In this document: piece after piece, positions 1 through 64,000 of the stretch
How positions within the stretch are numbered: the first letter of the stretch is position 1
Layout of the letters: every line of letters starts with the position of its first letter
Assembly: GCA_963695335.1 (NCBI GenBank)
Contig: OY968764.1
Location: 576,001-640,000, forward strand
Direction of reading: 5' to 3'
DNA length: 64,000 nucleotides
Origin: an uncultured bacterium
GTDB taxonomy: Bacteria > Babelota > Babeliae > Babelales > Vermiphilaceae
Notes under the pieces: generated by a model
What the model saw: only the letters and a program-made list of their open reading frames with translations
What the model was told of the DNA's origin: nothing
The model's database searches: none
Program-made: the position numbers and the translations under genes

Positions 1-348
1 TTTACAATATGACTTATAAGTATCATCATCAGAAGCGCTGTCATCATCTTTTTTTCTTTTATGGATGCTTTTGTGACAACCATATGACCAGTAAGTATGT
101 CCTATTGTAGAAAGATTATCATAGTCGTCTTGTAGTGTGCTTTGTTGACGATTGCCAACAATCGTAAGTTTGATATTATCTGTCGCGTCTTCCCAAGAAT
201 CTTTAATGAGATTAATTTTTGTTCCGTTATACAGTAAGCTTAACGATGTTTTTGTCATTCCAAGTAAAGAAATCATCTCTGCTTCTTTTTCCATTCCATG
301 AAGCACCGCAGCAAAAAGAGATGTGAAAATTAAAAGTTTTTTTGTCAT
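1..348 (-). CDS. Secreted hypothetical protein, 3' end beyond window; paralog of 368..1243
   Basis: Not in ORF track. ATG at 348 with AAGGA upstream; reads MTKKLLIFTSLFAAVLHGMEKEAE...LLYNGTKINLIK...DDDTY, similar to VLYGTTINVST...HDDTW of the neighbour; open to window edge. Confidence 0.75.
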   Translation of the reverse strand, partial: MTKKLLIFTSLFAAVLHGMEKEAEMISLLGMTKTSLSLLYNGTKINLIKDSWEDATDNIKLTIVGNRQQSTLQDDYDNLSTIGHTYWSYGCHKSIHKRKKDDDSASDDDTYKSYCK

Positions 349-367
349 GAACGTTCCTTGATTGTTA

Positions 368-1243
368 TTAATATTCATAAAGATGCATCAATTGTAATAT
401 ATAACCAATTACATCGCGAGGTATATCGCGTAAAACACAATTCTCATCTTTATGTGCACAATATAAAAGACATGGCTTTTGCCAATAGTGCGTCAAAAAT
501 GTCGTATATGCTACAAATTCAGATCTCTTTTTGACCCATAATTTTATGCGGTGATATGCGCCTGGATGGTGCATAAGAAAATTGGTTATTGCGGTTAGAG
601 CAATTGGCGCGGCTTTATCGCGAGGAAAACCAACGTCTGCACCAAGTGTTGGGAGAGCTATAGATTTACTTTCAACACAAACACCTTGCTCTAAAACCTT
701 TTCATAGCATAATGTTAAATCTTTTGAAGCTTGCGTGATTGCTTCATTTTCATCAAAAGTTCGTGGTTCCCATAGATTTTGATGTGTATCAAATCTTGGT
801 ACTTGATATCTGGGTATTGGGACTAATGTATTGAAAGGGTCATGATAATAACCTTTTAATGTGATATGTGGTTCTGTAATTACCATGACTATTGCTGACT
901 GGCTTATGACATTTTTTTGTGCTTCTTTTATTCTGTTTTCATGTCCAAAAAACTCCCATGTATCGTCGTGATAATAGCTTTTATTATCTTTATTTTTCCA
1001 GTAAATATGATCTTGATATAATATTGTTCCTGGTTTGTCATTCATTGTGTCAGAATTCTTGAGTAAACATTGATCATGGCATCCAGCTACAAACAGATCG
1101 ATATTAACAAGGTTACTTAAAAATTTTGTACTGACATTAATGGTGGTTCCATACAACACGATGCTGAATTTATCAGGTTTTTCCATCGCACGAGCAGTAC
1201 AAAAAACTAAAAAATATATGCATAATACGAGGATTTTTTTCAT
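368..1243 (-). CDS. Secreted macrodomain-like protein with short C-terminal F-box/SOCS-like tail
   Basis: ATG 1243 MKKILVL...ARAME; C-terminal CYEKVL...KSIALPTLGADVGFPRDKAAPIALTAITNFL resembles the macro-domain SIAFPxISTGxxGFP motif; ends LRDIPRDVIGYILQLM. Confidence 0.6.
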   Translation of the reverse strand: MKKILVLCIYFLVFCTARAMEKPDKFSIVLYGTTINVSTKFLSNLVNIDLFVAGCHDQCLLKNSDTMNDKPGTILYQDHIYWKNKDNKSYYHDDTWEFFGHENRIKEAQKNVISQSAIVMVITEPHITLKGYYHDPFNTLVPIPRYQVPRFDTHQNLWEPRTFDENEAITQASKDLTLCYEKVLEQGVCVESKSIALPTLGADVGFPRDKAAPIALTAITNFLMHHPGAYHRIKLWVKKRSEFVAYTTFLTHYWQKPCLLYCAHKDENCVLRDIPRDVIGYILQLMHLYEY

Positions 1244-1375
1244 CGAGATTCCTTGTTTTGGAATACGCAAAGATAGTATGCATCATAGTAAAAAAAATAT
1301 GCAAAAGCTTGCATAATTTTAATCACGATGCTATTAATCGAAGGGTTAGTATAATATTGTCCAAAACAAGAGAGG

Positions 1376-2002
1376 ATGAGTATGAAACGGTACGCAATGG
1401 AATTTGTCGGTACGTTTTTTTTGACGGTTGCAATTAGTTTAATTGTTAATCCAATTGCAATTGGCCTTATGTTGATGGCGATGATTTATATTGGTGGGCA
1501 CATTTCTGGTGCACATTTTAATCCAGCAATTACGTTTGCATGTTTTGTTCAAAATAGATTTAAACTTGAAGAAGCAGCTAAATATATTGTAGCGCAAACT
1601 CTTGGAGCTCTTTTGGCTCTTTGTTTCTTTATGATGATTACAAACAATAGTTTTACCTTGGATATGGTTCCGGGAAGTCCATTACTTGCTCCAATGGCAA
1701 TTGAAGCATTGTTAACATTAGTGTTGTGTTGGGTGTACTTGGTAATGAATTATGAAAACCGTTATAAAAATTCAATGATACCGGGTTTTGTTATTGGATT
1801 AACATTGATGGCAATTGTTTCTGCTGGCAGTCTCTTCAATCCAGGTGTTGCGATGGGATCGATGCTTTGCAGTCTTATTAAAGATGGCATGTGCGGTGGA
1901 ATGGGAACTGTTTTAGTATATGTTGTTGCACCATTGATCGGTGGTTGTGCAGCATCGTATATGTTCAATTATTTCCGTTCGGATTTTACGCAGCAGTATT
2001 AA
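1376..2002 (+). CDS. aqpZ: Aquaporin (MIP family)
   Basis: EFVGTFFL, GHISGAHFNPAIT, second motif LFNPG, YVVAPLIGG; hydrophobic throughout. Confidence 0.88.
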   Translation: MSMKRYAMEFVGTFFLTVAISLIVNPIAIGLMLMAMIYIGGHISGAHFNPAITFACFVQNRFKLEEAAKYIVAQTLGALLALCFFMMITNNSFTLDMVPGSPLLAPMAIEALLTLVLCWVYLVMNYENRYKNSMIPGFVIGLTLMAIVSAGSLFNPGVAMGSMLCSLIKDGMCGGMGTVLVYVVAPLIGGCAASYMFNYFRSDFTQQY

Positions 2003-2020
2003 TTTTTAGATATTAAAATA

Positions 2021-2054
2021 AAAAAGAGGTGTGGAATGTTCCGCACCTCTTTTT
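2021..2054. terminator. Bidirectional intrinsic terminator
   Basis: aaaaagaggtgtggaa..ttccgcacctcttttt hairpin with A/T tails between convergent genes. Confidence 0.8.
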
Positions 2055-2072
2055 GTTGCATATATATATGCG

Positions 2073-3080
2073 TTAAGAAGTTGTTATGTGTTGTGATAGA
2101 CAATCAATAATGTCTTGATGTTTATATTCTTTGGCAAGCGCAAGAGCATCTTTGCCATCATTGTTTTTGATTAACAAGTTTGCGCCATGTTCAGCAAGAC
2201 ATGTTAGGCATACTAGATTCCCTGCTTGTGCTGCGAGCATAAGTGGTGTATTGCCGTCATCATCTGGTAAATCAATTTTGATACCCATTACTGCTTGCAG
2301 TAAATGAAAGGGGTTGCCTTTTTTGATGAAAGGAAAAAATGGAGAACGATATATTTTATTAGTAGCCGCAGCAATAAGCGTATTTTGAGCGTGTTGCAGA
2401 AGCTTTTTTATTGCAACAGAATTTTGTATGATTTTTATAATTTCATCAAAAAGTAAATCTTTGCTTTTTTGATCACGATATTCTGGTTGAAGTTCCCAAA
2501 AAGAGATATATTCACCAAAAGACGGTGTATCCCAATAGTTATGCTCAATAATGCCGAGTCCTGTTCCTATTTTTGATTTTAATCTGCCATCTCCAATAAC
2601 TTTGGCAAAGTGTTCGATGGAATTATTATTGTTTTTATCGTGATAAACAGCCAAATCTCCTGCTTGAGGAAACTGTTTTTGATCAAAAAATGTATGTGGC
2701 ATACCAATATAAAGAGCCCAATCTTGTGATCCAAGAATAGATTGTTCTATTTGTTCAAATTGCGTTTTTGATAATCCCAAGCATTCGCGCATGGCATAAT
2801 TAAAACAAACACCAATGCGTGGTATTTTTGGTATGACTTCTAACGTATTATTGGGAAATAGAGCGTGCATTTTTTGATAATCGATAGATCCGTTATCAAG
2901 ATTCATGCAATTCTTATCGCATTCATCTCTGTTTTTAAAGAGAGTCTGGTCATTTGGGAGAACAAGAGGCTTGAATTTTAAATTATGATTACGTTTTTCT
3001 AGCTCCATGCAATACATGAATAGCGGTAAAATAAGTAGAAAAAGGAATAACGGAAGTTTGGTTGGGTAATGTTTAAACAT
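2073..3080 (-). CDS. Secreted papain-like (Cys/His) domain protein with C-terminal ankyrin repeats
   Basis: Signal peptide ...MYCMELEK; CFNYA...GDLAVY...HFAKV...KSKIG; ankyrin GNTPLMLAAQAGN, GKDALALA. Start could be 3113. Confidence 0.7.
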   Translation of the reverse strand: MFKHYPTKLPLFLFLLILPLFMYCMELEKRNHNLKFKPLVLPNDQTLFKNRDECDKNCMNLDNGSIDYQKMHALFPNNTLEVIPKIPRIGVCFNYAMRECLGLSKTQFEQIEQSILGSQDWALYIGMPHTFFDQKQFPQAGDLAVYHDKNNNNSIEHFAKVIGDGRLKSKIGTGLGIIEHNYWDTPSFGEYISFWELQPEYRDQKSKDLLFDEIIKIIQNSVAIKKLLQHAQNTLIAAATNKIYRSPFFPFIKKGNPFHLLQAVMGIKIDLPDDDGNTPLMLAAQAGNLVCLTCLAEHGANLLIKNNDGKDALALAKEYKHQDIIDCLSQHITTS

Positions 3081-3166
3081 GACTTTTTTGTTGTTTAAAA
3101 ATGTTTTCGCCATTAGCGATGATTATAACAACAAATTATTATATTAAAAGAAGTGGAGAAATCGAT

Positions 3167-3838
3167 TTATAAATAATGGTTAATTTTTTGTTTTTTATAT
3201 GATTTTTGGCCATTATTAAATGCTTCAGCATCATCACGAATGGTTTTTCTTAAACGCTCTTTATCATTTTGATATTTGTTTTTTAGGGTCCAATAACTGA
3301 TTGCGTTGCCGTAAGAAAGCGGAACTGCAAATGGTTGATGCTGTGTAATTTTTTTTAATCTGCCAAATTGTGATTCAAAAATAGTATTATCTATATCAAC
3401 AATACGAGTAAAATGGTTGATGATATAACTATCTTCATTGTCTGTGTAGAGTGCAAGATCATTATTTTTTGGTTTAACTGTTTGTTTAAAATATTTTTCT
3501 ACATTGATGGTTGATTTTTGACGGCCATTCTTTTTTTTATACAGCTTTAAAGGTGTGGTATTGCCGGTTATTTGAGCGATTGCATAGTTAAAACATCTTC
3601 CTTGTTGTTCTTCTTCTGTTGCATCTCTTACAATAGTGACATCTTTGATGGGATTAAGTTCTCCTCTTTCAGCAAATTTGATCCATTTGCTGATATAATC
3701 CCTGTGATGTGCTGCAAGACTATCAGGCTGCTGTGTGATTGGTTTGTGTTTAAATTCGCTGAGCATGCAACTGTTTGCAGTGAAACTTGTGATAAAAAAG
3801 ACAGCAATAAAAAGCTTGATTTGATTTGATATATACAT
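3167..3838 (-). CDS. Secreted papain-like domain protein, paralog of 2073..3080
   Basis: Signal peptide; CFNYAI...NDLALY...HFTR...ESQFG...VPLSYGNAISYW. Confidence 0.65.
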   Translation of the reverse strand: MYISNQIKLFIAVFFITSFTANSCMLSEFKHKPITQQPDSLAAHHRDYISKWIKFAERGELNPIKDVTIVRDATEEEQQGRCFNYAIAQITGNTTPLKLYKKKNGRQKSTINVEKYFKQTVKPKNNDLALYTDNEDSYIINHFTRIVDIDNTIFESQFGRLKKITQHQPFAVPLSYGNAISYWTLKNKYQNDKERLRKTIRDDAEAFNNGQKSYKKQKINHYL

Positions 3839-3894
3839 ATTTAATTCCCCCCTTATTTATCATATTATCAAATAGAAAATTTATGTCAATGTCA

Positions 3895-3932
3895 CCCCTT
3901 GGGTCCCCATTGCAGTGAAACGAAAAATGGGG
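3895..3932. repeat. Family B repeat (partial)
   Basis: gggtccccattgcagtgaaacgaaaaatgggg followed by ttaa. Confidence 0.65.
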
Positions 3933-4018
3933 TTAAAGATGGGGTAGATTGAAAGATCTGCTATTTGAGCTATTCTAGATATATATTGAGGTATTTTTTT
4001 ATTAAAAAAGAGCTGAAA

Positions 4019-6409
4019 ATGAAAATATCATTAAATTGGATTTTTGATCATATCAAAGGCGAACTTGCACGCGTGGATGTTAAGCAACTGGTTGATGCAT
4101 TTATACGCACCACAGCAGAGATTGAAGGATGGCGCAAAGTTGCAATCAATACAGATAATCTGACACTTGTAGACGTTGTAGCAGTTGAGGGTGCTAATGT
4201 TACCGCGCATTCAGCGGAGCGTAACAAGAATTATACATTGCCAGCACGAGCAGATGCCGTTATTGGGGCATGTTTTATGATCGAAGACATTAATAATGCA
4301 CAAAAGTGGGCAACAACAATAATGCTTGGTGGCACCAAAGAGATGCTCATCCCAGCGCTTGATGTGCAAACCAATTTACGTGCAGGCGGTTGGAAGTCAG
4401 CAATTGAATTGAGCGATTATATTGTAGAAATTGATAATAAATCAATCAACAGTCGTCCTGATTTGTGGGGGCACCGTGGCCTTGCGCGTGAAATTGCTGC
4501 CATTTTAAATTTAGAATTAAAATCAGCTGATGAATTGATGGCCAAAAAAGATGTTATGGCACATGAACTTTCAGCACAAGCTACGTCTTATAACCCATTT
4601 GATATCACCATTGAAAATTCAAAGTTATGCAGCCGCTTTGCGGCATTATATGTGTCATCTGTTGTTCCACGAGCATCACAACTCAATACCGTTGTCCGTT
4701 TAAGCCGTGTTGATAGCAGATCAATTGATACGCTTGTTGATGCAACTAATTATGTGATGCTCGATCTTGGTCAACCAATGCATGCGTTTGATGCTGATAC
4801 ATTCCAATCAAAAAAAATAACTATTGCTGCAGCGCAACCTAAAGAGAAATTATTGTTACTCGATGGTGAAACCATCGAACTCACCCCAGAAGACGTGGTG
4901 ATCACCGATGGCGGTAAAGCAGTATCACTTGCGGGTGTTATGGGCGGTGCCAAAAGTGGTGTTTCTGCACATACAAAATCGTTATTAATAGAATCAGCAA
5001 CTTTTGATGCAGCAACAATCAGACGCACATCAGCGCGTCATAAAAAAAGAACTGAAGCCTCTATGCGTTTTGAAAAAAGTCTTGATCCTCATCAAAACAT
5101 TGATGCATTACGACGTTTTTTATTTTTACTTGATAAAGCGCATGTTACGTACCAAGCGGGTGATCGTATTGTATCATTAGGTACATGCCCAGATCAGACA
5201 TTTATTACCGTTGAACATACTTTTATAGAAGCACGTCTTGGTATTATTATTAAACCAGAGCGTGTGATTGCTATTTTGGAGCATATTGCATTTGAGGTAG
5301 AGCAATCAGTTGAACATGATACTGTTGTGTACACCGTTGCAGTTCCATCATTCAGAGCAACCAAAGATGTTAAAATTCCTGAAGATATTGTAGAAGAGAT
5401 TGGCCGTTACGTTGGGTATGATTCATTACCACGCGTCATGCCATCATTACAATTGCGACCATCTGATTTACACACAACATATACAACGCGTGCAATAAAA
5501 AAATTCTTGAGCTACGGCCTCATGATGCATGAACTGTATGGATATTCTTTTTTTGATGAATCATGGTTGCGAGAACTGAAGTGGCAACCGACAGATTTTA
5601 TTTCTGTGCAAAATCCTATTTCTGAAAATCATACTCGTTTGATTACAACGTTGCAGCCGCATATGTTAAAAGCAGTTGCGGATAACAGTATTCATCATAC
5701 AGCCTTACGCTTTTATGAATGGGGACGTGTATGGCATAAGCAGGGTGATGATATTATTGAACAAAAGTCGTTGAGTGGAATATTTTACGACCAATCTGGA
5801 TGTGATTTTTACACCAGCAAAGCAATGTTAAATCGTTTATTTGATCTGCTGCACATGAATGTGACATGGTCACCATCCTTCGACCCAGCCTTCGCCGAGG
5901 CTTCGGCGGGTAGGCGGGCGTTTACTACTGAGCAAAGTCGAAGTATCAGGACGAGCGGGGTGGGTGGCGCTGAATATTCATGGCTTTCATCCAATCAAAC
6001 AGCAGCATTGATGCATGAAGACAAATGCATTGGTGTTGCAGGAATGGTAGAAAATATGTCAGCATTTATGTTTGAAATTAACGCTGATCATCTTATTAAT
6101 TATAGACGTCCGCAGCCACGGTTTGTACCATTATCTAAGTATCCATCCGTGCGCCGTGATGTGAGTATGTTGATTCCTGCTGCAATCAGTGTTGATGCAT
6201 TGACGCAGATGATTAAAGAGGTTGATACGCGCATTCAAGATGTGGCACTTCTTGATTTCTTCACTAAGCCTGAATGGAAAGATCAGAAGGCGATGACATT
6301 CCATGTTGAGATGGGTGATCGGGAAAAAACACTTGTTGCGGATGAAGTGGAACAGATTTGGAGTAAGGTTGTTGCTCAGCTGCAAGAGCAAGGGGCGGTT
6401 ATTAGATAA
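4019..6409 (+). CDS. pheT: Phenylalanine-tRNA ligase beta subunit with in-frame repeat insertion
   Basis: MKISLNWI, RPDLWGHRGLAREIAA, NYVMLDLGQPMHAFD, EDIVEEIGRYVGY, SKYPSVRRDVS; ATG 4019 preferred to TTG 3965. Confidence 0.95.
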   Translation: MKISLNWIFDHIKGELARVDVKQLVDAFIRTTAEIEGWRKVAINTDNLTLVDVVAVEGANVTAHSAERNKNYTLPARADAVIGACFMIEDINNAQKWATTIMLGGTKEMLIPALDVQTNLRAGGWKSAIELSDYIVEIDNKSINSRPDLWGHRGLAREIAAILNLELKSADELMAKKDVMAHELSAQATSYNPFDITIENSKLCSRFAALYVSSVVPRASQLNTVVRLSRVDSRSIDTLVDATNYVMLDLGQPMHAFDADTFQSKKITIAAAQPKEKLLLLDGETIELTPEDVVITDGGKAVSLAGVMGGAKSGVSAHTKSLLIESATFDAATIRRTSARHKKRTEASMRFEKSLDPHQNIDALRRFLFLLDKAHVTYQAGDRIVSLGTCPDQTFITVEHTFIEARLGIIIKPERVIAILEHIAFEVEQSVEHDTVVYTVAVPSFRATKDVKIPEDIVEEIGRYVGYDSLPRVMPSLQLRPSDLHTTYTTRAIKKFLSYGLMMHELYGYSFFDESWLRELKWQPTDFISVQNPISENHTRLITTLQPHMLKAVADNSIHHTALRFYEWGRVWHKQGDDIIEQKSLSGIFYDQSGCDFYTSKAMLNRLFDLLHMNVTWSPSFDPAFAEASAGRRAFTTEQSRSIRTSGVGGAEYSWLSSNQTAALMHEDKCIGVAGMVENMSAFMFEINADHLINYRRPQPRFVPLSKYPSVRRDVSMLIPAAISVDALTQMIKEVDTRIQDVALLDFFTKPEWKDQKAMTFHVEMGDREKTLVADEVEQIWSKVVAQLQEQGAVIR
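5877..5958 (+). repeat. Composite A/C palindromic repeat inside pheT
   Basis: ccttcgac-ccagccttcgccgaggcttcggcgggtagg-cgggcgtttactactgagcaaagtcgaagta-tcaggacgagcgg; 5879-5948 matches 6889-6958 at 68/70 nt. Confidence 0.9.
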
Positions 6410-6410
6410 A

Positions 6411-6860
6411 ATGAACAAAAAATTGTATTGTTTTTCAGCGTTCGCCATTTTTATTCTCGACCGCGCAACAAAATTATTAGCACTCAGATGGTGCATGGAA
6501 TTTCCATGCACCATTAATCAATTTCTCTCCTTTGAAGTTGTTTTTAATCGCGGAATTTCATGGGGCATGTTTCATTCGCAAAGTGACGCCCTTTTTTTTG
6601 TTGTGTCAGCAATCATTGCAATCATAACTGCACTGCTGTGTGGATACGCATATCAGCAATATAAGCAAGGCAAGTCAATCGTAGCAGAAGTTTGTATTAT
6701 TACAGGTTCGTGCTGCAATTTGATTGATCGTGTTATATACGGCGGCGTGGTTGATTTTATTATACTTTCATATGAACAACTTTCATGGCCTGTTTTTAAT
6801 ATTGCAGATGCAGTTATTGTGTTTGGTGTTGGGTTGTTTTTACTCCGCTATGAGAAGTAA
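6411..6860 (+). CDS. lspA: Lipoprotein signal peptidase II
   Basis: DRATK, NRGISWG, NLIDRVIYGGVVDFI, WPVFNIADAVI; ATG two nt after pheT stop. Confidence 0.93.
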   Translation: MNKKLYCFSAFAIFILDRATKLLALRWCMEFPCTINQFLSFEVVFNRGISWGMFHSQSDALFFVVSAIIAIITALLCGYAYQQYKQGKSIVAEVCIITGSCCNLIDRVIYGGVVDFIILSYEQLSWPVFNIADAVIVFGVGLFLLRYEK

Positions 6861-6877
6861 AAAGTTTTATTCAAAAA

Positions 6878-6968
6878 CGTTCGTATATTTCGACCCAGCC
6901 TTCGCCAAGGCTTCGGCGGGCAGGCGGGCGTTTACTACTGAGCAAAGTCGAAGTATCAATACGAATGG
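6878..6968 (+). repeat. Composite A/C palindromic repeat, intergenic copy
   Basis: Near-identical to the pheT insert, flanked by cgttcgta...tacgaatg arms. Confidence 0.9.
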
Positions 6969-6994
6969 AAGAAAAAATTATTAATCAGTTTAAT

Positions 6995-7051
6995 CCCCAT
7001 TTTCAGTTCTTTCCGATGGGGACCCCGATTGGAACGAAGTGGAAATTGGGG
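6995..7051. repeat. Family B repeat
   Basis: ccccattttcagttctttccgatggggaccccgattggaacgaagtggaaattgggg. Confidence 0.88.
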
Positions 7052-7761
7052 CAAAAGGATACGAACACATATATGTTTCAAGATTGATAAAAAATTTAAT
7101 ACTTAATCATACATACTTTATATTCCATGTTATTCGTACGTTCCTCATGCCATCACTCTGCGCATCCTGCAAAATTTTTTTATCAACAACTGATATTTTT
7201 TGTGATACGTGCAAACGTACTATTTTTTCCATAGTTTCCAAAGAAGTAGATGTAACACCCAGTTTTTCTATGAAGGTGTTTGCACTTTCTGATTACAAAG
7301 ATCCGCTCAAAAAACTTATTTTGGCAAAAGGGTGGTCAGATACTGTTGCAAGTTATCAAATGGGACAACTGTTATCTGAATTGCCAGCATTGCAACAACT
7401 TGATTGTGATGTTATTGTGCCCATTCCATTGCATTGGACGCGTTATGCATGGCGCGGTTTTAACCAAGCAGAAGAGATTGCGCGTGTTATTCACAAGAAA
7501 AAAAATGTGCCACTCAAACATCTTATTAAAAGAATAAAAAAGACAGCATTCCAATCAACGTTGGTTTCTTCTTTGCGAGGAGAGAATCTTAAAGATGCAT
7601 TTGTGTTACATGAAAAGTGTGCACAAGATTATGTGGGTAAACATATTTTATTGGTTGATGATTTGATGACAACAGGATCAACGCTGCGTTCAGCAGCAAA
7701 AGTGCTATTGCAATTAAAGCCAAACAAAATTACGGTGGCGGTTGTGTGTAGAGTTGTATAA
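7039..7761 (+). CDS. comF: ComF family phosphoribosyltransferase-like competence protein
   Basis: CASC...CDTC zinc motif, VPIPLH..R...RGFNQAEEIA, LLVDDLMTTGSTL. Listed GTG lies inside a repeat, so the true start is probably downstream (TTG 7084 or ATG 7147). Confidence 0.85.
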   Translation: MEIGAKGYEHIYVSRLIKNLILNHTYFIFHVIRTFLMPSLCASCKIFLSTTDIFCDTCKRTIFSIVSKEVDVTPSFSMKVFALSDYKDPLKKLILAKGWSDTVASYQMGQLLSELPALQQLDCDVIVPIPLHWTRYAWRGFNQAEEIARVIHKKKNVPLKHLIKRIKKTAFQSTLVSSLRGENLKDAFVLHEKCAQDYVGKHILLVDDLMTTGSTLRSAAKVLLQLKPNKITVAVVCRVV

Positions 7762-7767
7762 AAAAGT

Positions 7768-7792
7768 AAGGCCAGGTTTTTATGCTGGCCTT
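7768..7792. terminator. Intrinsic terminator-like hairpin
   Basis: aaggccag...ctggcctt between convergent genes; nearly the same hairpin at 8699-8725. Confidence 0.65.
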
Positions 7793-7802
7793 GTGTTGTA
7801 TT

Positions 7803-8681
7803 TTAGTACTCGATTTGATTGATAGCGTTGAGTTTGGACAGTAAGTCAACAAGAAGACAGAGTAAGTGATCTGTTTTTTCAGTGGTTTGTTTCATTGGAT
7901 CGGTTATGTTTATTTTGTCTAAAATGCGTTGGTTATTATAAGATTCTTCAATATTTACTGGATTTTTTATATCTTTTTCATCATCTGAGCAATAACCGTC
8001 ATCTGTGTTTTTTGGTAATACGAATGTTTTATTGAGCTTGTGAGTGTGTACAAGGGCACGTTTGAATTCTCTGATTTCGTTACATTTTTGAGTGACTAGG
8101 GTATTGCGCTCTCCATTAGCACTCAGATATGTTTTGCGAAGATTTTGCATATCAACAATTCTTGCATGAACGGATCCTTTTAATTCAGTAAGAAGATTAT
8201 TCATTTGATTGATGAATTCATTATCATTGGTCTTTATTGTCTTTGCTAATGCCAACTGTTTTTCTTTATTTTGTGCAGCAAGTAATTGATGCACCATGCA
8301 TGCTTGCCCATCGCCAATTTTTATCTGTTTAGGGTGCTTTGCTACGCACATTCTTAATATATCAGAGATGCGTTCGGTATTTCTTTTAATCGTGTAGATT
8401 TGAAGAGCATTATCTAATTTGTGATGATAACTTGAATTTTCAGGGTCAAACTTTCCAGTTTCTAAATCAGAGTAGAGATTTGCTTCTTCATCCCATATGT
8501 AATCGAATGTTGATCTGACAAAACCTAGACCACGTTTTGTGGGTATTGTTGTTACGATGACAGATTCAGCCATGGGATTTGTTGCAATTTTTGGTTGTTC
8601 TTTCTCCATGCTCAATAAAGCTGATGGAGCAAGCAGTGGGAGTAGGAGGAGTGCATGAGCAAGAGAAATGTTTTTTTTCAT
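7803..8681 (-). CDS. Secreted coiled-coil hypothetical protein
   Basis: Signal peptide ...LLSMEKE; shares NPMAESVI and DLETGKFD with upstream paralog. Confidence 0.75.
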   Translation of the reverse strand: MKKNISLAHALLLLPLLAPSALLSMEKEQPKIATNPMAESVIVTTIPTKRGLGFVRSTFDYIWDEEANLYSDLETGKFDPENSSYHHKLDNALQIYTIKRNTERISDILRMCVAKHPKQIKIGDGQACMVHQLLAAQNKEKQLALAKTIKTNDNEFINQMNNLLTELKGSVHARIVDMQNLRKTYLSANGERNTLVTQKCNEIREFKRALVHTHKLNKTFVLPKNTDDGYCSDDEKDIKNPVNIEESYNNQRILDKINITDPMKQTTEKTDHLLCLLVDLLSKLNAINQIEY

Positions 8682-8698
8682 TATGTTTTCCTTGTGAG

Positions 8699-8725
8699 AA
8701 AGGCCAGCTTTTACACTGGCCTTTT
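8699..8725. terminator. Intrinsic terminator-like hairpin
   Basis: aaaggccag...ctggcctttt after the 8739 stop. Confidence 0.6.
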
Positions 8726-8738
8726 ATTATGTGCTTGG

Positions 8739-10010
8739 TTATTTATCTGTGAGTTTTTTTTGATTAAGTTCTTCAGTAAGTTCAGATTTTTTAAGTTGGA
8801 ATCCTTTGATTGATTGTATGAGTTCAACCGATTCTTTGATTCCATTTAATTTTTTTTCTGCTGCAGAGATAATGTTTGAATGCACATCATATTTTGGAGT
8901 TTTGAGTTGATTGTTTGTTAACAGTTCTGCTGTAGCAGGTCTGATTGTTTTATTAAGACAGCTAAATGTACTTACATCTCTTCTTAAATCTGTAATACGT
9001 GTATTTTCATATTCCAATGATGCGTTGTAATTTTCCTGCATTTTTTTCATATTGTCTTGGTATGTTGCTATTGTATTGATTATAGAAGACATACAAGCAA
9101 CCGTTGCTAAGTTCCATTCTTTTGTTCTGTCTTTCAGTTTTTGTTCAAGAGTATCATTAGCCAAAATAAGCTCTTTAGAATAATGTGATCTGAGCAATTC
9201 TGAAGCTGGTTGAGCAACTTCATCAGAAATGCGTATCCATATAGCATATTTTTGTTGGCATAAAGCAGCTATTTTAGCAAGAGATAGAACATCATGATTT
9301 TTGGTAGCAGTAGCAATTGCTTGTTCAAGTAGATCAAAAGAATTTTTATATCTTACGTCAAAAGCACCAGTTTCAAGGTCATCAATTATTTGTTGTAAAA
9401 TTTGATATGAGGTGCTGGTATGGTAGCGTAATTTTTCTGTCCAGGTTAATGTTTTCTCTTGAGTTGGAAGAATAACTGATGCCATTAAAGGATTTTCTTG
9501 ATTGTCATTGGTATTGTTGTTTGTAACACGTTCTGGTAAAGATAAATTGATAACTTCAACTTCTGATTTTACGAGGTTAGATGTTTCAGCTTGTGCTTCT
9601 GGATTATAAAGAGGATTTTCAAAAACTGTAACAATGTTAATGTTATTTAATTCTGATTGTTTGATGAACAGTTTTGAGCTTTGAAGGTCTTGTAAAAGTG
9701 GGGTGTGGAAACGAGCAGTATGGTTTTGTTTTTCTTGTTCAATTACTGCATCTGTTATTTGTTGCTTTGCTTGCTCAAATTTTTGTTGTTGCAGTTGAGC
9801 ACGTTGCTGTTTTTCTTCTAATTTTGCAATTTGTTGTTTGTGTTGGTTGATTTTCTGTTGTTGTTTTTTTTCATCAAAACGTTTTTGTTTTCGGTTTTTT
9901 CCTTGAGATGTTGGTTTTTCTTTGTATTGTATCTCCATGCCTAAAATAGGCGCAGCGGTAAGAAGGGAAAGTACAACGAATGATTGAGCAAACAAGATAT
10001 TTTTTTTCAT
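8739..10010 (-). CDS. Secreted Q/K-rich coiled-coil protein, paralog of 7803..8681
   Basis: ATG 10010 with AAGGA RBS; MKKNILFA...ILGMEIQ; NPLMASVI, DLETGAFD. Confidence 0.75.
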   Translation of the reverse strand: MKKNILFAQSFVVLSLLTAAPILGMEIQYKEKPTSQGKNRKQKRFDEKKQQQKINQHKQQIAKLEEKQQRAQLQQQKFEQAKQQITDAVIEQEKQNHTARFHTPLLQDLQSSKLFIKQSELNNINIVTVFENPLYNPEAQAETSNLVKSEVEVINLSLPERVTNNNTNDNQENPLMASVILPTQEKTLTWTEKLRYHTSTSYQILQQIIDDLETGAFDVRYKNSFDLLEQAIATATKNHDVLSLAKIAALCQQKYAIWIRISDEVAQPASELLRSHYSKELILANDTLEQKLKDRTKEWNLATVACMSSIINTIATYQDNMKKMQENYNASLEYENTRITDLRRDVSTFSCLNKTIRPATAELLTNNQLKTPKYDVHSNIISAAEKKLNGIKESVELIQSIKGFQLKKSELTEELNQKKLTDK

Positions 10011-10261
10011 AAAGAAATCCTTTTTTGATATGAACAATATCACTGAATGTTTTTTTGATATGATAATGCGCGGCTGTTTTTTTATATGTCTTTGACTCCT
10101 TTTGTTTGATGAATAACGATGACATTTTAACGCGGCTTTGAAATAAATCAAAGATATTTTTACTTTAAATTCTCATTTAATTTGAGCGTTGTAAAATGTC
10201 CATTCTGTGATAGGATAGAAATTATTATCAGGGTATACATTTTTTAAAGTAAAGGGTAGAT

Positions 10262-11287
10262 ATGGATAAAAAATTACAAAAAAAGATATTAATCGGCGGC
10301 GTTTTGGTGTCGCTTTCTTTTTTGCCTGGTTGTGCATTGTTTGATTCATCCAAAGGTCAATCTGCGCAAGATGGTGCAGCGTCAAACGCATCAGCTGCTC
10401 CATTAACTGGTGAAGTTTTGGTGACTATGAAAGGTAAGCCAGTCATTACAACTGATACGTTGGCAGTTGAAAGAGAAAAATTCCTTAAAGCAAATCCTCA
10501 AATCAGACAAGCGCTTGCATTTATGCCTGATCCAAAAGAGTTCGATCGCAATTTGGTTGATGGTTTGATTGGTCAGAAAATTGCAGATGAATATGTTATG
10601 TCACACGGTATTAATCAGACAGCTGCATATAAAACAGAGTTGCAAGATTTATATGAATCTATGGAGCGTATTTTAAATGCAAAATATTTTGGTGAACATT
10701 TAACGGTGGTTGTACCTGATTCAGAAGTAAAAGCTTTTTATGAAGCTAATAAAGACAAATTGCGCGGTGTTATGACGTCACCAGGTGGTGTAATGGCATC
10801 TGGAATTGAATTTGATAACAATGCAGCAGCACGTGCATTTGCATCACGAGCAAAAACTGCTCCTGGAGGATTCAAAAAAACAGCACAAGATGATGGCTTG
10901 AATGCAAAAATTAAAGATTTTAAATTGGTAAATGGTCAAAGTATTGGTATTGAACCAATGTTGCGTGACAAAATTGTTGCGATTAAAACGGTACCATCTG
11001 TTGATGTGATTGAAGTGAATGGAAAATCTTGGGTTGTAAATGCAACAGCAAAAGAAGAACCTAAATTTATTCCGTATGAACAAGTTAAAGATAAACTGAA
11101 ACAAGAATTGGAACAAAATAAACGTGTTGAACTGTTTGAAAAAGAGATCAACAAATTACGTACAGAATATGGCGTTGAAGTGAATGAAGATTATTTTAAA
11201 GGCGCGCCGCAACAAGAAATGCCACAAATGCCTGAGCAACGTGGTGGAGTTGCACAAGCACCTGCAGCGCAAAAAAGAGTTGCATAA
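10262..11287 (+). CDS. PrsA/PpiC-like foldase lipoprotein
   Basis: Lipobox LPGC; EVLVTMKGKPVIT, VPDSEVKAFYEANK, PYEQVKDKLKQEL...KLRTEYGVEVN. Confidence 0.7.
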   Translation: MDKKLQKKILIGGVLVSLSFLPGCALFDSSKGQSAQDGAASNASAAPLTGEVLVTMKGKPVITTDTLAVEREKFLKANPQIRQALAFMPDPKEFDRNLVDGLIGQKIADEYVMSHGINQTAAYKTELQDLYESMERILNAKYFGEHLTVVVPDSEVKAFYEANKDKLRGVMTSPGGVMASGIEFDNNAAARAFASRAKTAPGGFKKTAQDDGLNAKIKDFKLVNGQSIGIEPMLRDKIVAIKTVPSVDVIEVNGKSWVVNATAKEEPKFIPYEQVKDKLKQELEQNKRVELFEKEINKLRTEYGVEVNEDYFKGAPQQEMPQMPEQRGGVAQAPAAQKRVA

Positions 11288-11309
11288 GTTTTTATAGCAA
11301 TGTTGGATG

Positions 11310-11341
11310 AAAAAAGGAGGAGCGAAAGCTCCTCTTTTTTT
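11310..11341 (+). terminator. Intrinsic terminator
   Basis: gaggagc-gaaa-gctcctc followed by T run. Confidence 0.85.
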
Positions 11342-11402
11342 GTTTGTGAGATAAATATGTTATAGTAATGCTCAGTAACCCTGCTTGATTCGAATGATAT
11401 CT

Positions 11403-11533
11403 TGCGCTCGTCCTGAGCCTGTCGAAGGATTTCTTCGAGCGCTCGAAAGATATCCTTTTACCCCAATATCACTCCGTTCGTATTGGGGACCCCATCGGAA
11501 GGAACTGAAGATGGGGAATAGCTGACGAGCGCA
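11403..11533. repeat. Family A palindrome with a family B element (11461-11516) nested in its right arm
   Basis: tgcgctcgtcctgagcctgtcgaagg...[ccccaat...ggggacccc...atgggg]...gacgagcgca; left part matches the murG insert. Confidence 0.85.
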
Positions 11534-11571
11534 GTGAGAAAAGATAAATTTCTAATACAAGAAAGTCCCAC

Positions 11572-12453
11572 ATGAACAAACAAAAAAATGTTACATATTT
11601 ACTATCCTTCATCATCTTCCCTTCAGCCCTTGGTATGCAACTTGCCAAAAGACCTTCTCATTTGAAGAAAAAGTTTATACGCACCATAATAGGTAGAAGT
11701 CCAGAATTATGTGCTATGCGGGAAACATGGCATATCAATAACAGTCCGCAAGAAGTTGTGGATATATCGCAAGGTAAAATTAAAATTAAAGAAGAAATTC
11801 CGGTTGGAAAAAGATATGGGACTGCTCATAACTATGCGTTTACCAAATTAATGGGAATAGTCGGCAAAGCTCCAAAAATTTTAAATATTAAAGGTCAAGA
11901 AGAGTATTATTATGATGGTTATCTTAAGATGTCTGAGTTTTTGGATGCTCGTAGTGAAGCGCAACCTGGTGATTTTGCTGTTTATGTTTGTGAAGATGAA
12001 AAAGGAGAAATTGAAATTACTCACACAGGAATTGTTATAGGTGATGATTGTATAGAATCAAAATGGGGTCCTACACATGCTATTTTTGAGCATCCAACAT
12101 GGTATGTTCCTGCGCAGTTTGGAAACCGTGTTTGGTATTTTAGATTAAAAATAAGTGGGGCTGATTTACTTGCAGAGATTCAAAAAAGATTACAACAAAA
12201 AGAGATAAAAGAGAGATACAATTTGTTGGCAAAGCATTATCAGCAAGAGTTATTTGATAATATTAAGAAATATGAACAAGATAGAGACATCAGTCATGCA
12301 AGAAAGATGTATGGATTATTAGAGTATGAAATGAATGTGCATCTTGATGTTCCCGATGAAAATGGTGTCACTCCATTGATGCATGCGGAAAGAATGGGTT
12401 GTGAAATGTTAAAAGAGTTGTTTGCGACGTATCAGAAATATAATAATGAGTAA
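11572..12453 (+). CDS. Secreted papain-like domain paralog (Cys replaced) with degenerate ankyrin repeat
   Basis: TAHNYAF...PGDFAVY...HTGIV...ESKWG...VPAQFGNRVWYF; GVTPLMHA. Confidence 0.65.
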   Translation: MNKQKNVTYLLSFIIFPSALGMQLAKRPSHLKKKFIRTIIGRSPELCAMRETWHINNSPQEVVDISQGKIKIKEEIPVGKRYGTAHNYAFTKLMGIVGKAPKILNIKGQEEYYYDGYLKMSEFLDARSEAQPGDFAVYVCEDEKGEIEITHTGIVIGDDCIESKWGPTHAIFEHPTWYVPAQFGNRVWYFRLKISGADLLAEIQKRLQQKEIKERYNLLAKHYQQELFDNIKKYEQDRDISHARKMYGLLEYEMNVHLDVPDENGVTPLMHAERMGCEMLKELFATYQKYNNE

Positions 12454-12469
12454 ATAGAAAAAGGTCAGT

Positions 12470-13345
12470 ATGAAAAGTCGTATAATATTATGTGTATCAA
12501 TACTATCATTACAAATGTGTGCGGATGATATAAGCACACTTGATACATCTAACTTTATTTTAGTAGATCAAATTGAAGCGGTGGTCTATGGCCAAGAAGA
12601 TGTAGAAATTATCACTAAATCTGATATTGATCGCCCAAGCTTGGGTGGTGGATTCAGAACAAAAGATGAAATAATTTTTGAGCGTGAAGTTTTGTTGGAT
12701 GCAAAAAAACATAATATTCCACAAGATGAAGAAGCAGTTGATGCATATCTTGCACAAATACAACGTGAGCACAACTTATCGCAAGAAGAGTTAGAGAATA
12801 TATTCACTGGTTCGGGGTACACAATTGAAGAAGGGCGTGAGCAGTTGCAGATGATGCAAACCGTGAACACCATGATTGATGTCAAAATTCGTTCAAATTT
12901 GATTGTCCCGCGTAGAGAAGTTGAAGAGTATCATACACATCATCCGGTTGTAATAGAAGCAACATATACATTGCAGCGCGCAGTGGTGCCACAATCCAAA
13001 AAAATGTCAGCTGAAAAGCAACATGATGTTTTAGTGAAATATGCGCAAACTGGTAAAGGTGCATCGGGTATTGCCTGGAGTGATCCATTTACCATAAATC
13101 ATGCTGATATTGCGGAAAATAAACAGTTTATCTATGACATGGAACCAGGACAAATTTCAGAGCCACAAGAAGTGAGTGGTGGTTTTGAGATGTTTAAATT
13201 GGTAGAGAAAACACCGGAGACAGTAAAAAGTTTAGAAGATTCGTACCGTGAAATTGTTGATATTTTACGACGGCCAAAATACGATGAATTGATGGAAAAA
13301 TATAAAGAGGCGCTGAGCAAACATGCATCAGTTGTTTATTTTTAA
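12470..13345 (+). CDS. SurA-like periplasmic chaperone/PPIase
   Basis: Signal peptide; LVDQIEAVV...IITKSDI; EAVDAYLAQIQREHNLS; MEPGQISEP. Confidence 0.72.
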   Translation: MKSRIILCVSILSLQMCADDISTLDTSNFILVDQIEAVVYGQEDVEIITKSDIDRPSLGGGFRTKDEIIFEREVLLDAKKHNIPQDEEAVDAYLAQIQREHNLSQEELENIFTGSGYTIEEGREQLQMMQTVNTMIDVKIRSNLIVPRREVEEYHTHHPVVIEATYTLQRAVVPQSKKMSAEKQHDVLVKYAQTGKGASGIAWSDPFTINHADIAENKQFIYDMEPGQISEPQEVSGGFEMFKLVEKTPETVKSLEDSYREIVDILRRPKYDELMEKYKEALSKHASVVYF

Positions 13346-13348
13346 CTT

Positions 13349-14167
13349 TCATTTTCTAATCTCCAACAATGCCGGATCATTCGTGATAATTGGCTCCAGT
13401 GGAATTTGTGGTCGTGGAGCCAAAGGTGATAAATATGGTGTATAAAAATAGTATGGGCGTTGTAATTTAAGTAAAATTTTTAATCCAAACCATACGCCAA
13501 ATATTGGTGGCACCCACCAATATTTTTTTAACCAATTTTTCCACGTAATTTTTGAATTCAATTCATACTTTTCTATAAATGGTGGTAGCTCATTGACCAG
13601 CATATCTATTGCGCTTAAAACTTCTGCAATTGGCAACTGATTAATGATATTGTTGATTGCAATAATTGTTTCGAGCGTTGATTTTTTTATTGGATGGTGA
13701 TGTTGCGCGCATTCATCAAAAAGAATGTGTTTGTGAACAGCAAAAATAAGAATGAGTGTTTCGTGTAAGAAGTGGCTGCTCTGCGCATTAATGTTGTGCT
13801 GAGTGTATTGGAGCAATAGAATAATTGGTTTAAGCGATTCGGCGGCGATTGCTTGTTTAAGACTGTTACATATGGTCGGATGAGAAAAAGTAACTGGTCC
13901 CAGTTGTATGGAATCTGCTTGTTCAGTGATATTGCATGGAGCATAATGATACTGTTGTTTATGTAAGCGTGATAAAAAGTTGATAGATTTTGTAAGGCAT
14001 GGAATGCAGTAAGTATGTTTTTTTAATCCGCTTAACCCTTCGATACATTTTTGCTTTGCAAAAACACTCAGGGCGAGCGGAAAGGATAAAGCATTTTCTT
14101 TTAAGGGGACCCCCGATTGTAATGAAATGAAAATTGGGGCAATAGTAATTGTTATTACTTTTTTCAT
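13349..14167 (-). CDS. Hypothetical protein with C-terminal membrane segment; N-terminus contains repeat-derived sequence
   Basis: 272-aa ORF after sbcD; codons ~10-47 are encoded by repeat B and A sequence. Confidence 0.65.
   Translation of the reverse strand: MKKVITITIAPIFISLQSGVPLKENALSFPLALSVFAKQKCIEGLSGLKKHTYCIPCLTKSINFLSRLHKQQYHYAPCNITEQADSIQLGPVTFSHPTICNSLKQAIAAESLKPIILLLQYTQHNINAQSSHFLHETLILIFAVHKHILFDECAQHHHPIKKSTLETIIAINNIINQLPIAEVLSAIDMLVNELPPFIEKYELNSKITWKNWLKKYWWVPPIFGVWFGLKILLKLQRPYYFYTPYLSPLAPRPQIPLEPIITNDPALLEIRK
14027..14140. repeat. Family A plus half family B repeat inside ORF 13349..14167
   Basis: tccgcttaacccttcgatac...cactcagggcgagcgga (matches 26646-26698) then ggggacccccgattg...attggggc. 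Confidence 0.85.
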
Positions 14168-14188
14168 ACCTGTTATTTCTTGTTGCTT

Positions 14189-15433
14189 TTAAACTTGCTC
14201 TTCCTGCTGATCAAGATGATGCTGCCAAAGATTGAGAGCTTTTTCTACAAGATCATTATGTTTAGTGCTGAGTTCAGGTTTTGTTGCAAAATAGTTATTG
14301 AGTAATGTCGGAAGATCCATAGCAACTTTTAAGGCACAACTTCTTTTTTCACGAGCTTTAGAGTTGTGTACAGGAATAACACCAATCAAATCATGAGCGT
14401 CTTGGCATGCTTGTTCAACAATTTTTAAATCAACCAAATCTTTTTTCCCATCAGGGATGTGATACACAATTTTAACAATAGCATCACGCAACTGATGTTT
14501 TTTTATTTCATTAATGATCTGATCTGTTTGAGAAATACCCGATTGCAAATTCACATCAATTTGTATGAATGGTCGAGTGGCAACGGGAATAAATTCATAC
14601 GTCGCTTTATTTTTTTCTGGAATGCTGATTAAGCAAAAACCTTTCTCCTCTTTGCGTTCACCAAAATCAATACGTTCAATTGATCCTGAATAGACAATAG
14701 CAGGGTATCCAGATGGGTTAAGGTTTTGATGACGATGCAGATGGCCCAGTGCAACATAATCGAACGGTTTAATAGCCAATTGCGATGGCATAAGCATGGG
14801 ATCATTGCCGTAAATTGCGCGTTTCTCTGATCCAGAAAATATGCCCGTGCTTACGGTGATGTGGCTTGCTAGTACTGCAGGAATAGTTTGATCAATTTTT
14901 TGTGCTAGATCAGTAATAATATGAGCAATTGCTTTGGAGATATATTCCGTGATTTGCGAATTTGATTTATCAAGATGTTTATCGGCAATTGCGATAGTGT
15001 TACGTGTTGGCCATGGAACACCCACAATAGTGATAGGACCATTTTTGGTGTTGAGTACAATTGATCCCGGTTTTGAAAACACGTGAAAACCATCAATAGG
15101 TATTTCTCCAAACATATCAAGCGCATGCGCTTTACCAAAACTTAATGGATGGTCATGATTGCCGATAACAATAACAATGGGAATGCCTGCTTTGTATAAG
15201 CGTAAAAAACATTTGAATAACAGCTTTTGTTGTGTTTGGCTTGGGTTGTGCGTTTTATATGCATCACCTGCAAATAAAAAGAAATCAACTGATTCTGAAA
15301 TTGCGGTATTGATGCAACTGTTGAGTGCTTTTTCAAAATCAAGCAATCGTGTATGAATACCTGTTTTGGCATCAATTTTTCCATAATTTTCCATGCCAAA
15401 ATGAATATCAGCGGTGTGAATAAATCGGATCAT
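14189..15433 (-). CDS. sbcD: SbcD/Mre11 family exonuclease
   Basis: HTADIHFG, AGDAY, GNHD, DYVALGHLH, YSGSIERIDFGE. Confidence 0.92.
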   Translation of the reverse strand: MIRFIHTADIHFGMENYGKIDAKTGIHTRLLDFEKALNSCINTAISESVDFFLFAGDAYKTHNPSQTQQKLLFKCFLRLYKAGIPIVIVIGNHDHPLSFGKAHALDMFGEIPIDGFHVFSKPGSIVLNTKNGPITIVGVPWPTRNTIAIADKHLDKSNSQITEYISKAIAHIITDLAQKIDQTIPAVLASHITVSTGIFSGSEKRAIYGNDPMLMPSQLAIKPFDYVALGHLHRHQNLNPSGYPAIVYSGSIERIDFGERKEEKGFCLISIPEKNKATYEFIPVATRPFIQIDVNLQSGISQTDQIINEIKKHQLRDAIVKIVYHIPDGKKDLVDLKIVEQACQDAHDLIGVIPVHNSKAREKRSCALKVAMDLPTLLNNYFATKPELSTKHNDLVEKALNLWQHHLDQQEEQV

Positions 15434-16908
15434 TGTTCTTCTTCTGAGGTATCAGGATGTATAACGCGAGCGCCACTAAATAAAAATTCATCAACTTTGC
15501 AAGCATCTTGCTCTGGTAGCAGTTGTGCTTGATATGCGCGTTTTTTTGTATAATTACATTTTGTTGTTTGATGTGAACGTGCAATTGCTAATGCATCATC
15601 GGGAACATCAGATGTTATGGTTGAACCTGCTGCAGTGAATGCATTGTTGCCAATAGTGATTGGAGCTATGAGAGAGTTGTTGCTACCAATAAATGCATGA
15701 TCTTTAATAACTGTTTCATGTTTATTAATACCATCGTAGTTACAGGTAATTGTTCCTGCACCAATGCTTACGTGTTCTCCAATGGTTGCATCACCGATAT
15801 AACTGAGATGTTTTGCTTTTGTTTTTTTCTCAAGTGTGCTGCTTTTAACTTCAACAAAATTGCCAATAATGCACTGTTCGCCAACGGTTACATTGGAACG
15901 TAAACGTGCAAATGGTCCAACTTCAGCATTTTCTTTGATGTATGCATTATCAATCACGCATTGTGGATGTATGGTTACATTGTCTTCGAGAATAACATTA
16001 TTCAGCGATGAAAACTCTTTAACCGTGCAATGTTGTCCAATAATAGTGTTACCACATAAATGAACACCGCTACCAATATATGATCCTTGACCAATGGTTA
16101 CATCAAGATCAATATATACGGAGTTAGGAAATGAAAAACGTACACCTTGGCTCATCCAATAATTGATTAATTCAGTTTGTTTGACATGTTCCGCTGCAGC
16201 CAGTTCTTGGAATGTATTGATACCGCGAACAGTATTAAAAGGTACATCTGTTGTTGTAACAGGTAAGTTATTGTCACTTGCTATTTTGACTAAATCAGTG
16301 ATGTAAAATTCTCTGCTTGCATTATTAGTGTTAAGTGCTGTGATGTAATCCTCTAAAAATTTTTTATTGATAAGATAGATGCCAGCATTAACACAGTTAT
16401 AATTATTGATATTTTCTTTAAAATCTTTTGCCTCAATAATGCGTATAGTTCCATCTATAGTGAGTACTCTGCCATATGCTTTTGCTGTTTCATCTGGATC
16501 TGATGATGTTACAAAACTGATAGCTGCATCATGTTCTATGTGTTTGTTATATAGTTTTGTAATAACTTCTGCGGTAACAAAAGGAACATCTCCATTCATG
16601 ACTAAAATATGATCACGATTCCATAAATGTTTACTGCATGCAACTGCATGACCTGTGCCTTCTTGTTTTTCTTGCGTTACAAAATCAACGTTTATATTTT
16701 CGCTCGCAATAATATTTTTAATCAGTTCTTGTTGATAACCAACAACTACAATTGTTGGGATGTTGAGTGATTGGAGTAGTTTTGTGGGAAAAAGAATCAT
16801 TGCTTGACCGCAAATTGGATACGCAAGTTTTGTTGTGTTTGTGTGAAAACGTGTTGCTCTTCCTGCAGCTAAAATAACTGCTTGAATGTCTTGAAGATTA
16901 TTAATCAT
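15430..16908 (-). CDS. glmU: Bifunctional UDP-GlcNAc pyrophosphorylase/acetyltransferase
   Basis: VILAAGRATRF, QEGTGHAV, GPFARLR, GNFVEVK, HLSYIGDA, TCNYDG; alternative start 16968. Confidence 0.95.
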   Translation of the reverse strand: MINNLQDIQAVILAAGRATRFHTNTTKLAYPICGQAMILFPTKLLQSLNIPTIVVVGYQQELIKNIIASENINVDFVTQEKQEGTGHAVACSKHLWNRDHILVMNGDVPFVTAEVITKLYNKHIEHDAAISFVTSSDPDETAKAYGRVLTIDGTIRIIEAKDFKENINNYNCVNAGIYLINKKFLEDYITALNTNNASREFYITDLVKIASDNNLPVTTTDVPFNTVRGINTFQELAAAEHVKQTELINYWMSQGVRFSFPNSVYIDLDVTIGQGSYIGSGVHLCGNTIIGQHCTVKEFSSLNNVILEDNVTIHPQCVIDNAYIKENAEVGPFARLRSNVTVGEQCIIGNFVEVKSSTLEKKTKAKHLSYIGDATIGEHVSIGAGTITCNYDGINKHETVIKDHAFIGSNNSLIAPITIGNNAFTAAGSTITSDVPDDALAIARSHQTTKCNYTKKRAYQAQLLPEQDACKVDEFLFSGARVIHPDTSEEEQ

Positions 16909-17016
16909 TTGATTCCCTTTTTGATTACTTATACTGAGAATGCTGAGTATGAAGATATATTTTTTCATAACATTCCTTACAATCAGTTTTATACAAATAT
17001 GTTGGCTTGCCCTTCG

Positions 17017-17043
17017 TCCTTCGACAGGCTCAGGATGAGCGGA
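17017..17043 (+). repeat. Family A repeat
   Basis: tccttcgacaggctcaggatgagcgga. Confidence 0.8.
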
Positions 17044-17097
17044 GAGCGAAGTAGGGATGAGTGTATCATGTTTTTAGAATTTTTTCATTGCAAATAA

Positions 17098-17148
17098 ATA
17101 GGCCCACACTGCTTAAAAATATTTAAAATTTAAGCAGTGTGGGCCTAT
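17098..17148 (-). terminator. Long-stem terminator
   Basis: 20-bp inverted repeat ataggcccacactgcttaaa / tttaagcagtgtgggcctat after the 17164 stop. Confidence 0.75.
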
Positions 17149-17163
17149 ATTTATTTTTTAAAT

Positions 17164-19482
17164 CTATTCTCGCGCTTGCTGATGTACTTTCTTTTCTTGT
17201 TTAATAGTTTCTTCTTGTTCAATAGATTGTATTATGCGAGCAAACAGAGCGTTTTCTTTTTCTTTAAATGCTTTCATTTTATCTGGATCAACTGTATTAA
17301 ATGAAAACACCTTTATTCCGCTATCAGGATTTAATCCGCCATCTTCATCTCTGGTGTTAATAAGAACAAATTCACATATATCTTCAGGGTTTTTATCAAG
17401 ATAATGTACAATTTTTTCAGTATTCGTTGTTGTGCCAACACCGGGAATATTAAATGATAGTTTTGGTCCGCCTGATGTTGTGTAATATACGCATTTATTC
17501 AGTTTGTTTTTGGGTACGGCAATAAGTAATAGTTCACCAAATATGCTTAAAATGTTATATTCTTTTTGTAAGTTTTGCAGCTCTTTTTCATACATATGAT
17601 ACATATTAGAATATCCAAACATGGCAAGTATGTCTTGTATTGAGAACTCTTTTTCTCCCACATTGGTATCGTTGAGTACATAATCGAATGAGCTGCTTCC
17701 TCTTCTATTGGTGTTACCAAACAAAAATTTATTTAAAAACAATAGGGCTTGTCTATTGGAGATGCCTAAGGGATTGTTTTTGGTATCATGAGAAAAAATA
17801 TTTCCTTCTGTGAGTAATTGTTCACGTTTTGCTCTTTCAGATGCAAGAAAACGTTCATTCTTTTTTCCTAAAACAGGATCATCTAAATGGGTAAAAATGA
17901 AATCATCAAGCTCTTTCCTCGATTTATATGAAAATAACTTGCTATAAATATCCGATATAAGTCCGTATTTCCAGCGTCTTCCATGATAAAATATTTCATA
18001 GCCAAGATCATTTAATTGGTTTTCTTTTTGTAGGGTGGCTTGAATCATAGATAAAATATTAGGATTGTCGAATATAATAGGAAATTGTTTTGTTACATCA
18101 GAGGCAAATTTTTCAAGATGTCGGTAAGATGCTGTTTCAGCTTGATTATTTAAGCCCAATGTCTTTATTCTATATACAGATTCGCCTACTGTTGTTTTAA
18201 ATAATTTAATCCCTTGTTCTGTTTGTGATAATTTATTAAATTGTGCCGTAATGGAATTGGTAAGGTCTTTGGCAAACAAAGGACTTTTGTACTGTAAAAA
18301 ATCAAAGACATTTTCAAGTAATAGGCAAAAATCACTGGTATATATGTTATCTGTTGAAAGTTTATTTTTTAAAGCAGAAACGATTTCAGCTATAAGGTCC
18401 TTATTGTTTGTAAAAATTTTTTCGATTGTTTGCAATGCATACTCTTTTTCAATAATCATTACATAGAGCTTTTCTCTCTTTTCTTTATTCTTTTCACTTA
18501 CTATTTTTTGTGTGAGCAAAGATGACATGCTTCCAATAAATGATCGTTTATATTGATTTTTTAGATCGGTACTATGCATATCAAATGTGTTTATTGTTGT
18601 AATAAAACTTTTAATATCATTAGGTAGTATAGTTCCTAATACTGTTGTATTTATACAGCAAGTATAAAAAGGATGATGTATCAGTATTGGAAGAAGTTGT
18701 TCTTTAATAGCATTGATCGTATGGATTTGTGTGGAATCAGTAGTATGAGAAGTTTGTACAAGAATAGTTGAGATGAGTTGGAAAAATTCCGATTTAGTGA
18801 TGTCTTTTGCTGGTAGAGTCTCTATAAAGAGAGGGTCAGTTAGAGTTTCTTGTATAAGAGGAAGAATTTTAATTGATAACGATGGGTCTTTTTTGCATGT
18901 TGTTTCTAAAAACCTAATTCCAGAAAAATCTTTAATAAGCTTGCTAAATACATTTTTTATAGCATTACTATTATTATTTTCTAAAAATGTTTGAGTGTTT
19001 GCGCGTAAAGAACTCGACATATATTTACCAGTACCTAGTTGATAAACAATTTTTGTTGATTGTATAGGACTCATTAAGTTTGTATACCAGTTTGAAAAAC
19101 GATTTTTCAGTGCTGTAAAAAGATTCCAAGAAGAATTATTTTGTACGGGTATAGTGTGATAATTTCTTTTTTGTATGCCCAAAAATGGTGAAGTAGTCTT
19201 GATGGGAGTGTATATACTTGATGAACTTGCTAAAGGTTTTTTTATTAACAAATTAGACTGGTCATTCGATGTTTGTTCTGAAATTTTAATTGGTTCATTA
19301 ATTGGAATATGAATTTGTTGTGGTTTGTTTTGTTGAAACAGTTGTTGCATAGTTTTGAATTTACCAAGATTTTTATACATTTTATTTGTCGTCGTCAACA
19401 TTCCTTGCAATGGCATTGTTCCATATAACAAGATTAATAGTCGAAATGTTTTATTTTTTAGAAATTGCATAAAAAACCTCAT
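17164..19482 (-). CDS. Large secreted hypothetical protein with FYHG motif
   Basis: 772-aa ORF; signal peptide ...PLQGMLT; YEIFYHGRRW. Confidence 0.75.
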   Translation of the reverse strand: MRFFMQFLKNKTFRLLILLYGTMPLQGMLTTTNKMYKNLGKFKTMQQLFQQNKPQQIHIPINEPIKISEQTSNDQSNLLIKKPLASSSSIYTPIKTTSPFLGIQKRNYHTIPVQNNSSWNLFTALKNRFSNWYTNLMSPIQSTKIVYQLGTGKYMSSSLRANTQTFLENNNSNAIKNVFSKLIKDFSGIRFLETTCKKDPSLSIKILPLIQETLTDPLFIETLPAKDITKSEFFQLISTILVQTSHTTDSTQIHTINAIKEQLLPILIHHPFYTCCINTTVLGTILPNDIKSFITTINTFDMHSTDLKNQYKRSFIGSMSSLLTQKIVSEKNKEKREKLYVMIIEKEYALQTIEKIFTNNKDLIAEIVSALKNKLSTDNIYTSDFCLLLENVFDFLQYKSPLFAKDLTNSITAQFNKLSQTEQGIKLFKTTVGESVYRIKTLGLNNQAETASYRHLEKFASDVTKQFPIIFDNPNILSMIQATLQKENQLNDLGYEIFYHGRRWKYGLISDIYSKLFSYKSRKELDDFIFTHLDDPVLGKKNERFLASERAKREQLLTEGNIFSHDTKNNPLGISNRQALLFLNKFLFGNTNRRGSSSFDYVLNDTNVGEKEFSIQDILAMFGYSNMYHMYEKELQNLQKEYNILSIFGELLLIAVPKNKLNKCVYYTTSGGPKLSFNIPGVGTTTNTEKIVHYLDKNPEDICEFVLINTRDEDGGLNPDSGIKVFSFNTVDPDKMKAFKEKENALFARIIQSIEQEETIKQEKKVHQQARE

Positions 19483-19822
19483 AAAATTAATGCTTTATTA
19501 TAATCAAAATCCATTGTCATTTTCTATTGTAAATTAATAGTATAGCAAAAACAAGGATTTACTTGAAGATATGGAGCAATAATGCGACTGTTGCGCATTT
19601 TACCTTGGGTTTTTTTATTTGCGTTAACTTTTTGATACACCATTAATAGGGTGTTTAGGATGAATGAACGTAGAATATTTCTGTTGTCGTTCAAGTTACA
19701 GAAGTACGAGTAGGGTAATGAGCTCTACGCTTTCCAAAAAAGGAAAATAAGATATTATAGTGTAAGGGGTTAGTTAGCAATAATTAAGATTCGACAAATT
19801 AGTAATAGCGCAGGGTAGGTCA

Positions 19823-21049
19823 ATGTCGAAAAAGTTTTTTCTTTTTACTATAATTTTATGTATATCCCAGATCGGTCATGCAACAATATACGATGATCGA
19901 TTTATTCCTTTATTTGCTCCACAGCAATTTTTTATTGAAGGGTTACCTTCGGCATATGAATTTGATTTTGTCGCGATAACAGCGAGTGAAGCATTTGCTC
20001 GTGATGAAAAAACGGTTGGTATTCCGGAACTGTTTGGAACGTTTGATTTAAATACGTTAGCAACTTCTTTATTAGAAATTACGGGCAAAAGCCCATTACG
20101 TTCTGATTTATTAGGACGAGAACTTCCTTTCTTTGTGAATGGTCGCATTCAAGGGGAAGGTTTTTTTATGCGGTATTGCCAAGCGTTCAAAGATTATTTT
20201 ACACTCGGTTGTGAATTTTATTTTTTTAAAACAAACTCACGGCAGACATTCCGTCTTGATATGGAGAAAGTAAGAAATTTAAAGCCGGGAGATATTAATG
20301 AAATTGAACGCTCACAACGATTAGCGTTTGAAGAGATTGGACTGTTTTCAACAGATGCACCACAGCACGGATTAAGTGATATTGATCTGTATTTCCGTGG
20401 TGGTAAACAATGGGATTACGCACTTAAGTGCCGTAAAATTTATGCAGGGCTTACTCTTGGTGGTTTTATTCCAACAGGAGTAAAAAGAAACATATTTAAT
20501 CCAGCATCAATTCCGTATGGTGGTGATGGTTTTGGTGGTGTGTATGTTAAAGGCGATGCGCTTTTTGAACTGAAAGAAGATATTAAAGTTGGTTTCTTGT
20601 TGCAGGTGAGTAAACGAATTGCTCGCACTCTTACTGCTCGTATGCCAATGGTAGCAAGTGAACCGTATATTTTTGGACCAATTATAGGGCAAGCTCATAT
20701 CAGCCCAGGTGCAACATTAGGATTTTCACCGTACTTTGTGTTAGAAAATTTACGTGGAGGTCTTGGCTTGGGAATTCATTATACATTAGTATCGCACTGG
20801 AAAGATTGTTGGCAAGATCGTCGGAAAGATAAAACAATTCCGGTTAATTTGTCACAAGTTATAGAAACTTCAAAATGGGGTGCTGACTATTTTACCATCG
20901 ATGTTTTTTATGATTTTGGAAAACAGAATACAAAGCATATTATAGATCCAATTGTCTTTTTCAGATGGGATGTTCCATCTATGCTTTTTGTATCACATAA
21001 TGTTCCTAAGACCAATAAAATAGCCTTGGGCGTTGAGTTGGCATATTAA
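19823..21049 (+). CDS. Probable outer-membrane beta-barrel protein
   Basis: Signal peptide, alternating aromatic strands, C-terminal IALGVELAY. Confidence 0.6.
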   Translation: MSKKFFLFTIILCISQIGHATIYDDRFIPLFAPQQFFIEGLPSAYEFDFVAITASEAFARDEKTVGIPELFGTFDLNTLATSLLEITGKSPLRSDLLGRELPFFVNGRIQGEGFFMRYCQAFKDYFTLGCEFYFFKTNSRQTFRLDMEKVRNLKPGDINEIERSQRLAFEEIGLFSTDAPQHGLSDIDLYFRGGKQWDYALKCRKIYAGLTLGGFIPTGVKRNIFNPASIPYGGDGFGGVYVKGDALFELKEDIKVGFLLQVSKRIARTLTARMPMVASEPYIFGPIIGQAHISPGATLGFSPYFVLENLRGGLGLGIHYTLVSHWKDCWQDRRKDKTIPVNLSQVIETSKWGADYFTIDVFYDFGKQNTKHIIDPIVFFRWDVPSMLFVSHNVPKTNKIALGVELAY

Positions 21050-21065
21050 AATAATAAGGAAATAA

Positions 21066-22121
<1,056 letters not shown>

Positions 22122-22130
22122 TTAAAATTC

Positions 22131-22910
22131 GTGGCATATTCACAAGGCATTCCTTTAAAAAAACAGTTTGGGCAGCATTTTTTGCGTGATACACGCATAG
22201 TTCACAATATGATTTTTGCAGTTGAAATAAAACCAACAACATCAATTTTTGAAATTGGTTGTGGTGATGGTTTTTTAACTAAACATATTTTAGATACGGT
22301 AGCAGCACGATTAGAAATATTTGAAATTGATCCAGATTGGGCAAACTACGTCAGAGAAAAATTTGGTAGTGATGCTCGCCTGACGGTTAATTTAGAAAAT
22401 TTTCTTGATGCAGATTTGAGTAGACTGCAACCGCATGCACCATGGACAATTTTAGCTAACCTGCCGTATCAAGTAACATTTCCGATTTTGCATAAGTTTC
22501 AAGAAAATCGCCACCTTATTAAAGAGGGTGTTGTGATGGTGCAAGAAGAAGTTGCACAAAAAATTGTCAAACAAAAAGGGCGTGGGTATGGATTTCCGTC
22601 GCTCTTTTTTCAGTATTATTTTGATTGGAAGTTACTCGACAAAGTTCCGCCAACAGCATTTCATCCAGCTCCTAAAGTTTTTTCTAGAACTCTATATTTT
22701 AAAACGCGTGATAATGTTGCAGAAATCCCAGAAGAAGAAAAATTTTGGAAATTTATTAAGCATGCATTTAAGCAACCACGTAGAACACTGAAAAATAATC
22801 TTGCGCATACGCATTATGATATGGATAAAATATCTGATGCTACATTGCTTTTGCGTGCACAAGAACTGTCTATAAAAGATTTGTTAGATATTTGGGAACT
22901 GATTAGGTAG
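22131..22910 (+). CDS. rsmA: 16S rRNA dimethyladenosine transferase
   Basis: KKQFGQHFL, EIGCGDG, ANLPYQVT, MVQEEVA, FHPAPKV, RRTLKNNL. Confidence 0.95.
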   Translation: MAYSQGIPLKKQFGQHFLRDTRIVHNMIFAVEIKPTTSIFEIGCGDGFLTKHILDTVAARLEIFEIDPDWANYVREKFGSDARLTVNLENFLDADLSRLQPHAPWTILANLPYQVTFPILHKFQENRHLIKEGVVMVQEEVAQKIVKQKGRGYGFPSLFFQYYFDWKLLDKVPPTAFHPAPKVFSRTLYFKTRDNVAEIPEEEKFWKFIKHAFKQPRRTLKNNLAHTHYDMDKISDATLLLRAQELSIKDLLDIWELIR

Positions 22911-22918
22911 CTTGAAAG

Positions 22919-23019
22919 TTTCTTGTAAGTTCGCAGATAAATTCGAAAATACAAGAAAAATCCTTGATTTTTATATATTTTCCTTGTAAATTCGAAATTA
23001 GATTCGAAAATACAAGGAA
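22919..23019. promoter_or_regulatory. Two tandem 40-bp imperfect palindromes, operator-like
   Basis: tttcttgtaagttcg...ttcgaaaatacaagaaa (22919-22958) and ttccttgtaaattcg...ttcgaaaatacaaggaa (22980-23019); second covers the RBS of 23025. Confidence 0.6.
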
Positions 23020-23024
23020 CTTTT

Positions 23025-24245
23025 ATGAATAGAGAAAAATATTTAGAGGCTATTACTACCCAATTCCGGGTACATGAAGTATGCGCCATACTTGGCCCCC
23101 GGCAGGTGGGTAAAACAACTTTAGCCAAAATGTACGTTGAACAACATTTCCAGAATAATGCCCATTTCTTTGATTTAGAAAACCCCGCTGATCTTGAACG
23201 TTTAGAAAATCCCATGTTGGCGTTCCAAAGCATTTCACAAGAACTGATTGTTATTGATGAAATCCAATTGAGGCCTAATTTATTTCCCATTTTACGCGTC
23301 CTTGTTGATGCAACACGAGTACCTCTTGGCGAAAAGATTAGTAATGAAATACGCAAGAAACAAAAAAAGTTTCTTATTTTAGGCAGCGCGTCACGCGATC
23401 TTATTCGTCAATCATCAGAAACGCTTGCGGGACGTATTGGCTATATTGAATTACCTCCTTTTACATTATCTGAGGTACAAGATAGCATGCAACTCTGGTT
23501 GCGTGGTGGATTTCCTATTTCATATTTAGCTAGTACTGATGCAGATAGTTATGTATGGCGACGCAGTTATATTGCTACATTTTTAGAACGGGATATTCCA
23601 AATCTTGGATTTGATGTTCCTGCAATACAAATGCGTAGATTTTGGTTAATGCTTGTGCATTATCATGGGAAAACATTTAATGCAAGTGAAATTAGTAGAT
23701 CATTGGGCGTATCAGATCATACCGTGCGCAAATATCTCGATATTTTAGCGGGTACTTTTATGGTGCGAGAATTAGTGCCTTGGTTTGAAAGTATACAAAA
23801 AAGACAGGTTAAATCTCCTAAAATTTATTTTCGCGATAGTGGTATTTTGTATGCATTAATTGAACTTACAACGCAAGATCAGTTATATGTTCATCCCCGC
23901 CTTGGAGCTTTCTGGGAAGGTTTTGCATTAGAGCAGATTATTGATGCATGTGATGCAACTCCAGAAGAGTGTTATTTTTGGGCAACACAGGCAGATGCTG
24001 AGCTAGATTTGTTGATTATAAAAAATAATAAACGGATAGGGTTTGAGATTAAATATAGTGATGCACCAAAAACTACCAAATCAATGCGCATTGCATTGCA
24101 AGATCTTAAACTTGATCAACTGATTGTTGTGTATCCTGGTGATCAGCATTATCCTCTGGACAGTAAAATTACAGTGTATGGTTTGAAAGTAATTACTCAA
24201 TACGATGTCATGCAAAAATTATGGTCATCGAATTATATAGAATAA
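23025..24245 (+). CDS. AAA_14/DUF4143-type ATP-binding protein
   Basis: GPRQVGKTT, VIDEIQ, SSETLAGRI, WLRGGFP, KSPKIYFRDSG, ELDLL...GFEIK. Confidence 0.9.
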   Translation: MNREKYLEAITTQFRVHEVCAILGPRQVGKTTLAKMYVEQHFQNNAHFFDLENPADLERLENPMLAFQSISQELIVIDEIQLRPNLFPILRVLVDATRVPLGEKISNEIRKKQKKFLILGSASRDLIRQSSETLAGRIGYIELPPFTLSEVQDSMQLWLRGGFPISYLASTDADSYVWRRSYIATFLERDIPNLGFDVPAIQMRRFWLMLVHYHGKTFNASEISRSLGVSDHTVRKYLDILAGTFMVRELVPWFESIQKRQVKSPKIYFRDSGILYALIELTTQDQLYVHPRLGAFWEGFALEQIIDACDATPEECYFWATQADAELDLLIIKNNKRIGFEIKYSDAPKTTKSMRIALQDLKLDQLIVVYPGDQHYPLDSKITVYGLKVITQYDVMQKLWSSNYIE

Positions 24246-24248
24246 TAA

Positions 24249-25700
24249 TTATTCGTTATTATCAATAACTGATAAACTACGTTTACGCATGCGGCGGTTA
24301 CGTTTGTATGATCCACCGCGAGATTTGCGATCATCATAAATTTTGTAGTACTCTTTTGCTTTATCAAATGCATCTTGTACATGTCCTTGATATTCATCTT
24401 CAAATGAACTATCAATAGCAACTTTGTTAGCAGTAAAGATGAGTTTATCCATTTCTTCTTGTGATAAGAATGGGAAAATGTGAGTAAAATTAGCATATTT
24501 TCTTTGTTTGATGAGCATAACATCAAATTCTGGACGTATATCTACAATAATTGGATATGGGGTGACAATTTCATCCCGTATTTCTCTGATGTGGTATAAA
24601 ACGTAAGGAATGAACACAAAAGCTGGCAATGGATGAATAACAAAACTTTCACGGTAATATTTTGGCGACCACCCAAAAAACCAGAATTCAAGATGTCCTG
24701 GTGAACAATCACGCAATAAGTGAGATTTGCCTGATATAATACTTGGATTGTTAAAGTTCATACGAGCAGCTTGTTTTTTGGGACTGTCATTTTTTGTTTT
24801 TGCACTTCGTATAAATCTCATATCTATTTGCATCAACTTTTTTGGCACTTTAAAGTTGTTACTATTTCTGAAATATCGGCGTGAAAACACACGATTAAAT
24901 GAGAAAAAGTCTATTCGTTGTATACGATCTTTTTGCGAAAAGAAATGATATATCTTTTTAAATATTGGATCGCTTGCTAAATAATCAGTCTCTGTTTGTA
25001 TCGGCACACCTACTAAAATAAGTTCATCGATAGAGATAGGGGAATGCGGATATACATTCTGGCGTGCAGCTGCAACGTTAAGACATACGTTACCACCATG
25101 GCTGTACCCAACAAGACGAATTTTTGGGAAAATGCCACGTTTCCAATATTTTTCTTCTAATTCATCAGTAAGTTGTTCGAGCAGCTTAACCGCATCAGCA
25201 TAACGGGATGTAGGGCTTAAAAGGCCTGACCACCCAAATGTATAGTAATGGTTTGTTTCTTGAGGGTACACAAGTTTTGTAACGTCATCATAGATTTGGG
25301 CTATTGCATTGGTTGCATGCCCAGGCTGCAGATCGTTTAGATCGATTTTTTTGAGCCCAAATTCTTGCATTGCTTGGTTGAGATAGAAATAGGGGTTTAA
25401 ACGCATGTATTCAACTGTTTTTGAGTAGATGGTGTGGTGTACATCGTCACGTACAAAGCGCATCACGTTTTGTATGGTTAAATGCGGCTGAATGCTCATA
25501 ATGCCATGAATAAAAATGGTTACCCATACTTCTGGTTTATCTGTATTGATATCAATAGGGTTAGTATCACTTTGCATAGCAGCATGAAAAAGCTTTGATT
25601 TCTTACGCTTTCTAGCTGCATCAAGTGAGCTTACACCTAAAAAAAGGCTTGCTGTGCAAAGATATGTAAAGAAAAGTACCCATTTTTTGCTGTTTTTCAT
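24249..25700 (-). CDS. Secreted alpha/beta-hydrolase-like protein
   Basis: Signal peptide; IFIHG, YTFGWSG, nucleophile elbow GYSHGG. Confidence 0.65.
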   Translation of the reverse strand: MKNSKKWVLFFTYLCTASLFLGVSSLDAARKRKKSKLFHAAMQSDTNPIDINTDKPEVWVTIFIHGIMSIQPHLTIQNVMRFVRDDVHHTIYSKTVEYMRLNPYFYLNQAMQEFGLKKIDLNDLQPGHATNAIAQIYDDVTKLVYPQETNHYYTFGWSGLLSPTSRYADAVKLLEQLTDELEEKYWKRGIFPKIRLVGYSHGGNVCLNVAAARQNVYPHSPISIDELILVGVPIQTETDYLASDPIFKKIYHFFSQKDRIQRIDFFSFNRVFSRRYFRNSNNFKVPKKLMQIDMRFIRSAKTKNDSPKKQAARMNFNNPSIISGKSHLLRDCSPGHLEFWFFGWSPKYYRESFVIHPLPAFVFIPYVLYHIREIRDEIVTPYPIIVDIRPEFDVMLIKQRKYANFTHIFPFLSQEEMDKLIFTANKVAIDSSFEDEYQGHVQDAFDKAKEYYKIYDDRKSRGGSYKRNRRMRKRSLSVIDNNE

Positions 25701-25943
25701 CTTTAGTCCCTAATAAAAAAGTGCTTCAAAGAGCTTAGTATAGCAAAAAAATGCTTAATCTTAAGAGTTTTTTGTTTTTTGCTATTTCTATTCTCAAATC
25801 TAGCATAGCACAAATCATATAAAAATTTCAAATAGATCATAGTGAAAAGGGCGGTTGTTGAGGGTAAAAGCTCTTTTATTGTAAAAATAGCCATTTTTTT
25901 TTACTCTCAATAATGATTTTGAGCTTTAATACAGGAGGATAGC

Positions 25944-26600
25944 ATGGGACTTAAAAGAATTCGTGTGTGTGTTGTGCTCAGTTGGCGTTTGTTGCGTGTT
26001 TTTATCCAGATACTGGATGGGGTATGGCGTATTTCAAAGCTGTCACACCCTCGGATAACTATTTTTGGGAGTTCAAAAATTTCTAGTACCGATAAATATG
26101 CTCAGGAAGCGCAACAGGTGGCAAGATGGTTAGTAGAAAGTGGGATGTCTGTTTTGACAGGTGGAGGCCCTGGTATTATGGCAGCAGCAAATCTTGGTGC
26201 TCAATCTGTTCCTACTGATGAGGCAAGGAGTGTTGGGGTTGGTTTACGGGGGCTTCATGAAGAAAAAAATATTTATGTACAAGAGTATTTTGAAATGGAC
26301 TACTTTTTTGCTCGCAAATGGCTGTTAACACAATATTCTACGGGTTTTATTGTGTTTCCTGGTGGATTTGGCACACTTGATGAGCTTTCTGAGATACTGA
26401 CGCTCATTCAAACAGCTCAAATGAAAAAAGTTCCAGTAGTATTAATGGGTAAAGAGTTTTGGCAGCCTTTTATTGATTGGATGACTCAAGAGCCGCTTTC
26501 GCATGGGTTGGTTACTGCTGAACATTTGAAGCTGCTGAGTATAACTGATGATCCGTATAAGGCTTTTTGCTTTGTGCAGGGGAAATGTAAAATAGAGTGA
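25944..26600 (+). CDS. LOG family nucleotide phosphoribohydrolase
   Basis: ITIFGS, TGGGPGIMAAAN, YFFARK, PGGFGTLDELSE. Confidence 0.9.
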   Translation: MGLKRIRVCVVLSWRLLRVFIQILDGVWRISKLSHPRITIFGSSKISSTDKYAQEAQQVARWLVESGMSVLTGGGPGIMAAANLGAQSVPTDEARSVGVGLRGLHEEKNIYVQEYFEMDYFFARKWLLTQYSTGFIVFPGGFGTLDELSEILTLIQTAQMKKVPVVLMGKEFWQPFIDWMTQEPLSHGLVTAEHLKLLSITDDPYKAFCFVQGKCKIE

Positions 26601-26645
26601 GTGGTTCTTTTTTTACCTGGTAGATGTGATATAGTTAAGAAAGTA

Positions 26646-26698
26646 TCCGCATACCCTTCGATACGTTTTTGAAGACAAAAACACTCAGGGCGAGCGGA
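26646..26698 (+). repeat. Family A repeat variant
   Basis: tccgcatacccttcgatacgtttttg...caaaaacactcagggcgagcgga. Confidence 0.8.
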
Positions 26699-26751
26699 GA
26701 AAACAATGTTTAGTCGGTTTAGAGTAAGAGTGCTTATCCCCGCTCGCTTAA

Positions 26752-26808
26752 CCCCATCTTCAGTTCCTTCCGACGGGGACCCCGATTGGAACGAAGTGAA
26801 AATTGGGG
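26752..26808. repeat. Family B repeat
   Basis: ccccatcttcagttccttccgacggggaccccgattggaacgaagtgaaaattgggg inside ccgctc...gagtgcgg arms. Confidence 0.88.
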
Positions 26809-26846
26809 ATAAAAGAGTGCGGAAATAAATTTTATAGGGCTAGTAT

Positions 26847-27500
26847 ATGATGAAAAATAGTGTCAAAGTTGCATCCTTTGCTGGTATAGCAAAAATTTCA
26901 GGACTGATGAAAATCAGTTTTTTAGTTGGATCTCAGATGATATGGTTCTCTGCAACTAACAGTGTTTTACCATTAGCTGGTGCTTTTGGTGGTGTTATGG
27001 GCAGTGGACTTGTTTTTTTTATTCGCCAATTAATTCATTTCATGTTCTTTAAAACAGTTTCTTTGAGTTTCCTTGCTTTTTGTATTCCAGGATTATGTGC
27101 ATCGCTCTATTGGTCTACACAACATTATACAATTCGTTTATTATTGCCTATCGTTTGCATGGGATTGTTTGTTATTCATCCTGTTGGCGCGCAGGCATTT
27201 GTCTATTCTTTGTACTGGTTAATTCCAGTTGTTTTATTTTTTATTCCACAAACACAAAAATCATTGTTCTTACAAGCTTTTGGCAGCACATTTATAGCAC
27301 ATGCAGTTGGTTCGGTTATTTGGTTATATACAGTACCAATGACTGCTGCGATGTGGATGGGGCTTATGCCGATAGTATTGTTTGAGCGCATTGCTTTTGC
27401 GCTTGGTATGGTTATTGCACATTATGTTATATCATTTATTTTTGGAATGATTGATATGATGTGTGTTGCTGACAAAACAGTTGTCCCAGCGGTTCGTTAA
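26847..27500 (+). CDS. Polytopic membrane protein of unknown function
   Basis: 217 aa, hydrophobic throughout. Confidence 0.7.
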   Translation: MMKNSVKVASFAGIAKISGLMKISFLVGSQMIWFSATNSVLPLAGAFGGVMGSGLVFFIRQLIHFMFFKTVSLSFLAFCIPGLCASLYWSTQHYTIRLLLPIVCMGLFVIHPVGAQAFVYSLYWLIPVVLFFIPQTQKSLFLQAFGSTFIAHAVGSVIWLYTVPMTAAMWMGLMPIVLFERIAFALGMVIAHYVISFIFGMIDMMCVADKTVVPAVR

Positions 27501-27536
27501 GGCTTATTCAAAAATTAAAAATTTGGTTATTTGAGT

Positions 27537-27688
27537 CGTTCGCTCATTTTTATCCCCAATTTCCACTTCATTCCAATCGGGGTCCCCGTCGAAATGAAAT
27601 GAAGATGGGGTTAAACAAGCTCAATGCGAACGGAAAGAAAAATTTTATTGTTCCCCGTTCGTGCTGAGCCTGTCGAAGCATACGAACG
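27537..27688. repeat. Family A element carrying a family B insertion (27554-27610)
   Basis: Same as 63645-63728 except for the inserted cccc...gggg block. Confidence 0.88.
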
Positions 27689-27708
27689 ATTAAAAGATAT
27701 TTACAACA

Positions 27709-28401
27709 ATGCTAACACATCTCGCGTGTATTATGGATGGTAATCGCCGCTGGGCCCTCAAGCAGGGGTTTGCATCTTGGTTTGGACATAAAAAAGGGCT
27801 AGACGCGGTACAATGTGTCATTGATTTTTGCTTAGAAAAAAATATTACATATCTTTCTTTGTATGCATTTTCTATAGAAAATTTAGAGCAACGTTCTTCA
27901 ATAGAGCAAAATTATTTGTTTGAAGTTTTGGCCCAAGAAGCATTACACAATATTGATGCATTTAAAAATAAAAATGTGCGTGTAAAATTTGTTGGTGATC
28001 GTACGTTGTTTCCCCTAAGCATGCAATTTGTATGTGAACAAGCAGAAAATGCAACATCAGCTGGAAATGCATTGCAGGTTAATTTTTTACTTTGTTATGG
28101 GGGGCAACAAGAAATAGTTGATGCAGCAAAACGCATTGCCACGCAAGTTGCGCAAGGCAATATTTCTACTCAAGATATTACATCTGATCTTTTTGAAAAA
28201 TATTTATGGACTTCTGGTATACCATCACCCGATTTGATTATTCGCACCGGTGGTCAGCAACGTTTAAGTAATTTTTTACTGTTCCAATGCGCGTACAGCG
28301 AACTCTATTTTCTTGACTGTTTGTGGCCAGACATTTCATCACCGCAATTAGAATCGGCACTCACTTATTTTAATGAGTGCCGAAAAAACTTTGGTAAGTA
28401 A
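27709..28401 (+). CDS. uppS: Undecaprenyl diphosphate synthase
   Basis: HLACIMDGNRRWA, LYAFSIEN, PDLIIRTGGQQRLSNFLLFQCAYSE, LWPD. Confidence 0.96.
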   Translation: MLTHLACIMDGNRRWALKQGFASWFGHKKGLDAVQCVIDFCLEKNITYLSLYAFSIENLEQRSSIEQNYLFEVLAQEALHNIDAFKNKNVRVKFVGDRTLFPLSMQFVCEQAENATSAGNALQVNFLLCYGGQQEIVDAAKRIATQVAQGNISTQDITSDLFEKYLWTSGIPSPDLIIRTGGQQRLSNFLLFQCAYSELYFLDCLWPDISSPQLESALTYFNECRKNFGK

Positions 28402-28409
28402 CAGTTTAA

Positions 28410-29435
28410 TTATTTTTTACTATATTTTTTCTGTTTTTTTGCTTGTTTTTCTGCATCTATTTTTTCTTGAAGACGCGCATTCTGTCTTTTTTGTATTGCA
28501 TCTTGAATGCGTTTAACATCTTTGTTTACTGTAAGTGGTGTTTGTCCCTTGTTATTAGCTATTTCAGGATTTGCTCCTGCATGTAGAAGAATAAAAATAC
28601 ATCCTGATTGAAGATGTTTGTTTTCTTTTGATAAACATGTGGCCATGAGGGCAGTGTTTCCATGATTGTCTTGCAGATCAATATGTATGTTTGGAGATTT
28701 GCAGAGCAATTGGAGCACTGCTGGATTATCGTTAGTGTATGCGCATGCTATAAGAGCTGTTTCATTGTAAGCATTTTGATAGTTTATATTCACCTTATTG
28801 GTTGCAAGTAAGGATTCAATTTTAACTGCTTTATAAGGGCTTTCATACAGTGCGCTATTAATGAGTAATGTGCTTTGATCGTCGTAGCGGGTGTGGTTTG
28901 AGTGTTGGTAGGTAAAGTTTAAATCTACGTAATTTTTATACTGATCATATAAATCTTCAAATTTTTCTACGTCAAAATCCCATTGCGCAAATAAGGTTTT
29001 AAATGTTTTTTGAATAGCAAGACGATGCTGTGCTTCTTTGGTTTGTAATGCTTGTGTTGCTATTTCATCTGAACAATGAAATCGTTGAGCAAGGTGCTTG
29101 ATCAGTTTAAAACAAAACGATGGTTTATTAATAAGTGTATTCAATTGTATATTGATTTTTGTGAGTGAATTAATCGCATCTGCTGAAGATTCTAGTGTGG
29201 ATGCGGTATTGTTTTTAGTAAGAAAGAAAAGTGTTTTTGCTTGTTCTTCTGATGGTAAATATTCAAATTTTGGATCCTGATGTAAAAAATGTTCAAGTGG
29301 TTTTGTGCCGTGCAAAAGAGCATCAGTAACAAAAGTTAACCAGCCATTGTTACCATTCTTATTTTCTGGTTCCATGCCAAAGGCAGTGGATGTAGATGTA
29401 ATGAGAAGTAGGATCAGAATACTATTTTTTTTCAT
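28410..29435 (-). CDS. Secreted F-box-like/ankyrin-repeat protein
   Basis: AFGMEPE; FEYLPSEEQ; shared INxL...LINxPxFC domain; ETALIAC, GNTALMA, GQTPL. Confidence 0.8.
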   Translation of the reverse strand: MKKNSILILLLITSTSTAFGMEPENKNGNNGWLTFVTDALLHGTKPLEHFLHQDPKFEYLPSEEQAKTLFFLTKNNTASTLESSADAINSLTKINIQLNTLINKPSFCFKLIKHLAQRFHCSDEIATQALQTKEAQHRLAIQKTFKTLFAQWDFDVEKFEDLYDQYKNYVDLNFTYQHSNHTRYDDQSTLLINSALYESPYKAVKIESLLATNKVNINYQNAYNETALIACAYTNDNPAVLQLLCKSPNIHIDLQDNHGNTALMATCLSKENKHLQSGCIFILLHAGANPEIANNKGQTPLTVNKDVKRIQDAIQKRQNARLQEKIDAEKQAKKQKKYSKK

Positions 29436-30288
29436 GTTTTTTATCTATTGCATTTTGAATAAGATTAATAATTTCTTCATTACCAACTCTTTGTGCATCT
29501 TGTAGTGCTGTGCGGCCATCATTAGCGGTAATTTCTGGATCTGCGCCGGAGTTAAGAAGAAGTTCTGTCATTAATTCACCATAACGGTTCATTGTGAAAA
29601 AGAGAGCAGTACGTCCCCGCTTATTTTGTTGATTTATTTTAATATTAGGATTGTTTAAAAGGCATTTGACTGCATTTATTGCTCGCATAAAAGTAGCAAT
29701 CATTAAAGCTGTTGTTCCATTTTTATTAGCTTTATTAATATCTGCCCCATGATCGAGAAGTGTTCGAATGAGAGGACAATTATTGTTCTGTGCTGCTATG
29801 AATAATAGGGTTATGTTCTCTTTATCGGTGAAATTTAAATCTACGTAACCTTTATATTTTTTATAGAGATCATTAAATTTTTGTTCATTAAAATTTTCTT
29901 CTTCACATAGATTGTAAAATTTTTTTTGAATTTTTAGACGTTTCTTTGCTTCTTGTGTTTGCAGCGCTTCAGCTGCTTCTTGGTCAGAGCATTTAAATTG
30001 TTGTGCGAGGTTTTTTATAAATCTAAAACAAAATTGAGGATCATTGATTAATTCATGTAATTCTGGGCTTGTTTGTGCAAGAGCATTAATCATTTTTCCG
30101 GCTTCTTGTACTGTTTTTGTTGTGCTAGTTTTTGTAAGTAAATTGATCATGTAAGCATACATTTCAAGAGGAAGTTCTGCAGATACAGATGGCTCTTCTG
30201 GTTCCATGGTGTGTGTTTTGTGGGTATTAAAAGTTGTAGAAAGCAACAACAGTGCGTAAAATAAACTTGTTTTTTTGAATGTCTTCAT
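29422..30288 (-). CDS. Secreted F-box-like/ankyrin-repeat protein
   Basis: MKTFKKTS...THTMEPE; ELPLEM; GTTALMIA, GRTALFF, GRTALQDA. Confidence 0.82.
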   Translation of the reverse strand: MKTFKKTSLFYALLLLSTTFNTHKTHTMEPEEPSVSAELPLEMYAYMINLLTKTSTTKTVQEAGKMINALAQTSPELHELINDPQFCFRFIKNLAQQFKCSDQEAAEALQTQEAKKRLKIQKKFYNLCEEENFNEQKFNDLYKKYKGYVDLNFTDKENITLLFIAAQNNNCPLIRTLLDHGADINKANKNGTTALMIATFMRAINAVKCLLNNPNIKINQQNKRGRTALFFTMNRYGELMTELLLNSGADPEITANDGRTALQDAQRVGNEEIINLIQNAIDKKHEKK

Positions 30289-30289
30289 C

Positions 30290-31357
30290 TTATTTCCCTT
30301 GTTTTTCATGTTTTTTCTCTATTGCTTCTTGAATAAAATCAATAATTCTTTGGTAACCTCCTGCCTGGGCTGCTTGTAGAGGAGTAAGTTTTTTATGGTT
30401 AGCGAGCTCAGGGTCAGCACTGGCTTCAATGAGAAATTCTACATTCTTGAAGTTGTAATTGTTGTTGCTGCTATTTTCAATGGCATATATTAAGGCAGTA
30501 TTGCCAATTTCATCTTGTTGATTGATGTTGAGCTTTGGAGAAGCAAGTAGTGCTTTAATTGCTGACATATGTGAGTTAACTACTGAGTATTCTGCTGCAA
30601 GCATCAAGGCAGTTTTTCCCTTATCGGTTGTTTGATTTATATTGCTTCCTTGTTTGAGTAATAGATTAATTACGGATGTTTGGGGATTTACTGATGCGAT
30701 CATTAATGGAGTAAGGAATTTTTCTGCGAAGTACTTACTTTGTGTGGGGTTATTATAGGTAAATTCTAAATCAAAGCCGTCTTGACATACATATTTGAGG
30801 TTATTTCGTATTGGATTGTTGGATTCGCTCTGGATTATTTGAATGAAGCGTTTTTGAATGGCGAGACGATTTTTTGCTTCTTTTGTTTGTAATATTTCTG
30901 CAGCAGTTTCATTTGAACAGTTAAATTTTTGTGAAAGAGTTTTAATGGTTTTTAGACAAAAATTAGGATCATTAATTAATGTATTTAATTCTTTATTTAC
31001 TTGGGCAAGAGCATTAATTGCTTGTGCAGCTTCTTTTAATGATGTGGCGGTTACTCCTGCAAAAAGCAATGAGGTGATTACTGCTTGTACATCTTGTGGT
31101 AATTCAGTAAAACGGAATGGTTCGATTGGTTGTTCTTGCTCTGCATGGATATACGATAAAAACTGTTGATATGCTGCATATCCACCAATAATAACGCCAC
31201 CGGCAAGTGCTACCCAACCTACTTTTTTTACATCTTCTGGTTCCATGGTGTATGTTTTATGGGTATTAAAAGCGGCAGAAAGCAGCAATAGTGTGTAAAA
31301 TAAGCCTGTTCTTCGTAGCTTTAGCGCAGTAGAACTTGTTTTTTTGAGTGTTTTCAT
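30290..31357 (-). CDS. Secreted F-box-like/ankyrin-repeat protein with 30-nt repeat in its signal peptide
   Basis: TYTMEPE; FTELPQDVQAVI; LTPLMIA, GKTALMLA, GNTALIYA. Confidence 0.82.
   Translation of the reverse strand: MKTLKKTSSTALKLRRTGLFYTLLLLSAAFNTHKTYTMEPEDVKKVGWVALAGGVIIGGYAAYQQFLSYIHAEQEQPIEPFRFTELPQDVQAVITSLLFAGVTATSLKEAAQAINALAQVNKELNTLINDPNFCLKTIKTLSQKFNCSNETAAEILQTKEAKNRLAIQKRFIQIIQSESNNPIRNNLKYVCQDGFDLEFTYNNPTQSKYFAEKFLTPLMIASVNPQTSVINLLLKQGSNINQTTDKGKTALMLAAEYSVVNSHMSAIKALLASPKLNINQQDEIGNTALIYAIENSSNNNYNFKNVEFLIEASADPELANHKKLTPLQAAQAGGYQRIIDFIQEAIEKKHEKQGK
31304..31333 (-). repeat. Family C 30-nt in-frame insertion
   Basis: tctactgcgctaaagctacgaagaacaggc (STALKLRRTG) is absent at the same site in paralog 29422..30288. 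Confidence 0.8.
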
Positions 31358-31526
31358 GGTACTTCCTTTTTTATGGATCTATTCACCCTTTAGATTATAC
31401 GATTCATTTTCATTTAGTCAATAATACAAAGAATAATCAGAGGGAGAGCTCGGTAGGATCGTTGCTGTGGGGTATCCAGATAGAAATTTTTATGGTAAGA
31501 TTATTTTAAATTACCGCTCAAGGATA

Positions 31527-31552
31527 TCCTTCGACAGGCTCAGGACGAGCGG
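31527..31552 (+). repeat. Family A repeat
   Basis: tccttcgacaggctcaggacgagcgg. Confidence 0.8.
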
Positions 31553-31614
31553 GCGGTGGCTAAATTAAGAAAAAATGGGGTAAAAGTGCCAGTTTTTGTG
31601 ATAGGAAAAAGATT

Positions 31615-33519
31615 ATGATTAATGGATATAACGTTTGTTTGGCGATGGTTACGCAGGTCATTTTTGATGATGTTTCCTTTGTTTTTGATCAAGACCAGCG
31701 TATTGGCCTGGTCGGGCGTAATGGTGCAGGCAAATCAACTTTATTAAAGGTTATTGCGGGTCAACAGCAATTGGATAAAGGTTCTGTTGCCATTCAAAAG
31801 GGTAAAACCATAGCATATCTCTCACAAGACGTGGTGCTCCAGTCAGATAAATCCATTGTGGAAGAAACATATACTGCCTTTGCTCATATCGCAGGACTCA
31901 TAGAAGAACAGCAGAAAATTGAAGAGCAGCTTGATAAGGGTGAAGCAACGGACGATCTTCTTGAGCGTTACGCAGATGTTTGTGAAAAACTGTTGGACGT
32001 AGATCAAGAAGGTATGCGTGCAGAGGCAAAAAAAGTTTTGATGGGATTAGGTTTTAAGCCAGAACAGTTGGATCAACCGGTTGCCAACTTGAGTGTTGGG
32101 TGGAAGATGCGTATTGTTTTGGCTAAATTATTGCTCCAAAAAGCTGATTTCTATCTTTTTGATGAACCTACTAACCATTTGGATATTGTTGCAAAAGAGT
32201 GGTTTTTACAATTTTTGAAACGTGCACCATTTGGTTTTGTGCTGGTGTGCCATGATCGTTATTTCTTAAACCAACTTTGTAATGTTATGTTTGAGATAGA
32301 ACGTGGTAAAGGTACATTGTACTTTGGTGATTATAATAAATATGAAACACAAAAAGCTCATAATGAAGCATTGTTAGAAATGCAATATAAAAACCAACAG
32401 CGTGAAATTAAGCAAAAAACAGAAACTATTGAGCGTTTTAAAGCTAAAGCAAGTAAGGCTGGTATGGCACAAAGTATGCTTAAAGCCTTGGATAAAATTG
32501 AGCGTATTGAATTACCTCCTAAGTCTCCTGATATTGGTTTTAGTTTTCCACCAATTCAACAAGCTGGTAGCGTTGTTTTAACGGTTGAAAATGTTGCGCA
32601 TTCATTTGGAAATAAACAGATTTTCAAAAATGTTTCATGTGAAGTTCAGCGTGGTAAAAAAGTTGCACTTGTTGCTGCAAACGGTGTGGGTAAAACAACA
32701 TTATTTAATTTGATTGCGCACAGATTACCGCTCACAACAGGAACAATTACTCCTGGTTATAACGTTCATTATGCGGTATTTGATCAAGATCAGACTGCAT
32801 CACTTATACTTGATAAAACAATTATAGAAAATATTACTGAATCATGCCCTAAAGCAACAGAACAAAAAATAAGAGCGTTTGCTGGTGCATTTTTATTTAC
32901 CAAGGATAGTATCGATAAAAAAGTTGGTGTGCTCAGTGGTGGTGAAAAAAACCGTGTTGGTATGATTAAAGTGTTGTTGCAAAATGCTAATCTTTTACTC
33001 CTTGATGAACCCACTAACCATTTGGACATTCAATCAAAAGATATTTTGTTAAAAGCATTGCAAGCGTATCAAGGTACTATTCTTTTTGTTTCGCATGATC
33101 AGGATTTTGTGAATAAACTTGCAACAGATATTATTGAATTGAGTGTTGATGGCGCAAAAGAATATCCAGGTAATTACGAATCATATCTGTACCAAAAGAA
33201 TTTAGAAACACAAAAAGCCCAGGCCGCTGAATCTTCTGCGAAAAAAGTAAATAACAACAAAAAAGAATCCTCCTACGCCAAGGCTACGGCGGACAGGTCT
33301 GAACCTGTTGCACCAAAGAAAGCGACGGTTTCAGATGTAGAAATCAAAGCACTTGAGCGTAAAATTCAAAAATTAGAGCATGATATACAAAGAACAGAGA
33401 ACAGTTTTGCTGATCTTGTTTTTGGTACACCAAAGTTTGCCGATACGCAAAAGAAGTTGAATGATCTTAAAAAAGAGTTAGAGATTGCAAATGCTGAATG
33501 GGAAGCTTATTTAAGTTAG
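31615..33519 (+). CDS. ABC-F family ATPase
   Basis: GRNGAGKST, LSVGWKMR, DEPTNHLD twice, NGVGKTT, LSGGEK; C-terminal coiled coil. Confidence 0.93.
   Translation: MINGYNVCLAMVTQVIFDDVSFVFDQDQRIGLVGRNGAGKSTLLKVIAGQQQLDKGSVAIQKGKTIAYLSQDVVLQSDKSIVEETYTAFAHIAGLIEEQQKIEEQLDKGEATDDLLERYADVCEKLLDVDQEGMRAEAKKVLMGLGFKPEQLDQPVANLSVGWKMRIVLAKLLLQKADFYLFDEPTNHLDIVAKEWFLQFLKRAPFGFVLVCHDRYFLNQLCNVMFEIERGKGTLYFGDYNKYETQKAHNEALLEMQYKNQQREIKQKTETIERFKAKASKAGMAQSMLKALDKIERIELPPKSPDIGFSFPPIQQAGSVVLTVENVAHSFGNKQIFKNVSCEVQRGKKVALVAANGVGKTTLFNLIAHRLPLTTGTITPGYNVHYAVFDQDQTASLILDKTIIENITESCPKATEQKIRAFAGAFLFTKDSIDKKVGVLSGGEKNRVGMIKVLLQNANLLLLDEPTNHLDIQSKDILLKALQAYQGTILFVSHDQDFVNKLATDIIELSVDGAKEYPGNYESYLYQKNLETQKAQAAESSAKKVNNNKKESSYAKATADRSEPVAPKKATVSDVEIKALERKIQKLEHDIQRTENSFADLVFGTPKFADTQKKLNDLKKELEIANAEWEAYLS
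33268..33297 (+). repeat. Family C 30-nt repeat in-frame in ABC-F linker
   Basis: tcctcctacgccaaggctacggcggacagg (SSYAKATADR); close match to 36248-36278. Confidence 0.8.
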
Positions 33520-34167
33520 TTAAACAACGTGTGCACGTTCTTTTTCGAGTGTTGCAAGACGAGCATATAATAAAGCTGAATGTGATTTTCTGTAAAATTC
33601 TTCATTCTTGATATCAATACCTTCTGTGGGAGTTTCTCCAGAATAATATGATGACATATAACGCTCAGGATAATAATTAAATTTGTCTTTGAGAGCATAA
33701 GCACCATTATCGACGAGTAAATGTATAAGTCGTGTATGTTTATTTTTTACTGCTATATGGAATGGTGTAAAACCTCTACATTCCTTTAGGTTTGGGTTAG
33801 CTTTATTTTGCAGTAGCATAGTGGCTGCTTCTATATGCCCTTGCTCGATCGCCTCGTGTAAGGCTGTATATTCAGTGTGGGTCATTTGAGAATTAATATC
33901 ATACTGAAGGTCAATGAAATCTTGTAACAATTGTTGATTATTACTTCTTGCGGCATCACAAAGGTATTTGGCTTCACGAGCTTTTTGCATTGCTCCTCCA
34001 AAATAGTTATGGTTCGTTCTCATGGTCATTTGAGAGCTTTTTACAGGTATGCAGTGAGATCGCCAATTTAGAGGGGCTATGCTTTTTTCAGGTTCCATGG
34101 CAATTATATGTGTTGTGAGCAATAGTAACAGTGCAGCGACACAATGTTTGTAATGAATGTTAATCAA
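33520..34167 (-). CDS. Secreted ankyrin-repeat protein
   Basis: IIAMEPE; YTALHEAIEQGH, FTPFHIAV. Confidence 0.82.
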   Translation of the reverse strand: MINIHYKHCVAALLLLLTTHIIAMEPEKSIAPLNWRSHCIPVKSSQMTMRTNHNYFGGAMQKAREAKYLCDAARSNNQQLLQDFIDLQYDINSQMTHTEYTALHEAIEQGHIEAATMLLQNKANPNLKECRGFTPFHIAVKNKHTRLIHLLVDNGAYALKDKFNYYPERYMSSYYSGETPTEGIDIKNEEFYRKSHSALLYARLATLEKERAHVV

Positions 34168-34718
34168 TGATGTTCCTTACATACTTTATTCATGTGAGCA
34201 ATTAGAAGTTCTTGATGAATTTTTGATAATCGTTTTCTTTTTGTTGTTGTATACATTTTTATGAGTACCAAGTCCATAGCGTTGTTTTTTTCATTATTCC
34301 TAATTTTTTGGGAAGCTCCACGTTCAAGGAGTAGCTCAATAAATGGAATATCTTCGTTTTCTACTGCAATATGAAGTGGTGTATCTCCATCAATATCTTG
34401 CGCATTAATGAGAGCGTTTTTATCAAGAAGAATTTTTCCTATTTTGGTATTGCCATGACCCACTGCAAAATGTAATGGAGTAAAGTTGTAAAGTGCATCT
34501 GTAGTATTAATGTTAACACCGTGTTGGATCCAGAGGTTTACTTCATGTTCATCATTGCGTATTGCAGCATTTAATAAACAGAATTCGCCCATTATAGTTT
34601 GAGACGTGAGTCTGTTGCTGTCATATTGCTGCATCTGCATAGCAGATAAAGAACTTGTTATACTGAATAATGTTAAAAAAAGAGTTTTGTGAAAAAAAGA
34701 TAGCTTGCGTGAATGCAT
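34164..34718 (-). CDS. Secreted ankyrin-repeat protein
   Basis: LSAMQM; FTPLHFAVGHGN, GDTPLHIAV. Confidence 0.85.
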   Translation of the reverse strand: MHSRKLSFFHKTLFLTLFSITSSLSAMQMQQYDSNRLTSQTIMGEFCLLNAAIRNDEHEVNLWIQHGVNINTTDALYNFTPLHFAVGHGNTKIGKILLDKNALINAQDIDGDTPLHIAVENEDIPFIELLLERGASQKIRNNEKNNAMDLVLIKMYTTTKRKRLSKIHQELLIAHMNKVCKEHH

Positions 34719-34725
34719 TGTTGAC

Positions 34726-35376
34726 CTAAAAAATATTTAATTTAACTAATTCTTTGCGCAGTTGCTTTGCATTTTTAAAATGGATTGCATGCATGCCAAC
34801 TTTTTGCGCAGCTTGTATGTTTATAAGTTTATCATCAATGAAAATAAATTGCTCAGGCTTTATATTGTTTTTTTGTGCGTGAGCATGAAAAAAATCTGGG
34901 TGTGGTTTTTTAATCATTTTTGTTGAATGTTCAAAAGGAATAGTCGCTTCTTTAAAAAGACTAAAAATTGTTGGAAATTTTTGTGTGCAATCATCAAACA
35001 CTGTTTTGCCAATATTTGATCCTAAATGATGTGTATAACCTAAGTCAGAAAGTTCCTGCATAATCGCAACTGTTTTTTTGATGGGACTATACGATGTGCA
35101 AACGTTCATAATAAGTTCAATAAGTGCATCATTGTTACTTTCTTGAGCAGCTTTAATCAATTCTTCACTTACCATTTGTTTTTTGGTGAGTTTCAGTTTT
35201 TCGCATAAAAAAATAAAAGCAATTTTAACTGTTTTTTTATCAAGTTTGCTCACCAGTTCTTCTTTACGTTTAAAACGCATACAACTGATGAACCAATTCC
35301 ACATACTTTTTTCTAAAATAACTTCATGTAGGTCCCATAGAAAGATATGTGTTTTTGGTGAAAATGGTTGATTCAT
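34726..35376 (-). CDS. HAD-superfamily hydrolase
   Basis: WDLHEV, SN, KKPHPDFF, FIDDKLINIQAAQKVGM; ATG 35376 with AGGA RBS. Confidence 0.85.
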   Translation of the reverse strand: MNQPFSPKTHIFLWDLHEVILEKSMWNWFISCMRFKRKEELVSKLDKKTVKIAFIFLCEKLKLTKKQMVSEELIKAAQESNNDALIELIMNVCTSYSPIKKTVAIMQELSDLGYTHHLGSNIGKTVFDDCTQKFPTIFSLFKEATIPFEHSTKMIKKPHPDFFHAHAQKNNIKPEQFIFIDDKLINIQAAQKVGMHAIHFKNAKQLRKELVKLNIF

Positions 35377-35390
35377 AAATATCCTTTTCC

Positions 35391-35495
35391 TGCGCTCACC
35401 CTGATGCTTCGTCAAGCTCAGCAGTAAACACCTGCCTTGAGAACTTGCCGTGCCTGCCATAGCCTTGGCGACGGCAGGTTGAAGGGTTAAGCGCT
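35391..35495 (-). repeat. Composite A/C repeat in opposite orientation to the pheT copy
   Basis: Reverse complement: gcgcttaacccttcaacctgccgtcgccaaggctatggcagg...gtttactgctgagcttgacgaagcatcagggtgagcgca. Confidence 0.8.
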
Positions 35496-35500
35496 TAAGC

Positions 35501-36199
35501 TTAATTTATTCGTAGTTGTACCGATAATGGTTTGGTTTCATCAATGGTGAGCAATGTTCCTGCAAAAGGGCGTTGATCGGTAATGACGTATTCATGGTTG
35601 ATATGTGTATGTGCAGAGTCATTGATGATATGTGGTTGTATGTTGTAATTGTTTAAAAACTCAACGACATCGTGTAGCGGTTTGCCAGTAAAATCAGGCC
35701 AAATCACTGGTTTATTATTCCCTGATGAAACATATAAAATAAGTTTGTTTTTTTCGAGTGGTTCATCTGTTTGTGGAGATTGCGCAAAGCATGTTTTTTC
35801 TGGATACGCATGCGGTACATAATAAATACGAGGATGAATTCCGGTTGTTTGCAGCTGTGTTGTTATGTTATTGAGATGAGACCCAATACATTGCGGTGCG
35901 CGGATTGCCAGTGGTTTTCTTGTTGTTACTAAAAAAAGTGGTTGATTGGCTTTGATTGCGGTTCCTGCTGATGGTGTTTGGTTGAGAATAATGCCTTCTG
36001 GCAGATCTGATTCTTCTTTTTGATCAATGAGGCGGATATTAAGTTTGTGTTGTGTAATGAGAGGAAGAACTTCATGCACTTGTTTGCCGATAAGGTGAGG
36101 TGTGATGGTTTCTGGTGTATGGAACAATTGCTGCATGATGCAGTATCCGGTGATAAAGCTGAGGAATGGAGTGAGAAAGAGGTAGTTTTTTAGGTTCAT
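35501..36199 (-). CDS. PASTA-domain protein
   Basis: N-terminal TM then TPHLIGK...GIILNQTPSAG, APQCIG...AQSP, WPDFTGK...DQRPFAG; start ATG 36199. Confidence 0.85.
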   Translation of the reverse strand: MNLKNYLFLTPFLSFITGYCIMQQLFHTPETITPHLIGKQVHEVLPLITQHKLNIRLIDQKEESDLPEGIILNQTPSAGTAIKANQPLFLVTTRKPLAIRAPQCIGSHLNNITTQLQTTGIHPRIYYVPHAYPEKTCFAQSPQTDEPLEKNKLILYVSSGNNKPVIWPDFTGKPLHDVVEFLNNYNIQPHIINDSAHTHINHEYVITDQRPFAGTLLTIDETKPLSVQLRIN

Positions 36200-36213
36200 A
36201 GAATATAATTTTT

Positions 36214-36654
36214 GAGGTATACAGTAAGCCGGATTTTGTTGCTCTTGTCCTCCTTCGCGTAAAGCTTCGGCGGACAGGCGAGCTGACAACCATTTATCTA
36301 TGCGACATACCCGCATGTTTAACCGGAATGAACAACCGACACATGCTTTTTTGTCTTGCTTCTGGTAGGGTTTGCCCGCTGTGCATATTACTATGCATAG
36401 CCGTGCGCTCTTACCGCACGTTTTCACCCTTGCCTTACCCCAATTTACACTTACGTTACGATCGGGGACCCCGTTTAAGAATTAATTCCTAAAGAGAGTG
36501 GGCGGTTATTTTCTGTGGCACTTTCCATGAGCTTGTGCTCTCTTGAGTTAAAATCTATCTAGGGGATTGATTTTTCCGCAGGTACCATGTTCATTTGAAG
36601 TCCGGACTTTCCTCACGTAAGCATAGACTTACGCGCGATTGTCTTGTATACCCC
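36214..36654 (-). ncRNA. rnpB: RNase P RNA (type A-like, apparently lacking P18)
   Basis: GAGGAAAGUCCGG, GGAAAGUGCCACAGAAA, GGGUGAAA, GGUAAGAG, GGCAAACC, AGCAAG, AGAUAAAUG, ACAAAAUCCGGCUUA in order; P1 GGUAUACA/UGUAUACC, P2 GACAAUC/GGUUGUC, P6 AUGAACA/UGUUCAU. Confidence 0.95.
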
Positions 36655-37108
36655 ATATATTTATTATCAAAGAAAAACATATTGTTATAAATAGTATAAC
36701 AGCAATCCGTAGAATTGTATAGGCGTAGGGCTGTTTGATGTGCAAAAAATAGGCTTCAATAGCGTATATTTGGATGATTGTACCCAATAATGCAAGGGTG
36801 ATAGTGTGCATACGTGAGGGGTATAAATAGTTTTTAAAGAAAAGGGCGGTTCCTGCTGTGGGGATAAGGTAAAGAAGGGGCAGCGCAAAGTTGTTATAAA
36901 AGCAGAAAAATTCAAGACATTGCAGCAGTGCTATAGCTGTTAAAGCCGCATAATTCATGGTGCAGCAGAGTAGTGAGCAATAGAGACAAAATAAGAGTGG
37001 TATAGTATGTGTACCTACTAAAAAAAATTGTCCTAAATCTATTAAAAGCAGTATCGTAATAAATGTAATAAAAAGAAGATTATATTTGGGAGTTTTAAAG
37101 TATAGCAT
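36629..37108 (-). CDS. Membrane protein, possibly MreD-like
   Basis: 159 aa, about five hydrophobic segments; last codons overlap the rnpB 5' end. Confidence 0.55.
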   Translation of the reverse strand: MLYFKTPKYNLLFITFITILLLIDLGQFFLVGTHTIPLLFCLYCSLLCCTMNYAALTAIALLQCLEFFCFYNNFALPLLYLIPTAGTALFFKNYLYPSRMHTITLALLGTIIQIYAIEAYFLHIKQPYAYTILRIAVILFITICFSLIINIWGIQDNRA

Positions 37109-37288
37109 AGTGTTACATGATACCTGTTTCTTGTGATAAAAGTTAGAAAAATGTTACATATTAGTTTTGTCTTTGTGTGCGGACAAAAGTCAAGATAAGA
37201 TGAGCATTCCCTTTGTTGACAATAGTCATAATAGTGATAGTTTTTTTACAATATTTCATCATTTTATAAAAATAAGGAGTTTATTGGG

Positions 37289-37756
37289 ATGAAGCGTATA
37301 ATGGCAATTTTTGTGCTGAGTGCTTTTTGTATAAGTAGTAATCTTGGTGCAATGAGTATATATAATGCAATGAATAATGGCGTTGTTGGTTTTGGTGAAC
37401 TGATTGAAAAATCAGATCTTCCTCTGATTGGTAAACTCACTGATATGTTACCGTTTGGAATGGTTGCAACATCTTGTAAGAAATATCCAGGTCAGACAAT
37501 GCTCCTTTGTGCTGGATTACTGTATTATATCCTTTCTCAAAATGAAACCGTAGTTACTGCATTCAATGCGTATAAAGATTCTATTTTTGCAAAATTGGGT
37601 ATCAACAGAAAATATGATGTACACTTGGATGATACCTTATTTATTTTTGATGGCGATGATGCAGAAGATGCGCAAGAACAAATGGATACAGAGGATGAAC
37701 TGTTAGCAGACGATTCTTCTGATGCTAAAAGAAATAGAAACATTAATTTTTTATAA
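37289..37756 (+). CDS. Secreted/membrane hypothetical protein with acidic tail
   Basis: AAGGAG RBS; signal peptide ...LGAMS. Confidence 0.7.
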   Translation: MKRIMAIFVLSAFCISSNLGAMSIYNAMNNGVVGFGELIEKSDLPLIGKLTDMLPFGMVATSCKKYPGQTMLLCAGLLYYILSQNETVVTAFNAYKDSIFAKLGINRKYDVHLDDTLFIFDGDDAEDAQEQMDTEDELLADDSSDAKRNRNINFL

Positions 37757-37776
37757 TGTAAGATAGCAGAGCTCAT

Positions 37777-38703
37777 ATGATAAAGTGTAAAAAATATGCG
37801 ATAGTATGGGCTCTCTTTTTTTGTCACCAATCTATTTTTTCTTATGGTTTACCAAGTCTTCGATTAGGATATAACACTATTCTTGAGGGTGGTCCATTGC
37901 GTCCACGACCAGGTATTTATTTGTTTGAATGGTCAAAATATTATACTACGCAACGATTTTTAAACGCAGAAGGAAAACCACTTGATGGTGTTCCTTCTCC
38001 TCGTTTTAGAGAATGGACAATTACTTCGCAAATTGCGTGTCAGTTTGGCAAGCAACCTTTATTGCGTGAAGGTATGCCGGGATTAACTTTGGGCGTTCCA
38101 TTTGTTGCATATTCAAAGATTGAAAAAAATGAGTTGGATATGAGAACGAGTGGCACAGGTTTTGGTAATTTAAGATTAGCTGCGTATATTCAATGGCCTT
38201 GGCTTGAGCGTAATGGGGAAAAGTTTTTTATTCATCGTCTTGAATTTGATATGTCTGTTCCAATGGGAAAAAATAAACTTCCTGAAAAACAGATCAATCC
38301 TCAAAATCCCTTTGTTTATCTTGGTCCAAATTGGTCAGCCACCATAGTTCTTGCTGAAAAATGGACGACATCCTGGTCATTGCATTATGTTTGGAGTGCT
38401 AAAAATGAAAAAATTGATTTTCAAGCAGGAGATGCATTTTATGGTAATTATGCTGTATCGTATCAAGCATTACCTGGTTTTTATATATCCGGAGTTGGGT
38501 ACGTATTAGCTCAGTTACATGATAATAAAGCATTTGGGATATCTGAGCCTAAAAGTAAAACACGCTTATTTGCAAGTGGCCCTGGTATGGCATATTATTT
38601 TTCACCAGATATCATTCTTTTAAGTTATCTGTATCTTGAATATGGAGCGAAAAACAGTACCGAAGGTACCAATTTTATTGTACGTCTTGTTTGTCGTTTT
38701 TAA
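37777..38703 (+). CDS. SphA/MetA-pathway type outer-membrane transporter
   Basis: LGYNTILEGGP..PGIY, SGTGFGNL, FIHRLEF, GPG, terminal F. Confidence 0.75.
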   Translation: MIKCKKYAIVWALFFCHQSIFSYGLPSLRLGYNTILEGGPLRPRPGIYLFEWSKYYTTQRFLNAEGKPLDGVPSPRFREWTITSQIACQFGKQPLLREGMPGLTLGVPFVAYSKIEKNELDMRTSGTGFGNLRLAAYIQWPWLERNGEKFFIHRLEFDMSVPMGKNKLPEKQINPQNPFVYLGPNWSATIVLAEKWTTSWSLHYVWSAKNEKIDFQAGDAFYGNYAVSYQALPGFYISGVGYVLAQLHDNKAFGISEPKSKTRLFASGPGMAYYFSPDIILLSYLYLEYGAKNSTEGTNFIVRLVCRF

Positions 38704-38755
38704 TGTGATAGCCGAAGAACATTTTAATTTTCTATAATTATATAACAAAGTACAT

Positions 38756-39682
38756 ATGATAAACGGTAAAAAATATGCAATAATATGGATTCTTCTTTTT
38801 TTTATTGTTCAAACAAAAGGTTATGGATTACCACAGTTAGGCTTAGGTTATACCAGTATTCTTGAAGGTGGTCCTATACGACCAAATCCTGGTATTTATT
38901 GGCAAAATTGGTTGCAATATTATACAACGAAACGATTTTTAGATGATAAAGGGAAGCCTCTTGGAGGTGTTCCCTCTCCTCATGTAAGAGAGTTTGAGTA
39001 TGTTACAAATCTTGCATATCAAACTGAGAGGCAAACATTTTTAGGTGGTATGCTAGGATTTGAAATGGTATTGCCTTTTACTCTTGTTTCCAAAGTTGAT
39101 AAAGATAATGCGCTTGGTATAAAAAGTAGCGGTAGTGGTGTTGGTGATTTAGGATTAGGTGTTTATGTTCAATGGTTTGCTACGTTTTATCATGGTCGTC
39201 CTATTTTTGTTCATCGACTTGAATTTTCATTTACTACCCCTTTGGGAAAAAATGAGTTACCTGAAAAACAGATTAATCCGAGTCATCCCTTTTTTCATTG
39301 CGGGCCAACGTGGTCTGCTACGTTATATTTTTCACATAAATGGAATATGTCATGGGATTTGGATTATGTGTGGTGTGCTAAAAATGAAAAAATTGATTTT
39401 AGAAATGGAGATGCGATTTTTGGGAATTACAGCTTAGCATATGAACCACGTGAGCGTTTGTATATTGCAGCAGTGGGATATTTTTTGAAGCAGTTGCATA
39501 ATAATAAGGCTCTTGGTGTAACGGTGCCAGATAGTAAAGAGCGTATATTTGCTATTGGCCCTGGTGTTGCTTATTTTCATTCACAAGATGTGATTATTGT
39601 TGGTTATTTGTATTTTGAGGCTGGGGTAAGGAATCGCACACAAGGAACTAGCTTTATTTCACGTCTTGTTCTGCATTTTTAG
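38756..39682 (+). CDS. SphA/MetA-pathway type outer-membrane transporter, tandem paralog
   Basis: LGYTSILEGGP..PGIY, SGSGVGDL, ERIFAIGPG, terminal F; same length as neighbour. Confidence 0.78.
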   Translation: MINGKKYAIIWILLFFIVQTKGYGLPQLGLGYTSILEGGPIRPNPGIYWQNWLQYYTTKRFLDDKGKPLGGVPSPHVREFEYVTNLAYQTERQTFLGGMLGFEMVLPFTLVSKVDKDNALGIKSSGSGVGDLGLGVYVQWFATFYHGRPIFVHRLEFSFTTPLGKNELPEKQINPSHPFFHCGPTWSATLYFSHKWNMSWDLDYVWCAKNEKIDFRNGDAIFGNYSLAYEPRERLYIAAVGYFLKQLHNNKALGVTVPDSKERIFAIGPGVAYFHSQDVIIVGYLYFEAGVRNRTQGTSFISRLVLHF

Positions 39683-39695
39683 CAGTTAATAAAAA

Positions 39696-39725
39696 AAGGC
39701 TTGAGTTTGTAATGACTCAAGCCTT
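39696..39725. terminator. Intrinsic terminator
   Basis: aaggcttgagt...actcaagcctt between convergent genes. Confidence 0.75.
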
Positions 39726-39751
39726 AAACATTGTTGATGGATATTTTTTAA

Positions 39752-40468
39752 TTATACATCCATTAAAATGATTGATTCATCATGAGGTTGCATATCCATT
39801 ATCAATGCACCATCCTTTGCTATGCTTGTAGAAGGCATTTTTTTAAATCTGATACTTTGGTTCATATCGTGAGGCAGCTTTAAATGTAAGTCGTGAAAGG
39901 GCAGATTTATAATAGCTTTGCCACCTATGGTTGCTTTTGTTGTATCTCTATTTTTAATGAGTTGGATATCGCTATGTTCATTGTTGATATTTGAAGGTTT
40001 ATAGAAAAATTTATAAAAATTGATTTTTTGATTATAAAATTGAGTTATTCTATCTTTGGCATGATTGAAATAATTTTCTGTTGGCTCTGCTATTGAGTAT
40101 TCATCTCTACGTGATATATGTTTACAATGAGATGCAAAGAGATAACAGGATACTTTATAAGCAATTTCGGTTTTGGAATACTTTTCAAATATTTCTTTTA
40201 TGTTTTTCATATGGTCATTAAAAGATACGCTTGTTATTTTTGTGCTACTGTTCACTGGATTGTATGTCATTTCAGTAGGGTTGTGTTTGCTATAGTTACG
40301 AGGTTTTAAAGATCCTTTGTCGTAATCCTTATGTGAAAAATGTAATACAATTGTTACATCTTCTTCGCAATATATATTTAAGTTATCATCCTTTTCCATT
40401 CCATATATAATGTTGCTTGCACATAGAAGCGAAAATGCTGTGATAAAAAAAGTTGCATTGTGTTTCAT
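39752..40468 (-). CDS. Secreted hypothetical protein
   Basis: ATG 40468 with AAGGA; ...IYGMEKD. Confidence 0.7.
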   Translation of the reverse strand: MKHNATFFITAFSLLCASNIIYGMEKDDNLNIYCEEDVTIVLHFSHKDYDKGSLKPRNYSKHNPTEMTYNPVNSSTKITSVSFNDHMKNIKEIFEKYSKTEIAYKVSCYLFASHCKHISRRDEYSIAEPTENYFNHAKDRITQFYNQKINFYKFFYKPSNINNEHSDIQLIKNRDTTKATIGGKAIINLPFHDLHLKLPHDMNQSIRFKKMPSTSIAKDGALIMDMQPHDESIILMDV

Positions 40469-40614
40469 TGAAACATCCTTATTTTTTATGATTTTTGTTG
40501 AGATTGGCATTAAATCTAATTCTTTTGTGTGTTTTTGCAAGAAATGAAAAGCATATTTTAGTTGCGATAATTTCTTTTTATTGCATACTCCAAATAGAGT
40601 AATTATTATTTTTT

Positions 40615-41061
40615 ATGTTTATATTAGGGGCTTTTTTCATGAATAAAGATAATTTTTTTATGGCGATGATGTTTGGTATGATAACATTATTCGGGACAAG
40701 TTTTGAAATGCGTAGCTCTGAAAAAAGTAGCTTAACTCCATATATTGTTGGCGGTACTGTTATTCTTGGAGTAAGCGTATTAGCAGTCAGACAGACTGCG
40801 TCGTATCAAACATATAGCAATCATCAAACTCGGCTTGCGCAAGAAAAAGAAGACTCTGATAATTCACTGTTTCATGCACAACCATTATCAAGAAAAAGAT
40901 CAAATTCTGAAACATCAATACTGAGTGATAAAGCGCAAGTTTATTTAAACAATTATGAGCAACAGCGCAGAGCAGAAGCGCAACGATATGCAAAAAAAAT
41001 AACACAAGAAACCTTGCCGTCACATATTATAGATGATTATGCAGGAGAAATGAGAAAATAG
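40615..41061 (+). CDS. Hypothetical protein with signal peptide and one TM segment
   Basis: 148-aa ORF; YIVGGTVILGVSVLAV. Confidence 0.6.
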   Translation: MFILGAFFMNKDNFFMAMMFGMITLFGTSFEMRSSEKSSLTPYIVGGTVILGVSVLAVRQTASYQTYSNHQTRLAQEKEDSDNSLFHAQPLSRKRSNSETSILSDKAQVYLNNYEQQRRAEAQRYAKKITQETLPSHIIDDYAGEMRK

Positions 41062-41116
41062 TATGTGATAAGTATGATTGATTTGAAAGAGAATCATTTT
41101 ATTATACACTGATGAT

Positions 41117-43012
41117 ATGAAAATGTTTCGAGTCATACATTATTTTTTTATTGTGTTAATTATATCGAGTGCCTTTCTATGTGGCGCTCTTTTTTTTGTG
41201 ATTCATAATCACACAATTGATTTTTCTATTCTTGCGCAATATGATTCAGCGCGTCCATCAATTTTGTATGATGATCAGGGTAATGAATGGGGCAAATTTC
41301 AGCTAGATCGGCGTGATCCTGTTGACGGAGCACGTTTGCCGCAACATGTTATTAATGCATTTATTGCAGCAGAAGATTGGCATTTTTTTTTGCATCACGG
41401 TATTTCGTGGAAAGGTATTGTGCGCTCCATTATTGTAAATCTGTATCATGGGCGGAAAGTGCAAGGAGCAAGTACTATCACGCAACAGTTGGTTAAATTA
41501 CTTTTTTTTGATTCACAAAAAACGTTTAAGCGAAAAATAAAAGAGCAGCTCTATGCACTGCTTGTTGAGCGGCAATTAACAAAAGATCAAATTTTGCATA
41601 CGTATCTGAATCACGTTTGTTTTGGATGCGGTATTTATGGTATAGAAGCTGCAAGTCAGCGATTTTGGTCAAAACATGCACATGAAATTTCTGTTGATGA
41701 AGCGTGCACGCTTGCTGGTATTATTCGTTCCCCTGCGCGATATTGCCCATTGGTATACCCACTTTCAGCACAAAAACGGCGAGATGTCATTTTAGGGAAA
41801 ATGAAACATTTGGGTTTTATTACTGTGCAAGAATATGAAGATTGTTTGGTGCATCCTGTTGAAGTAAAAGATAAAAATTATGATACATTTGCTCCGCACA
41901 TCAAAGAGATGTTGCGACTGTCATTAGAAAATATTGTTGGTAAAACAGCATTATATTCTGCAGGATTGCACATTCAAACAACCATTAATAGCAAGATGCA
42001 AATTGCTGCGCAAGAGGCGTTTAAAACAGAAATGGTTAAATTACGTGAAAAAATGGGTGATGGTCTTGATGGTGGAATGATCGTTTTGGATCGCAAAACA
42101 GGGGAAATAAAAGCGCTTGTTGGTGGATTCGATTTTGCAGCATCAAAATTTAATAGAGCAATGCAAGCGCGGCGGCAGATAGGATCTATTATCAAACCAT
42201 TGATTTATGCGTGTGCAATAGAAAAAGGGATGACATTTGCAGATACAGAAATTGATGAGCCCTTTGAACTATTACAAAATGGCACCGTTTGGGCTCCAAA
42301 AAATTATGATAAAAAATTTCATGGGCAAGTTACACTTGCGTATGCGTTAACGCGGTCCAGTAATATTGTGAGTATTAAAACGCTTTTAAATGTTGGAGCG
42401 CATTCAGTTATTAATCTTGCAAAAAAATGCCGCATTAAAACTGATTTTCATGCATATCCATCATTAGCGTTGGGATGTGTTGATACAACATTGTGTGAAG
42501 GTGCAGGGATGTTCAATGTGTTTGCTAATGATGGTGTGTATGTTGAGCCGCATGCATTATCATGGATAAAAGATCGGTGGGGTGCTCGTATATATAAATC
42601 TACTGTTGATACGGGGCGCGTTCTTGATAATCATGTGAGTGGGCAAGTAAAAGCTGTTCTTTGTTTGGGGCCTGAGCGTGTTAAATTGCGATATGGTGCA
42701 CAAAACTGGATTGCATCACAAGCAATGAGTAAAACAGGTACAACAAATGATTCACGTACGTGTTGGTTTATTGGATCAACGCCAACACTTACAACAGCAG
42801 TATATGTTGGGTTTGATGATAATCGTCCCATGGGCCAAGATGTGTATCCCATTCATACAGCGTTTCCTATTTGGTTTGCATTTAATCGTGCTGTTGAACA
42901 ACCTGAAAAAACATTTTCATATGATCCTGCATTACAAGTAAAAGTAATTGATGAGCACACGGGTTTACCTTCAAAGGTAGGCAAAGCTGGTGCTATTTCC
43001 ATTTTGGTATAA
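41117..43012 (+). CDS. Class A penicillin-binding protein (PBP1A family)
   Basis: AEDWHFFLHHG, GASTITQQLVK, GSIIKP, SSN, KTGTTND. Confidence 0.93.
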   Translation: MKMFRVIHYFFIVLIISSAFLCGALFFVIHNHTIDFSILAQYDSARPSILYDDQGNEWGKFQLDRRDPVDGARLPQHVINAFIAAEDWHFFLHHGISWKGIVRSIIVNLYHGRKVQGASTITQQLVKLLFFDSQKTFKRKIKEQLYALLVERQLTKDQILHTYLNHVCFGCGIYGIEAASQRFWSKHAHEISVDEACTLAGIIRSPARYCPLVYPLSAQKRRDVILGKMKHLGFITVQEYEDCLVHPVEVKDKNYDTFAPHIKEMLRLSLENIVGKTALYSAGLHIQTTINSKMQIAAQEAFKTEMVKLREKMGDGLDGGMIVLDRKTGEIKALVGGFDFAASKFNRAMQARRQIGSIIKPLIYACAIEKGMTFADTEIDEPFELLQNGTVWAPKNYDKKFHGQVTLAYALTRSSNIVSIKTLLNVGAHSVINLAKKCRIKTDFHAYPSLALGCVDTTLCEGAGMFNVFANDGVYVEPHALSWIKDRWGARIYKSTVDTGRVLDNHVSGQVKAVLCLGPERVKLRYGAQNWIASQAMSKTGTTNDSRTCWFIGSTPTLTTAVYVGFDDNRPMGQDVYPIHTAFPIWFAFNRAVEQPEKTFSYDPALQVKVIDEHTGLPSKVGKAGAISILV

Positions 43013-43050
43013 TTGTGTTACAAAGTAGAAAATGTTTAATTTAAAAAAGG

Positions 43051-43737
43051 ATGAGTATGAAGATTAAAAATATATTGTTGTGTGCTATTCTCTTTTGTTC
43101 AATCATAAAAAGTGAAGGTGTTTCCGATCCGGTAGAAGCTGTGTTTACTCATATTTATAAGTCAAAATTTTGGTTGTTAGGAGAAAGTGTTTCTGGTCCA
43201 GGGTCAGAATTACGAGTTACACAACGGATGCGTCCACAGCTGAGTGCGCTTATCAAACGGTTTGGTATTAATTCTATAGCAGATGCACCATGTGGGGATC
43301 TTCATTGGATGAGATATGTTGATTTAGGAACATGCAAATACATTGGGTATGATATTGTTCAAGAGTTGATTGATCGTAACACAAAACTTTTTGGAGACAC
43401 AAAAGAGTTTAGACACTTTAACCTTGTTGATAATGTGATTGAAAAAGTAGATCTTATCATATGTCGCGACATGCTTGCACATCTTACACATGAACAAATT
43501 GTAAAAGCTTTAAGAAATTTCAAAAAAAGTGGATCAAAATATATCTTAATGACGACAGGGCTGACAACAAAAGATAATAGTCCTGATATTACAACGGGAG
43601 AAGTAAGAAGAATCAATTTTGAATTACCACCATTTAATTTCCCTCGTCCATTGGCTTTGATTGAAGAAGATATACCATTTGAATGTGAACGTGGTAAACA
43701 TTTGGCATTATGGTTTTTAGATGATATTAATGTATAA
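43051..43737 (+). CDS. Class I SAM-dependent methyltransferase-like protein with signal peptide
   Basis: ESVSGPGS, SIADAPCGD, YIGYDIV, DLIICRDMLAHL. Confidence 0.75.
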   Translation: MSMKIKNILLCAILFCSIIKSEGVSDPVEAVFTHIYKSKFWLLGESVSGPGSELRVTQRMRPQLSALIKRFGINSIADAPCGDLHWMRYVDLGTCKYIGYDIVQELIDRNTKLFGDTKEFRHFNLVDNVIEKVDLIICRDMLAHLTHEQIVKALRNFKKSGSKYILMTTGLTTKDNSPDITTGEVRRINFELPPFNFPRPLALIEEDIPFECERGKHLALWFLDDINV

Positions 43738-43760
43738 AAAAATAATTTTTTGTTGTGATT

Positions 43761-43800
43761 AATAAATAGCGCTTGGTAAAAACCAGGCGCTATTTTTATT
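43761..43800 (+). terminator. Intrinsic terminator
   Basis: aaatagcgcttggt...accaggcgctattttt. Confidence 0.8.
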
Positions 43801-43858
43801 GTGATGTAATGTTATACTTGAGCTGCGCATTTTAAAAGTCTTAAGCAAAGAGGATATT

Positions 43859-45034
43859 GTGAGAAGAAAACCATTACATTTTATGATGTTACATCTATTG
43901 TTATGGGTTGGATTATTGCAACCCGATGGATTTGTTGAGCATACGTTAGTCAAACATGAATATGGTTTTAAACCAATTCAACATTTTGTTGTAGGCAATA
44001 ATGTTGTTGTGGTCGCTGATGGCGGACAACTGCAGCAAAATTCTGTATCTCACACCATGAGCTATGTTGCTGATTGTTTTATAAAAATTCAGATTAAAGA
44101 TATTTGTGTTTGTGCAGCACCAGATCAAAAATTTTATTCATGCACTAGAAATGATTGGGTGGGTGCTCGTGCATTACATGTTTCAGAACAGCTGTTGTGT
44201 GGTAGTGGAAATGTTGTCTCTGTTGATGCAGTTGAAATGGTGCATAAGCAACAAAGAATGCATGCGTTTACTGTTGATACAAGTCATATCTTTTGTGTAA
44301 CTCCGTATGAAATTATTGCGCATAATGTTGAACCAGTTTCTATGGTCGGAACAGCAACCATTGTTCTTCCTGCATTAACTACTGCATGTCCACCAGCAGG
44401 AATTGTTGCAGGAGTGGCATGGGGCATTCTGGGTTGTGTGATGTTTTGTAAGCATAGAAAAGCTCATAGATATGAATTGCAACATAAAGGCTGTTTTTCT
44501 CCTGAGAGTAGAAATGGTACAACAACACCAATCGCTAGCGGTTGTTATGAACCTGTACAAAATGTTCCTATTGTTTGTGATATAAAAGCTGGAAAAGAAG
44601 ATCTTCCTACCAAGTTGGTTCATGAAATTCCTGAGAATAATGTTGATAAAGGTTGTGAATTTCCTATTCATGTTGAACAACCTATATTGCATCACGCTGC
44701 AACAATTCAAACTGATGGTGATGAAAATAGGCATTATGAGGGACCTTGGTATAATCGCACGGAAGATTGGGTGAAGGAGTTTAAACATAAAGATAAGCTT
44801 GGGCGGACAGATCACTTTAATCAAGGTAAGCGTCTTTTTAAAGTGCTTAAAAAGATAGAGGATTCTGATGCTTTAAAAAAAGGGGATTATGTAGTAGTTG
44901 ATGCTTTACATAACGATCATCTGGAAGTATATGATGGAAGCCGCAATTGGAAGTGTGTTGCAAATTTTGATGGTACTAAAAATGAACAGAAAACACAGCA
45001 AGCTAAACGAACATTACGACATCGAGCATTTTAA
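43859..45034 (+). CDS. Polymorphic toxin: signal peptide, Hint domain, TM segment, Ntox21-like RNase
   Basis: GAGG RBS + GTG; GFVEHTLV...KPIQ...VGN...FTV..SHIFCV...IAHN; C-terminal KKGDYVVVDALHNDHLEVYD...VANFDGTKNEQKT. Confidence 0.8.
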   Translation: MRRKPLHFMMLHLLLWVGLLQPDGFVEHTLVKHEYGFKPIQHFVVGNNVVVVADGGQLQQNSVSHTMSYVADCFIKIQIKDICVCAAPDQKFYSCTRNDWVGARALHVSEQLLCGSGNVVSVDAVEMVHKQQRMHAFTVDTSHIFCVTPYEIIAHNVEPVSMVGTATIVLPALTTACPPAGIVAGVAWGILGCVMFCKHRKAHRYELQHKGCFSPESRNGTTTPIASGCYEPVQNVPIVCDIKAGKEDLPTKLVHEIPENNVDKGCEFPIHVEQPILHHAATIQTDGDENRHYEGPWYNRTEDWVKEFKHKDKLGRTDHFNQGKRLFKVLKKIEDSDALKKGDYVVVDALHNDHLEVYDGSRNWKCVANFDGTKNEQKTQQAKRTLRHRAF

Positions 45035-45059
45035 TTTCGATTAGGTTTTAGGGTATTAT

Positions 45060-45758
45060 ATGAAAAATGATAAATGGCTTGAAGAAATAGATAGAAAAGT
45101 TGAAGAAGAACGTAGGGCCTATCGAGGTCCACATTGTTGTATGACTATGCATTATGAATTATTAAGCGAAGCAAGCTTATTAATTTATAATATTCAATGG
45201 CGAGAGTATGGTATCAAATTGTATAGACCAAATACTGGCTATTTACTGATGCAATATTGTACGGATTGTGGTACAAAATTACCTGATTCATTAAAAAATA
45301 TGTGGTTTAATATTTTAAAAGAAGAATACTTTCTAATAGATCCAATAGAGAATGATAAGGAGCTAATTCCTGAAAAATTTTTGACAGATGAATGGTGGAA
45401 TCCGAATAGAATTTTTAATAGTTATCGAGGTAATCAAGAAGTAAGTAGAAATATAAAAATAAAAAGTAACATAACCCATTGTTGTGATGCTTTAGATTAT
45501 GAATTACTTAACAAAACCAGCGTATTAATGTATTCACCAAAATACCGTGAATATAATATAAAACTCCCAAGTTTTCCCGGTGGGGCAGCGATGGATTATT
45601 GCCTGTTTTGTGGCCAACAATTTCCATTTTCAGTACGTTGTGAGTGGTTTGATATACTAAGGGAAGAATATCAATTAGAAAGTCCTTGTGAGGGGGATAA
45701 AAAGAAAGTTCCTGCACAGTTTTGGACAGATGAATGGTGGAAAAATCGTGGATTATAA
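45060..45758 (+). CDS. Candidate immunity protein, two CC...CxxC domains (DUF6980-like)
   Basis: HCC...REY.I...YCxxCG..(L/F)P.S....WF.IL...F.TDEWW occurs twice; directly after toxin. Confidence 0.7.
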   Translation: MKNDKWLEEIDRKVEEERRAYRGPHCCMTMHYELLSEASLLIYNIQWREYGIKLYRPNTGYLLMQYCTDCGTKLPDSLKNMWFNILKEEYFLIDPIENDKELIPEKFLTDEWWNPNRIFNSYRGNQEVSRNIKIKSNITHCCDALDYELLNKTSVLMYSPKYREYNIKLPSFPGGAAMDYCLFCGQQFPFSVRCEWFDILREEYQLESPCEGDKKKVPAQFWTDEWWKNRGL

Positions 45759-46098
45759 AGAATGGAGTGATGCAATAGATGCAAGGGTCGCGGAAAAAAG
45801 ACGTAATTATAAAGGACCTCATTGTTGTTTAACAATGGATGCCGGATTATCCATGGCAGGAGCTATTTTATACTATGATAAACAATATCGTGAATATGGA
45901 GTAGATTTTGGCGTAAGAGGAGGGATGTTAATTGATTACTGTATGTTTTGCGGTAAAAAACTACCAATATCTGTACGTGATGAATGGTTTGATATATTAG
46001 AAAAAGAATATGGGTTAGAAGAACCTTTACATGAAGATAAGAAAAAAGTTCCTGCTGAGTTTTGGACAGATGAATGGTGGAAAAAACGCGGGTTATAA
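45748..46098 (+). CDS. Candidate immunity protein, single CC...CxxC domain
   Basis: GTG 45748 gives MDYKEWSDAID, aligning with MKNDKWLEEID; HCC, REYG, YCMFCG, FWTDEWW. Confidence 0.7.
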   Translation: MDYKEWSDAIDARVAEKRRNYKGPHCCLTMDAGLSMAGAILYYDKQYREYGVDFGVRGGMLIDYCMFCGKKLPISVRDEWFDILEKEYGLEEPLHEDKKKVPAEFWTDEWWKKRGL

Positions 46099-46103
46099 AA
46101 ATG

Positions 46104-46128
46104 ATGCCAGCTTAAAAACTGGCATTTT
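46104..46128. terminator. Short terminator hairpin
   Basis: atgccag...ctggcatttt between convergent genes. Confidence 0.6.
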
Positions 46129-46132
46129 CTTT

Positions 46133-47359
46133 TTATAGATCATTATAAGATTCATTATCGTGTTCAGAATCCCATTCGCTCAGTGTTGACGCTAGCACTT
46201 GAAGATAATCTTGATCTGTAGAATTTATTAATTGATTAATGTGTGTATATAACATATGTGGATCTTTCTCAACATCACTTTGCGCAAGCATATAAAATTG
46301 TTCTGGATATTCTTCTACCATTGCACATGCATTATCAACTTGATGCGTTGTAGTGTTGGTCATGAGTGGAATAATAATGCATGGTTTACCAAAAAATTTA
46401 ATTTCAAACAAGGTTCCAGCTCCTGCGCGGCATATAATCAGATCTGCGGCCGAATACATGAGTGCAAGATCGGGATGATAACTGAATACATGCGCTGTAA
46501 TATTTTTTGATGCATAGAGTTGTTTCCAATCTGTATTATCAATTGATCCTGTTTGATGAATAATTTGCATAGTATCAGCAGGAAAAGAAGGGTTGTTAAC
46601 CCATTGTTGCATGTATTGGTTCAAAAAGAGGGAACCTTGCGAACCACCAAGAATGGCAATTGTTTTTTTCGCAGGTGATAAGTTTAATTTTTGTAAAGCT
46701 ACTTTTTGATCAAATATGGAATCATATTTGATTGGATACGGTGCAACAGAGCATTTGTGTGCAGGGAAATATTTCTGTGATGTTGCAAATGGGGTAATGA
46801 TTGAAGTTGCAAGGGGAGTTAAAAACTGTATTGCTTTGCCAGGTACAGCATCAAGGGAGTAAAGAGTTATGGGAATGCGTAATATAAATCCTGCTATGCA
46901 TGTTGGGATAGCCACAATGCCACCGGTGGTGAGGATTTGTGTTGGTCTATGCTTGTATAAATAAAAAAAACTTATCAAAAATGAACGACATGCATTGAAC
47001 AATGTTGTGATATAAGACCCTGCGCGTGTGCTGAGCGGGAGCATAACGTGCCATGTAACTGATGCATTGTCTGATAAAATGGTTTTATCAAGTGGCGTGT
47101 TTGATGAAAAGAAAAGAATATTCTTCTGTTCTTGATTCTGGTTATTTTTGATAACCGTAAGGCATGGAATAATATGTCCACCAGATTTACCCGCGACACA
47201 GCAGATTGTTTGTGTATAACATAAATTACTTTGTTTTTTGTCTCCCGCGCTCGCCCTGAACTTGTTGAAGGGTTTCTTCGAGCGCTCTAAGATACCCTTT
47301 AACAAGTTCAGGGCGAGCGCAAGAAAAGATATAAATAAGATTAGCTTAATGATATTCAT
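46133..47359 (-). CDS. murG: MurG glycosyltransferase with repeat-containing N-terminal extension
   Basis: AGKSGGHIIP, TGG, GGSQGS, HQTG, ADLIICRAGAGT..E, HQVDNA; ATGA overlap with upstream stop. Confidence 0.9.
   Translation of the reverse strand: MNIIKLILFISFLALALNLLKGILERSKKPFNKFRASAGDKKQSNLCYTQTICCVAGKSGGHIIPCLTVIKNNQNQEQKNILFFSSNTPLDKTILSDNASVTWHVMLPLSTRAGSYITTLFNACRSFLISFFYLYKHRPTQILTTGGIVAIPTCIAGFILRIPITLYSLDAVPGKAIQFLTPLATSIITPFATSQKYFPAHKCSVAPYPIKYDSIFDQKVALQKLNLSPAKKTIAILGGSQGSLFLNQYMQQWVNNPSFPADTMQIIHQTGSIDNTDWKQLYASKNITAHVFSYHPDLALMYSAADLIICRAGAGTLFEIKFFGKPCIIIPLMTNTTTHQVDNACAMVEEYPEQFYMLAQSDVEKDPHMLYTHINQLINSTDQDYLQVLASTLSEWDSEHDNESYNDL
47247..47320. repeat. Full family A palindrome in-frame in murG
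   Basis: gcgctcgccctgaacttgttgaaggg...ccctttaacaagttcagggcgagcgc, 26-nt arms with one G-T pair. Confidence 0.9.
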
Positions 47360-48990
47360 CTATTGGCCAGAAGTAGTTGCATCTTTTCGATTGTTTTTTT
47401 TTCGTGATTATTTTTTGCAAAAGGTTCAGCTTTCTTAATAAAGATATCAGCATTCTCTTTATTCTCCAAAGCGTAATGTACTTTTGCCAAATGTAGTAGC
47501 ATTGTGCCATTGTTGTGGTGAACAAGGTTTTCAAGAATATCTTGAGCTTGGCTATATTGTTTTTCTTTATACAAAATAACCGCCTGTGTATCTAAAAAGT
47601 ATGGATTTGAAGCATCAATGGTGAGTGCTTTATGTATAAAAGAATGTGCTTTTGCCGTATCTTTTCCTTTTGTTGCCCAATAATATGCAAGTGCATTGTT
47701 GATGTGCGCGTTGTGGGGATTAATTGTATAAGCATTTTCAAGATGTGTGCGCATGGTTTGGTGATCATTTTTTTCATAACAGAGCATTGCAAGTTGGTAC
47801 AATGTTTTTGCGTGTAATGTATCAGTCATAGTGCATGATAATGCGTTTGTAAGGCATTGCGTGGCACGATCATGTTGTGTATTCCGTAAACAAATATCAG
47901 CGCAATAAAGATTGCACCATAAATTATCAGGCGATTGTGTGAGTATATTATTAAATGTTTCAATAATCTGTGCATGCGGCATTTCATTGTGTGCAAGAAG
48001 AGATAATGTTTTTGGCCAGAGATCATTTTTTGGATCTGCGGTAATCCATGCAGTAATTGTGTGTGAGGCTTGTTTAAAATCTTTCATTGCTGATAAAATT
48101 TGTATTTTTAATAGTTTGCATTCATTGTTGTGCGGTTGTTGTTGGATGCAGCTATTAATATGGGCTAATGCTTGAGGGTAGCGATGTTGCTTGAATAAAA
48201 TAAGTGCGTTATCAATACTGATATTATGTGATAATAAAATACGATTATTATCATCCAATGACTTATATTTGAGCATGAGATTACAAAGATGTTTTTCTAT
48301 TTCTTTGTTGCCGCCTGAAAGTTCTAAGAAATTTGCGTAGCCCGCAAGCGCTTCTTTTATTTTACCTTCTTTTTCATATAATGATGCGCACAAAAGCCAG
48401 CCTTTATCAAAATGTGGATGCATTTCTAAGCATTTTTGAATATTTTCTAATGCTCGATTAAATTGACTCATTTGCATATATATTTGCGTCTTTAAAAAAT
48501 AAAAAACAAAGTTATTCGCTTTGCGAGGGCTGTTATTAAGAAATGCATCGATTGTGAGTAATGCATTTTCTGGCTCTTTCCGTTTGCTGTATGTTTGCGC
48601 CGCACGCAAGGTAATATCTGGATGTGTTTTAAATGTTTGACTCAGTGTGATGATATGATTATCCGCTTGTTCAAGGTGATTTGTTTTTTCTAAGGCAATA
48701 GCAAAAAGAAGTTGGATATCTGCATCATTACTAAATGTTTTTTGTATCTGTGGTATAAGATCTACAATCTGTTTGAACTGTTTTGTATCGGCAAGAAAAT
48801 TAAGATATCCCTTGTATGTGTAGACAGAATTATTGGTGGAAAAAAGTTTTTCATACCAGTTTTGTGCATGAGAGATGTTGCCTGAAAAATGATTGTAATT
48901 TGCCCAAAGGTAGTGATGGAGAGACTCAGGCCCGCTGCTTATAGCATTATATGTGATGCATGTAATGCATAATAAAAGATATTTCTTCAT
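47356..48990 (-). CDS. Exported tetratricopeptide-repeat protein
   Basis: Signal peptide MKKYLLL; TPR-like helices; NALAYYWA, YFLDTQAVILYK. Confidence 0.85.
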   Translation of the reverse strand: MKKYLLLCITCITYNAISSGPESLHHYLWANYNHFSGNISHAQNWYEKLFSTNNSVYTYKGYLNFLADTKQFKQIVDLIPQIQKTFSNDADIQLLFAIALEKTNHLEQADNHIITLSQTFKTHPDITLRAAQTYSKRKEPENALLTIDAFLNNSPRKANNFVFYFLKTQIYMQMSQFNRALENIQKCLEMHPHFDKGWLLCASLYEKEGKIKEALAGYANFLELSGGNKEIEKHLCNLMLKYKSLDDNNRILLSHNISIDNALILFKQHRYPQALAHINSCIQQQPHNNECKLLKIQILSAMKDFKQASHTITAWITADPKNDLWPKTLSLLAHNEMPHAQIIETFNNILTQSPDNLWCNLYCADICLRNTQHDRATQCLTNALSCTMTDTLHAKTLYQLAMLCYEKNDHQTMRTHLENAYTINPHNAHINNALAYYWATKGKDTAKAHSFIHKALTIDASNPYFLDTQAVILYKEKQYSQAQDILENLVHHNNGTMLLHLAKVHYALENKENADIFIKKAEPFAKNNHEKKTIEKMQLLLANR

Positions 48991-48992
48991 TG

Positions 48993-49424
48993 TTATTTCT
49001 CCTGATAACATCGAATTCTGAATGCTTTAAGTGCTTCTTGCAGCACAGGGTCGGTAATTTTTGCAAGCGCGTATTCATCTTCTTGCGTTAACACAACTTC
49101 TTTTTTTTTCTTAATAACAGCAGGAGCTATTTTTATTTTTTTGTGATGTTTGATACCAATCTGTTTGAAGCGTATCTCTTTGATGTATGGTTGGTCTAGC
49201 TTTTCATTGATTGTTTTAATAAGAAGGGGAGCGAGAAGATAGAGTTCTTGCATCCAGCAGGAATTAAGGACTCCAAGGATGAGCGTGTTATCATAAATTT
49301 TTTCAATACGGACTTTGCTGTGCAGAGGCCCAATGATATCATTCCATTTATACAAAAGATCAGTCTTCCAGTTTTGTTCTGGATTGATGATAGTATGGAG
49401 AATGTCTTTTAAATAAAGTGCCAT
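48993..49424 (-). CDS. DciA/DUF721 family protein
   Basis: WNDIIG...TLILGV.NSCWMQEL......LIKTIN......IKEIRF. Confidence 0.75.
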   Translation of the reverse strand: MALYLKDILHTIINPEQNWKTDLLYKWNDIIGPLHSKVRIEKIYDNTLILGVLNSCWMQELYLLAPLLIKTINEKLDQPYIKEIRFKQIGIKHHKKIKIAPAVIKKKKEVVLTQEDEYALAKITDPVLQEALKAFRIRCYQEK

Positions 49425-49458
49425 GAAATGTACCTTTGGCCCACTTTTAAAGTTGTGC

Positions 49459-50118
49459 TTACTTATCTTGAATCTGAATGAGCTTCATAGTATTCGAATT
49501 TTTGAGAGCATTACGTTCTTTTTCGTTTGATCGACTATTTTCAAAGGCTGTGTGGCAAAGATATAGTAAGAATAATTTGTCATGATCTTCATAATAACAA
49601 TAGCTTGGGCGATAAGATCCGAACCTATAGGAATCAATGTCTAGATAATCACAAAATCTTTTTTTAGCATCAGTGTATATTTGTTTTTCTAAGCCATTCA
49701 TATCATGAGTAAAGTTAAGTTGGTATAGTGTGTCGATGGTAGAACCTTTTACATTTTTGAATTGTTCAAATGTATGTTGTGTAAGGTTTTGTTTTAAGTA
49801 ATAAACATAGAAATGTTTTTCGGTGAGTTCTGAAAGTATACGTTTTTTTGCACTGTCAGGAAGGTTTGCTGGAATATAGGATTGTACTTTTTTTATTTCA
49901 GTAGCAGATTTTTCGGCAGATAAAAAATTGGCTTTCCAGTAACTTGCAATAGGACTTCTAATAGATCTACAACAATCATATTTGCCAATTCCCAGATGGT
50001 GAAGATCAATTTTATTATTAATTTTGTGTATCACAAGCTCATTTTCATTTTCCATTGCAGATAAAGAAAAAGCATTGAACGCCAGAGCACATAAAAACTG
50101 TTTTTGTATAGTTGTCAT
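49459..50118 (-). CDS. Secreted hypothetical protein
   Basis: GGGAG RBS; ...LSAMENE. Confidence 0.7.
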   Translation of the reverse strand: MTTIQKQFLCALAFNAFSLSAMENENELVIHKINNKIDLHHLGIGKYDCCRSIRSPIASYWKANFLSAEKSATEIKKVQSYIPANLPDSAKKRILSELTEKHFYVYYLKQNLTQHTFEQFKNVKGSTIDTLYQLNFTHDMNGLEKQIYTDAKKRFCDYLDIDSYRFGSYRPSYCYYEDHDKLFLLYLCHTAFENSRSNEKERNALKNSNTMKLIQIQDK

Positions 50119-50265
50119 GGAAACTCCCTAGAAATTTTGAATATAATGTTTTGTATCATGCTTAAGATAATGCGCATATTTTTTTTGTCTATGTTCTTGT
50201 GTTTTGTATACTATTATTGGTAAAAAATTGATTGTTATTAAAAAATATTTGCTTAGGGAGGCGGT

Positions 50266-50637
50266 ATGAAAAAGTTCGGTATGATTTTGTGCGTAATAGT
50301 TCAACCAATCATGATAAAAGGGATGGATAGTGCACAATCAAATAAAGCACAAGTTAAGAAGATGGAAATTGTCAGAAGAATATTTAGACAACAACGTAAT
50401 ACGGTAGAAATGAGTTTAGAAAGTAATTCACAGACTGAAGATGAAATGAGTATTAGTGGCAGTTTAAGTTCTAGTCAAAGTTCAAGTGGCAGTTTTCCAA
50501 TTTTTATTCCAAAAGAAGTTGTTCAAGAAAAATCAAGCAATTATAGATCTAAGCATGGTTATACCCCTCGACAAAGAGAGTCTTCAAAAAAATTCTTACA
50601 ATATCTAGGTACAGAGAAAGAAGTTGTATCATCATAG
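50266..50637 (+). CDS. Secreted Ser-rich hypothetical protein
   Basis: GGAGG RBS; ...IKGMDS. Confidence 0.65.
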   Translation: MKKFGMILCVIVQPIMIKGMDSAQSNKAQVKKMEIVRRIFRQQRNTVEMSLESNSQTEDEMSISGSLSSSQSSSGSFPIFIPKEVVQEKSSNYRSKHGYTPRQRESSKKFLQYLGTEKEVVSS

Positions 50638-50655
50638 CTTCTTTCTTCGTATTTT

Positions 50656-52698
50656 TTATTGACGAAATTCTTGCAATGCTTTTTGTGCAATGTCAGAAGC
50701 AATGTGAAAAGGTAAAAATCTATCAACTAAATTTTTTATGTTGTCAGGTAAAGATATATATACCTCATAATCTGGATCATTCTTATCAATAACTATTTTG
50801 ACATTGTTCGTATGTGCAATGTAAAGACGATATAAAAAGCGTGATTGAGAAAGTGTTATAGGAGTGTAAGGAACATCACGCATCATGATAAGATCAGTCA
50901 TCTTCCATATAGTAAATAAGAAATCATTTGTAGGCAGATGGGTAGCAATAATATAATCATTTTTAGGACTAAATTTAATGGTTGCATATGGTTTGACAGG
51001 TATAAAAAGTGATTTTGGTGAGTTATTAAACACGACTGTTATATATCCAGGGTAGCATGCTAGCATTATATATTGAGAATCAGAACTTTCAATTGCGTAC
51101 TGTAAATCATAGCCGCCATTTAATATAGCTTTTACATTTTTTTTAAATTTAAATGGAGGCATTGGGTAATATTGTTTACATATTATTTTTTGATCCTGAG
51201 GTTCAGTTTGTAATACACCTATAGCATTTTCATTGATTGCAAAAATTGCATGATTGAAGAGGAAATTAGCCGCGAATTCCCAAAGTGTTTTTCCAGTGGG
51301 AGAACTTGTTATATATGTGTGTAAATCTTCTGGGATGTATGCGAAGTAGGGAATAGAATATCCAAGGGGGATTGGTTTTGGATTATTCACTTGCCATAAT
51401 GTTCGACCATGAATATCGAGCTTTGCTATAGGTTTTTTACTTGCTACATCCCATACGATGGTATACTTTCCACTGTCTGTAGATATTATATATTTGTTGT
51501 CAGGGGTAAAATGTGCTTGAATAACGTGATCTATATGTGCAGCCCAAGGACCTTCATATGAAAGATTAGTTATTTTTTGAAAATTAGTAGCATCCCATAA
51601 AATGAGGTTATTTGGATAATCGTCATTTGACCCTGAAACTATATATTGCCCATTCGGGCTGAATTGGATGGTGTTAACCTGAGCGGTATGCCCTTGTAGG
51701 GCAGGTAAATCAATCCAATCTGCTGTATTTTTGTGTGATTTAATATTGATGATGCCAGGTGTATTGAGATTGTTATAAAGACAATACTTATCATCCGGGC
51801 TGAATGTTATACGATTGCTATTGTATACATCAAAAGCTGTTATTCTAGAAATATAATCATATACAGTATAACGACGATTATCTATATGTACCATGATATA
51901 GGTACCAGCAGAACTGAACTGTATATTATTGATAGAGCTATTAATAGGTCTGATTATTTGTTCTGCGCTGAGATCACAGAGTAAACTTTTGTGATGATTA
52001 TATCGATCATTTAATAAGAGATATTGGCCGTTTGGGCTTATTTTTGTGACAGGGGTAACAGCAAGAGGTCTAGCATTTTGAGGAACTTCAGGTGATATAA
52101 ATTCTATTGCGAGGCTGTTTGTGAAATATTCAATAATTGGAGCGAGAAGATGAAGGCTGATTTTTTCTTGTACATCTGAAGATAAAATTGCAGATGCTAA
52201 TGCAGCGGATAATGCATTTGCCTCCAGATCAAATGCGGTGTTGATTAATGTTTCGTAGTCAGCTTGATTGTTTTGTTTTGTAGATATGAGAAATATTAAT
52301 AATTTTTTTGGGTCTTCTGAAACTTCGAGCGCTGTTTTTATAAGATTGAGGGTATTTGTTGAGGTATCAACAATTGCTCCATTGTTTTTTTGTAAGCGTG
52401 ACGCATCAATAGGATTATTTTTACTGTTTGTTCCTTTTTGATTAATCAACAACAGTTGTAATACTTTTATTTGGTCAACTTGCCATTCTGGCATAGCGAT
52501 TATTTGATTATCCGATGTTTTTACCCAAATATTTTTCCATTTTTCAACGCGAGGAGGTTTTTCTACTTCCATAGAAGATGTTGGTTTGGAAGGCTCTTCA
52601 TGGAGTCTTTTCATTCCATAGATTGATCCAATGAGTGCAAAAAGCGGTAAAATATATAAAAATTGTTTAAGCAGGCGTCTATTTGATGTTCTTTTCAC
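50656..52698 (-). CDS. Secreted WD40-repeat protein with Skp1/POZ-like N-terminal domain
   Basis: IYGMKRLHEE; IWVKTSDNQII...LINTAFDLEANAL; GHTAQVNTIQFSPNGQYIVSGS...ILWD and further FSP repeats. Confidence 0.8.
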   Translation of the reverse strand: MKRTSNRRLLKQFLYILPLFALIGSIYGMKRLHEEPSKPTSSMEVEKPPRVEKWKNIWVKTSDNQIIAMPEWQVDQIKVLQLLLINQKGTNSKNNPIDASRLQKNNGAIVDTSTNTLNLIKTALEVSEDPKKLLIFLISTKQNNQADYETLINTAFDLEANALSAALASAILSSDVQEKISLHLLAPIIEYFTNSLAIEFISPEVPQNARPLAVTPVTKISPNGQYLLLNDRYNHHKSLLCDLSAEQIIRPINSSINNIQFSSAGTYIMVHIDNRRYTVYDYISRITAFDVYNSNRITFSPDDKYCLYNNLNTPGIINIKSHKNTADWIDLPALQGHTAQVNTIQFSPNGQYIVSGSNDDYPNNLILWDATNFQKITNLSYEGPWAAHIDHVIQAHFTPDNKYIISTDSGKYTIVWDVASKKPIAKLDIHGRTLWQVNNPKPIPLGYSIPYFAYIPEDLHTYITSSPTGKTLWEFAANFLFNHAIFAINENAIGVLQTEPQDQKIICKQYYPMPPFKFKKNVKAILNGGYDLQYAIESSDSQYIMLACYPGYITVVFNNSPKSLFIPVKPYATIKFSPKNDYIIATHLPTNDFLFTIWKMTDLIMMRDVPYTPITLSQSRFLYRLYIAHTNNVKIVIDKNDPDYEVYISLPDNIKNLVDRFLPFHIASDIAQKALQEFRQ

Positions 52699-52779
52699 AA
52701 CTACCCCTATTTTTATATTGTAAAATAAACTATCAATTATGATTGTAAATTAATTTCAGTCATAAAATCAATAATATGA

Positions 52780-53505
52780 TTAAAATAGATTTTTTGTTTG
52801 TAAATAGAGGTTGCGCCAAAAGATGGTAGCACTTCCTGGCATTGGTGGATGCAGTTGTGCTTGTTGGAGTTTTGTGATGAGTGGAAAAAGATTGGGGTTA
52901 TTACTGTTTGTTTGTTTTTGATAGGTTGTTAACCAATATTGAATGATTTGATCAAGAAGTTCAATGCTTTCCCGTTCATTAAGAGCTGCGCTATCAATGA
53001 TTTTAGAGAAATCAACAGTTGCAGATTGCTTTGTGGTAAAGCATTCAAAGAGTGGGTGTGAGTTGTGGGTTTGTGTTGTTGTTTCTAATGTATTAACAAT
53101 GCACCGCGATATAATAGTTGGTAGTATGTTTTCAGTTCGCTCGGCAAGCAAGATAAAATGGTATCCGTGCGGAGGCTCTTCCATTGGCTTTAACAATTTG
53201 TTTGCGCATGCAGGAGTTAAAAAATCAGCTTTTTGAATAATAAAAAAGAAATGTTCATCTGGTTGTAACTGGAATGAGAGCGTTGAAAAAACATCATCGA
53301 ATTGATCGATGGTGTAATTTTTTTCTGGATGTAGCCACATCAGTGCATGATGTTGTTTTTCTCTAATTTGCATGCATGTTGCGCAAGTATGGCAGCCATT
53401 ATTTTTGCACAGCATCTGCTGTAACAATTTTTCAACTGTCTCAACAGTTTGATTATGACGGCCAATATACAGTTGTGCGGGAGGAAACATGTGATTGTTA
53501 TTCAT
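52780..53505 (-). CDS. holB: DNA polymerase III delta' subunit
   Basis: C...GCHTCATC...H, ANKLLKPMEEPP, ILPTIISRC; downstream of tmk. Confidence 0.85.
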   Translation of the reverse strand: MNNNHMFPPAQLYIGRHNQTVETVEKLLQQMLCKNNGCHTCATCMQIREKQHHALMWLHPEKNYTIDQFDDVFSTLSFQLQPDEHFFFIIQKADFLTPACANKLLKPMEEPPHGYHFILLAERTENILPTIISRCIVNTLETTTQTHNSHPLFECFTTKQSATVDFSKIIDSAALNERESIELLDQIIQYWLTTYQKQTNSNNPNLFPLITKLQQAQLHPPMPGSATIFWRNLYLQTKNLF

Positions 53506-54826
53506 TAAGATTCTCTTTTATTTCGAACTCAGGATTATTCAAAAATTGTGCTATGGATTCACCTTCTGTAAAATCAATTGAATGTTTTTCCCATTTATAT
53601 GAATCAATTCTATTTTTTATGAGTGCTATTGCCACTGTTACTAAGGTAACTCCAATTAATCCATCTTGGGTGCCTTCTGGGAAAACCTCTTTGGATAAGT
53701 AGTATAAGATGGGGGTCATTATTGTTGCCAAAAGTAAGCTTGGGAAATATAGAGGCCCATAATATTGCATTTTCCACCATAGAGAAAGGTCTTTTCTAAA
53801 CACACAGTGATCATTGAATATTAAGAATGCTTGGTACATGAGAGCCTTAGGTAGCAATGGTTTGACAAGATTACCCCAATCTGACCACGAATAGGTATAC
53901 GGTACTTCATTGATAACATGTTTAATAAGATGTTCGCTGCCATCAATATGTAATTTTTTTAAGTTATCTATGATTGTATTTGCATTTTCAAATGCGATGT
54001 TTTGTTGAAGAAGCAGAGGATTTTGGGATCCTGTGATACTGTCCCATGTTGGTTCGATAAAAAAACGAGTATAGAGCAGTGGTAAGATTATATATGGCAA
54101 AACTGTTTTGCAGGCATAAAAAGCATCATGTGCCATGACACTCATTTTTTTACTTATTGGCAGTTTGCCTTCACGGCAAAGGAAGGTCACTCCTGAACAC
54201 ATCAGTTTTTCGAATAAATCTGGATGTAATTCATTCAACATCATCAGTTCGCTATTTGTTGCCATTTGTTGCCGCGCATGTTTTTTTTGTACCGCTTGAG
54301 CCGTTTTTATGTGGGTTTTAGTCGTACTAAATAGTTCTTGTTTGGTTAAATGAATGGTTTTCTTATAGTTCCAATAACCACCATGAAAGTCATAGTTACC
54401 TCTGTAAGTGATTGTAATATCTAGATAGTCTTTATCATGGCATTGTTTATCGACTTCAGCTTTTTTTACCAATAATTCAAGAATTGTTTCCTTGCTGAGC
54501 TTTTCTTGTAATGTTTCTGATGGCTGTGAGGTTTCTGCGAGAATAAAACTTTGATGTTCTTTTTGTGGTAAAAGAGCAAGGTGAAGGGCTGCGGATAATA
54601 TTTTATTTTCTTTATTTTGTTCTACTTTTTCCCATATAATTTTTTGAACAGGCTTTTGTATCTTATCAAAGGTTGTTTTTGCTTTTGCAAAGGTCATGTG
54701 AGGAAACATTTGTATAAAAAGCCGAGCAGCATTATTGTTTTGCTGCTCTGTTAATTCCATACAATTGCATGTAAAAATAAGAAATAAAAAAATATTGATC
54801 AAAGATAATTGTTTGTGTGTATCCAT
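53498..54826 (-). CDS. Secreted/membrane hypothetical protein between tmk and holB
   Basis: ...CNCMELTE; several C-terminal hydrophobic segments; overlaps both neighbours. Confidence 0.7.
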   Translation of the reverse strand: MDTHKQLSLINIFLFLIFTCNCMELTEQQNNNAARLFIQMFPHMTFAKAKTTFDKIQKPVQKIIWEKVEQNKENKILSAALHLALLPQKEHQSFILAETSQPSETLQEKLSKETILELLVKKAEVDKQCHDKDYLDITITYRGNYDFHGGYWNYKKTIHLTKQELFSTTKTHIKTAQAVQKKHARQQMATNSELMMLNELHPDLFEKLMCSGVTFLCREGKLPISKKMSVMAHDAFYACKTVLPYIILPLLYTRFFIEPTWDSITGSQNPLLLQQNIAFENANTIIDNLKKLHIDGSEHLIKHVINEVPYTYSWSDWGNLVKPLLPKALMYQAFLIFNDHCVFRKDLSLWWKMQYYGPLYFPSLLLATIMTPILYYLSKEVFPEGTQDGLIGVTLVTVAIALIKNRIDSYKWEKHSIDFTEGESIAQFLNNPEFEIKENLNE

Positions 54827-55437
54827 TGTGTAATTGCGTTGCAAACTTGCGTAGTAAGATTTTCTTGTGATTCTATTCCATTGACAATTATAACATCTTT
54901 GCGATTTTTATAAATCTTTTCAAACCCGTCTGCAACTTTGTATAAAAAGTTTTCACGTTTTTCATATGCAGATAAAGAACCACGTTTTTTTGCACGTTCA
55001 AGCGCAAGTTCAACCGGAACACGCACAAAAATAGTAATATCAGGAATAATTGAACTCATCGTCCAGCTGTTAATAATGTTGATCATTTCTAGATCAAGTC
55101 CGTTGCCGTATCCTTGGTATGTTAATGATGAATCTGACATGCGATCGGAAATAATTAATTTTTTTTGTTCAAGTGATGGAATAATCAGTTCAGCAAAATG
55201 TTGTGCACGGTCTGAGGCAAAAAGTAAATATTCAGCTTTTGGTGTGAGAGGAATATTTTGGGTCTGTATAAGCTTGCGAATTTCTTTGCCAAGCTCAGAG
55301 GCTCCTGGCTCTTTGGTGAGCGTTGTATCAAATTCTTGTTCGCGTAAATGGGTGGATAGATTATGGGCAAGGGTTGATTTTCCAGATCCGTCAATTCCTT
55401 CGATGGCGATGAGAATGCCTTTGCGTAAGTATGGCAT
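54799..55437 (-). CDS. tmk: Thymidylate kinase
   Basis: IEGIDGSGKST, KEPG, DRAQH, SDRMSDSSLTYQG. Confidence 0.96.
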   Translation of the reverse strand: MPYLRKGILIAIEGIDGSGKSTLAHNLSTHLREQEFDTTLTKEPGASELGKEIRKLIQTQNIPLTPKAEYLLFASDRAQHFAELIIPSLEQKKLIISDRMSDSSLTYQGYGNGLDLEMINIINSWTMSSIIPDITIFVRVPVELALERAKKRGSLSAYEKRENFLYKVADGFEKIYKNRKDVIIVNGIESQENLTTQVCNAITQWIHTNNYL

Positions 55438-55518
55438 AAGTTACCTTTTTGTGTGAAATAGGCTATGATAAAATATGATAATAAACAAGGTTATTATAGC
55501 ATCATTTTTGGGTTATGT

Positions 55519-55704
55519 ATGAAAAACGTCAAAGTAGAACCTGGGTGTATTAGTTGTGGTTCATGTCAATTTATAGCGCCAGAAGTTTTTGAAATTGTGA
55601 GCACGTCTCAGGTAAAATATCCGGTAGATTTTCAAAAGTTTGCGGAACGCATTAAAGACGCTGCAGCTAAATGTCCTGTGCAGGTTATAAAAATAGAAGA
55701 GTAA
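55519..55704 (+). CDS. Single-cluster ferredoxin
   Basis: CISCGSC...APEVF...CPVQVI. Confidence 0.88.
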   Translation: MKNVKVEPGCISCGSCQFIAPEVFEIVSTSQVKYPVDFQKFAERIKDAAAKCPVQVIKIEE

Positions 55705-55709
55705 AAATA

Positions 55710-57272
55710 ATGATACGTAATCAAGCAACATTAGAAAAAGAACAACATCTGTTTGATCAGTTGTACCAGACAGTGTTGAGGAACGGCAAACTTATGTTTG
55801 CGGGCAGATTGTTACAAAGAGCAGTGCAGCAGCATGGTGATACAGTTGCTCTTATTTTTCAGGATAAACATATCACGTACAAAAAGTTGTATGCTTTGGC
55901 CTCGCATTGAGTAAAAAAATTGTTGCAAAGTATGGATTAAAACCGCGCGATAGAGGCATTATTTGCTTTGAAAATTCTCCTGAGTTTTATATTGCGTATT
56001 TTGCGTTGTGGCAGGCTGGAGTGATTGTTGCTCCTGTTAATACTTTTTTAAAAGAAAAAGAACTAGCACATATTATAGCTCATGCTGAGCCTGCAATTAT
56101 TATGACATCATCGGATCGCATAGAACTGTTTGAAAAAACGGAAGTTGCATTACCTCCTATCGTTACTGAACGTGATATTGACGATGTTGATGAATCCGCA
56201 GAAATTAAAGATACAATCGTTGACTTGGATCCAGAAGAGTTGGCAGCATTACTCTATACTTCAGGAACAACAGGAGTACCCAAAGGTGTGATGTTGAGCT
56301 CAAAAAATATTATGACGAATGTGCTGCAGATTGCTTCTTTGCTACCCAAACCATCAGAAGAACGAATTTTAGGCGTGCTGCCTTTGTTCCATAGTTTTGC
56401 TCAAAATACATGTGTGTGGGCAAGTCTTTTTTATGGTATCACTATTATTTTAGTTCCTAAAATTGATCGGCGTTATATTCTTGAATCTTTAACTCATAAG
56501 CCAACGGTGTTTTTAGGAGTTCCTGCACTGTATGGCTTACTTTGTTTAATGAAAACAGCACCACTTAATTCTGTACGTATTTTTGTCTCTGGTGGCGATG
56601 CATTACCTGATAAAATCCGATCAGCCTTTGCATTGGTGTATCGTAGAAAATTGGTTAATGGATATGGCCTTACTGAAACTACACCTGTACTTTCTGCTAA
56701 TCTTGATGATGATACTGTTCCTGCTGGGAATGTGGGAAGACCATTGGTTGGTATTGAGTGCGCGATTCGTGATGAGCATGGTGCTGATTTGCCTCAAGGC
56801 AATATTGGTGTGATTTGGGCGAAAGGTGACAATATTATGCTTGGATATTACAAATCACCAGAAGCAACTGAAAAAGTATTACAAAATGGGTGGTTTAATA
56901 CTGGTGATCTTGGATATCTTGACCACAAAGGCAGAATTGTTATCACAGGACGTGAAAAAGATCTCATTATCAATAAAGGTGTTAATATTTATCCCTCAAG
57001 AAATTGAAAATGTTATTTTGTTGTATCCCAACGCTATTCGTGTGGGAGTTGTTGGAACGCATGTTGGGGATGGAGAAGTTCCGGTTGCTTTTGTGCAATT
57101 GCGTTCTACCGAAGAACATTGTGAACGTAATCTGAAAAAACTGTGTATGCAGCATTTGGCAGCGTATAAAGTTCCGCGACAATTTTATTGTGATACAAAA
57201 GAGCTTCCTGCAACGGCGACTGGTAAAGTTGATAAAAAAGTGTTGCGAGCATGGCTTGCTGAAAAAGTTTGA
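55710..57272 (+). pseudogene. Long-chain fatty-acid-CoA ligase split by two single-base frameshifts (or sequencing errors)
   Basis: YTSGTTGVPKG, GYGLTE, TGDLG, NIYP/QEIE, YKVPR, TGKVDK over three overlapping ORFs; breaks near 55904 and 56993-56995. Confidence 0.85.
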
Positions 57273-57385
57273 TTTTATTTGTTGCCTGAGGTAGTTTGTA
57301 GCGAATATAATTTTTATAACCTCCATTTCCCTTATCTTTGACATTCGTGTCTTAGGTGAGGGAATTTTTTTACCCCATTTTTTAT

Positions 57386-57443
57386 CCCCAATTTGCGTTC
57401 CACTCCAATCGGGGTCCCCATTGGAATAAAATGGAAATGGGGG
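57386..57443. repeat. Family B repeat
   Basis: ccccaatttgcgttccactccaatcggggtccccattggaataaaatggaaatggggg. Confidence 0.88.
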
Positions 57444-57456
57444 TTGGTTGGGGATT

Positions 57457-58140
57457 TTATTTTTTGAAGAGCTGCTTAATGTCATTGATAGTGACCCGAG
57501 TAACAAGCAAGAGAAATAGTGCAAGAAATATTGTCGAGATAAGCCATAAAACAGTTGGCGCAATAGTTGTCCCTGTTATTGTTTCTATAGTGATGACAAA
57601 AGCCTTTCCGCCATCAAAAAATGGCAGCGGAAGTATGTTCAAAAGGCCGATGTTTAAGCTGAGCACGCCGAGAACAAACCAGAAAAGACGTGGGTTAATC
57701 GCAAGACTGTTGCCAATAAGGTTAATAATCCCAATTGGCCCTATAATACGATTTTCTTCTTTAAGTTCTTCTGATTGGGCAGGGGTTATGGTATTGAATA
57801 GAGTATTTTTAAGAGTTGTGTCATTGCGTATGCTGAAATAGAGCAAGATTGCATAGGCAAAAATAAAGTTAAAAAGTACACCGGCAAAAATAATAAGCAT
57901 TTTGGGTAGATACGGCAGGGTGGCAAGAATTTTTTCATCTATTTCAACGTAGCCGCCGAATGGTAAAAGACTTATCTGGAACATGGTTTGCCCAATAGGC
58001 ATAGAGCATATCGCTGGCCCAAAGCCAATAGAAAAAACAGGGGTTGGTACACCAAAAAGGTGCGCAAAAAGAAAATGCCCCATCTCGTGAATAAGAATAA
58101 TAAGACTTATTCCTGCTAATCCGCCGATAATATTCCTCAT
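57457..58140 (-). CDS. Site-2 (M50, RseP-like) metalloprotease without PDZ domain
   Basis: IHEMGH, FSIGFGP, PFGGYV, NILPLPFFDGG. Confidence 0.88.
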   Translation of the reverse strand: MRNIIGGLAGISLIILIHEMGHFLFAHLFGVPTPVFSIGFGPAICSMPIGQTMFQISLLPFGGYVEIDEKILATLPYLPKMLIIFAGVLFNFIFAYAILLYFSIRNDTTLKNTLFNTITPAQSEELKEENRIIGPIGIINLIGNSLAINPRLFWFVLGVLSLNIGLLNILPLPFFDGGKAFVITIETITGTTIAPTVLWLISTIFLALFLLLVTRVTINDIKQLFKK

Positions 58141-58251
58141 AGTTTCCTTTCACTTTGAGTATATAAAACCCTTATGATAAAAAGCAATATTGCTAAAAAT
58201 CTTGTGTAATAAGCCCAGGTTTTATTATATTGAAATCAGAAAGGGCGTTAT

Positions 58252-59199
58252 ATGAAGAATATGGCAAAAATCTGTTTGGTGATTACATTAACATTGGGAA
58301 ACGTGGCCTTTGGTTACATGTATCAGCTTGCTGTTGAAGCTAAAATAATGGACCCTCGTACTCAAGAGCAGCAACTTGTTGTGGGCTTGTGTGATTATCA
58401 TTTAAAAACACATCCGGCTAATAAAGAGCAGCGTGCATATATTGAATCCCTTCTGAAAAGATCTGTTGGTAGAAAAATTAAATTTATTGTTGAAGATTTA
58501 AGTTCAGTTAATAATGATGGACGCATGGTTTGCTGCAATTTTGGTATTAATTGTCATGAAGGCGTGTTGGGGCAGTTGGCGAACAAGGCACGGGCATTGG
58601 GGGTGCCGGTTGATAATATTGAGTATCGGTATTGCCGGGTAGCAAGTATTGGGCCATTATTGAGTAATCTTAAAGCAAATCCGCAATCTTTCCGTTCAAG
58701 CGCAACTATTTTTATGACATCGCTTTATAAAGAAGTGATTGATGAGATTGAAAAGATAAAGAAATATAACGATGGCAAATTGTTAAATGACTTGTATCAA
58801 CGCGCAGTTAATGCGGTGCACTCTGCATTAACAAAAATGAATTTTAAAGATAAAAAAAGTGTTGCGGAATATTGCACGCAATTACAGCGCAAATCGTATC
58901 GCCAAGAGCTGGAAAAGATATGTATTTTTGATAGTACTTTGATTGATATGAATATTATGCATGCAATCGCAGCATCGCCAGATATCCCACTTATTTTTGT
59001 ACTTGCAGGAGGCTCTCATATTGAGCAGGTGAGTTCTATGTTGCACAAAATTGGGTATCAATCCTTATTAAAAACATCGGTAACTACAAAGCCTGCAATT
59101 ACCAAAGCGCTTAATTCCGATGGTTCTGCTGCAGCAACAGAAGTGCATCCTGAACCTGTTGATCTTAAGTTGATTGAACAATTTATGGAAAAAATATAA
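58252..59199 (+). CDS. Secreted hypothetical protein
   Basis: Signal peptide; GLCDYH, IVED, VLAGGSHI. Confidence 0.72.
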   Translation: MKNMAKICLVITLTLGNVAFGYMYQLAVEAKIMDPRTQEQQLVVGLCDYHLKTHPANKEQRAYIESLLKRSVGRKIKFIVEDLSSVNNDGRMVCCNFGINCHEGVLGQLANKARALGVPVDNIEYRYCRVASIGPLLSNLKANPQSFRSSATIFMTSLYKEVIDEIEKIKKYNDGKLLNDLYQRAVNAVHSALTKMNFKDKKSVAEYCTQLQRKSYRQELEKICIFDSTLIDMNIMHAIAASPDIPLIFVLAGGSHIEQVSSMLHKIGYQSLLKTSVTTKPAITKALNSDGSAAATEVHPEPVDLKLIEQFMEKI

Positions 59200-59216
59200 A
59201 AAAAAGGGGTTTTTTC

Positions 59217-60182
59217 ATGATTAGTATAAAGAAAAGTAACCGTTTTATTGCGCTGATACTTGTTGTGCTTACATGTAATGTCTACAGCATGAAGCGATTG
59301 CATGAAGGAGAGAAAAGATCAATACCAGCAGGATCACGTATTTTGCTTCCAACTGGTAGATGGGTAGAAGTTGTAGGTGAAATACTTCTGGATGAAGCAC
59401 ATATACAAGATCTGACACATTTTACTGATTTACCTCCAGAGATATTAACGCGTATTATTTATCTTTTGCATGAAAATGCAGCTGCTCAATCCCTTGAAGA
59501 TGTTGCAAAAAATATTAATACTTTGGTCTTGGTTAATACAGATCTTAATGCATTAATTAATCATCCATCTTTTTGTCTTTCTTTGATCAAATATCTTTCA
59601 CAGAAATTTAACCGCTCTGATCAAGAAATAGCCGAAGCTTTACAAACTCAAGAAGCTAAAGGACGCCTAAAACTTCAAAGGAAATTTTATAATTTATTGT
59701 GTGAAGATAATACATCAAGCATGCAAATTCTTAAACAGGAGCTCGAACAATTGTTAATAGATGGGGCTGATGTTAACTTTACTTATAGTGCTGACTATGG
59801 TGAGCCAGGTGAAATGTTATTAGAGCGTATATACATTGAACGAACAAGATATAAGAGCGACCTTATACAATGGCTTATTCAACATGGAGCAAATCAAAAT
59901 CAACAAAATCTTCTTTTAATATTAATGGTTACATTGTATCATGGTGGTAGTCGTATAAAAGACGGTGATCTAGAGATTTTCAAAATTCTTCTGAATGCAA
60001 ATGCTGACCCAGAAACTACTTATTACGATGAATCAATGTTGTCATTAATGCAGCGATGTTTGGATCAATTACAACAAAGAAAGAATCCTGAATATCCCTA
60101 TTATTCAGAAGATATTAAAAACGCAACAGTAATTATAAAAATGATAGAAGATGCGATAGCTAGAAAACACAGTAAAAAATAA
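59217..60182 (+). CDS. Secreted F-box-like/degenerate ankyrin protein, paralog of the 28410-31357 cluster
   Basis: VYSMKRLHE; FTDLPPEILTRI; LINHPSFCLSLIKYLSQKFNRSDQEIAEALQTQEAK; GADVN, NADPE. Confidence 0.8.
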   Translation: MISIKKSNRFIALILVVLTCNVYSMKRLHEGEKRSIPAGSRILLPTGRWVEVVGEILLDEAHIQDLTHFTDLPPEILTRIIYLLHENAAAQSLEDVAKNINTLVLVNTDLNALINHPSFCLSLIKYLSQKFNRSDQEIAEALQTQEAKGRLKLQRKFYNLLCEDNTSSMQILKQELEQLLIDGADVNFTYSADYGEPGEMLLERIYIERTRYKSDLIQWLIQHGANQNQQNLLLILMVTLYHGGSRIKDGDLEIFKILLNANADPETTYYDESMLSLMQRCLDQLQQRKNPEYPYYSEDIKNATVIIKMIEDAIARKHSKK

Positions 60183-60241
60183 ATTTTAATATCACTATTT
60201 AAATTTTTTCGGCACTTATCAAAAAAGGTACGTGCCGATTT

Positions 60242-60919
60242 TTATTTTTTATTATTTTTTTTAATCAAAACATAGATCAAACCACTAGCCACAGCAGCAA
60301 AGAAACACCACACTGATCCCAATGTTGCGTAATAAAAAATATATGATGTTACAAACGCAAGTATAACAACAGTACCAGCAATCCATGCATAGGTAAGGCT
60401 TGAGATAAAAAATGGCATTATAACTGCTGTGCAATATGCCAAAGAACTTATCCATGTAACTGGTAATTTAAGCCAATCATTTGTGATGCCAAAGGGGTAA
60501 TTAGTAACAGGATAATCAATATGATGATGAACCACGTGTGCGCCAGTTGTTTTGAGTATCCAGCTGAAAAAGAGTAAAAGAGCGCTGCAAATTCCAATAA
60601 ATAGGGTTATCAAGAGTAATTTTTTGCGTTTATGAATTTTTTCAGGAATGTATAACGTGAGTGGTACCCAGATGGGCCAAAAGATTCCAGCAAAACTCAT
60701 AAATCCATACATTGCAATCAGATGAAGTAGGCTTGTTGTATCACCTGCATTCAGCGTTATCCACACAATCCCTTCACAGCCTTGTTGCATTGCAAAAAAG
60801 AGTGAAGAACTTGCAAGTGGGATGAGTTGGCGATTTTTTTTTGCTGCATGTACTGATAAAAGTCCTATGATTGATAATCCAGCGGCGGTGGTAAGACTTG
60901 CATTTGCTGAAAAACACAT
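60242..60919 (-). CDS. Integral membrane protein (MCFSA-type, DUF6629-like)
   Basis: MCFSANAS, FAMQQGCEGIVW, SVWCFFAA. Confidence 0.75.
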   Translation of the reverse strand: MCFSANASLTTAAGLSIIGLLSVHAAKKNRQLIPLASSSLFFAMQQGCEGIVWITLNAGDTTSLLHLIAMYGFMSFAGIFWPIWVPLTLYIPEKIHKRKKLLLITLFIGICSALLLFFSWILKTTGAHVVHHHIDYPVTNYPFGITNDWLKLPVTWISSLAYCTAVIMPFFISSLTYAWIAGTVVILAFVTSYIFYYATLGSVWCFFAAVASGLIYVLIKKNNKK

Positions 60920-60938
60920 ACGAATTCCTTTTTTTTAT

Positions 60939-60996
60939 CCCCCAATTTACGTCTTACTCCAATTGGGGTCCCCATTGGAATGAAATGGAAATGGGG
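60939..60996. repeat. Family B repeat
   Basis: cccccaatttacgtcttactccaattggggtccccattggaatgaaatggaaatgggg. Confidence 0.88.
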
Positions 60997-61008
60997 TTGA
61001 AACGGTCT

Positions 61009-61917
61009 TTAATAAACATCTTTACTTAAATATGCACGTCCCGAATCACCAAAAATCATAACAGCAACATCACCTTTTTTAAGTTGTGGTAAATAATGAT
61101 GCGCTCCCCATGCAACAGCACCACTGCTCAGGCCTACCAAAAGTCCGTAATTGCGTGCTAAAGTTTTGAGCATTGCAAAAGCATCTTCGTCTGCTACAGG
61201 AAGTACTTCATCCATGATATTGTAATCAACCACATCGGATGCAAAATCAATTCCAACGCCTTCTAGTTTGTATGGTTTAGGGTGACCTTTTGTTGAGTAA
61301 AATGAATTTTTTGCATCAATTGCAATCAACTTAATGTCAGGATTTTGTTCTTTAAGATATTTTCCTGTTCCGTATGTTGTTCCACCAGTTCCTGCAGCGG
61401 CAAAAAAGTGAGTAACGGTACCATTTGTTTGCCGCCAAATTTCTGGGCCTGTGAGCGTGTAATGTGCTTGCGCGTTGATGGGATTAAAATATTGATTAGG
61501 CATAAAAGAATTAGGTGTTTCTTGGTGTAATCTAACTGCAGTTGAATGGTAACTGTTGGGATCTTCAATAAATTCTGTTGCGGGACACATAACAATTTCT
61601 GCGCCATACGCACGTATGGTTTGTATTTTTTCTGGGCTAAACTTTGGAGTTGTGGTGATGATAACTTTGTAACCTTTTGCAGCTCCAATCATAGCAAGCG
61701 CAATCCCTTGGTTGCCTGATGATGGTTCAATTATGGTGCCACCGGGTTTAAGGAGGCCATTTTTTTCAGCATGTTCCACCATGAATAAGGCCGATCTATC
61801 TTTGATGCTGCCACCAGGGTTTAAGTATTCAAGTTTTGCGTAAACTGTTGCAGGGCTATCAAATGGTACACGTACTAATGGAGTGTTACCGATGGCATTA
61901 AGAAGGTGTTGATACAT
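61009..61917 (-). CDS. cysK: PLP-dependent cysteine synthase family protein
   Basis: IGNTPLV, KLEYLNPGGSIKDR, SSGNQG, GTGGT, GLSSGA; exact subfamily uncertain. Confidence 0.8.
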   Translation of the reverse strand: MYQHLLNAIGNTPLVRVPFDSPATVYAKLEYLNPGGSIKDRSALFMVEHAEKNGLLKPGGTIIEPSSGNQGIALAMIGAAKGYKVIITTTPKFSPEKIQTIRAYGAEIVMCPATEFIEDPNSYHSTAVRLHQETPNSFMPNQYFNPINAQAHYTLTGPEIWRQTNGTVTHFFAAAGTGGTTYGTGKYLKEQNPDIKLIAIDAKNSFYSTKGHPKPYKLEGVGIDFASDVVDYNIMDEVLPVADEDAFAMLKTLARNYGLLVGLSSGAVAWGAHHYLPQLKKGDVAVMIFGDSGRAYLSKDVY

Positions 61918-61927
61918 AATTGAGGCC

Positions 61928-62893
61928 TTATCTAAATAAAATCATTAAAAGCGATAATATCACGGAGTAAAGAATAATAGTTTCTATTAAACTTTGCGCA
62001 AGGATACTTGTGCGAGAAAGAATATTATATGACGCAGGATTATTGCTGATTTGTGTGCATGCTGCAGCAGCAGTGATTCCTGAACTGATACCGGTACCAA
62101 GCGTTCCAAGGCCTGTGCACAAAGCAGCGGCTAGAAATATAACACCGTCAACTATATTTTCTGTTGTGGTGTAAGGGACAGCAAAGAGTAGCGTGATAGA
62201 AACTAATAAACAGAATATGACTGGAGTTTCAATCAAAGCTTCACTAATAAACGTGAAAGAAAGTAATTTTTCATACGCTTTGATATTTTTTCCAAGTCCT
62301 TTTATTGCTGCTTTTGCAAACGTGCTCAATCCAATCGCTGGGCCAATGCTGCCAAGGCCAACACATAATCCGCTTGCAATAAGACGCAAACTATCAGTGA
62401 GTGTGATGATTGTAGCAGCTTGATTTTGAATAAAAAGAGAGACGAGAAAAGCTGATATGATAGGTGTTTGTGTAATAACTTGTGTCATGAGCATAAACCC
62501 GGAAATGCGTTGTGCAAAGAATGGTTGACGTGCAACGGCATCGCATGCTGCTCGCGCAGGAATTGCTGAAGCAAGCCCAATAACTAATCCTGTTACACCC
62601 ATTGCCGCGATGATACCTATTTGAGCATAATTTGCAAAAATATCACCTGAGTTTTTAGACGTATAAAACAAAAGAAGAATTGAAACAAGCAATCCTAAAA
62701 CTGCAACTGTTTCAACTAATGCCATTCCAATGATAGCAACACGCATGATGCCTTCTTGTGCAGCTGGTTGTCTATCCATATTTTTTAAAGCACTCCAACT
62801 AATGAGCCCTTGCCCGATACCAACAGAAATTGAGCTCAATGCTATAGAAGTTGCTACGGCGCCAAAATGTAAAAATTCAGAGGAGTCGTACAT
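61928..62893 (-). CDS. atpE: F0 ATP synthase subunit c, four fused hairpins
   Basis: Directly after atpB; four ~80-aa repeats with loops RQP/RQP/KNI/NNP and ALVET/VITQT/ALIET/SLIET. Confidence 0.88.
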   Translation of the reverse strand: MYDSSEFLHFGAVATSIALSSISVGIGQGLISWSALKNMDRQPAAQEGIMRVAIIGMALVETVAVLGLLVSILLLFYTSKNSGDIFANYAQIGIIAAMGVTGLVIGLASAIPARAACDAVARQPFFAQRISGFMLMTQVITQTPIISAFLVSLFIQNQAATIITLTDSLRLIASGLCVGLGSIGPAIGLSTFAKAAIKGLGKNIKAYEKLLSFTFISEALIETPVIFCLLVSITLLFAVPYTTTENIVDGVIFLAAALCTGLGTLGTGISSGITAAAACTQISNNPASYNILSRTSILAQSLIETIILYSVILSLLMILFR

Positions 62894-63624
62894 TAATGTC
62901 CACCTTCTTGTGTGCCTAAAGAGATATATGTAAGAGTAAGCATAGCAAATACAAATGCTTGTAAAAGGCCTTCAAACAGAGTGAAAAATCCGATCATTAC
63001 AAAATTCAAACCAGATAAAAGACCTAATGTTTCAAGGATAATTGATCCGCTGATAAAGGTAAAATAAAGCTTGGTAATAATTGCTCCACCAAATATATTT
63101 CCAAATAAACGGAATGATATTGATACGATCGATGATAATTTTCCAACAATATTGAGCGGGAGCATGATAAAGAAAGGTTTAAAAAAATCTTTTATGTAAG
63201 ATCCAATTCCACGTGCTTTTATGGATGCAGCTTGGACATATAAAAATGAAATAATTCCAAGTGCTAGCGTTGTATTAATATCTCTGGTTGGTTCTTCAAG
63301 CCATGGAATGAGCGGTGCAGTGTTGCAGAGCGCAATGAATACAAAAAGGGATGCTGCAAAAACGCAATGAGAAAAAACAAATGTTCCAAGTGATTGATGT
63401 GTGAGATCAATAAAAAAAGAAACTAATCTGATCAATATAAAACGGCCAAGAACGGTATGATGTAAAAAAAAATTAACGCATGAAAGTGCTAACGCTAACA
63501 TCAGCATAATGATCCATGTATGGATTACTATTTCACTGTTGATTGTGAAAATTGGATGTTCTGCGTAATTCATTGCAGAAGCAACTGACCATTGATGTGT
63601 TTCGAGTAATTCAGAACCGTTCAT
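62893..63624 (-). CDS. atpB: F0 ATP synthase subunit a
   Basis: PTRDINTTLALG, SISFRLFGNIFGG, LLQAFVFAMLTLTYI. Confidence 0.95.
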   Translation of the reverse strand: MNGSELLETHQWSVASAMNYAEHPIFTINSEIVIHTWIIMLMLALALSCVNFFLHHTVLGRFILIRLVSFFIDLTHQSLGTFVFSHCVFAASLFVFIALCNTAPLIPWLEEPTRDINTTLALGIISFLYVQAASIKARGIGSYIKDFFKPFFIMLPLNIVGKLSSIVSISFRLFGNIFGGAIITKLYFTFISGSIILETLGLLSGLNFVMIGFFTLFEGLLQAFVFAMLTLTYISLGTQEGGH

Positions 63625-63644
63625 TGTAATTTCCGTTGTGATTT

Positions 63645-63728
63645 CCGTTCGCTCATTTTGACAAGCTCAATGCGAACGGGATTAAATTTTTCTTCCGTTC
63701 GTGCTGAGCTTGTCGAAGCATACGAACG
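63645..63728. repeat. Family A element without B insertion
   Basis: ccgttcgctcattttgacaagctcaatgcgaacgg...ccgttcgtgctgagcttgtcgaagcatacgaacg. Confidence 0.88.
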
Positions 63729-63769
63729 CCGGAGTTACAAAATCCATTAATACCCAGTATAAGATTGAT

Positions 63770-63961
63770 TTATAACGAGTGCAATATATAGAGAACTGAC
63801 AGTGATAAAATAAGTAAGCGTACGAATGAAAACAAGATTGATTTGGTGAGATGGCGGGTAAAATTGGTTTGATGATCAAAAGATAAAGCTCTCCTTTGTT
63901 GGGTAACAAAGAAGAGCATGTATACTGTTCCGATCAATAACCCGAGGAGGATTGAAAACAT
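63770..63961 (-). CDS. Small membrane protein upstream of atpB, possibly truncated AtpI-like
   Basis: Two hydrophobic segments; hydrophobic coding appears to continue past the TAA. Confidence 0.45.
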   Translation of the reverse strand: MFSILLGLLIGTVYMLFFVTQQRRALSFDHQTNFTRHLTKSILFSFVRLLILSLSVLYILHSL

Positions 63962-63987
63962 ATTTTTATAGTATTTTGAGTTCGTTT

Positions 63988-64000
63988 CCTTCGACAGGCT
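63988..64000 (+). repeat. Family A repeat cut by window end
   Basis: ccttcgacaggct. Confidence 0.6.

What the first reader, a model, noticed from the sequence alone, without database searches (positions are those of the whole stretch)
5877..47320. Palindromic repeats inserted in-frame in housekeeping and effector genes (RPE-like protein-insertion system)
Seen: GC-rich hairpin repeats found in many intergenic spaces also lie in at least five open reading frames without breaking them: pheT (5877-5958), 13349..14167 (14027-14140), ankyrin 30290..31357 (31304-31333), ABC-F (33268-33297) and murG (47247-47320), plus two in rnpB. Different frames and strands are used. Established: Rickettsia palindromic elements behave this way. 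Inference: an independent analogue in this lineage that adds new peptide segments to proteins.
Basis: partly seen in the sequence, partly recalled or inferred. Interest (0 to 1): 0.85.

Follow-up and report, generated by a model that had tools for sequence, protein, structure and literature searches.

The report
Nuclease-linked hairpin repeats inside essential genes
In this parasite-type bacterium (Babeliales/TM6), small selfish DNA hairpins have landed inside dozens of genes without breaking them, adding extra protein loops as in Rickettsia, and the same hairpins bracket genes for tiny DNA-cutting enzymes that may be what spreads them.

Summary
Confirmed. All five in-frame copies and both rnpB copies are real. 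The pheT insert (84 nt) is absent from 29 of 29 orthologs. ABC-F gains 33 nt, the ankyrin gene 30 nt and murG 138 nt (shared with one relative). In ORF 13349 the repeat replaces the N-terminus. The genome (Babeliales) holds 371 repeat loci, at least 59 inside called genes (FtsZ, PolA, MutL, FtsK, PGK, Ddl, DprA). Relatives reuse the same loops with different repeats. Of 42 scorable coding copies of family A, 29 use one hydrophilic frame. The repeats flank two clades of small single-domain GIY-YIG nuclease genes. Family B brackets one clade as inverted arms (17 of 28), and empty doublets look like that cassette minus its gene. Family A lies upstream of the other clade, often behind tRNAs. One congener has neither repeats nor small nucleases. 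Best reading: selfish, probably nuclease-spread hairpins, tolerated in loops and filtered by selection. It works like Rickettsia palindromic elements and Ssn/SRM, but membership of neither is shown. Mobilisation and translation are inferred. The scan noted this kind of system before on other DNA; my searches found no paper on it in this phylum.

The parts
4019..6409 (+). pheT (Phe-tRNA ligase beta), host gene; also lacks about 10 residues near 6055 that orthologs have
   Evidence: Pfam; orthologs
5876..5959 (+). In-frame composite insert (B half with nested A and D), 28 aa, S620-G647; low-confidence loop in the model
6889..6964 (+). Intergenic copy 95% identical to the pheT insert, its closest match in the genome
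6995..7050 (.). Family C hairpin, intergenic
11404..11516 (.). B arm with nested C, intergenic
13349..14167 (-). ORF without a Pfam family, conserved in the genus; host gene
14036..14140 (+). B' hairpin plus half C, replacing the N-terminal segment of ORF 13349 (net +27 nt vs G005)
26654..26807 (.). B' and C copies, intergenic
27555..27688 (.). C and B copies, intergenic
30290..31357 (-). Ankyrin-repeat protein, host gene
31304..31333 (-). In-frame family A insert, 10 aa, before the hydrophobic N-terminal stretch; absent from the tandem paralog 29422-30309
31515..31551 (+). B arm, intergenic
31615..33519 (+). ABC-F ATPase, host gene
33268..33300 (+). In-frame family A insert, 11 aa, in the linker before the C-terminal domain
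35407..35474 (-). D + A composite; intergenic once the start codon shared with orthologs is used
36210..36654 (-). rnpB (RNase P RNA, class A), host gene
36249..36277 (+). Family A copy replacing the short 3' hairpin of rnpB (P19; helix name recalled)
36439..36478 (.). Family C copy extending a variable rnpB helix (P12; helix name recalled), shared with several congeners
46133..47359 (-). murG, host gene; 46 extra N-terminal codons after a start that overlaps the upstream stop
47247..47320 (.). Inverted B doublet (empty cassette, 37-bp arms, 92% complementary), translated in murG
57387..57442 (.). Family C hairpin, intergenic
60941..60996 (.). Family C hairpin, intergenic
63647..63728 (.). B pair, intergenic

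Best explanation
Selfish hairpin elements derived from, and probably spread by, mini-cassettes that carry a small single-domain GIY-YIG nuclease. Shown: family B/B' arms bracket one nuclease clade as inverted repeats; many free copies are the same two arms facing inward with the gene missing; family A lies 5' of a second, 78-aa clade, often behind a tRNA or tmRNA; copies sit in frame in many genes and are absent from orthologs. Inferred: the nuclease cuts single-stranded DNA at its cognate hairpin (as SsnA does) and host repair or recombination copies the hairpin to new sites. This would leave no target duplication and often replace a few target bases. Insertions that shift the frame or hit folded cores are purged. 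Survivors collect in linkers, loops, N-termini and variable RNA helices, mostly in the frame that gives a short hydrophilic peptide. The new peptides are a tolerated by-product rather than an adaptation.
For: Inserts absent from orthologs. 59 of 371 loci lie in called CDS. Frame bias 29 of 42, chi-square p about 2e-11 against open-frame availability in 47 intergenic copies. Flanks are linker-like: hydrophobic 0.28 vs 0.36 in the proteome. pheT insert has pLDDT <50 at 622-650 in a model with mean 87.5. B-clade nuclease genes: 17 of 28 have inverted B/B' arms on both sides, 24 of 28 have a B, B' or D hit on at least one side. A-clade: an A hit upstream in 15 of 40 at 17 bits, and tRNA/tmRNA in 17 of 38 loci against 0 of 22 B-clade loci. 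48 inward-facing arm pairs within 260 bp share the cassette's architecture. Co-occurrence over 41 genomes: B 13/7/3/18, p=0.001; A 20/4/2/15, p=6e-6. Congener G001 (95% complete) has 0 A, 0 B, 0 B' and 0 C matches and only one long GIY-YIG ORF. No excess of flanking direct repeats.
Against: No mobilisation or cleavage was shown, and a nuclease alone cannot join DNA. The B association is not significant outside the genus (4/6/3/17, p=0.18), and kin are not independent. G005 has 40 B and 13 B' matches but no B-clade nuclease was found. Family C has no nuclease of its own; it appears nested in B arms. G000 also has three near-identical IS200-type Y1 transposase copies. 17 of 95 small GIY-YIG hits were not fetched and count as absent in the table. 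Low pLDDT is expected where the alignment has gaps. No expression data exist. The murG insert is in G000 and G002 but not in G005, the sister of G000.
Confidence: 0.6

Rival explanations
1. The inserts are real and tolerated, but the hairpins spread by other means (an IS200/Y1 transposase in trans, or host recombination and gene conversion). The nuclease is then a passenger or a regulator that cuts incoming single-stranded DNA, as SsnA does in Neisseria transformation.
For: Y1 transposases occur in G000 and in 10 of 41 genomes. DprA is present. G005 has repeats without a B-clade nuclease. SsnA's shown role is control of transformation, not transposition (PMC11893778, discussion read).
Against: In 12 Y1 loci scanned, none is bracketed by the repeats. 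Repeat-rich G003, G005, G008 and G009 have no Y1 match. Repeat family tracks nuclease clade.
Confidence: 0.27
2. An adaptive system kept because it gives proteins new functional segments, for example a membrane anchor on MurG.
For: The murG segment is hydrophobic (19-residue Kyte-Doolittle mean 2.3) and shows 6 synonymous against 3 conservative changes over 28 codons between G000 and G002. The same loops are reused across species. Family A density in CDS is about 0.17 of its intergenic density, near a rough ceiling of 0.23 (my arithmetic).
Against: Most inserts are species-specific and differ at shared sites. G001 lacks the families. 28 codons is a small sample, and the variants may simply be repeat variants. 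Reuse of loops is also expected from tolerance.
Confidence: 0.09
3. Assembly chimeras, pseudogenes or wrong start codons.
For: No read support over the pheT insert. One window case (35407-35474) was indeed a false upstream start. G000 uvrA appears split.
Against: Inserts are shared between separate genomes (murG, Ddl, rnpB). pheT, murG and ftsZ each gave one full-length copy. Copies differ from each other. The murG, ORF 13349 and ankyrin starts match orthologs or the paralog.
Confidence: 0.04

Closest known systems
Rickettsia palindromic elements (RPE; Ogata et al. 2000 and 2002, seen only as summarised in PMC10969869, PMC3733652 and PMC1458961)
   Same: Dispersed palindromic repeats in a small-genome, host-dependent bacterium. 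In-frame insertion into unrelated housekeeping genes and into a structural RNA. Similar scale: R. bellii has 526 copies, 53 in CDS and 1 in tmRNA; here 371 loci, at least 59 in CDS and 2 in rnpB.
   Different: Different phylum. Units are mostly 30-75 bp and modular (A, C and D nest in B) rather than about 150 bp. Sequence homology to RPEs was not tested. Here candidate mobiliser genes are physically linked.
Ssn single-stranded nucleases with NTS/SRM hairpins (Chenal et al. 2025, PMC11893778)
   Same: Small single-domain GIY-YIG gene flanked by a hairpin repeat that is also scattered in hundreds of copies. The paper itself notes the IS-like repeat-gene-repeat layout.
   Different: G000's nucleases fall outside the clade whose flanks resemble the NTS/SRM motif (27-32% identity). 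The B-clade protein's best PDB hits are UPF0213 proteins. Repeat sequences differ. NTS is rarely intragenic (2%), whereas 45 of 121 family A copies are.
CGTC- and GTAG-tagged REPs, REP/RAYT systems (Di Nocera et al. 2013, PMC3733652)
   Same: Short hairpins as head-to-head dimers; intragenic copies in DNA-repair genes and tRNA synthetases; CGTC repeats lack a dedicated transposase.
   Different: No Y1 transposase is bracketed by these repeats. There is no GTAG tag. Fit to the four CGTC consensus families was not established.
Prokaryotic MITEs (review PMC10969869)
   Same: Non-coding elements with inverted ends that look like internal deletions of a gene-carrying parent.
   Different: No target-site duplication signal, and the parent carries a GIY-YIG nuclease rather than a recognised transposase.

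Membership tests
Rickettsia palindromic elements | Dispersed palindromic repeat inserted in frame in unrelated genes and absent from orthologs | tested here: met
Rickettsia palindromic elements | Copies also in structural RNA genes | tested here: met
   two in rnpB
Rickettsia palindromic elements | About 105-150 bp unit encoding a conserved peptide | tested here: inconclusive
   A is about 30 bp, B doublets 63-73 or 118-202 bp; recurrent peptides in preferred frames
Rickettsia palindromic elements | Sequence homology to RPE families | not tested
   no RPE sequences were fetched
Rickettsia palindromic elements | Decorated proteins are expressed | not testable with these tools
   no RNA holder listed
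Ssn/SRM | Small single-domain GIY-YIG protein with the conserved Tyr, Tyr, Arg and Glu positions | tested here: met
   three genes of about 80-95 aa in G000
Ssn/SRM | Gene flanked by a hairpin repeat that is abundant in the genome | tested here: met
Ssn/SRM | Membership of the cd10448 clade | tested here: inconclusive
   CDD is not available; G000 proteins group apart from the clade with SRM-like flanks; best PDB hits are UPF0213
Ssn/SRM | Repeat matches the NTS/SRM consensus | tested here: not met
   consensus of A, B, B' and C does not fit the NTS string printed in PMC11893778; SRM-like flanks were seen only at the third clade, in other genera
Ssn/SRM | Sequence-specific cleavage of single-stranded DNA | not testable with these tools
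   needs purified protein
REP/RAYT (REPtron) | Y1 tyrosine transposase gene flanked by the repeats | tested here: not met
   0 of 12 Y1 loci bracketed
CGTC-tagged REPs | Terminal CGTC, 8-9 bp stem, 4-5 nt loop, CCA tail | tested here: inconclusive
   some B copies contain CGTC near the outer end, but stem and tail do not fit the text description; the paper's figure was not seen
MITE | Terminal inverted repeats | tested here: met
   48 inward-facing B-arm pairs
MITE | Target-site duplication | tested here: not met
   flank repeats of 6 bp or more in 1.7% of A copies vs 1.4% shuffled; B' 0 vs 0.9%; C 2.8 vs 1.5%; none evident at empty sites

The most novel reading that the evidence does not exclude
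Tiny GIY-YIG nucleases outside the described Ssn clade are the mobilisers of a transposase-free class of hairpin elements. At least two nuclease-repeat pairs (an inverted-arm cassette and a tRNA-linked cassette) are active together in this genus. They write new peptide segments into essential proteins at close to the rate a reading frame allows, occasionally giving lasting features such as a hydrophobic N-terminus on MurG. This would supply the missing mechanism for coding palindromes of the RPE/CGTC type.
Probability: 0.4. Interest if true: 0.85.

Novelty: new variant of a known kind. Interest (0 to 1): 0.66.

Why it matters
How coding palindromes and CGTC-type repeats spread has been open: PMC3733652 found no dedicated transposase, and PMC11893778 only hypothesises that repeat-nuclease-repeat units drove repeat expansion. 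This genus gives named 80-95 aa enzymes paired with their own hairpins, empty derivatives, filled and empty sites, and a congener lacking both, so the question becomes a simple bench assay. It also extends RPE-like protein remodelling to another phylum of host-dependent bacteria. It maps insertion-tolerant loops in essential proteins and may yield single-strand nucleases of new specificity.

Tried and rejected
Reads: no RNA holder listed. Three DNA runs with shares of 0.07-0.14 gave short contigs, none over the pheT insert, so the chimera test is empty. RAYT/IS200 as dedicated mobiliser: not bracketed by repeats. General local copying: best partners are no closer than other family members (6 of 204 within 5 kb), although the pheT insert's closest copy is 1 kb away. 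Target-site duplications: none above shuffles. 'Coding copies are old and decayed': rejected, they score closer to consensus (median 26.8 vs 22.9 bits, p=4e-4). ORF 26847-27500, flanked by inverted C copies, as a C mobiliser: rejected, it is a hydrophobic protein conserved at the same place in G005 and G008. Repeat 35407-35474 as a sixth coding copy: rejected, false upstream start. NCBIfam gave no informative name for the nucleases. The B doublet had no match in plasmids. Frame breaks near repeats in G008 ddl and ftsK were not used, because that genome has other breaks and they may be assembly errors. The rho insert was not detected at 16 bits; the alignment shows only a longer variable segment. 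Literature searches listed nothing on such repeats in Dependentiae/Babeliae or on UPF0213 nucleases with repeats. The library lacks most subscription papers, and no supplements were read (the SRM genome lists in PMC11893778 may bear on this).
Full report
Setting. The window is G000:C1:576001-640000 of a 1.37 Mb, 35.7% GC single-contig genome. The best relatives of its ABC-F protein carry titles such as candidate division TM6, Candidatus Dependentiae and Candidatus Babeliales, so the organism belongs to Babeliales, a group inferred to parasitise eukaryotes (PMC4776705, passages read; no occurrence of 'palindrom').

Repeat families. Iterated profiles gave family A (28 bp hairpin), B (35 bp arm), B' (B with a long loop), C (56 bp hairpin) and D, with 110, 212, 79, 144 and 24 hits at E<0.05 and none in the reversed genome. 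They merge into 371 loci (19 kb), 22 of them in the window. They are modular: A, C and D often sit inside B arms. Of 226 B-type outer arms, 96 form 48 inward-facing pairs within 260 bp, in size classes of 63-73 and 118-202 bp.

The five coding sites. pheT: 41 of 41 genomes matched; I aligned the 30 loci returned. The 28-residue segment at 5876-5959 is missing from 29 of 29 orthologs, while G005, G008 and G009 carry family A inserts of their own at two other pheT sites. G000 also lacks about 10 residues shortly downstream. A model from a 29-row alignment has mean pLDDT 87.5 and its only stretch under 50 at 622-650; it matches solved PheRS beta chains. Low confidence there is partly forced by the gap column. 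ABC-F: +33 nt against G005 and G008; G009 and G010 have A-derived segments in the same linker (14 orthologs aligned, one partial left out). murG: the start overlaps the upstream stop as in orthologs and is followed by 46 extra codons built round a B doublet. 18 of 19 orthologs lack them. G002 shares the 5' part and holds a nested C in the 3' part, still in frame. ORF 13349: of 9 homologs, the two closest lack the repeat and three others have different B-type repeats in the same N-terminal region; here it is a replacement. Ankyrin: +30 nt against the tandem paralog. rnpB: among 16 aligned genes, one variable helix carries C in G000, G005 and visibly G002, G003, G006 and G008, B' in G010 and an A-like unit in G009 and G004; the 3' A copy is only in G000.

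Genome-wide. With a simple gene caller of my own (1110 genes, 78% coding, repeats masked in scoring), 59 of 371 loci lie wholly in CDS: 45 internal, 11 N-terminal, 3 C-terminal. This undercounts N-terminal cases such as murG. Hosts include FtsZ, PolA, Rho, MutL, DnaG, FtsK, DprA, PGK, Ddl, BamD and ABC transporter parts. I checked 9 of these genes in five congeners (two partial loci left out). The PolA and PGK inserts are absent in 5 of 5. The FtsZ, FtsK, DprA and Ddl loops carry different repeats in different species. All 5 MutL orthologs have B-type repeats in the linker. DnaG is a small gain in a variable linker, and Rho was not resolved. Family A is the main coding invader (45 of 121 copies). 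Of 42 coding copies with an anchorable core, 29 use the frame giving S-F/Y-A-K-A-S/T-E/A-D-R-like peptides, although another same-strand frame is as often open (42 vs 44 of 47 intergenic copies; p about 2e-11; copies are not all independent). Their surroundings are poor in hydrophobic residues. By my arithmetic, A density in CDS is about 0.17 of the intergenic density, against about 0.23 if every in-frame, stop-free insertion survived. That is high, and suggests target preference or faster intergenic loss.

Candidate mobiliser. Y1 transposases occur in 10 of 41 genomes, and none of 12 loci is bracketed by the repeats. Small GIY-YIG genes are. I examined 78 of about 95 short hits; one broken copy dropped out, 61 went on a tree and 16 were placed by profile. 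Three clades emerged. The B-clade (28) has inverted B or B' arms on both sides in 17. G000's copy lies 10 kb before the window, between B' arms, and its best PDB hits are UPF0213 proteins (E 1.5e-14). The A-clade (40, about 78 aa) has an A hit upstream in 15 at 17 bits, and looser A-like hairpins by eye in most others. A tRNA or tmRNA lies in 17 of 38 of its loci against 0 of 22 B-clade loci. A third clade (9) has SRM-like flanks and was seen only in other genera. Across 41 genomes repeat presence tracks the matching clade (B p=0.001, A p=6e-6). Outside the genus only A holds (p=6e-4; B p=0.18), and kin inflate these tests. G001, same genus and 95% complete, has no match to any of four patterns and no small nuclease. 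G005 has repeats but no B-clade gene.

Mechanism. Shown: the anatomy, the linkage, the insertions, the frame bias and the lack of target duplications. Inferred from SsnA (PMC11893778; abstract, introduction, results parts 1-2, section 10 and discussion read): cutting of single-stranded hairpins, then copying by host repair. Empty doublets would be non-autonomous derivatives. Selection then keeps in-frame copies in loops. The MurG segment is strongly hydrophobic and followed by basic residues, which by the positive-inside rule (recalled) would leave the enzyme on the cytoplasmic side; 6 of 9 changed codons against G002 are synonymous. Its absence from G005, the sister of G000 (bootstrap 100), is unexplained.

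Comparison and novelty. It works like RPEs (PMC10969869, PMC1458961 and PMC3184786: passages; PMC3733652: passages and section 15; the Ogata papers were not seen) and like Ssn/SRM, without shown membership of either. Nine searches found no paper on this in Babeliales. The scan itself has noted nuclease-linked in-frame hairpins in other genomes, including two Babeliales; I had reached that reading before. This report adds the genome- and genus-wide scale, two clade-specific pairings in one genome, the frame bias, hotspot reuse and a natural negative control. Verdict: real; new variant of a known kind; interest 0.66.

Noticed in passing
window ~6050-6060 (pheT): In-frame loss of about 10 residues, present in the orthologs shown, some 30 residues after the insert; the model closes it as a beta-hairpin.
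   Followed up: partly
L095 and L096 (G009, G004), just downstream of pheT: A complete B-arm/GIY-YIG/B-arm cassette sits directly after pheT; G000 has a repeat cluster one gene further on (6889-7050).
   Followed up: partly
G000:C1 322057, 676835, 813269, 870489, 900433: B doublets recur at N-termini in the same hydrophobic-then-basic frame as in murG, several in proteins that look secreted; starts not verified.
   Followed up: no
G000:C1 369218, 574578, 1166633: Three near-identical IS200-type Y1 transposase copies, suggesting recent activity; one lies 1 kb before the window.
   Followed up: partly
G000:C1 1105213-1107823: uvrA appears split into 742 and 146 aa frames (real or assembly error); a B' copy reaches into its 3' end.
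   Followed up: no
G000:C1 149120-151516: Tandem double D-Ala-D-Ala ligase fused in one 798-aa ORF with three repeat inserts; two separate ORFs in G003.
   Followed up: partly
window 57350-57390: The gene below the C hairpin seems to have ATA where G005 has ATG, so its start is uncertain.
   Followed up: no
window 26847-27500: Hydrophobic 217-aa protein without a Pfam family, conserved in G005 and G008, flanked here by inverted C copies.
   Followed up: partly
window 28410-31357, 37777-39682, 45060-46098: Tandem paralog arrays (three ankyrin genes; two 308-aa ORFs; three ~340-bp units).
   Followed up: no
G000:C1 894800-895130: The upstream region of one A-clade nuclease gene is tandemly duplicated, each unit holding two A-type hairpins.
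   Followed up: no
L108, L109, L286, L293, L301, L302, L304, L307: Ssn-like nuclease genes, several with inverted SRM-like flanks, in other Babeliales genera.
   Followed up: partly

Follow-up and report, generated by a model that had tools for sequence, protein, structure and literature searches.

Among the closest described relatives of the locus reported here are the Sec-dependent polymorphic toxins, and Table 1 of Zhang et al. 2012 (PMC3482391) counts HINT as one of the proteases that process toxins of the T2SS/Sec class. In that survey, Tox-ColE3 domains conserve an R, a Dxx[HK], an E and a second H, the second His being common to the whole fold, and are partnered with cloacin-type or Imm45 immunity proteins, while Ntox21 is paired there with Imm41. 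For the S8 polymorphic toxin system, PMC9424270 describes 4Cys-Imm as a small protein of the cytoplasm that has four conserved Cys, is putatively zinc-binding, has no reliable structural homologue and is partnered with RNase toxins.

Here, we describe a three-gene cassette of a Babeliales (Dependentiae) bacterium with a genome of 1.37 Mb. Like the Sec-dependent toxins of PMC3482391, it combines a signal and a HINT domain before a swappable C-terminal toxin domain with a candidate immunity gene downstream. Unlike them, its Hint domain stands directly behind the signal, with no stalk, repeats or adhesion domains, and lacks an N-terminal Cys; between it and the tip lie a hydrophobic segment of 40 residues and a linker of 95 residues that bears Cys. 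In the one CdiA-type, Hint-bearing relative checked (P0142), the Pfam Hint match ends at residue 455 and the tip match starts at residue 466. Judged from its sequence, the cassette appears to be a variant of the Sec-type polymorphic toxins, with a target and a delivery route that we infer. The host phylum Dependentiae is absent from the tables in the accessible portion of that survey. Our literature searches found none on polymorphic toxins in Dependentiae, only community surveys (judged by title) on Babeliales and toxins, and nothing relevant on pretoxin HINT domains with a signal peptide or transmembrane segment.

The cassette lies within a window of 64,000 nucleotides, which is the whole stretch of DNA analysed (Table 1). 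The three ORFs are framed by terminator-like hairpins, as the first-pass annotation of this DNA had proposed for a terminator-bounded unit; six terminator-like sites were counted in the region, compared to 2.0 ± 1.6 in shuffled sequence. ORF3 starts either at ATG 45730, overlapping the end of ORF2, or at GTG 45748, and homologues use either start. The triplicated Cys-rich part noted before was recovered as well: the threefold repeat with its spacing of about 342 nt corresponds to three DUF6980 domains, two in ORF2 and one in ORF3. Reading ORF2 and ORF3 as a single frameshifted three-domain gene was rejected, because both stops come at the same place, behind an identical RGL end. In at least four genomes of this genus, the locus has conserved synteny and vertical inheritance, with the methyltransferase gene on one side and murG on the other. 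No gene for a secretion partner was found within the cassette, and NCBIfam and PADLOC defence models matched none of its three proteins. Among public sequencing runs, no RNA run is listed and there are only four soil-metagenome DNA rows, with small shares.

Table 1. Positions of the cassette features in the window (residue numbers refer to the toxin)
Feature	Position	Strand	Remarks
Upstream terminator-like hairpin	43764..43795	+	14 pairs, T-run; ends the methyltransferase gene; cassette boundary
ORF1, toxin	43859-45034	+	391 aa; GTG start preceded by an AGAGGA box
Export signal, residues 1-23	43859..43927	+	Basic n-region MRRK and hydrophobic core; by composition
Hint domain (PT-HINT / bacterial intein-like), residues 24-156	43928..44326	+	Pfam; family profile against PDB
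Hydrophobic segment, residues 157-197	44327..44449	+	Gly/Ala-rich, central CPPAG motif, then basic cluster KHRKAHR
Linker, residues 198-292	44450..44734	+	5 Cys in repeated GC[FY]xP-like motifs; matches no known family
C-terminal tip, residues 293-391 and stop	44735..45034	+	Predicted colicin E3 / CdiA-CT(ECL)-like RNase fold
ORF2	45060-45758	+	232 aa; DUF6980 twice in fusion (E 2e-24 for Pfam PF22400, over two stretches); candidate immunity protein
DUF6980 domains of ORF2	about 45060-45404 and 45417-45755	+	CC...CxxC in each
ORF3	45688/45730/45748-46098 (alternative starts)	+	Single DUF6980 domain; candidate immunity protein
Downstream terminator-like hairpin	46103..46126	.	Bidirectional; separates the cassette from the convergent murG gene

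The N-terminal 23 residues of the toxin are likely a Sec signal or signal-anchor, judged by composition only. For the signal peptide proposed in the first-pass annotation, cleavage is uncertain, because the c-region reads LLQP/DGF in this subfamily and has no canonical small residue at -1. Other carrier subfamilies have A-x-A-like sites such as LHA/DGF and LQA/DGF. The Hint domain matched Pfam PT-HINT (PF07591) with 29.0 bits (E 1.4e-6, cut-off 27.7) when residues 1-157 were searched in isolation and with 26.0 bits on the whole toxin. A profile of the Hint family retrieved the bacterial intein-like (BIL) domain 2lwy from the PDB at E 3.9e-20, which is the closest solved sequence relative. Both domains end in His-Asn, here H155-N156 (nt 44321-44326), exactly where the HN end had been placed before. 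The residues G24, H143, H155 and N156 are invariant in all 27 family sequences. Unlike 2lwy, all 27 members carry Gly at position 1 (Gly24 aligns with position 1 of 2lwy), and the N-terminal Cys/Ser nucleophile is absent. Given this Gly and the retained His-Asn end, the domain would therefore undergo C-terminal cleavage only, by Asn cyclisation; splicing or N-terminal cleavage is not expected from its residues. The position after N156 is occupied by Val, Ile, Met, Phe or Ser, with Val, Ile or Met in 25/27 family members. No RHS or haemagglutinin domain was detected in the toxin by Pfam search, in line with the earlier view that a delivery stalk is missing.

The hydrophobic Gly/Ala segment and the linker described before were also found. 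The former has a median length of 40 residues across the 27 family members and is predicted to be a membrane segment, either as a single span or as a helical hairpin. About five conserved Cys residues in the linker suggest an oxidising, exported setting.

The tip contains the previously noted motif D348-A-L-H-N-D-H-L-E-V357...N369-F-D-G372, in which D348, H354 and E356 are invariant and H351 is nearly so. The assignment of this motif to Ntox21, however, did not hold. Pfam Ntox21 (PF15526, gathering score 25 bits) gave no match to the whole toxin at E ≤ 1 or to residues 281-391 at E ≤ 10, whereas the positive control, a true Ntox21 tip carried by a different Hint protein in this genome (L003:277-2106), scored 93.8 bits (E 8.2e-27). 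The Ntox21 motif of Zhang et al. 2012 (K, [DS]xDxxxH, K, RxG[ST], RxxD) is absent: the tip reads D348-A-L-H-N-D-H354, with no Asp two residues past D348 and no RxG[ST] after it. A short common stretch, kT..y.QGq.vfK, was aligned between tip and Ntox21 at E 0.003 and 10% probability. Equating the tip with the 'Ntox21-like' family in PMC9424270 was likewise rejected, as the supplement alignment of that paper displays a different motif.

Similarity to the colicin E3 / cloacin DF13 cytotoxic domain (PF09000 'Cytotoxic', cut-off 22 bits) is closer. The tip itself has no PF09000 match at E ≤ 10, but sister tips (L091 and L108) reach 26.9 and 34.1 bits, and such ColE3-type tips of Babeliales match colicin E3 in the PDB at E 1.9e-7. 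In sister genomes, ColE3-type tips are borne by this same Hint carrier, again with DUF6980 genes behind them. By hhalign, the tip profile aligned with the PF09000-matching tips of Babeliales at E 4e-4 to 1e-3, with a probability of only 22-35%, pairing KKGDYVVVDALHNDHLEVYD with KKAEYIKWDHLHND-VEAYD; in the alignment of 35% probability, D348-x-x-H351 and E356 fall on the D-x-x-H...E of the ColE3-type tips. The named language-model clusters nearest to the tip are also PF09000 (0.89 and 0.88). Unlike PF09000, the tip family has an additional invariant His, H354, and no conserved second His: the position expected for it varies between C, H, Q, S and R. The toxin is also devoid of the receptor and translocation domains of colicins.

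Pfam, NCBIfam and PDB sequence-profile searches all leave the tip unnamed (a PDB search with the tip alignment returned 0 at E ≤ 10). Its homologues are nevertheless numerous, with 238 representative proteins at E ≤ 1e-3, and the domain is C-terminal in proteins of 62-3089 aa. Among 42 scanned tip proteins, we found LXG in six, PT-HINT in four, and PT-TG, PT-VENN and haemagglutinin repeats in three each; in none of the 42 did a Pfam family cover the tip region. A scan of the genome collection with an alignment of eight close tip sequences confirmed 111 further copies in genomes of Firmicutes, Proteobacteria and others. By these sequence comparisons, the domain is a bona fide polymorphic-toxin tip, used also by LXG, CdiA and PT-VENN toxins in many phyla. 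The analysis defines a widespread toxin tip lacking a Pfam model, which links the colicin E3 and Ntox21 nucleases.

The tip model (pLDDT 89.3, pTM 0.81) was compared with 48,161 solved chains using VIA-align, and only two of them reached Z ≥ 5, the next chain having 3.7. Top-ranked is 4v5k_AY, the cytotoxic domain of colicin E3 (Z 6.5, rmsd 3.0, 82/97 residues aligned), with a score that is middling and below the best Z of 7-8 typical of models without a clear match; the runner-up is the Ntox21 CdiA-CT ECL of Enterobacter cloacae (4ntq_A; Z 5.4, rmsd 2.8, 65/76 residues). Both are 16S rRNases. Foldseek returned no row at E ≤ 1e-3, and its best named rows were colicin E3 chains at E 0.5-1.1 (2b5u_A: probability 0.63, E 0.51). 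We therefore describe the tip as having a predicted colicin E3 / E. cloacae CdiA-CT-like fold. Since the fold matches and Ntox21 does not, the functional guess of the first-pass annotation, a relation to colicin E3 and the E. cloacae CdiA-CT, survives at the fold level, while its family label is corrected from Ntox21 member to ColE3-like fold.

Next to the tip, the carrier formed by signal, Hint domain and hydrophobic segment was surveyed. It is present in 78 of 261 Dependentiae genomes and in 19 of 41 relatives, including all ten of the genus. On 18 other carrier proteins that were scanned, the tips belong to Ntox37 (4), Ntox21 (2), Cytotoxic (2) and EndoU (1), with nine unnamed. The search for the same N-terminus with other tips, suggested along with the original interpretation, hence yielded four further named Pfam families in addition to unnamed tips. 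A conserved trafficking N-terminus joined to alternative C-terminal toxin domains is the feature by which polymorphic toxins are recognised, and the carrier sequences display it; together with the domain make-up, the swapped tips bear out the idea of a compact, stalk-less polymorphic toxin with a Hint domain. Identity between the two paralogues within this genome falls from 91.7% for the Hint domain through 84.2% for the linker to 57.3% for the tip. Across the genus, as measured with one orthologue, the tip is better conserved than the carrier (58% vs 35%). Obligately intracellular Dependentiae with small genomes seem to maintain, on a single compact carrier, a modular repertoire of toxins for warfare between bacteria, which implies frequent contact with rivals inside their hosts.

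Both downstream genes encode DUF6980 (PF22400, cut-off 27 bits), with 86.1 bits over two stretches in ORF2 and 57.8 bits in ORF3, whose domain is of the commonest 'CCLTMD' type; the genome has six such domains in total. Four Cys in the pattern CC...CxxC are invariant in 46/46 DUF6980 sequences, and no copy shows a signal peptide. At E ≤ 1, Pfam searches of the downstream proteins returned DUF6980 and weak zinc-ribbon families only, and no cloacin-type or Imm45 match, in contrast to the immunity families given for Tox-ColE3 in PMC3482391. In 41 genomes of relatives, 15 out of 20 tip copies have a DUF6980 gene no more than 200 nt downstream on the same strand, whereas the remaining five have no adjoining copy. 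Five ColE3-type tips are directly followed by DUF6980 as well. The number of copies after a toxin ranges from one to four, and orphan copies also occur. Outside Babeliales, small acidic helical proteins come next to the tip and DUF6980 was found at 0/80 loci; two of ten downstream genes of the wider tip family gave weak, sub-threshold matches to Imm41.

Based on this arrangement, the three DUF6980 domains likely act as immunity proteins that protect the producer, and by position the Cys-rich genes behave like the candidate immunity genes that they had been called before. DUF6980 is thus a candidate new immunity family, possibly of zinc type given its four Cys. For the predicted structure (pLDDT 90.7), Foldseek listed nothing at E ≤ 1e-3 and none of the 48,161 chains attained Z ≥ 2, which by itself is no proof of a new fold; an Atlas search returned only unnamed clusters at 0.87-0.88, and no literature on DUF6980 was found. 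The family resembles 4Cys-Imm in the features listed at the outset, yet identity of the two was rejected, as the Cys pattern of 4Cys-Imm in the supplement alignment of PMC9424270 is CxxC...CxCC rather than CC...CxxC and the motifs around it in the alignments are unrelated. DUF6980 gains a testable role in immunity for a fold not seen among solved structures.

Taken together, we favour, with a probability of roughly 0.6, a polymorphic toxin-immunity cassette in which an export signal, a Hint domain and a 40-residue hydrophobic segment precede a tip of predicted ColE3/CdiA-CT fold, and in which DUF6980 likely confers immunity. Domain make-up, fold similarity, tip swapping and gene adjacency carry this reading, and for cleavage, topology, delivery, substrate and neutralisation we propose the following course. 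The toxin would be exported via Sec, and the Hint domain would cut at its own C-terminus by Asn cyclisation, freeing the hydrophobic segment, the linker and the nuclease. Insertion of the hydrophobic segment into a membrane may then aid entry of the nuclease into the cytoplasm of a rival cell, where its D348/H351(H354)/E356 cluster would serve to cleave rRNA at the decoding centre. The producer would be spared by DUF6980 proteins of zinc type in its own cytoplasm, which would bind the tip and block it, and extra copies could guard against tips of related strains. The carrier, with a Hint domain that lacks its first nucleophile, a long hydrophobic segment and a Cys linker, poses a tractable question of release and delivery without T5, T6 or T7 machinery. 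A bolder combination, which we consider speculative and rather doubtful, would be a phylum-wide Dependentiae carrier able to work without a secretion system of its own: a Hint head devoid of Cys1 would stand directly behind the signal, the 40-residue hydrophobic hairpin and the Cys-rich linker after it would jointly insert into a foreign membrane and take swappable nuclease tips across in a colicin-like manner, DUF6980 would be a new zinc-binding fold blocking ColE3-type rRNases, and rivals, possibly also organelle ribosomes, would be hit inside a shared protist host.

Other readings concern mainly the substrate of the tip and the place where it acts. With everything else unchanged, the ColE3-like tip might cut another RNA, such as tRNA or mRNA on the ribosome, or act without 16S rRNA cleavage. 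Fold similarity does not fix a substrate and the fold scores are middling, while a rearranged active site is suggested by H354, which is invariant, and by the second His of ColE3, which has no counterpart here. Moreover, Zhang et al. 2012 listed Ntox21 as 'shown to be a tRNAse', so substrates within the superfamily have been reassigned in the past. Yet both stand-out structures are ribosomal RNases, a review table gives 16S rRNA cleavage for Ntox21, and ColE3-type tips have an aligning D..H...E cluster, which makes a different substrate unlikely. The toxin could also stay undelivered, as an inner-membrane protein with a periplasmic Hint loop, flanked by an uncleaved signal-anchor and the second hydrophobic segment, and a cytoplasmic nuclease held by DUF6980, forming an addiction, abortive or stress-triggered self-killing module. 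Here, the predicted cytoplasmic flanks are indeed basic, with MRRK before the first hydrophobic segment and KHRKAHR after the second, and by the positive-inside rule the latter would leave the nuclease on the cytoplasmic side, within the producer. The absence of a canonical signal-peptidase site in this subfamily and of a secretion partner gene in the cassette, as well as the vertical inheritance of the syntenic locus in at least four genomes, fit such a module. However, delivered T7SS LXG and T5SS CdiA toxins end in the same tip, arrays of one to four immunity-like genes and orphans are typical of defence against toxins of relatives, the conserved linker Cys point outside the cytoplasm, other subfamilies retain A-x-A-like sites, and PADLOC models gave no match. 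We consider self-killing quite unlikely on these grounds.

Babeliales are intracellular parasites of protists, and all ribosomes share the conserved decoding-centre site that ColE3-type nucleases attack. Both points, along with the small genome and a tip that is more conserved across the genus than its carrier in the one orthologue compared, would suit an effector directed against ribosomes of the protist host or its mitochondria, with DUF6980 only protecting the producer during synthesis. This appears quite improbable to us: one immunity gene would suffice for self-protection, but arrays and orphans are seen, the divergent paralogue tips on a conserved carrier follow the pattern of strain-to-strain conflict, and no feature specific to eukaryotic targets was observed. 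As to the downstream genes, DUF6980 might be a zinc-ribbon accessory factor, that is, an export chaperone, an activator or a regulator of the toxin gene, instead of an immunity protein. The four invariant Cys suggest a zinc-binding module common in nucleic-acid binders, neither a solved structural relative nor literature was found, and unrelated helical proteins accompany the same tip family elsewhere. Nevertheless, we hold an accessory role to be improbable as well, since DUF6980 genes bear the signature of immunity genes: they lie directly behind the toxin with short or overlapping gaps, vary in copy number, occur as orphans and are restricted to ColE3-like tips. In addition, PMC9424270 describes, for polymorphic toxin systems of Gram-positive bacteria, another immunity family with four Cys that probably binds zinc.

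The three same-strand open reading frames of the cassette lie in a window that is part of one 1.37-Mb contig, and terminator-like hairpins stand at both ends of the cassette (see table). We place the genome in Dependentiae, since its proteins have close homologues labelled Candidatus Babeliales. These ORF calls and hairpins bear out the three-gene, terminator-bounded unit described in the first-pass annotation; the region holds six terminator-like sites, against 2.0 ± 1.6 in shuffled sequence. No secretion partner gene is encoded within the cassette. At least four genomes of the genus share the syntenic order methyltransferase, toxin, DUF6980, with one to three DUF6980 domains per locus (the G002:C8 locus is cut at a contig end); in one of them (L110) murG is also seen on the downstream side, the remaining loci being too short to show it. 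The ATG option for ORF3 lies within the final 29 nt of ORF2 (45730-45758), and ORF3 homologues start at either candidate site (MNGGK... or MDYKEW...).

Features of the toxin cassette and its neighbours
Feature	Position in window	Toxin residues	Remarks
Methyltransferase gene	43051-43737		left neighbour
Terminator-like hairpin	43764-43795
Toxin gene	43859-45034	1-391	391 aa
Leader		1-23	basic, then hydrophobic
Hint domain		24-156	Pfam PT-HINT and 2lwy profile match
Linker	44450-44734	198-292
ORF2	45060-45758		232 aa; two DUF6980 domains fused head-to-tail; same strand as toxin gene
ORF3	45730 (ATG) or 45748 (GTG) to 46098		same strand as toxin gene
Terminator-like hairpin	46103-46126
murG	46133-47359		convergent right neighbour

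The Hint domain reached 29.0 bits against Pfam PT-HINT when isolated (cut-off 27.7) and 26.0 bits within the whole toxin, and a profile of 27 family members matches the bacterial intein-like domain 2lwy (E 3.9e-20). H143, H155 and N156 are invariant in 27/27 family sequences, and the residue aligned with the first, nucleophile position is Gly in all 27. Because of this Gly and the retained H155-N156, the domain would be expected to perform C-terminal cleavage only, by Asn cyclisation. After HN comes a Gly/Ala-rich hydrophobic stretch (median 40 residues, range 35-55, leaving out one sequence on which the length rule failed) with a CPPAG motif in the middle, then a basic cluster. The linker that follows, of approximately 95 residues and about five Cys, has no family match. 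Its repeated GC[FY]xP-like motifs (GCFSP, GCYEP, VCDI, GCEFP) are conserved family-wide, including in distant members with longer linkers.

The C-terminal toxin domain (tip) had been assigned to Ntox21, a label that did not hold: toxin residues 281-391 gave no match to Pfam Ntox21 at E ≤ 10, and the sequence motif defining Ntox21 in the table of Zhang et al. 2012 (PMC3482391) is absent from the tip. As a control, the tip of a 609-aa Hint protein from the same genome scored 8.2e-27 for Ntox21. A weak alignment (E 0.003, 10% probability) links a short N-terminal stretch of our tip to the Ntox21 tip.

With a tip model built from a 36-sequence alignment (pLDDT 89.3, pTM 0.81), a Foldseek-independent search of 48,161 representative chains returned only two at Z ≥ 5, where values under 8 may reflect a common arrangement: the colicin E3 (ColE3) cytotoxic domain on the ribosome (4v5k_AY; Z 6.5, rmsd 3.0 Å, 82/97 residues) and Enterobacter cloacae CdiA-CT (4ntq_A; Z 5.4, rmsd 2.8 Å, 65/76 residues). 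The third-best chain had Z 3.7. We give weight to this match because both outliers are 16S rRNases and the alignments cover most of the domain. Foldseek placed colicin E3 chains near the top, though at E 0.5-1.1. In sister genomes, the same Hint carrier bears tips matching PF09000 ("Cytotoxic"), whose profile matches colicin E3 in the PDB (E 1.9e-7); hhalign of our tip profile against these ColE3-type tips gave E-values of 4e-4 to 1e-3 (22-35% probability) and set D348, H351 and E356 opposite the D, H and E of those tips. The nearest named language-model clusters are PF09000. Model and sequence together place the tip, in our view, in an unmodelled family within the ColE3/CdiA-CT(ECL) fold group, closer to ColE3; with this placement, the rRNase function proposed earlier is kept at the level of fold, without the family name.

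An exhaustive HMMER search found the tip in 238 representative proteins at E ≤ 1e-3, as the C-terminal end of proteins 62 to 3089 residues long. Domains detected in 42 scanned proteins were LXG (6), PT-HINT (4), PT-TG (3), PT-VENN (3) and haemagglutinin repeats (3), and none of the 42 showed a Pfam family over the tip itself; some are named "T7SS effector LXG polymorphic toxin" or "hemagglutinin repeat-containing protein" in source records. Scanning genomes added 111 confirmed copies, from Bacillus, Streptococcus, Enterobacter, Yersinia, Pseudomonas and Burkholderia, among others. Judged by its sequence relatives, this is a real, widespread toxin tip.

The carrier (leader, Hint and hydrophobic segment) behaves as a module. 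A paralogue at a second locus of the genome shares 91.7% identity in the Hint domain, 84.2% in the linker and 57.3% in the tip, and further carrier proteins of this genome end in Ntox21 or Ntox37. The former is the 609-aa control protein (L003:277-2106, minus strand), with a long helical region before Ntox21; the latter has 286 aa (L004:1456-2316, plus strand), and an 89-aa ORF without family comes after its gene. Carriers occur in 19/41 relatives, among them 10/10 genomes of the genus, and, at E ≤ 1e-5, in 78/261 genomes of the phylum (58/189 when restricted to those of good quality). The ends of 18 other carrier proteins matched Ntox37 (4), Ntox21 (2), Cytotoxic (2) and EndoU (1), with nine lacking a Pfam name, so the N-terminus does occur with alternative tips, which was the check set in the first-pass annotation. 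Four carrier proteins of relatives (L093, L094, L107, L109) have in common a tip with no Pfam match (HPHGIY ... NGQ.CLD.S ... ISIE ... FHGY), a candidate further toxin family.

All three Cys-rich domains of the cassette belong to Pfam DUF6980 (ORF2 86.1 bits, ORF3 57.8 bits), in which four Cys (CC ... CxxC) are invariant in 46/46 sequences and a TDEWWKKRGL end is nearly so. Of the six domains of this kind that the genome encodes, three are in the cassette, two come after the paralogue and one is an orphan, a 106-aa protein with no adjoining toxin gene (L116:1504-1824; G000:C1, about 1,297,500). Across 41 genomes, 15/20 tip matches are followed on their own strand by a DUF6980 match no more than 200 nt away, a contig end truncating one of the 15; the five exceptions are weak matches (32-43% identity), and four of these sit in long frames (542-966 aa). 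Five ColE3-type tips, too, have DUF6980 immediately after them. Outside Babeliales, DUF6980 was found at 0/80 tip loci; the gene after the tip encodes a small acidic helical protein there, and 2/10 of these proteins scanned showed weak, sub-threshold Imm41 matches. The DUF6980 model (pLDDT 90.7) had no solved relative by Foldseek or among the 48,161 chains, and our literature search found no paper naming the family. Position, copy-number variation and orphans favour immunity proteins as the best reading of these putative partners.

Regarding topology, basic clusters suggest a cytoplasmic toxin C-terminus, while the conserved Cys in the linker and the way the tip family is deployed elsewhere point to export. 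Ribosomes of the host or of organelles are a conceivable target; that immunity-like genes form arrays and orphans argues for conflict among related bacteria over a purely host-directed role. Polymorphic toxins of the Sec type that carry a HINT protease are already catalogued (Zhang et al. 2012, PMC3482391). Four points are new as far as our searches go: the compact carrier, whose Cys1-less Hint comes straight after the signal and is followed by a long hydrophobic segment and a Cys linker; the distribution of this carrier across Dependentiae; a ColE3-like tip that is widespread yet lacks a family model; and DUF6980 as candidate immunity family.

At one further locus (L122; G006:C1:80500-87000), a ColE3-type toxin with no recognisable Hint part precedes a run of cassettes in which DUF6980 appears three times at ~1.6-kb spacing, each time accompanied by additional small ORFs, two of them recurring; this looks like a poly-immunity array. 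Two proteins of 287-288 residues among the metagenome relatives (P0060, P0062) combine a leader, an N-terminal Hint fragment and a complete DUF6980 domain, have first residues resembling the ORF3 start, and look like toxin-immunity gene recombinants that lost the tip. One DUF6980 homologue (P0334), 55% identical across 67% of the query, is attributed by its name to a Rickettsia endosymbiont of a biting midge, and the family thus extends to at least one other intracellular lineage.
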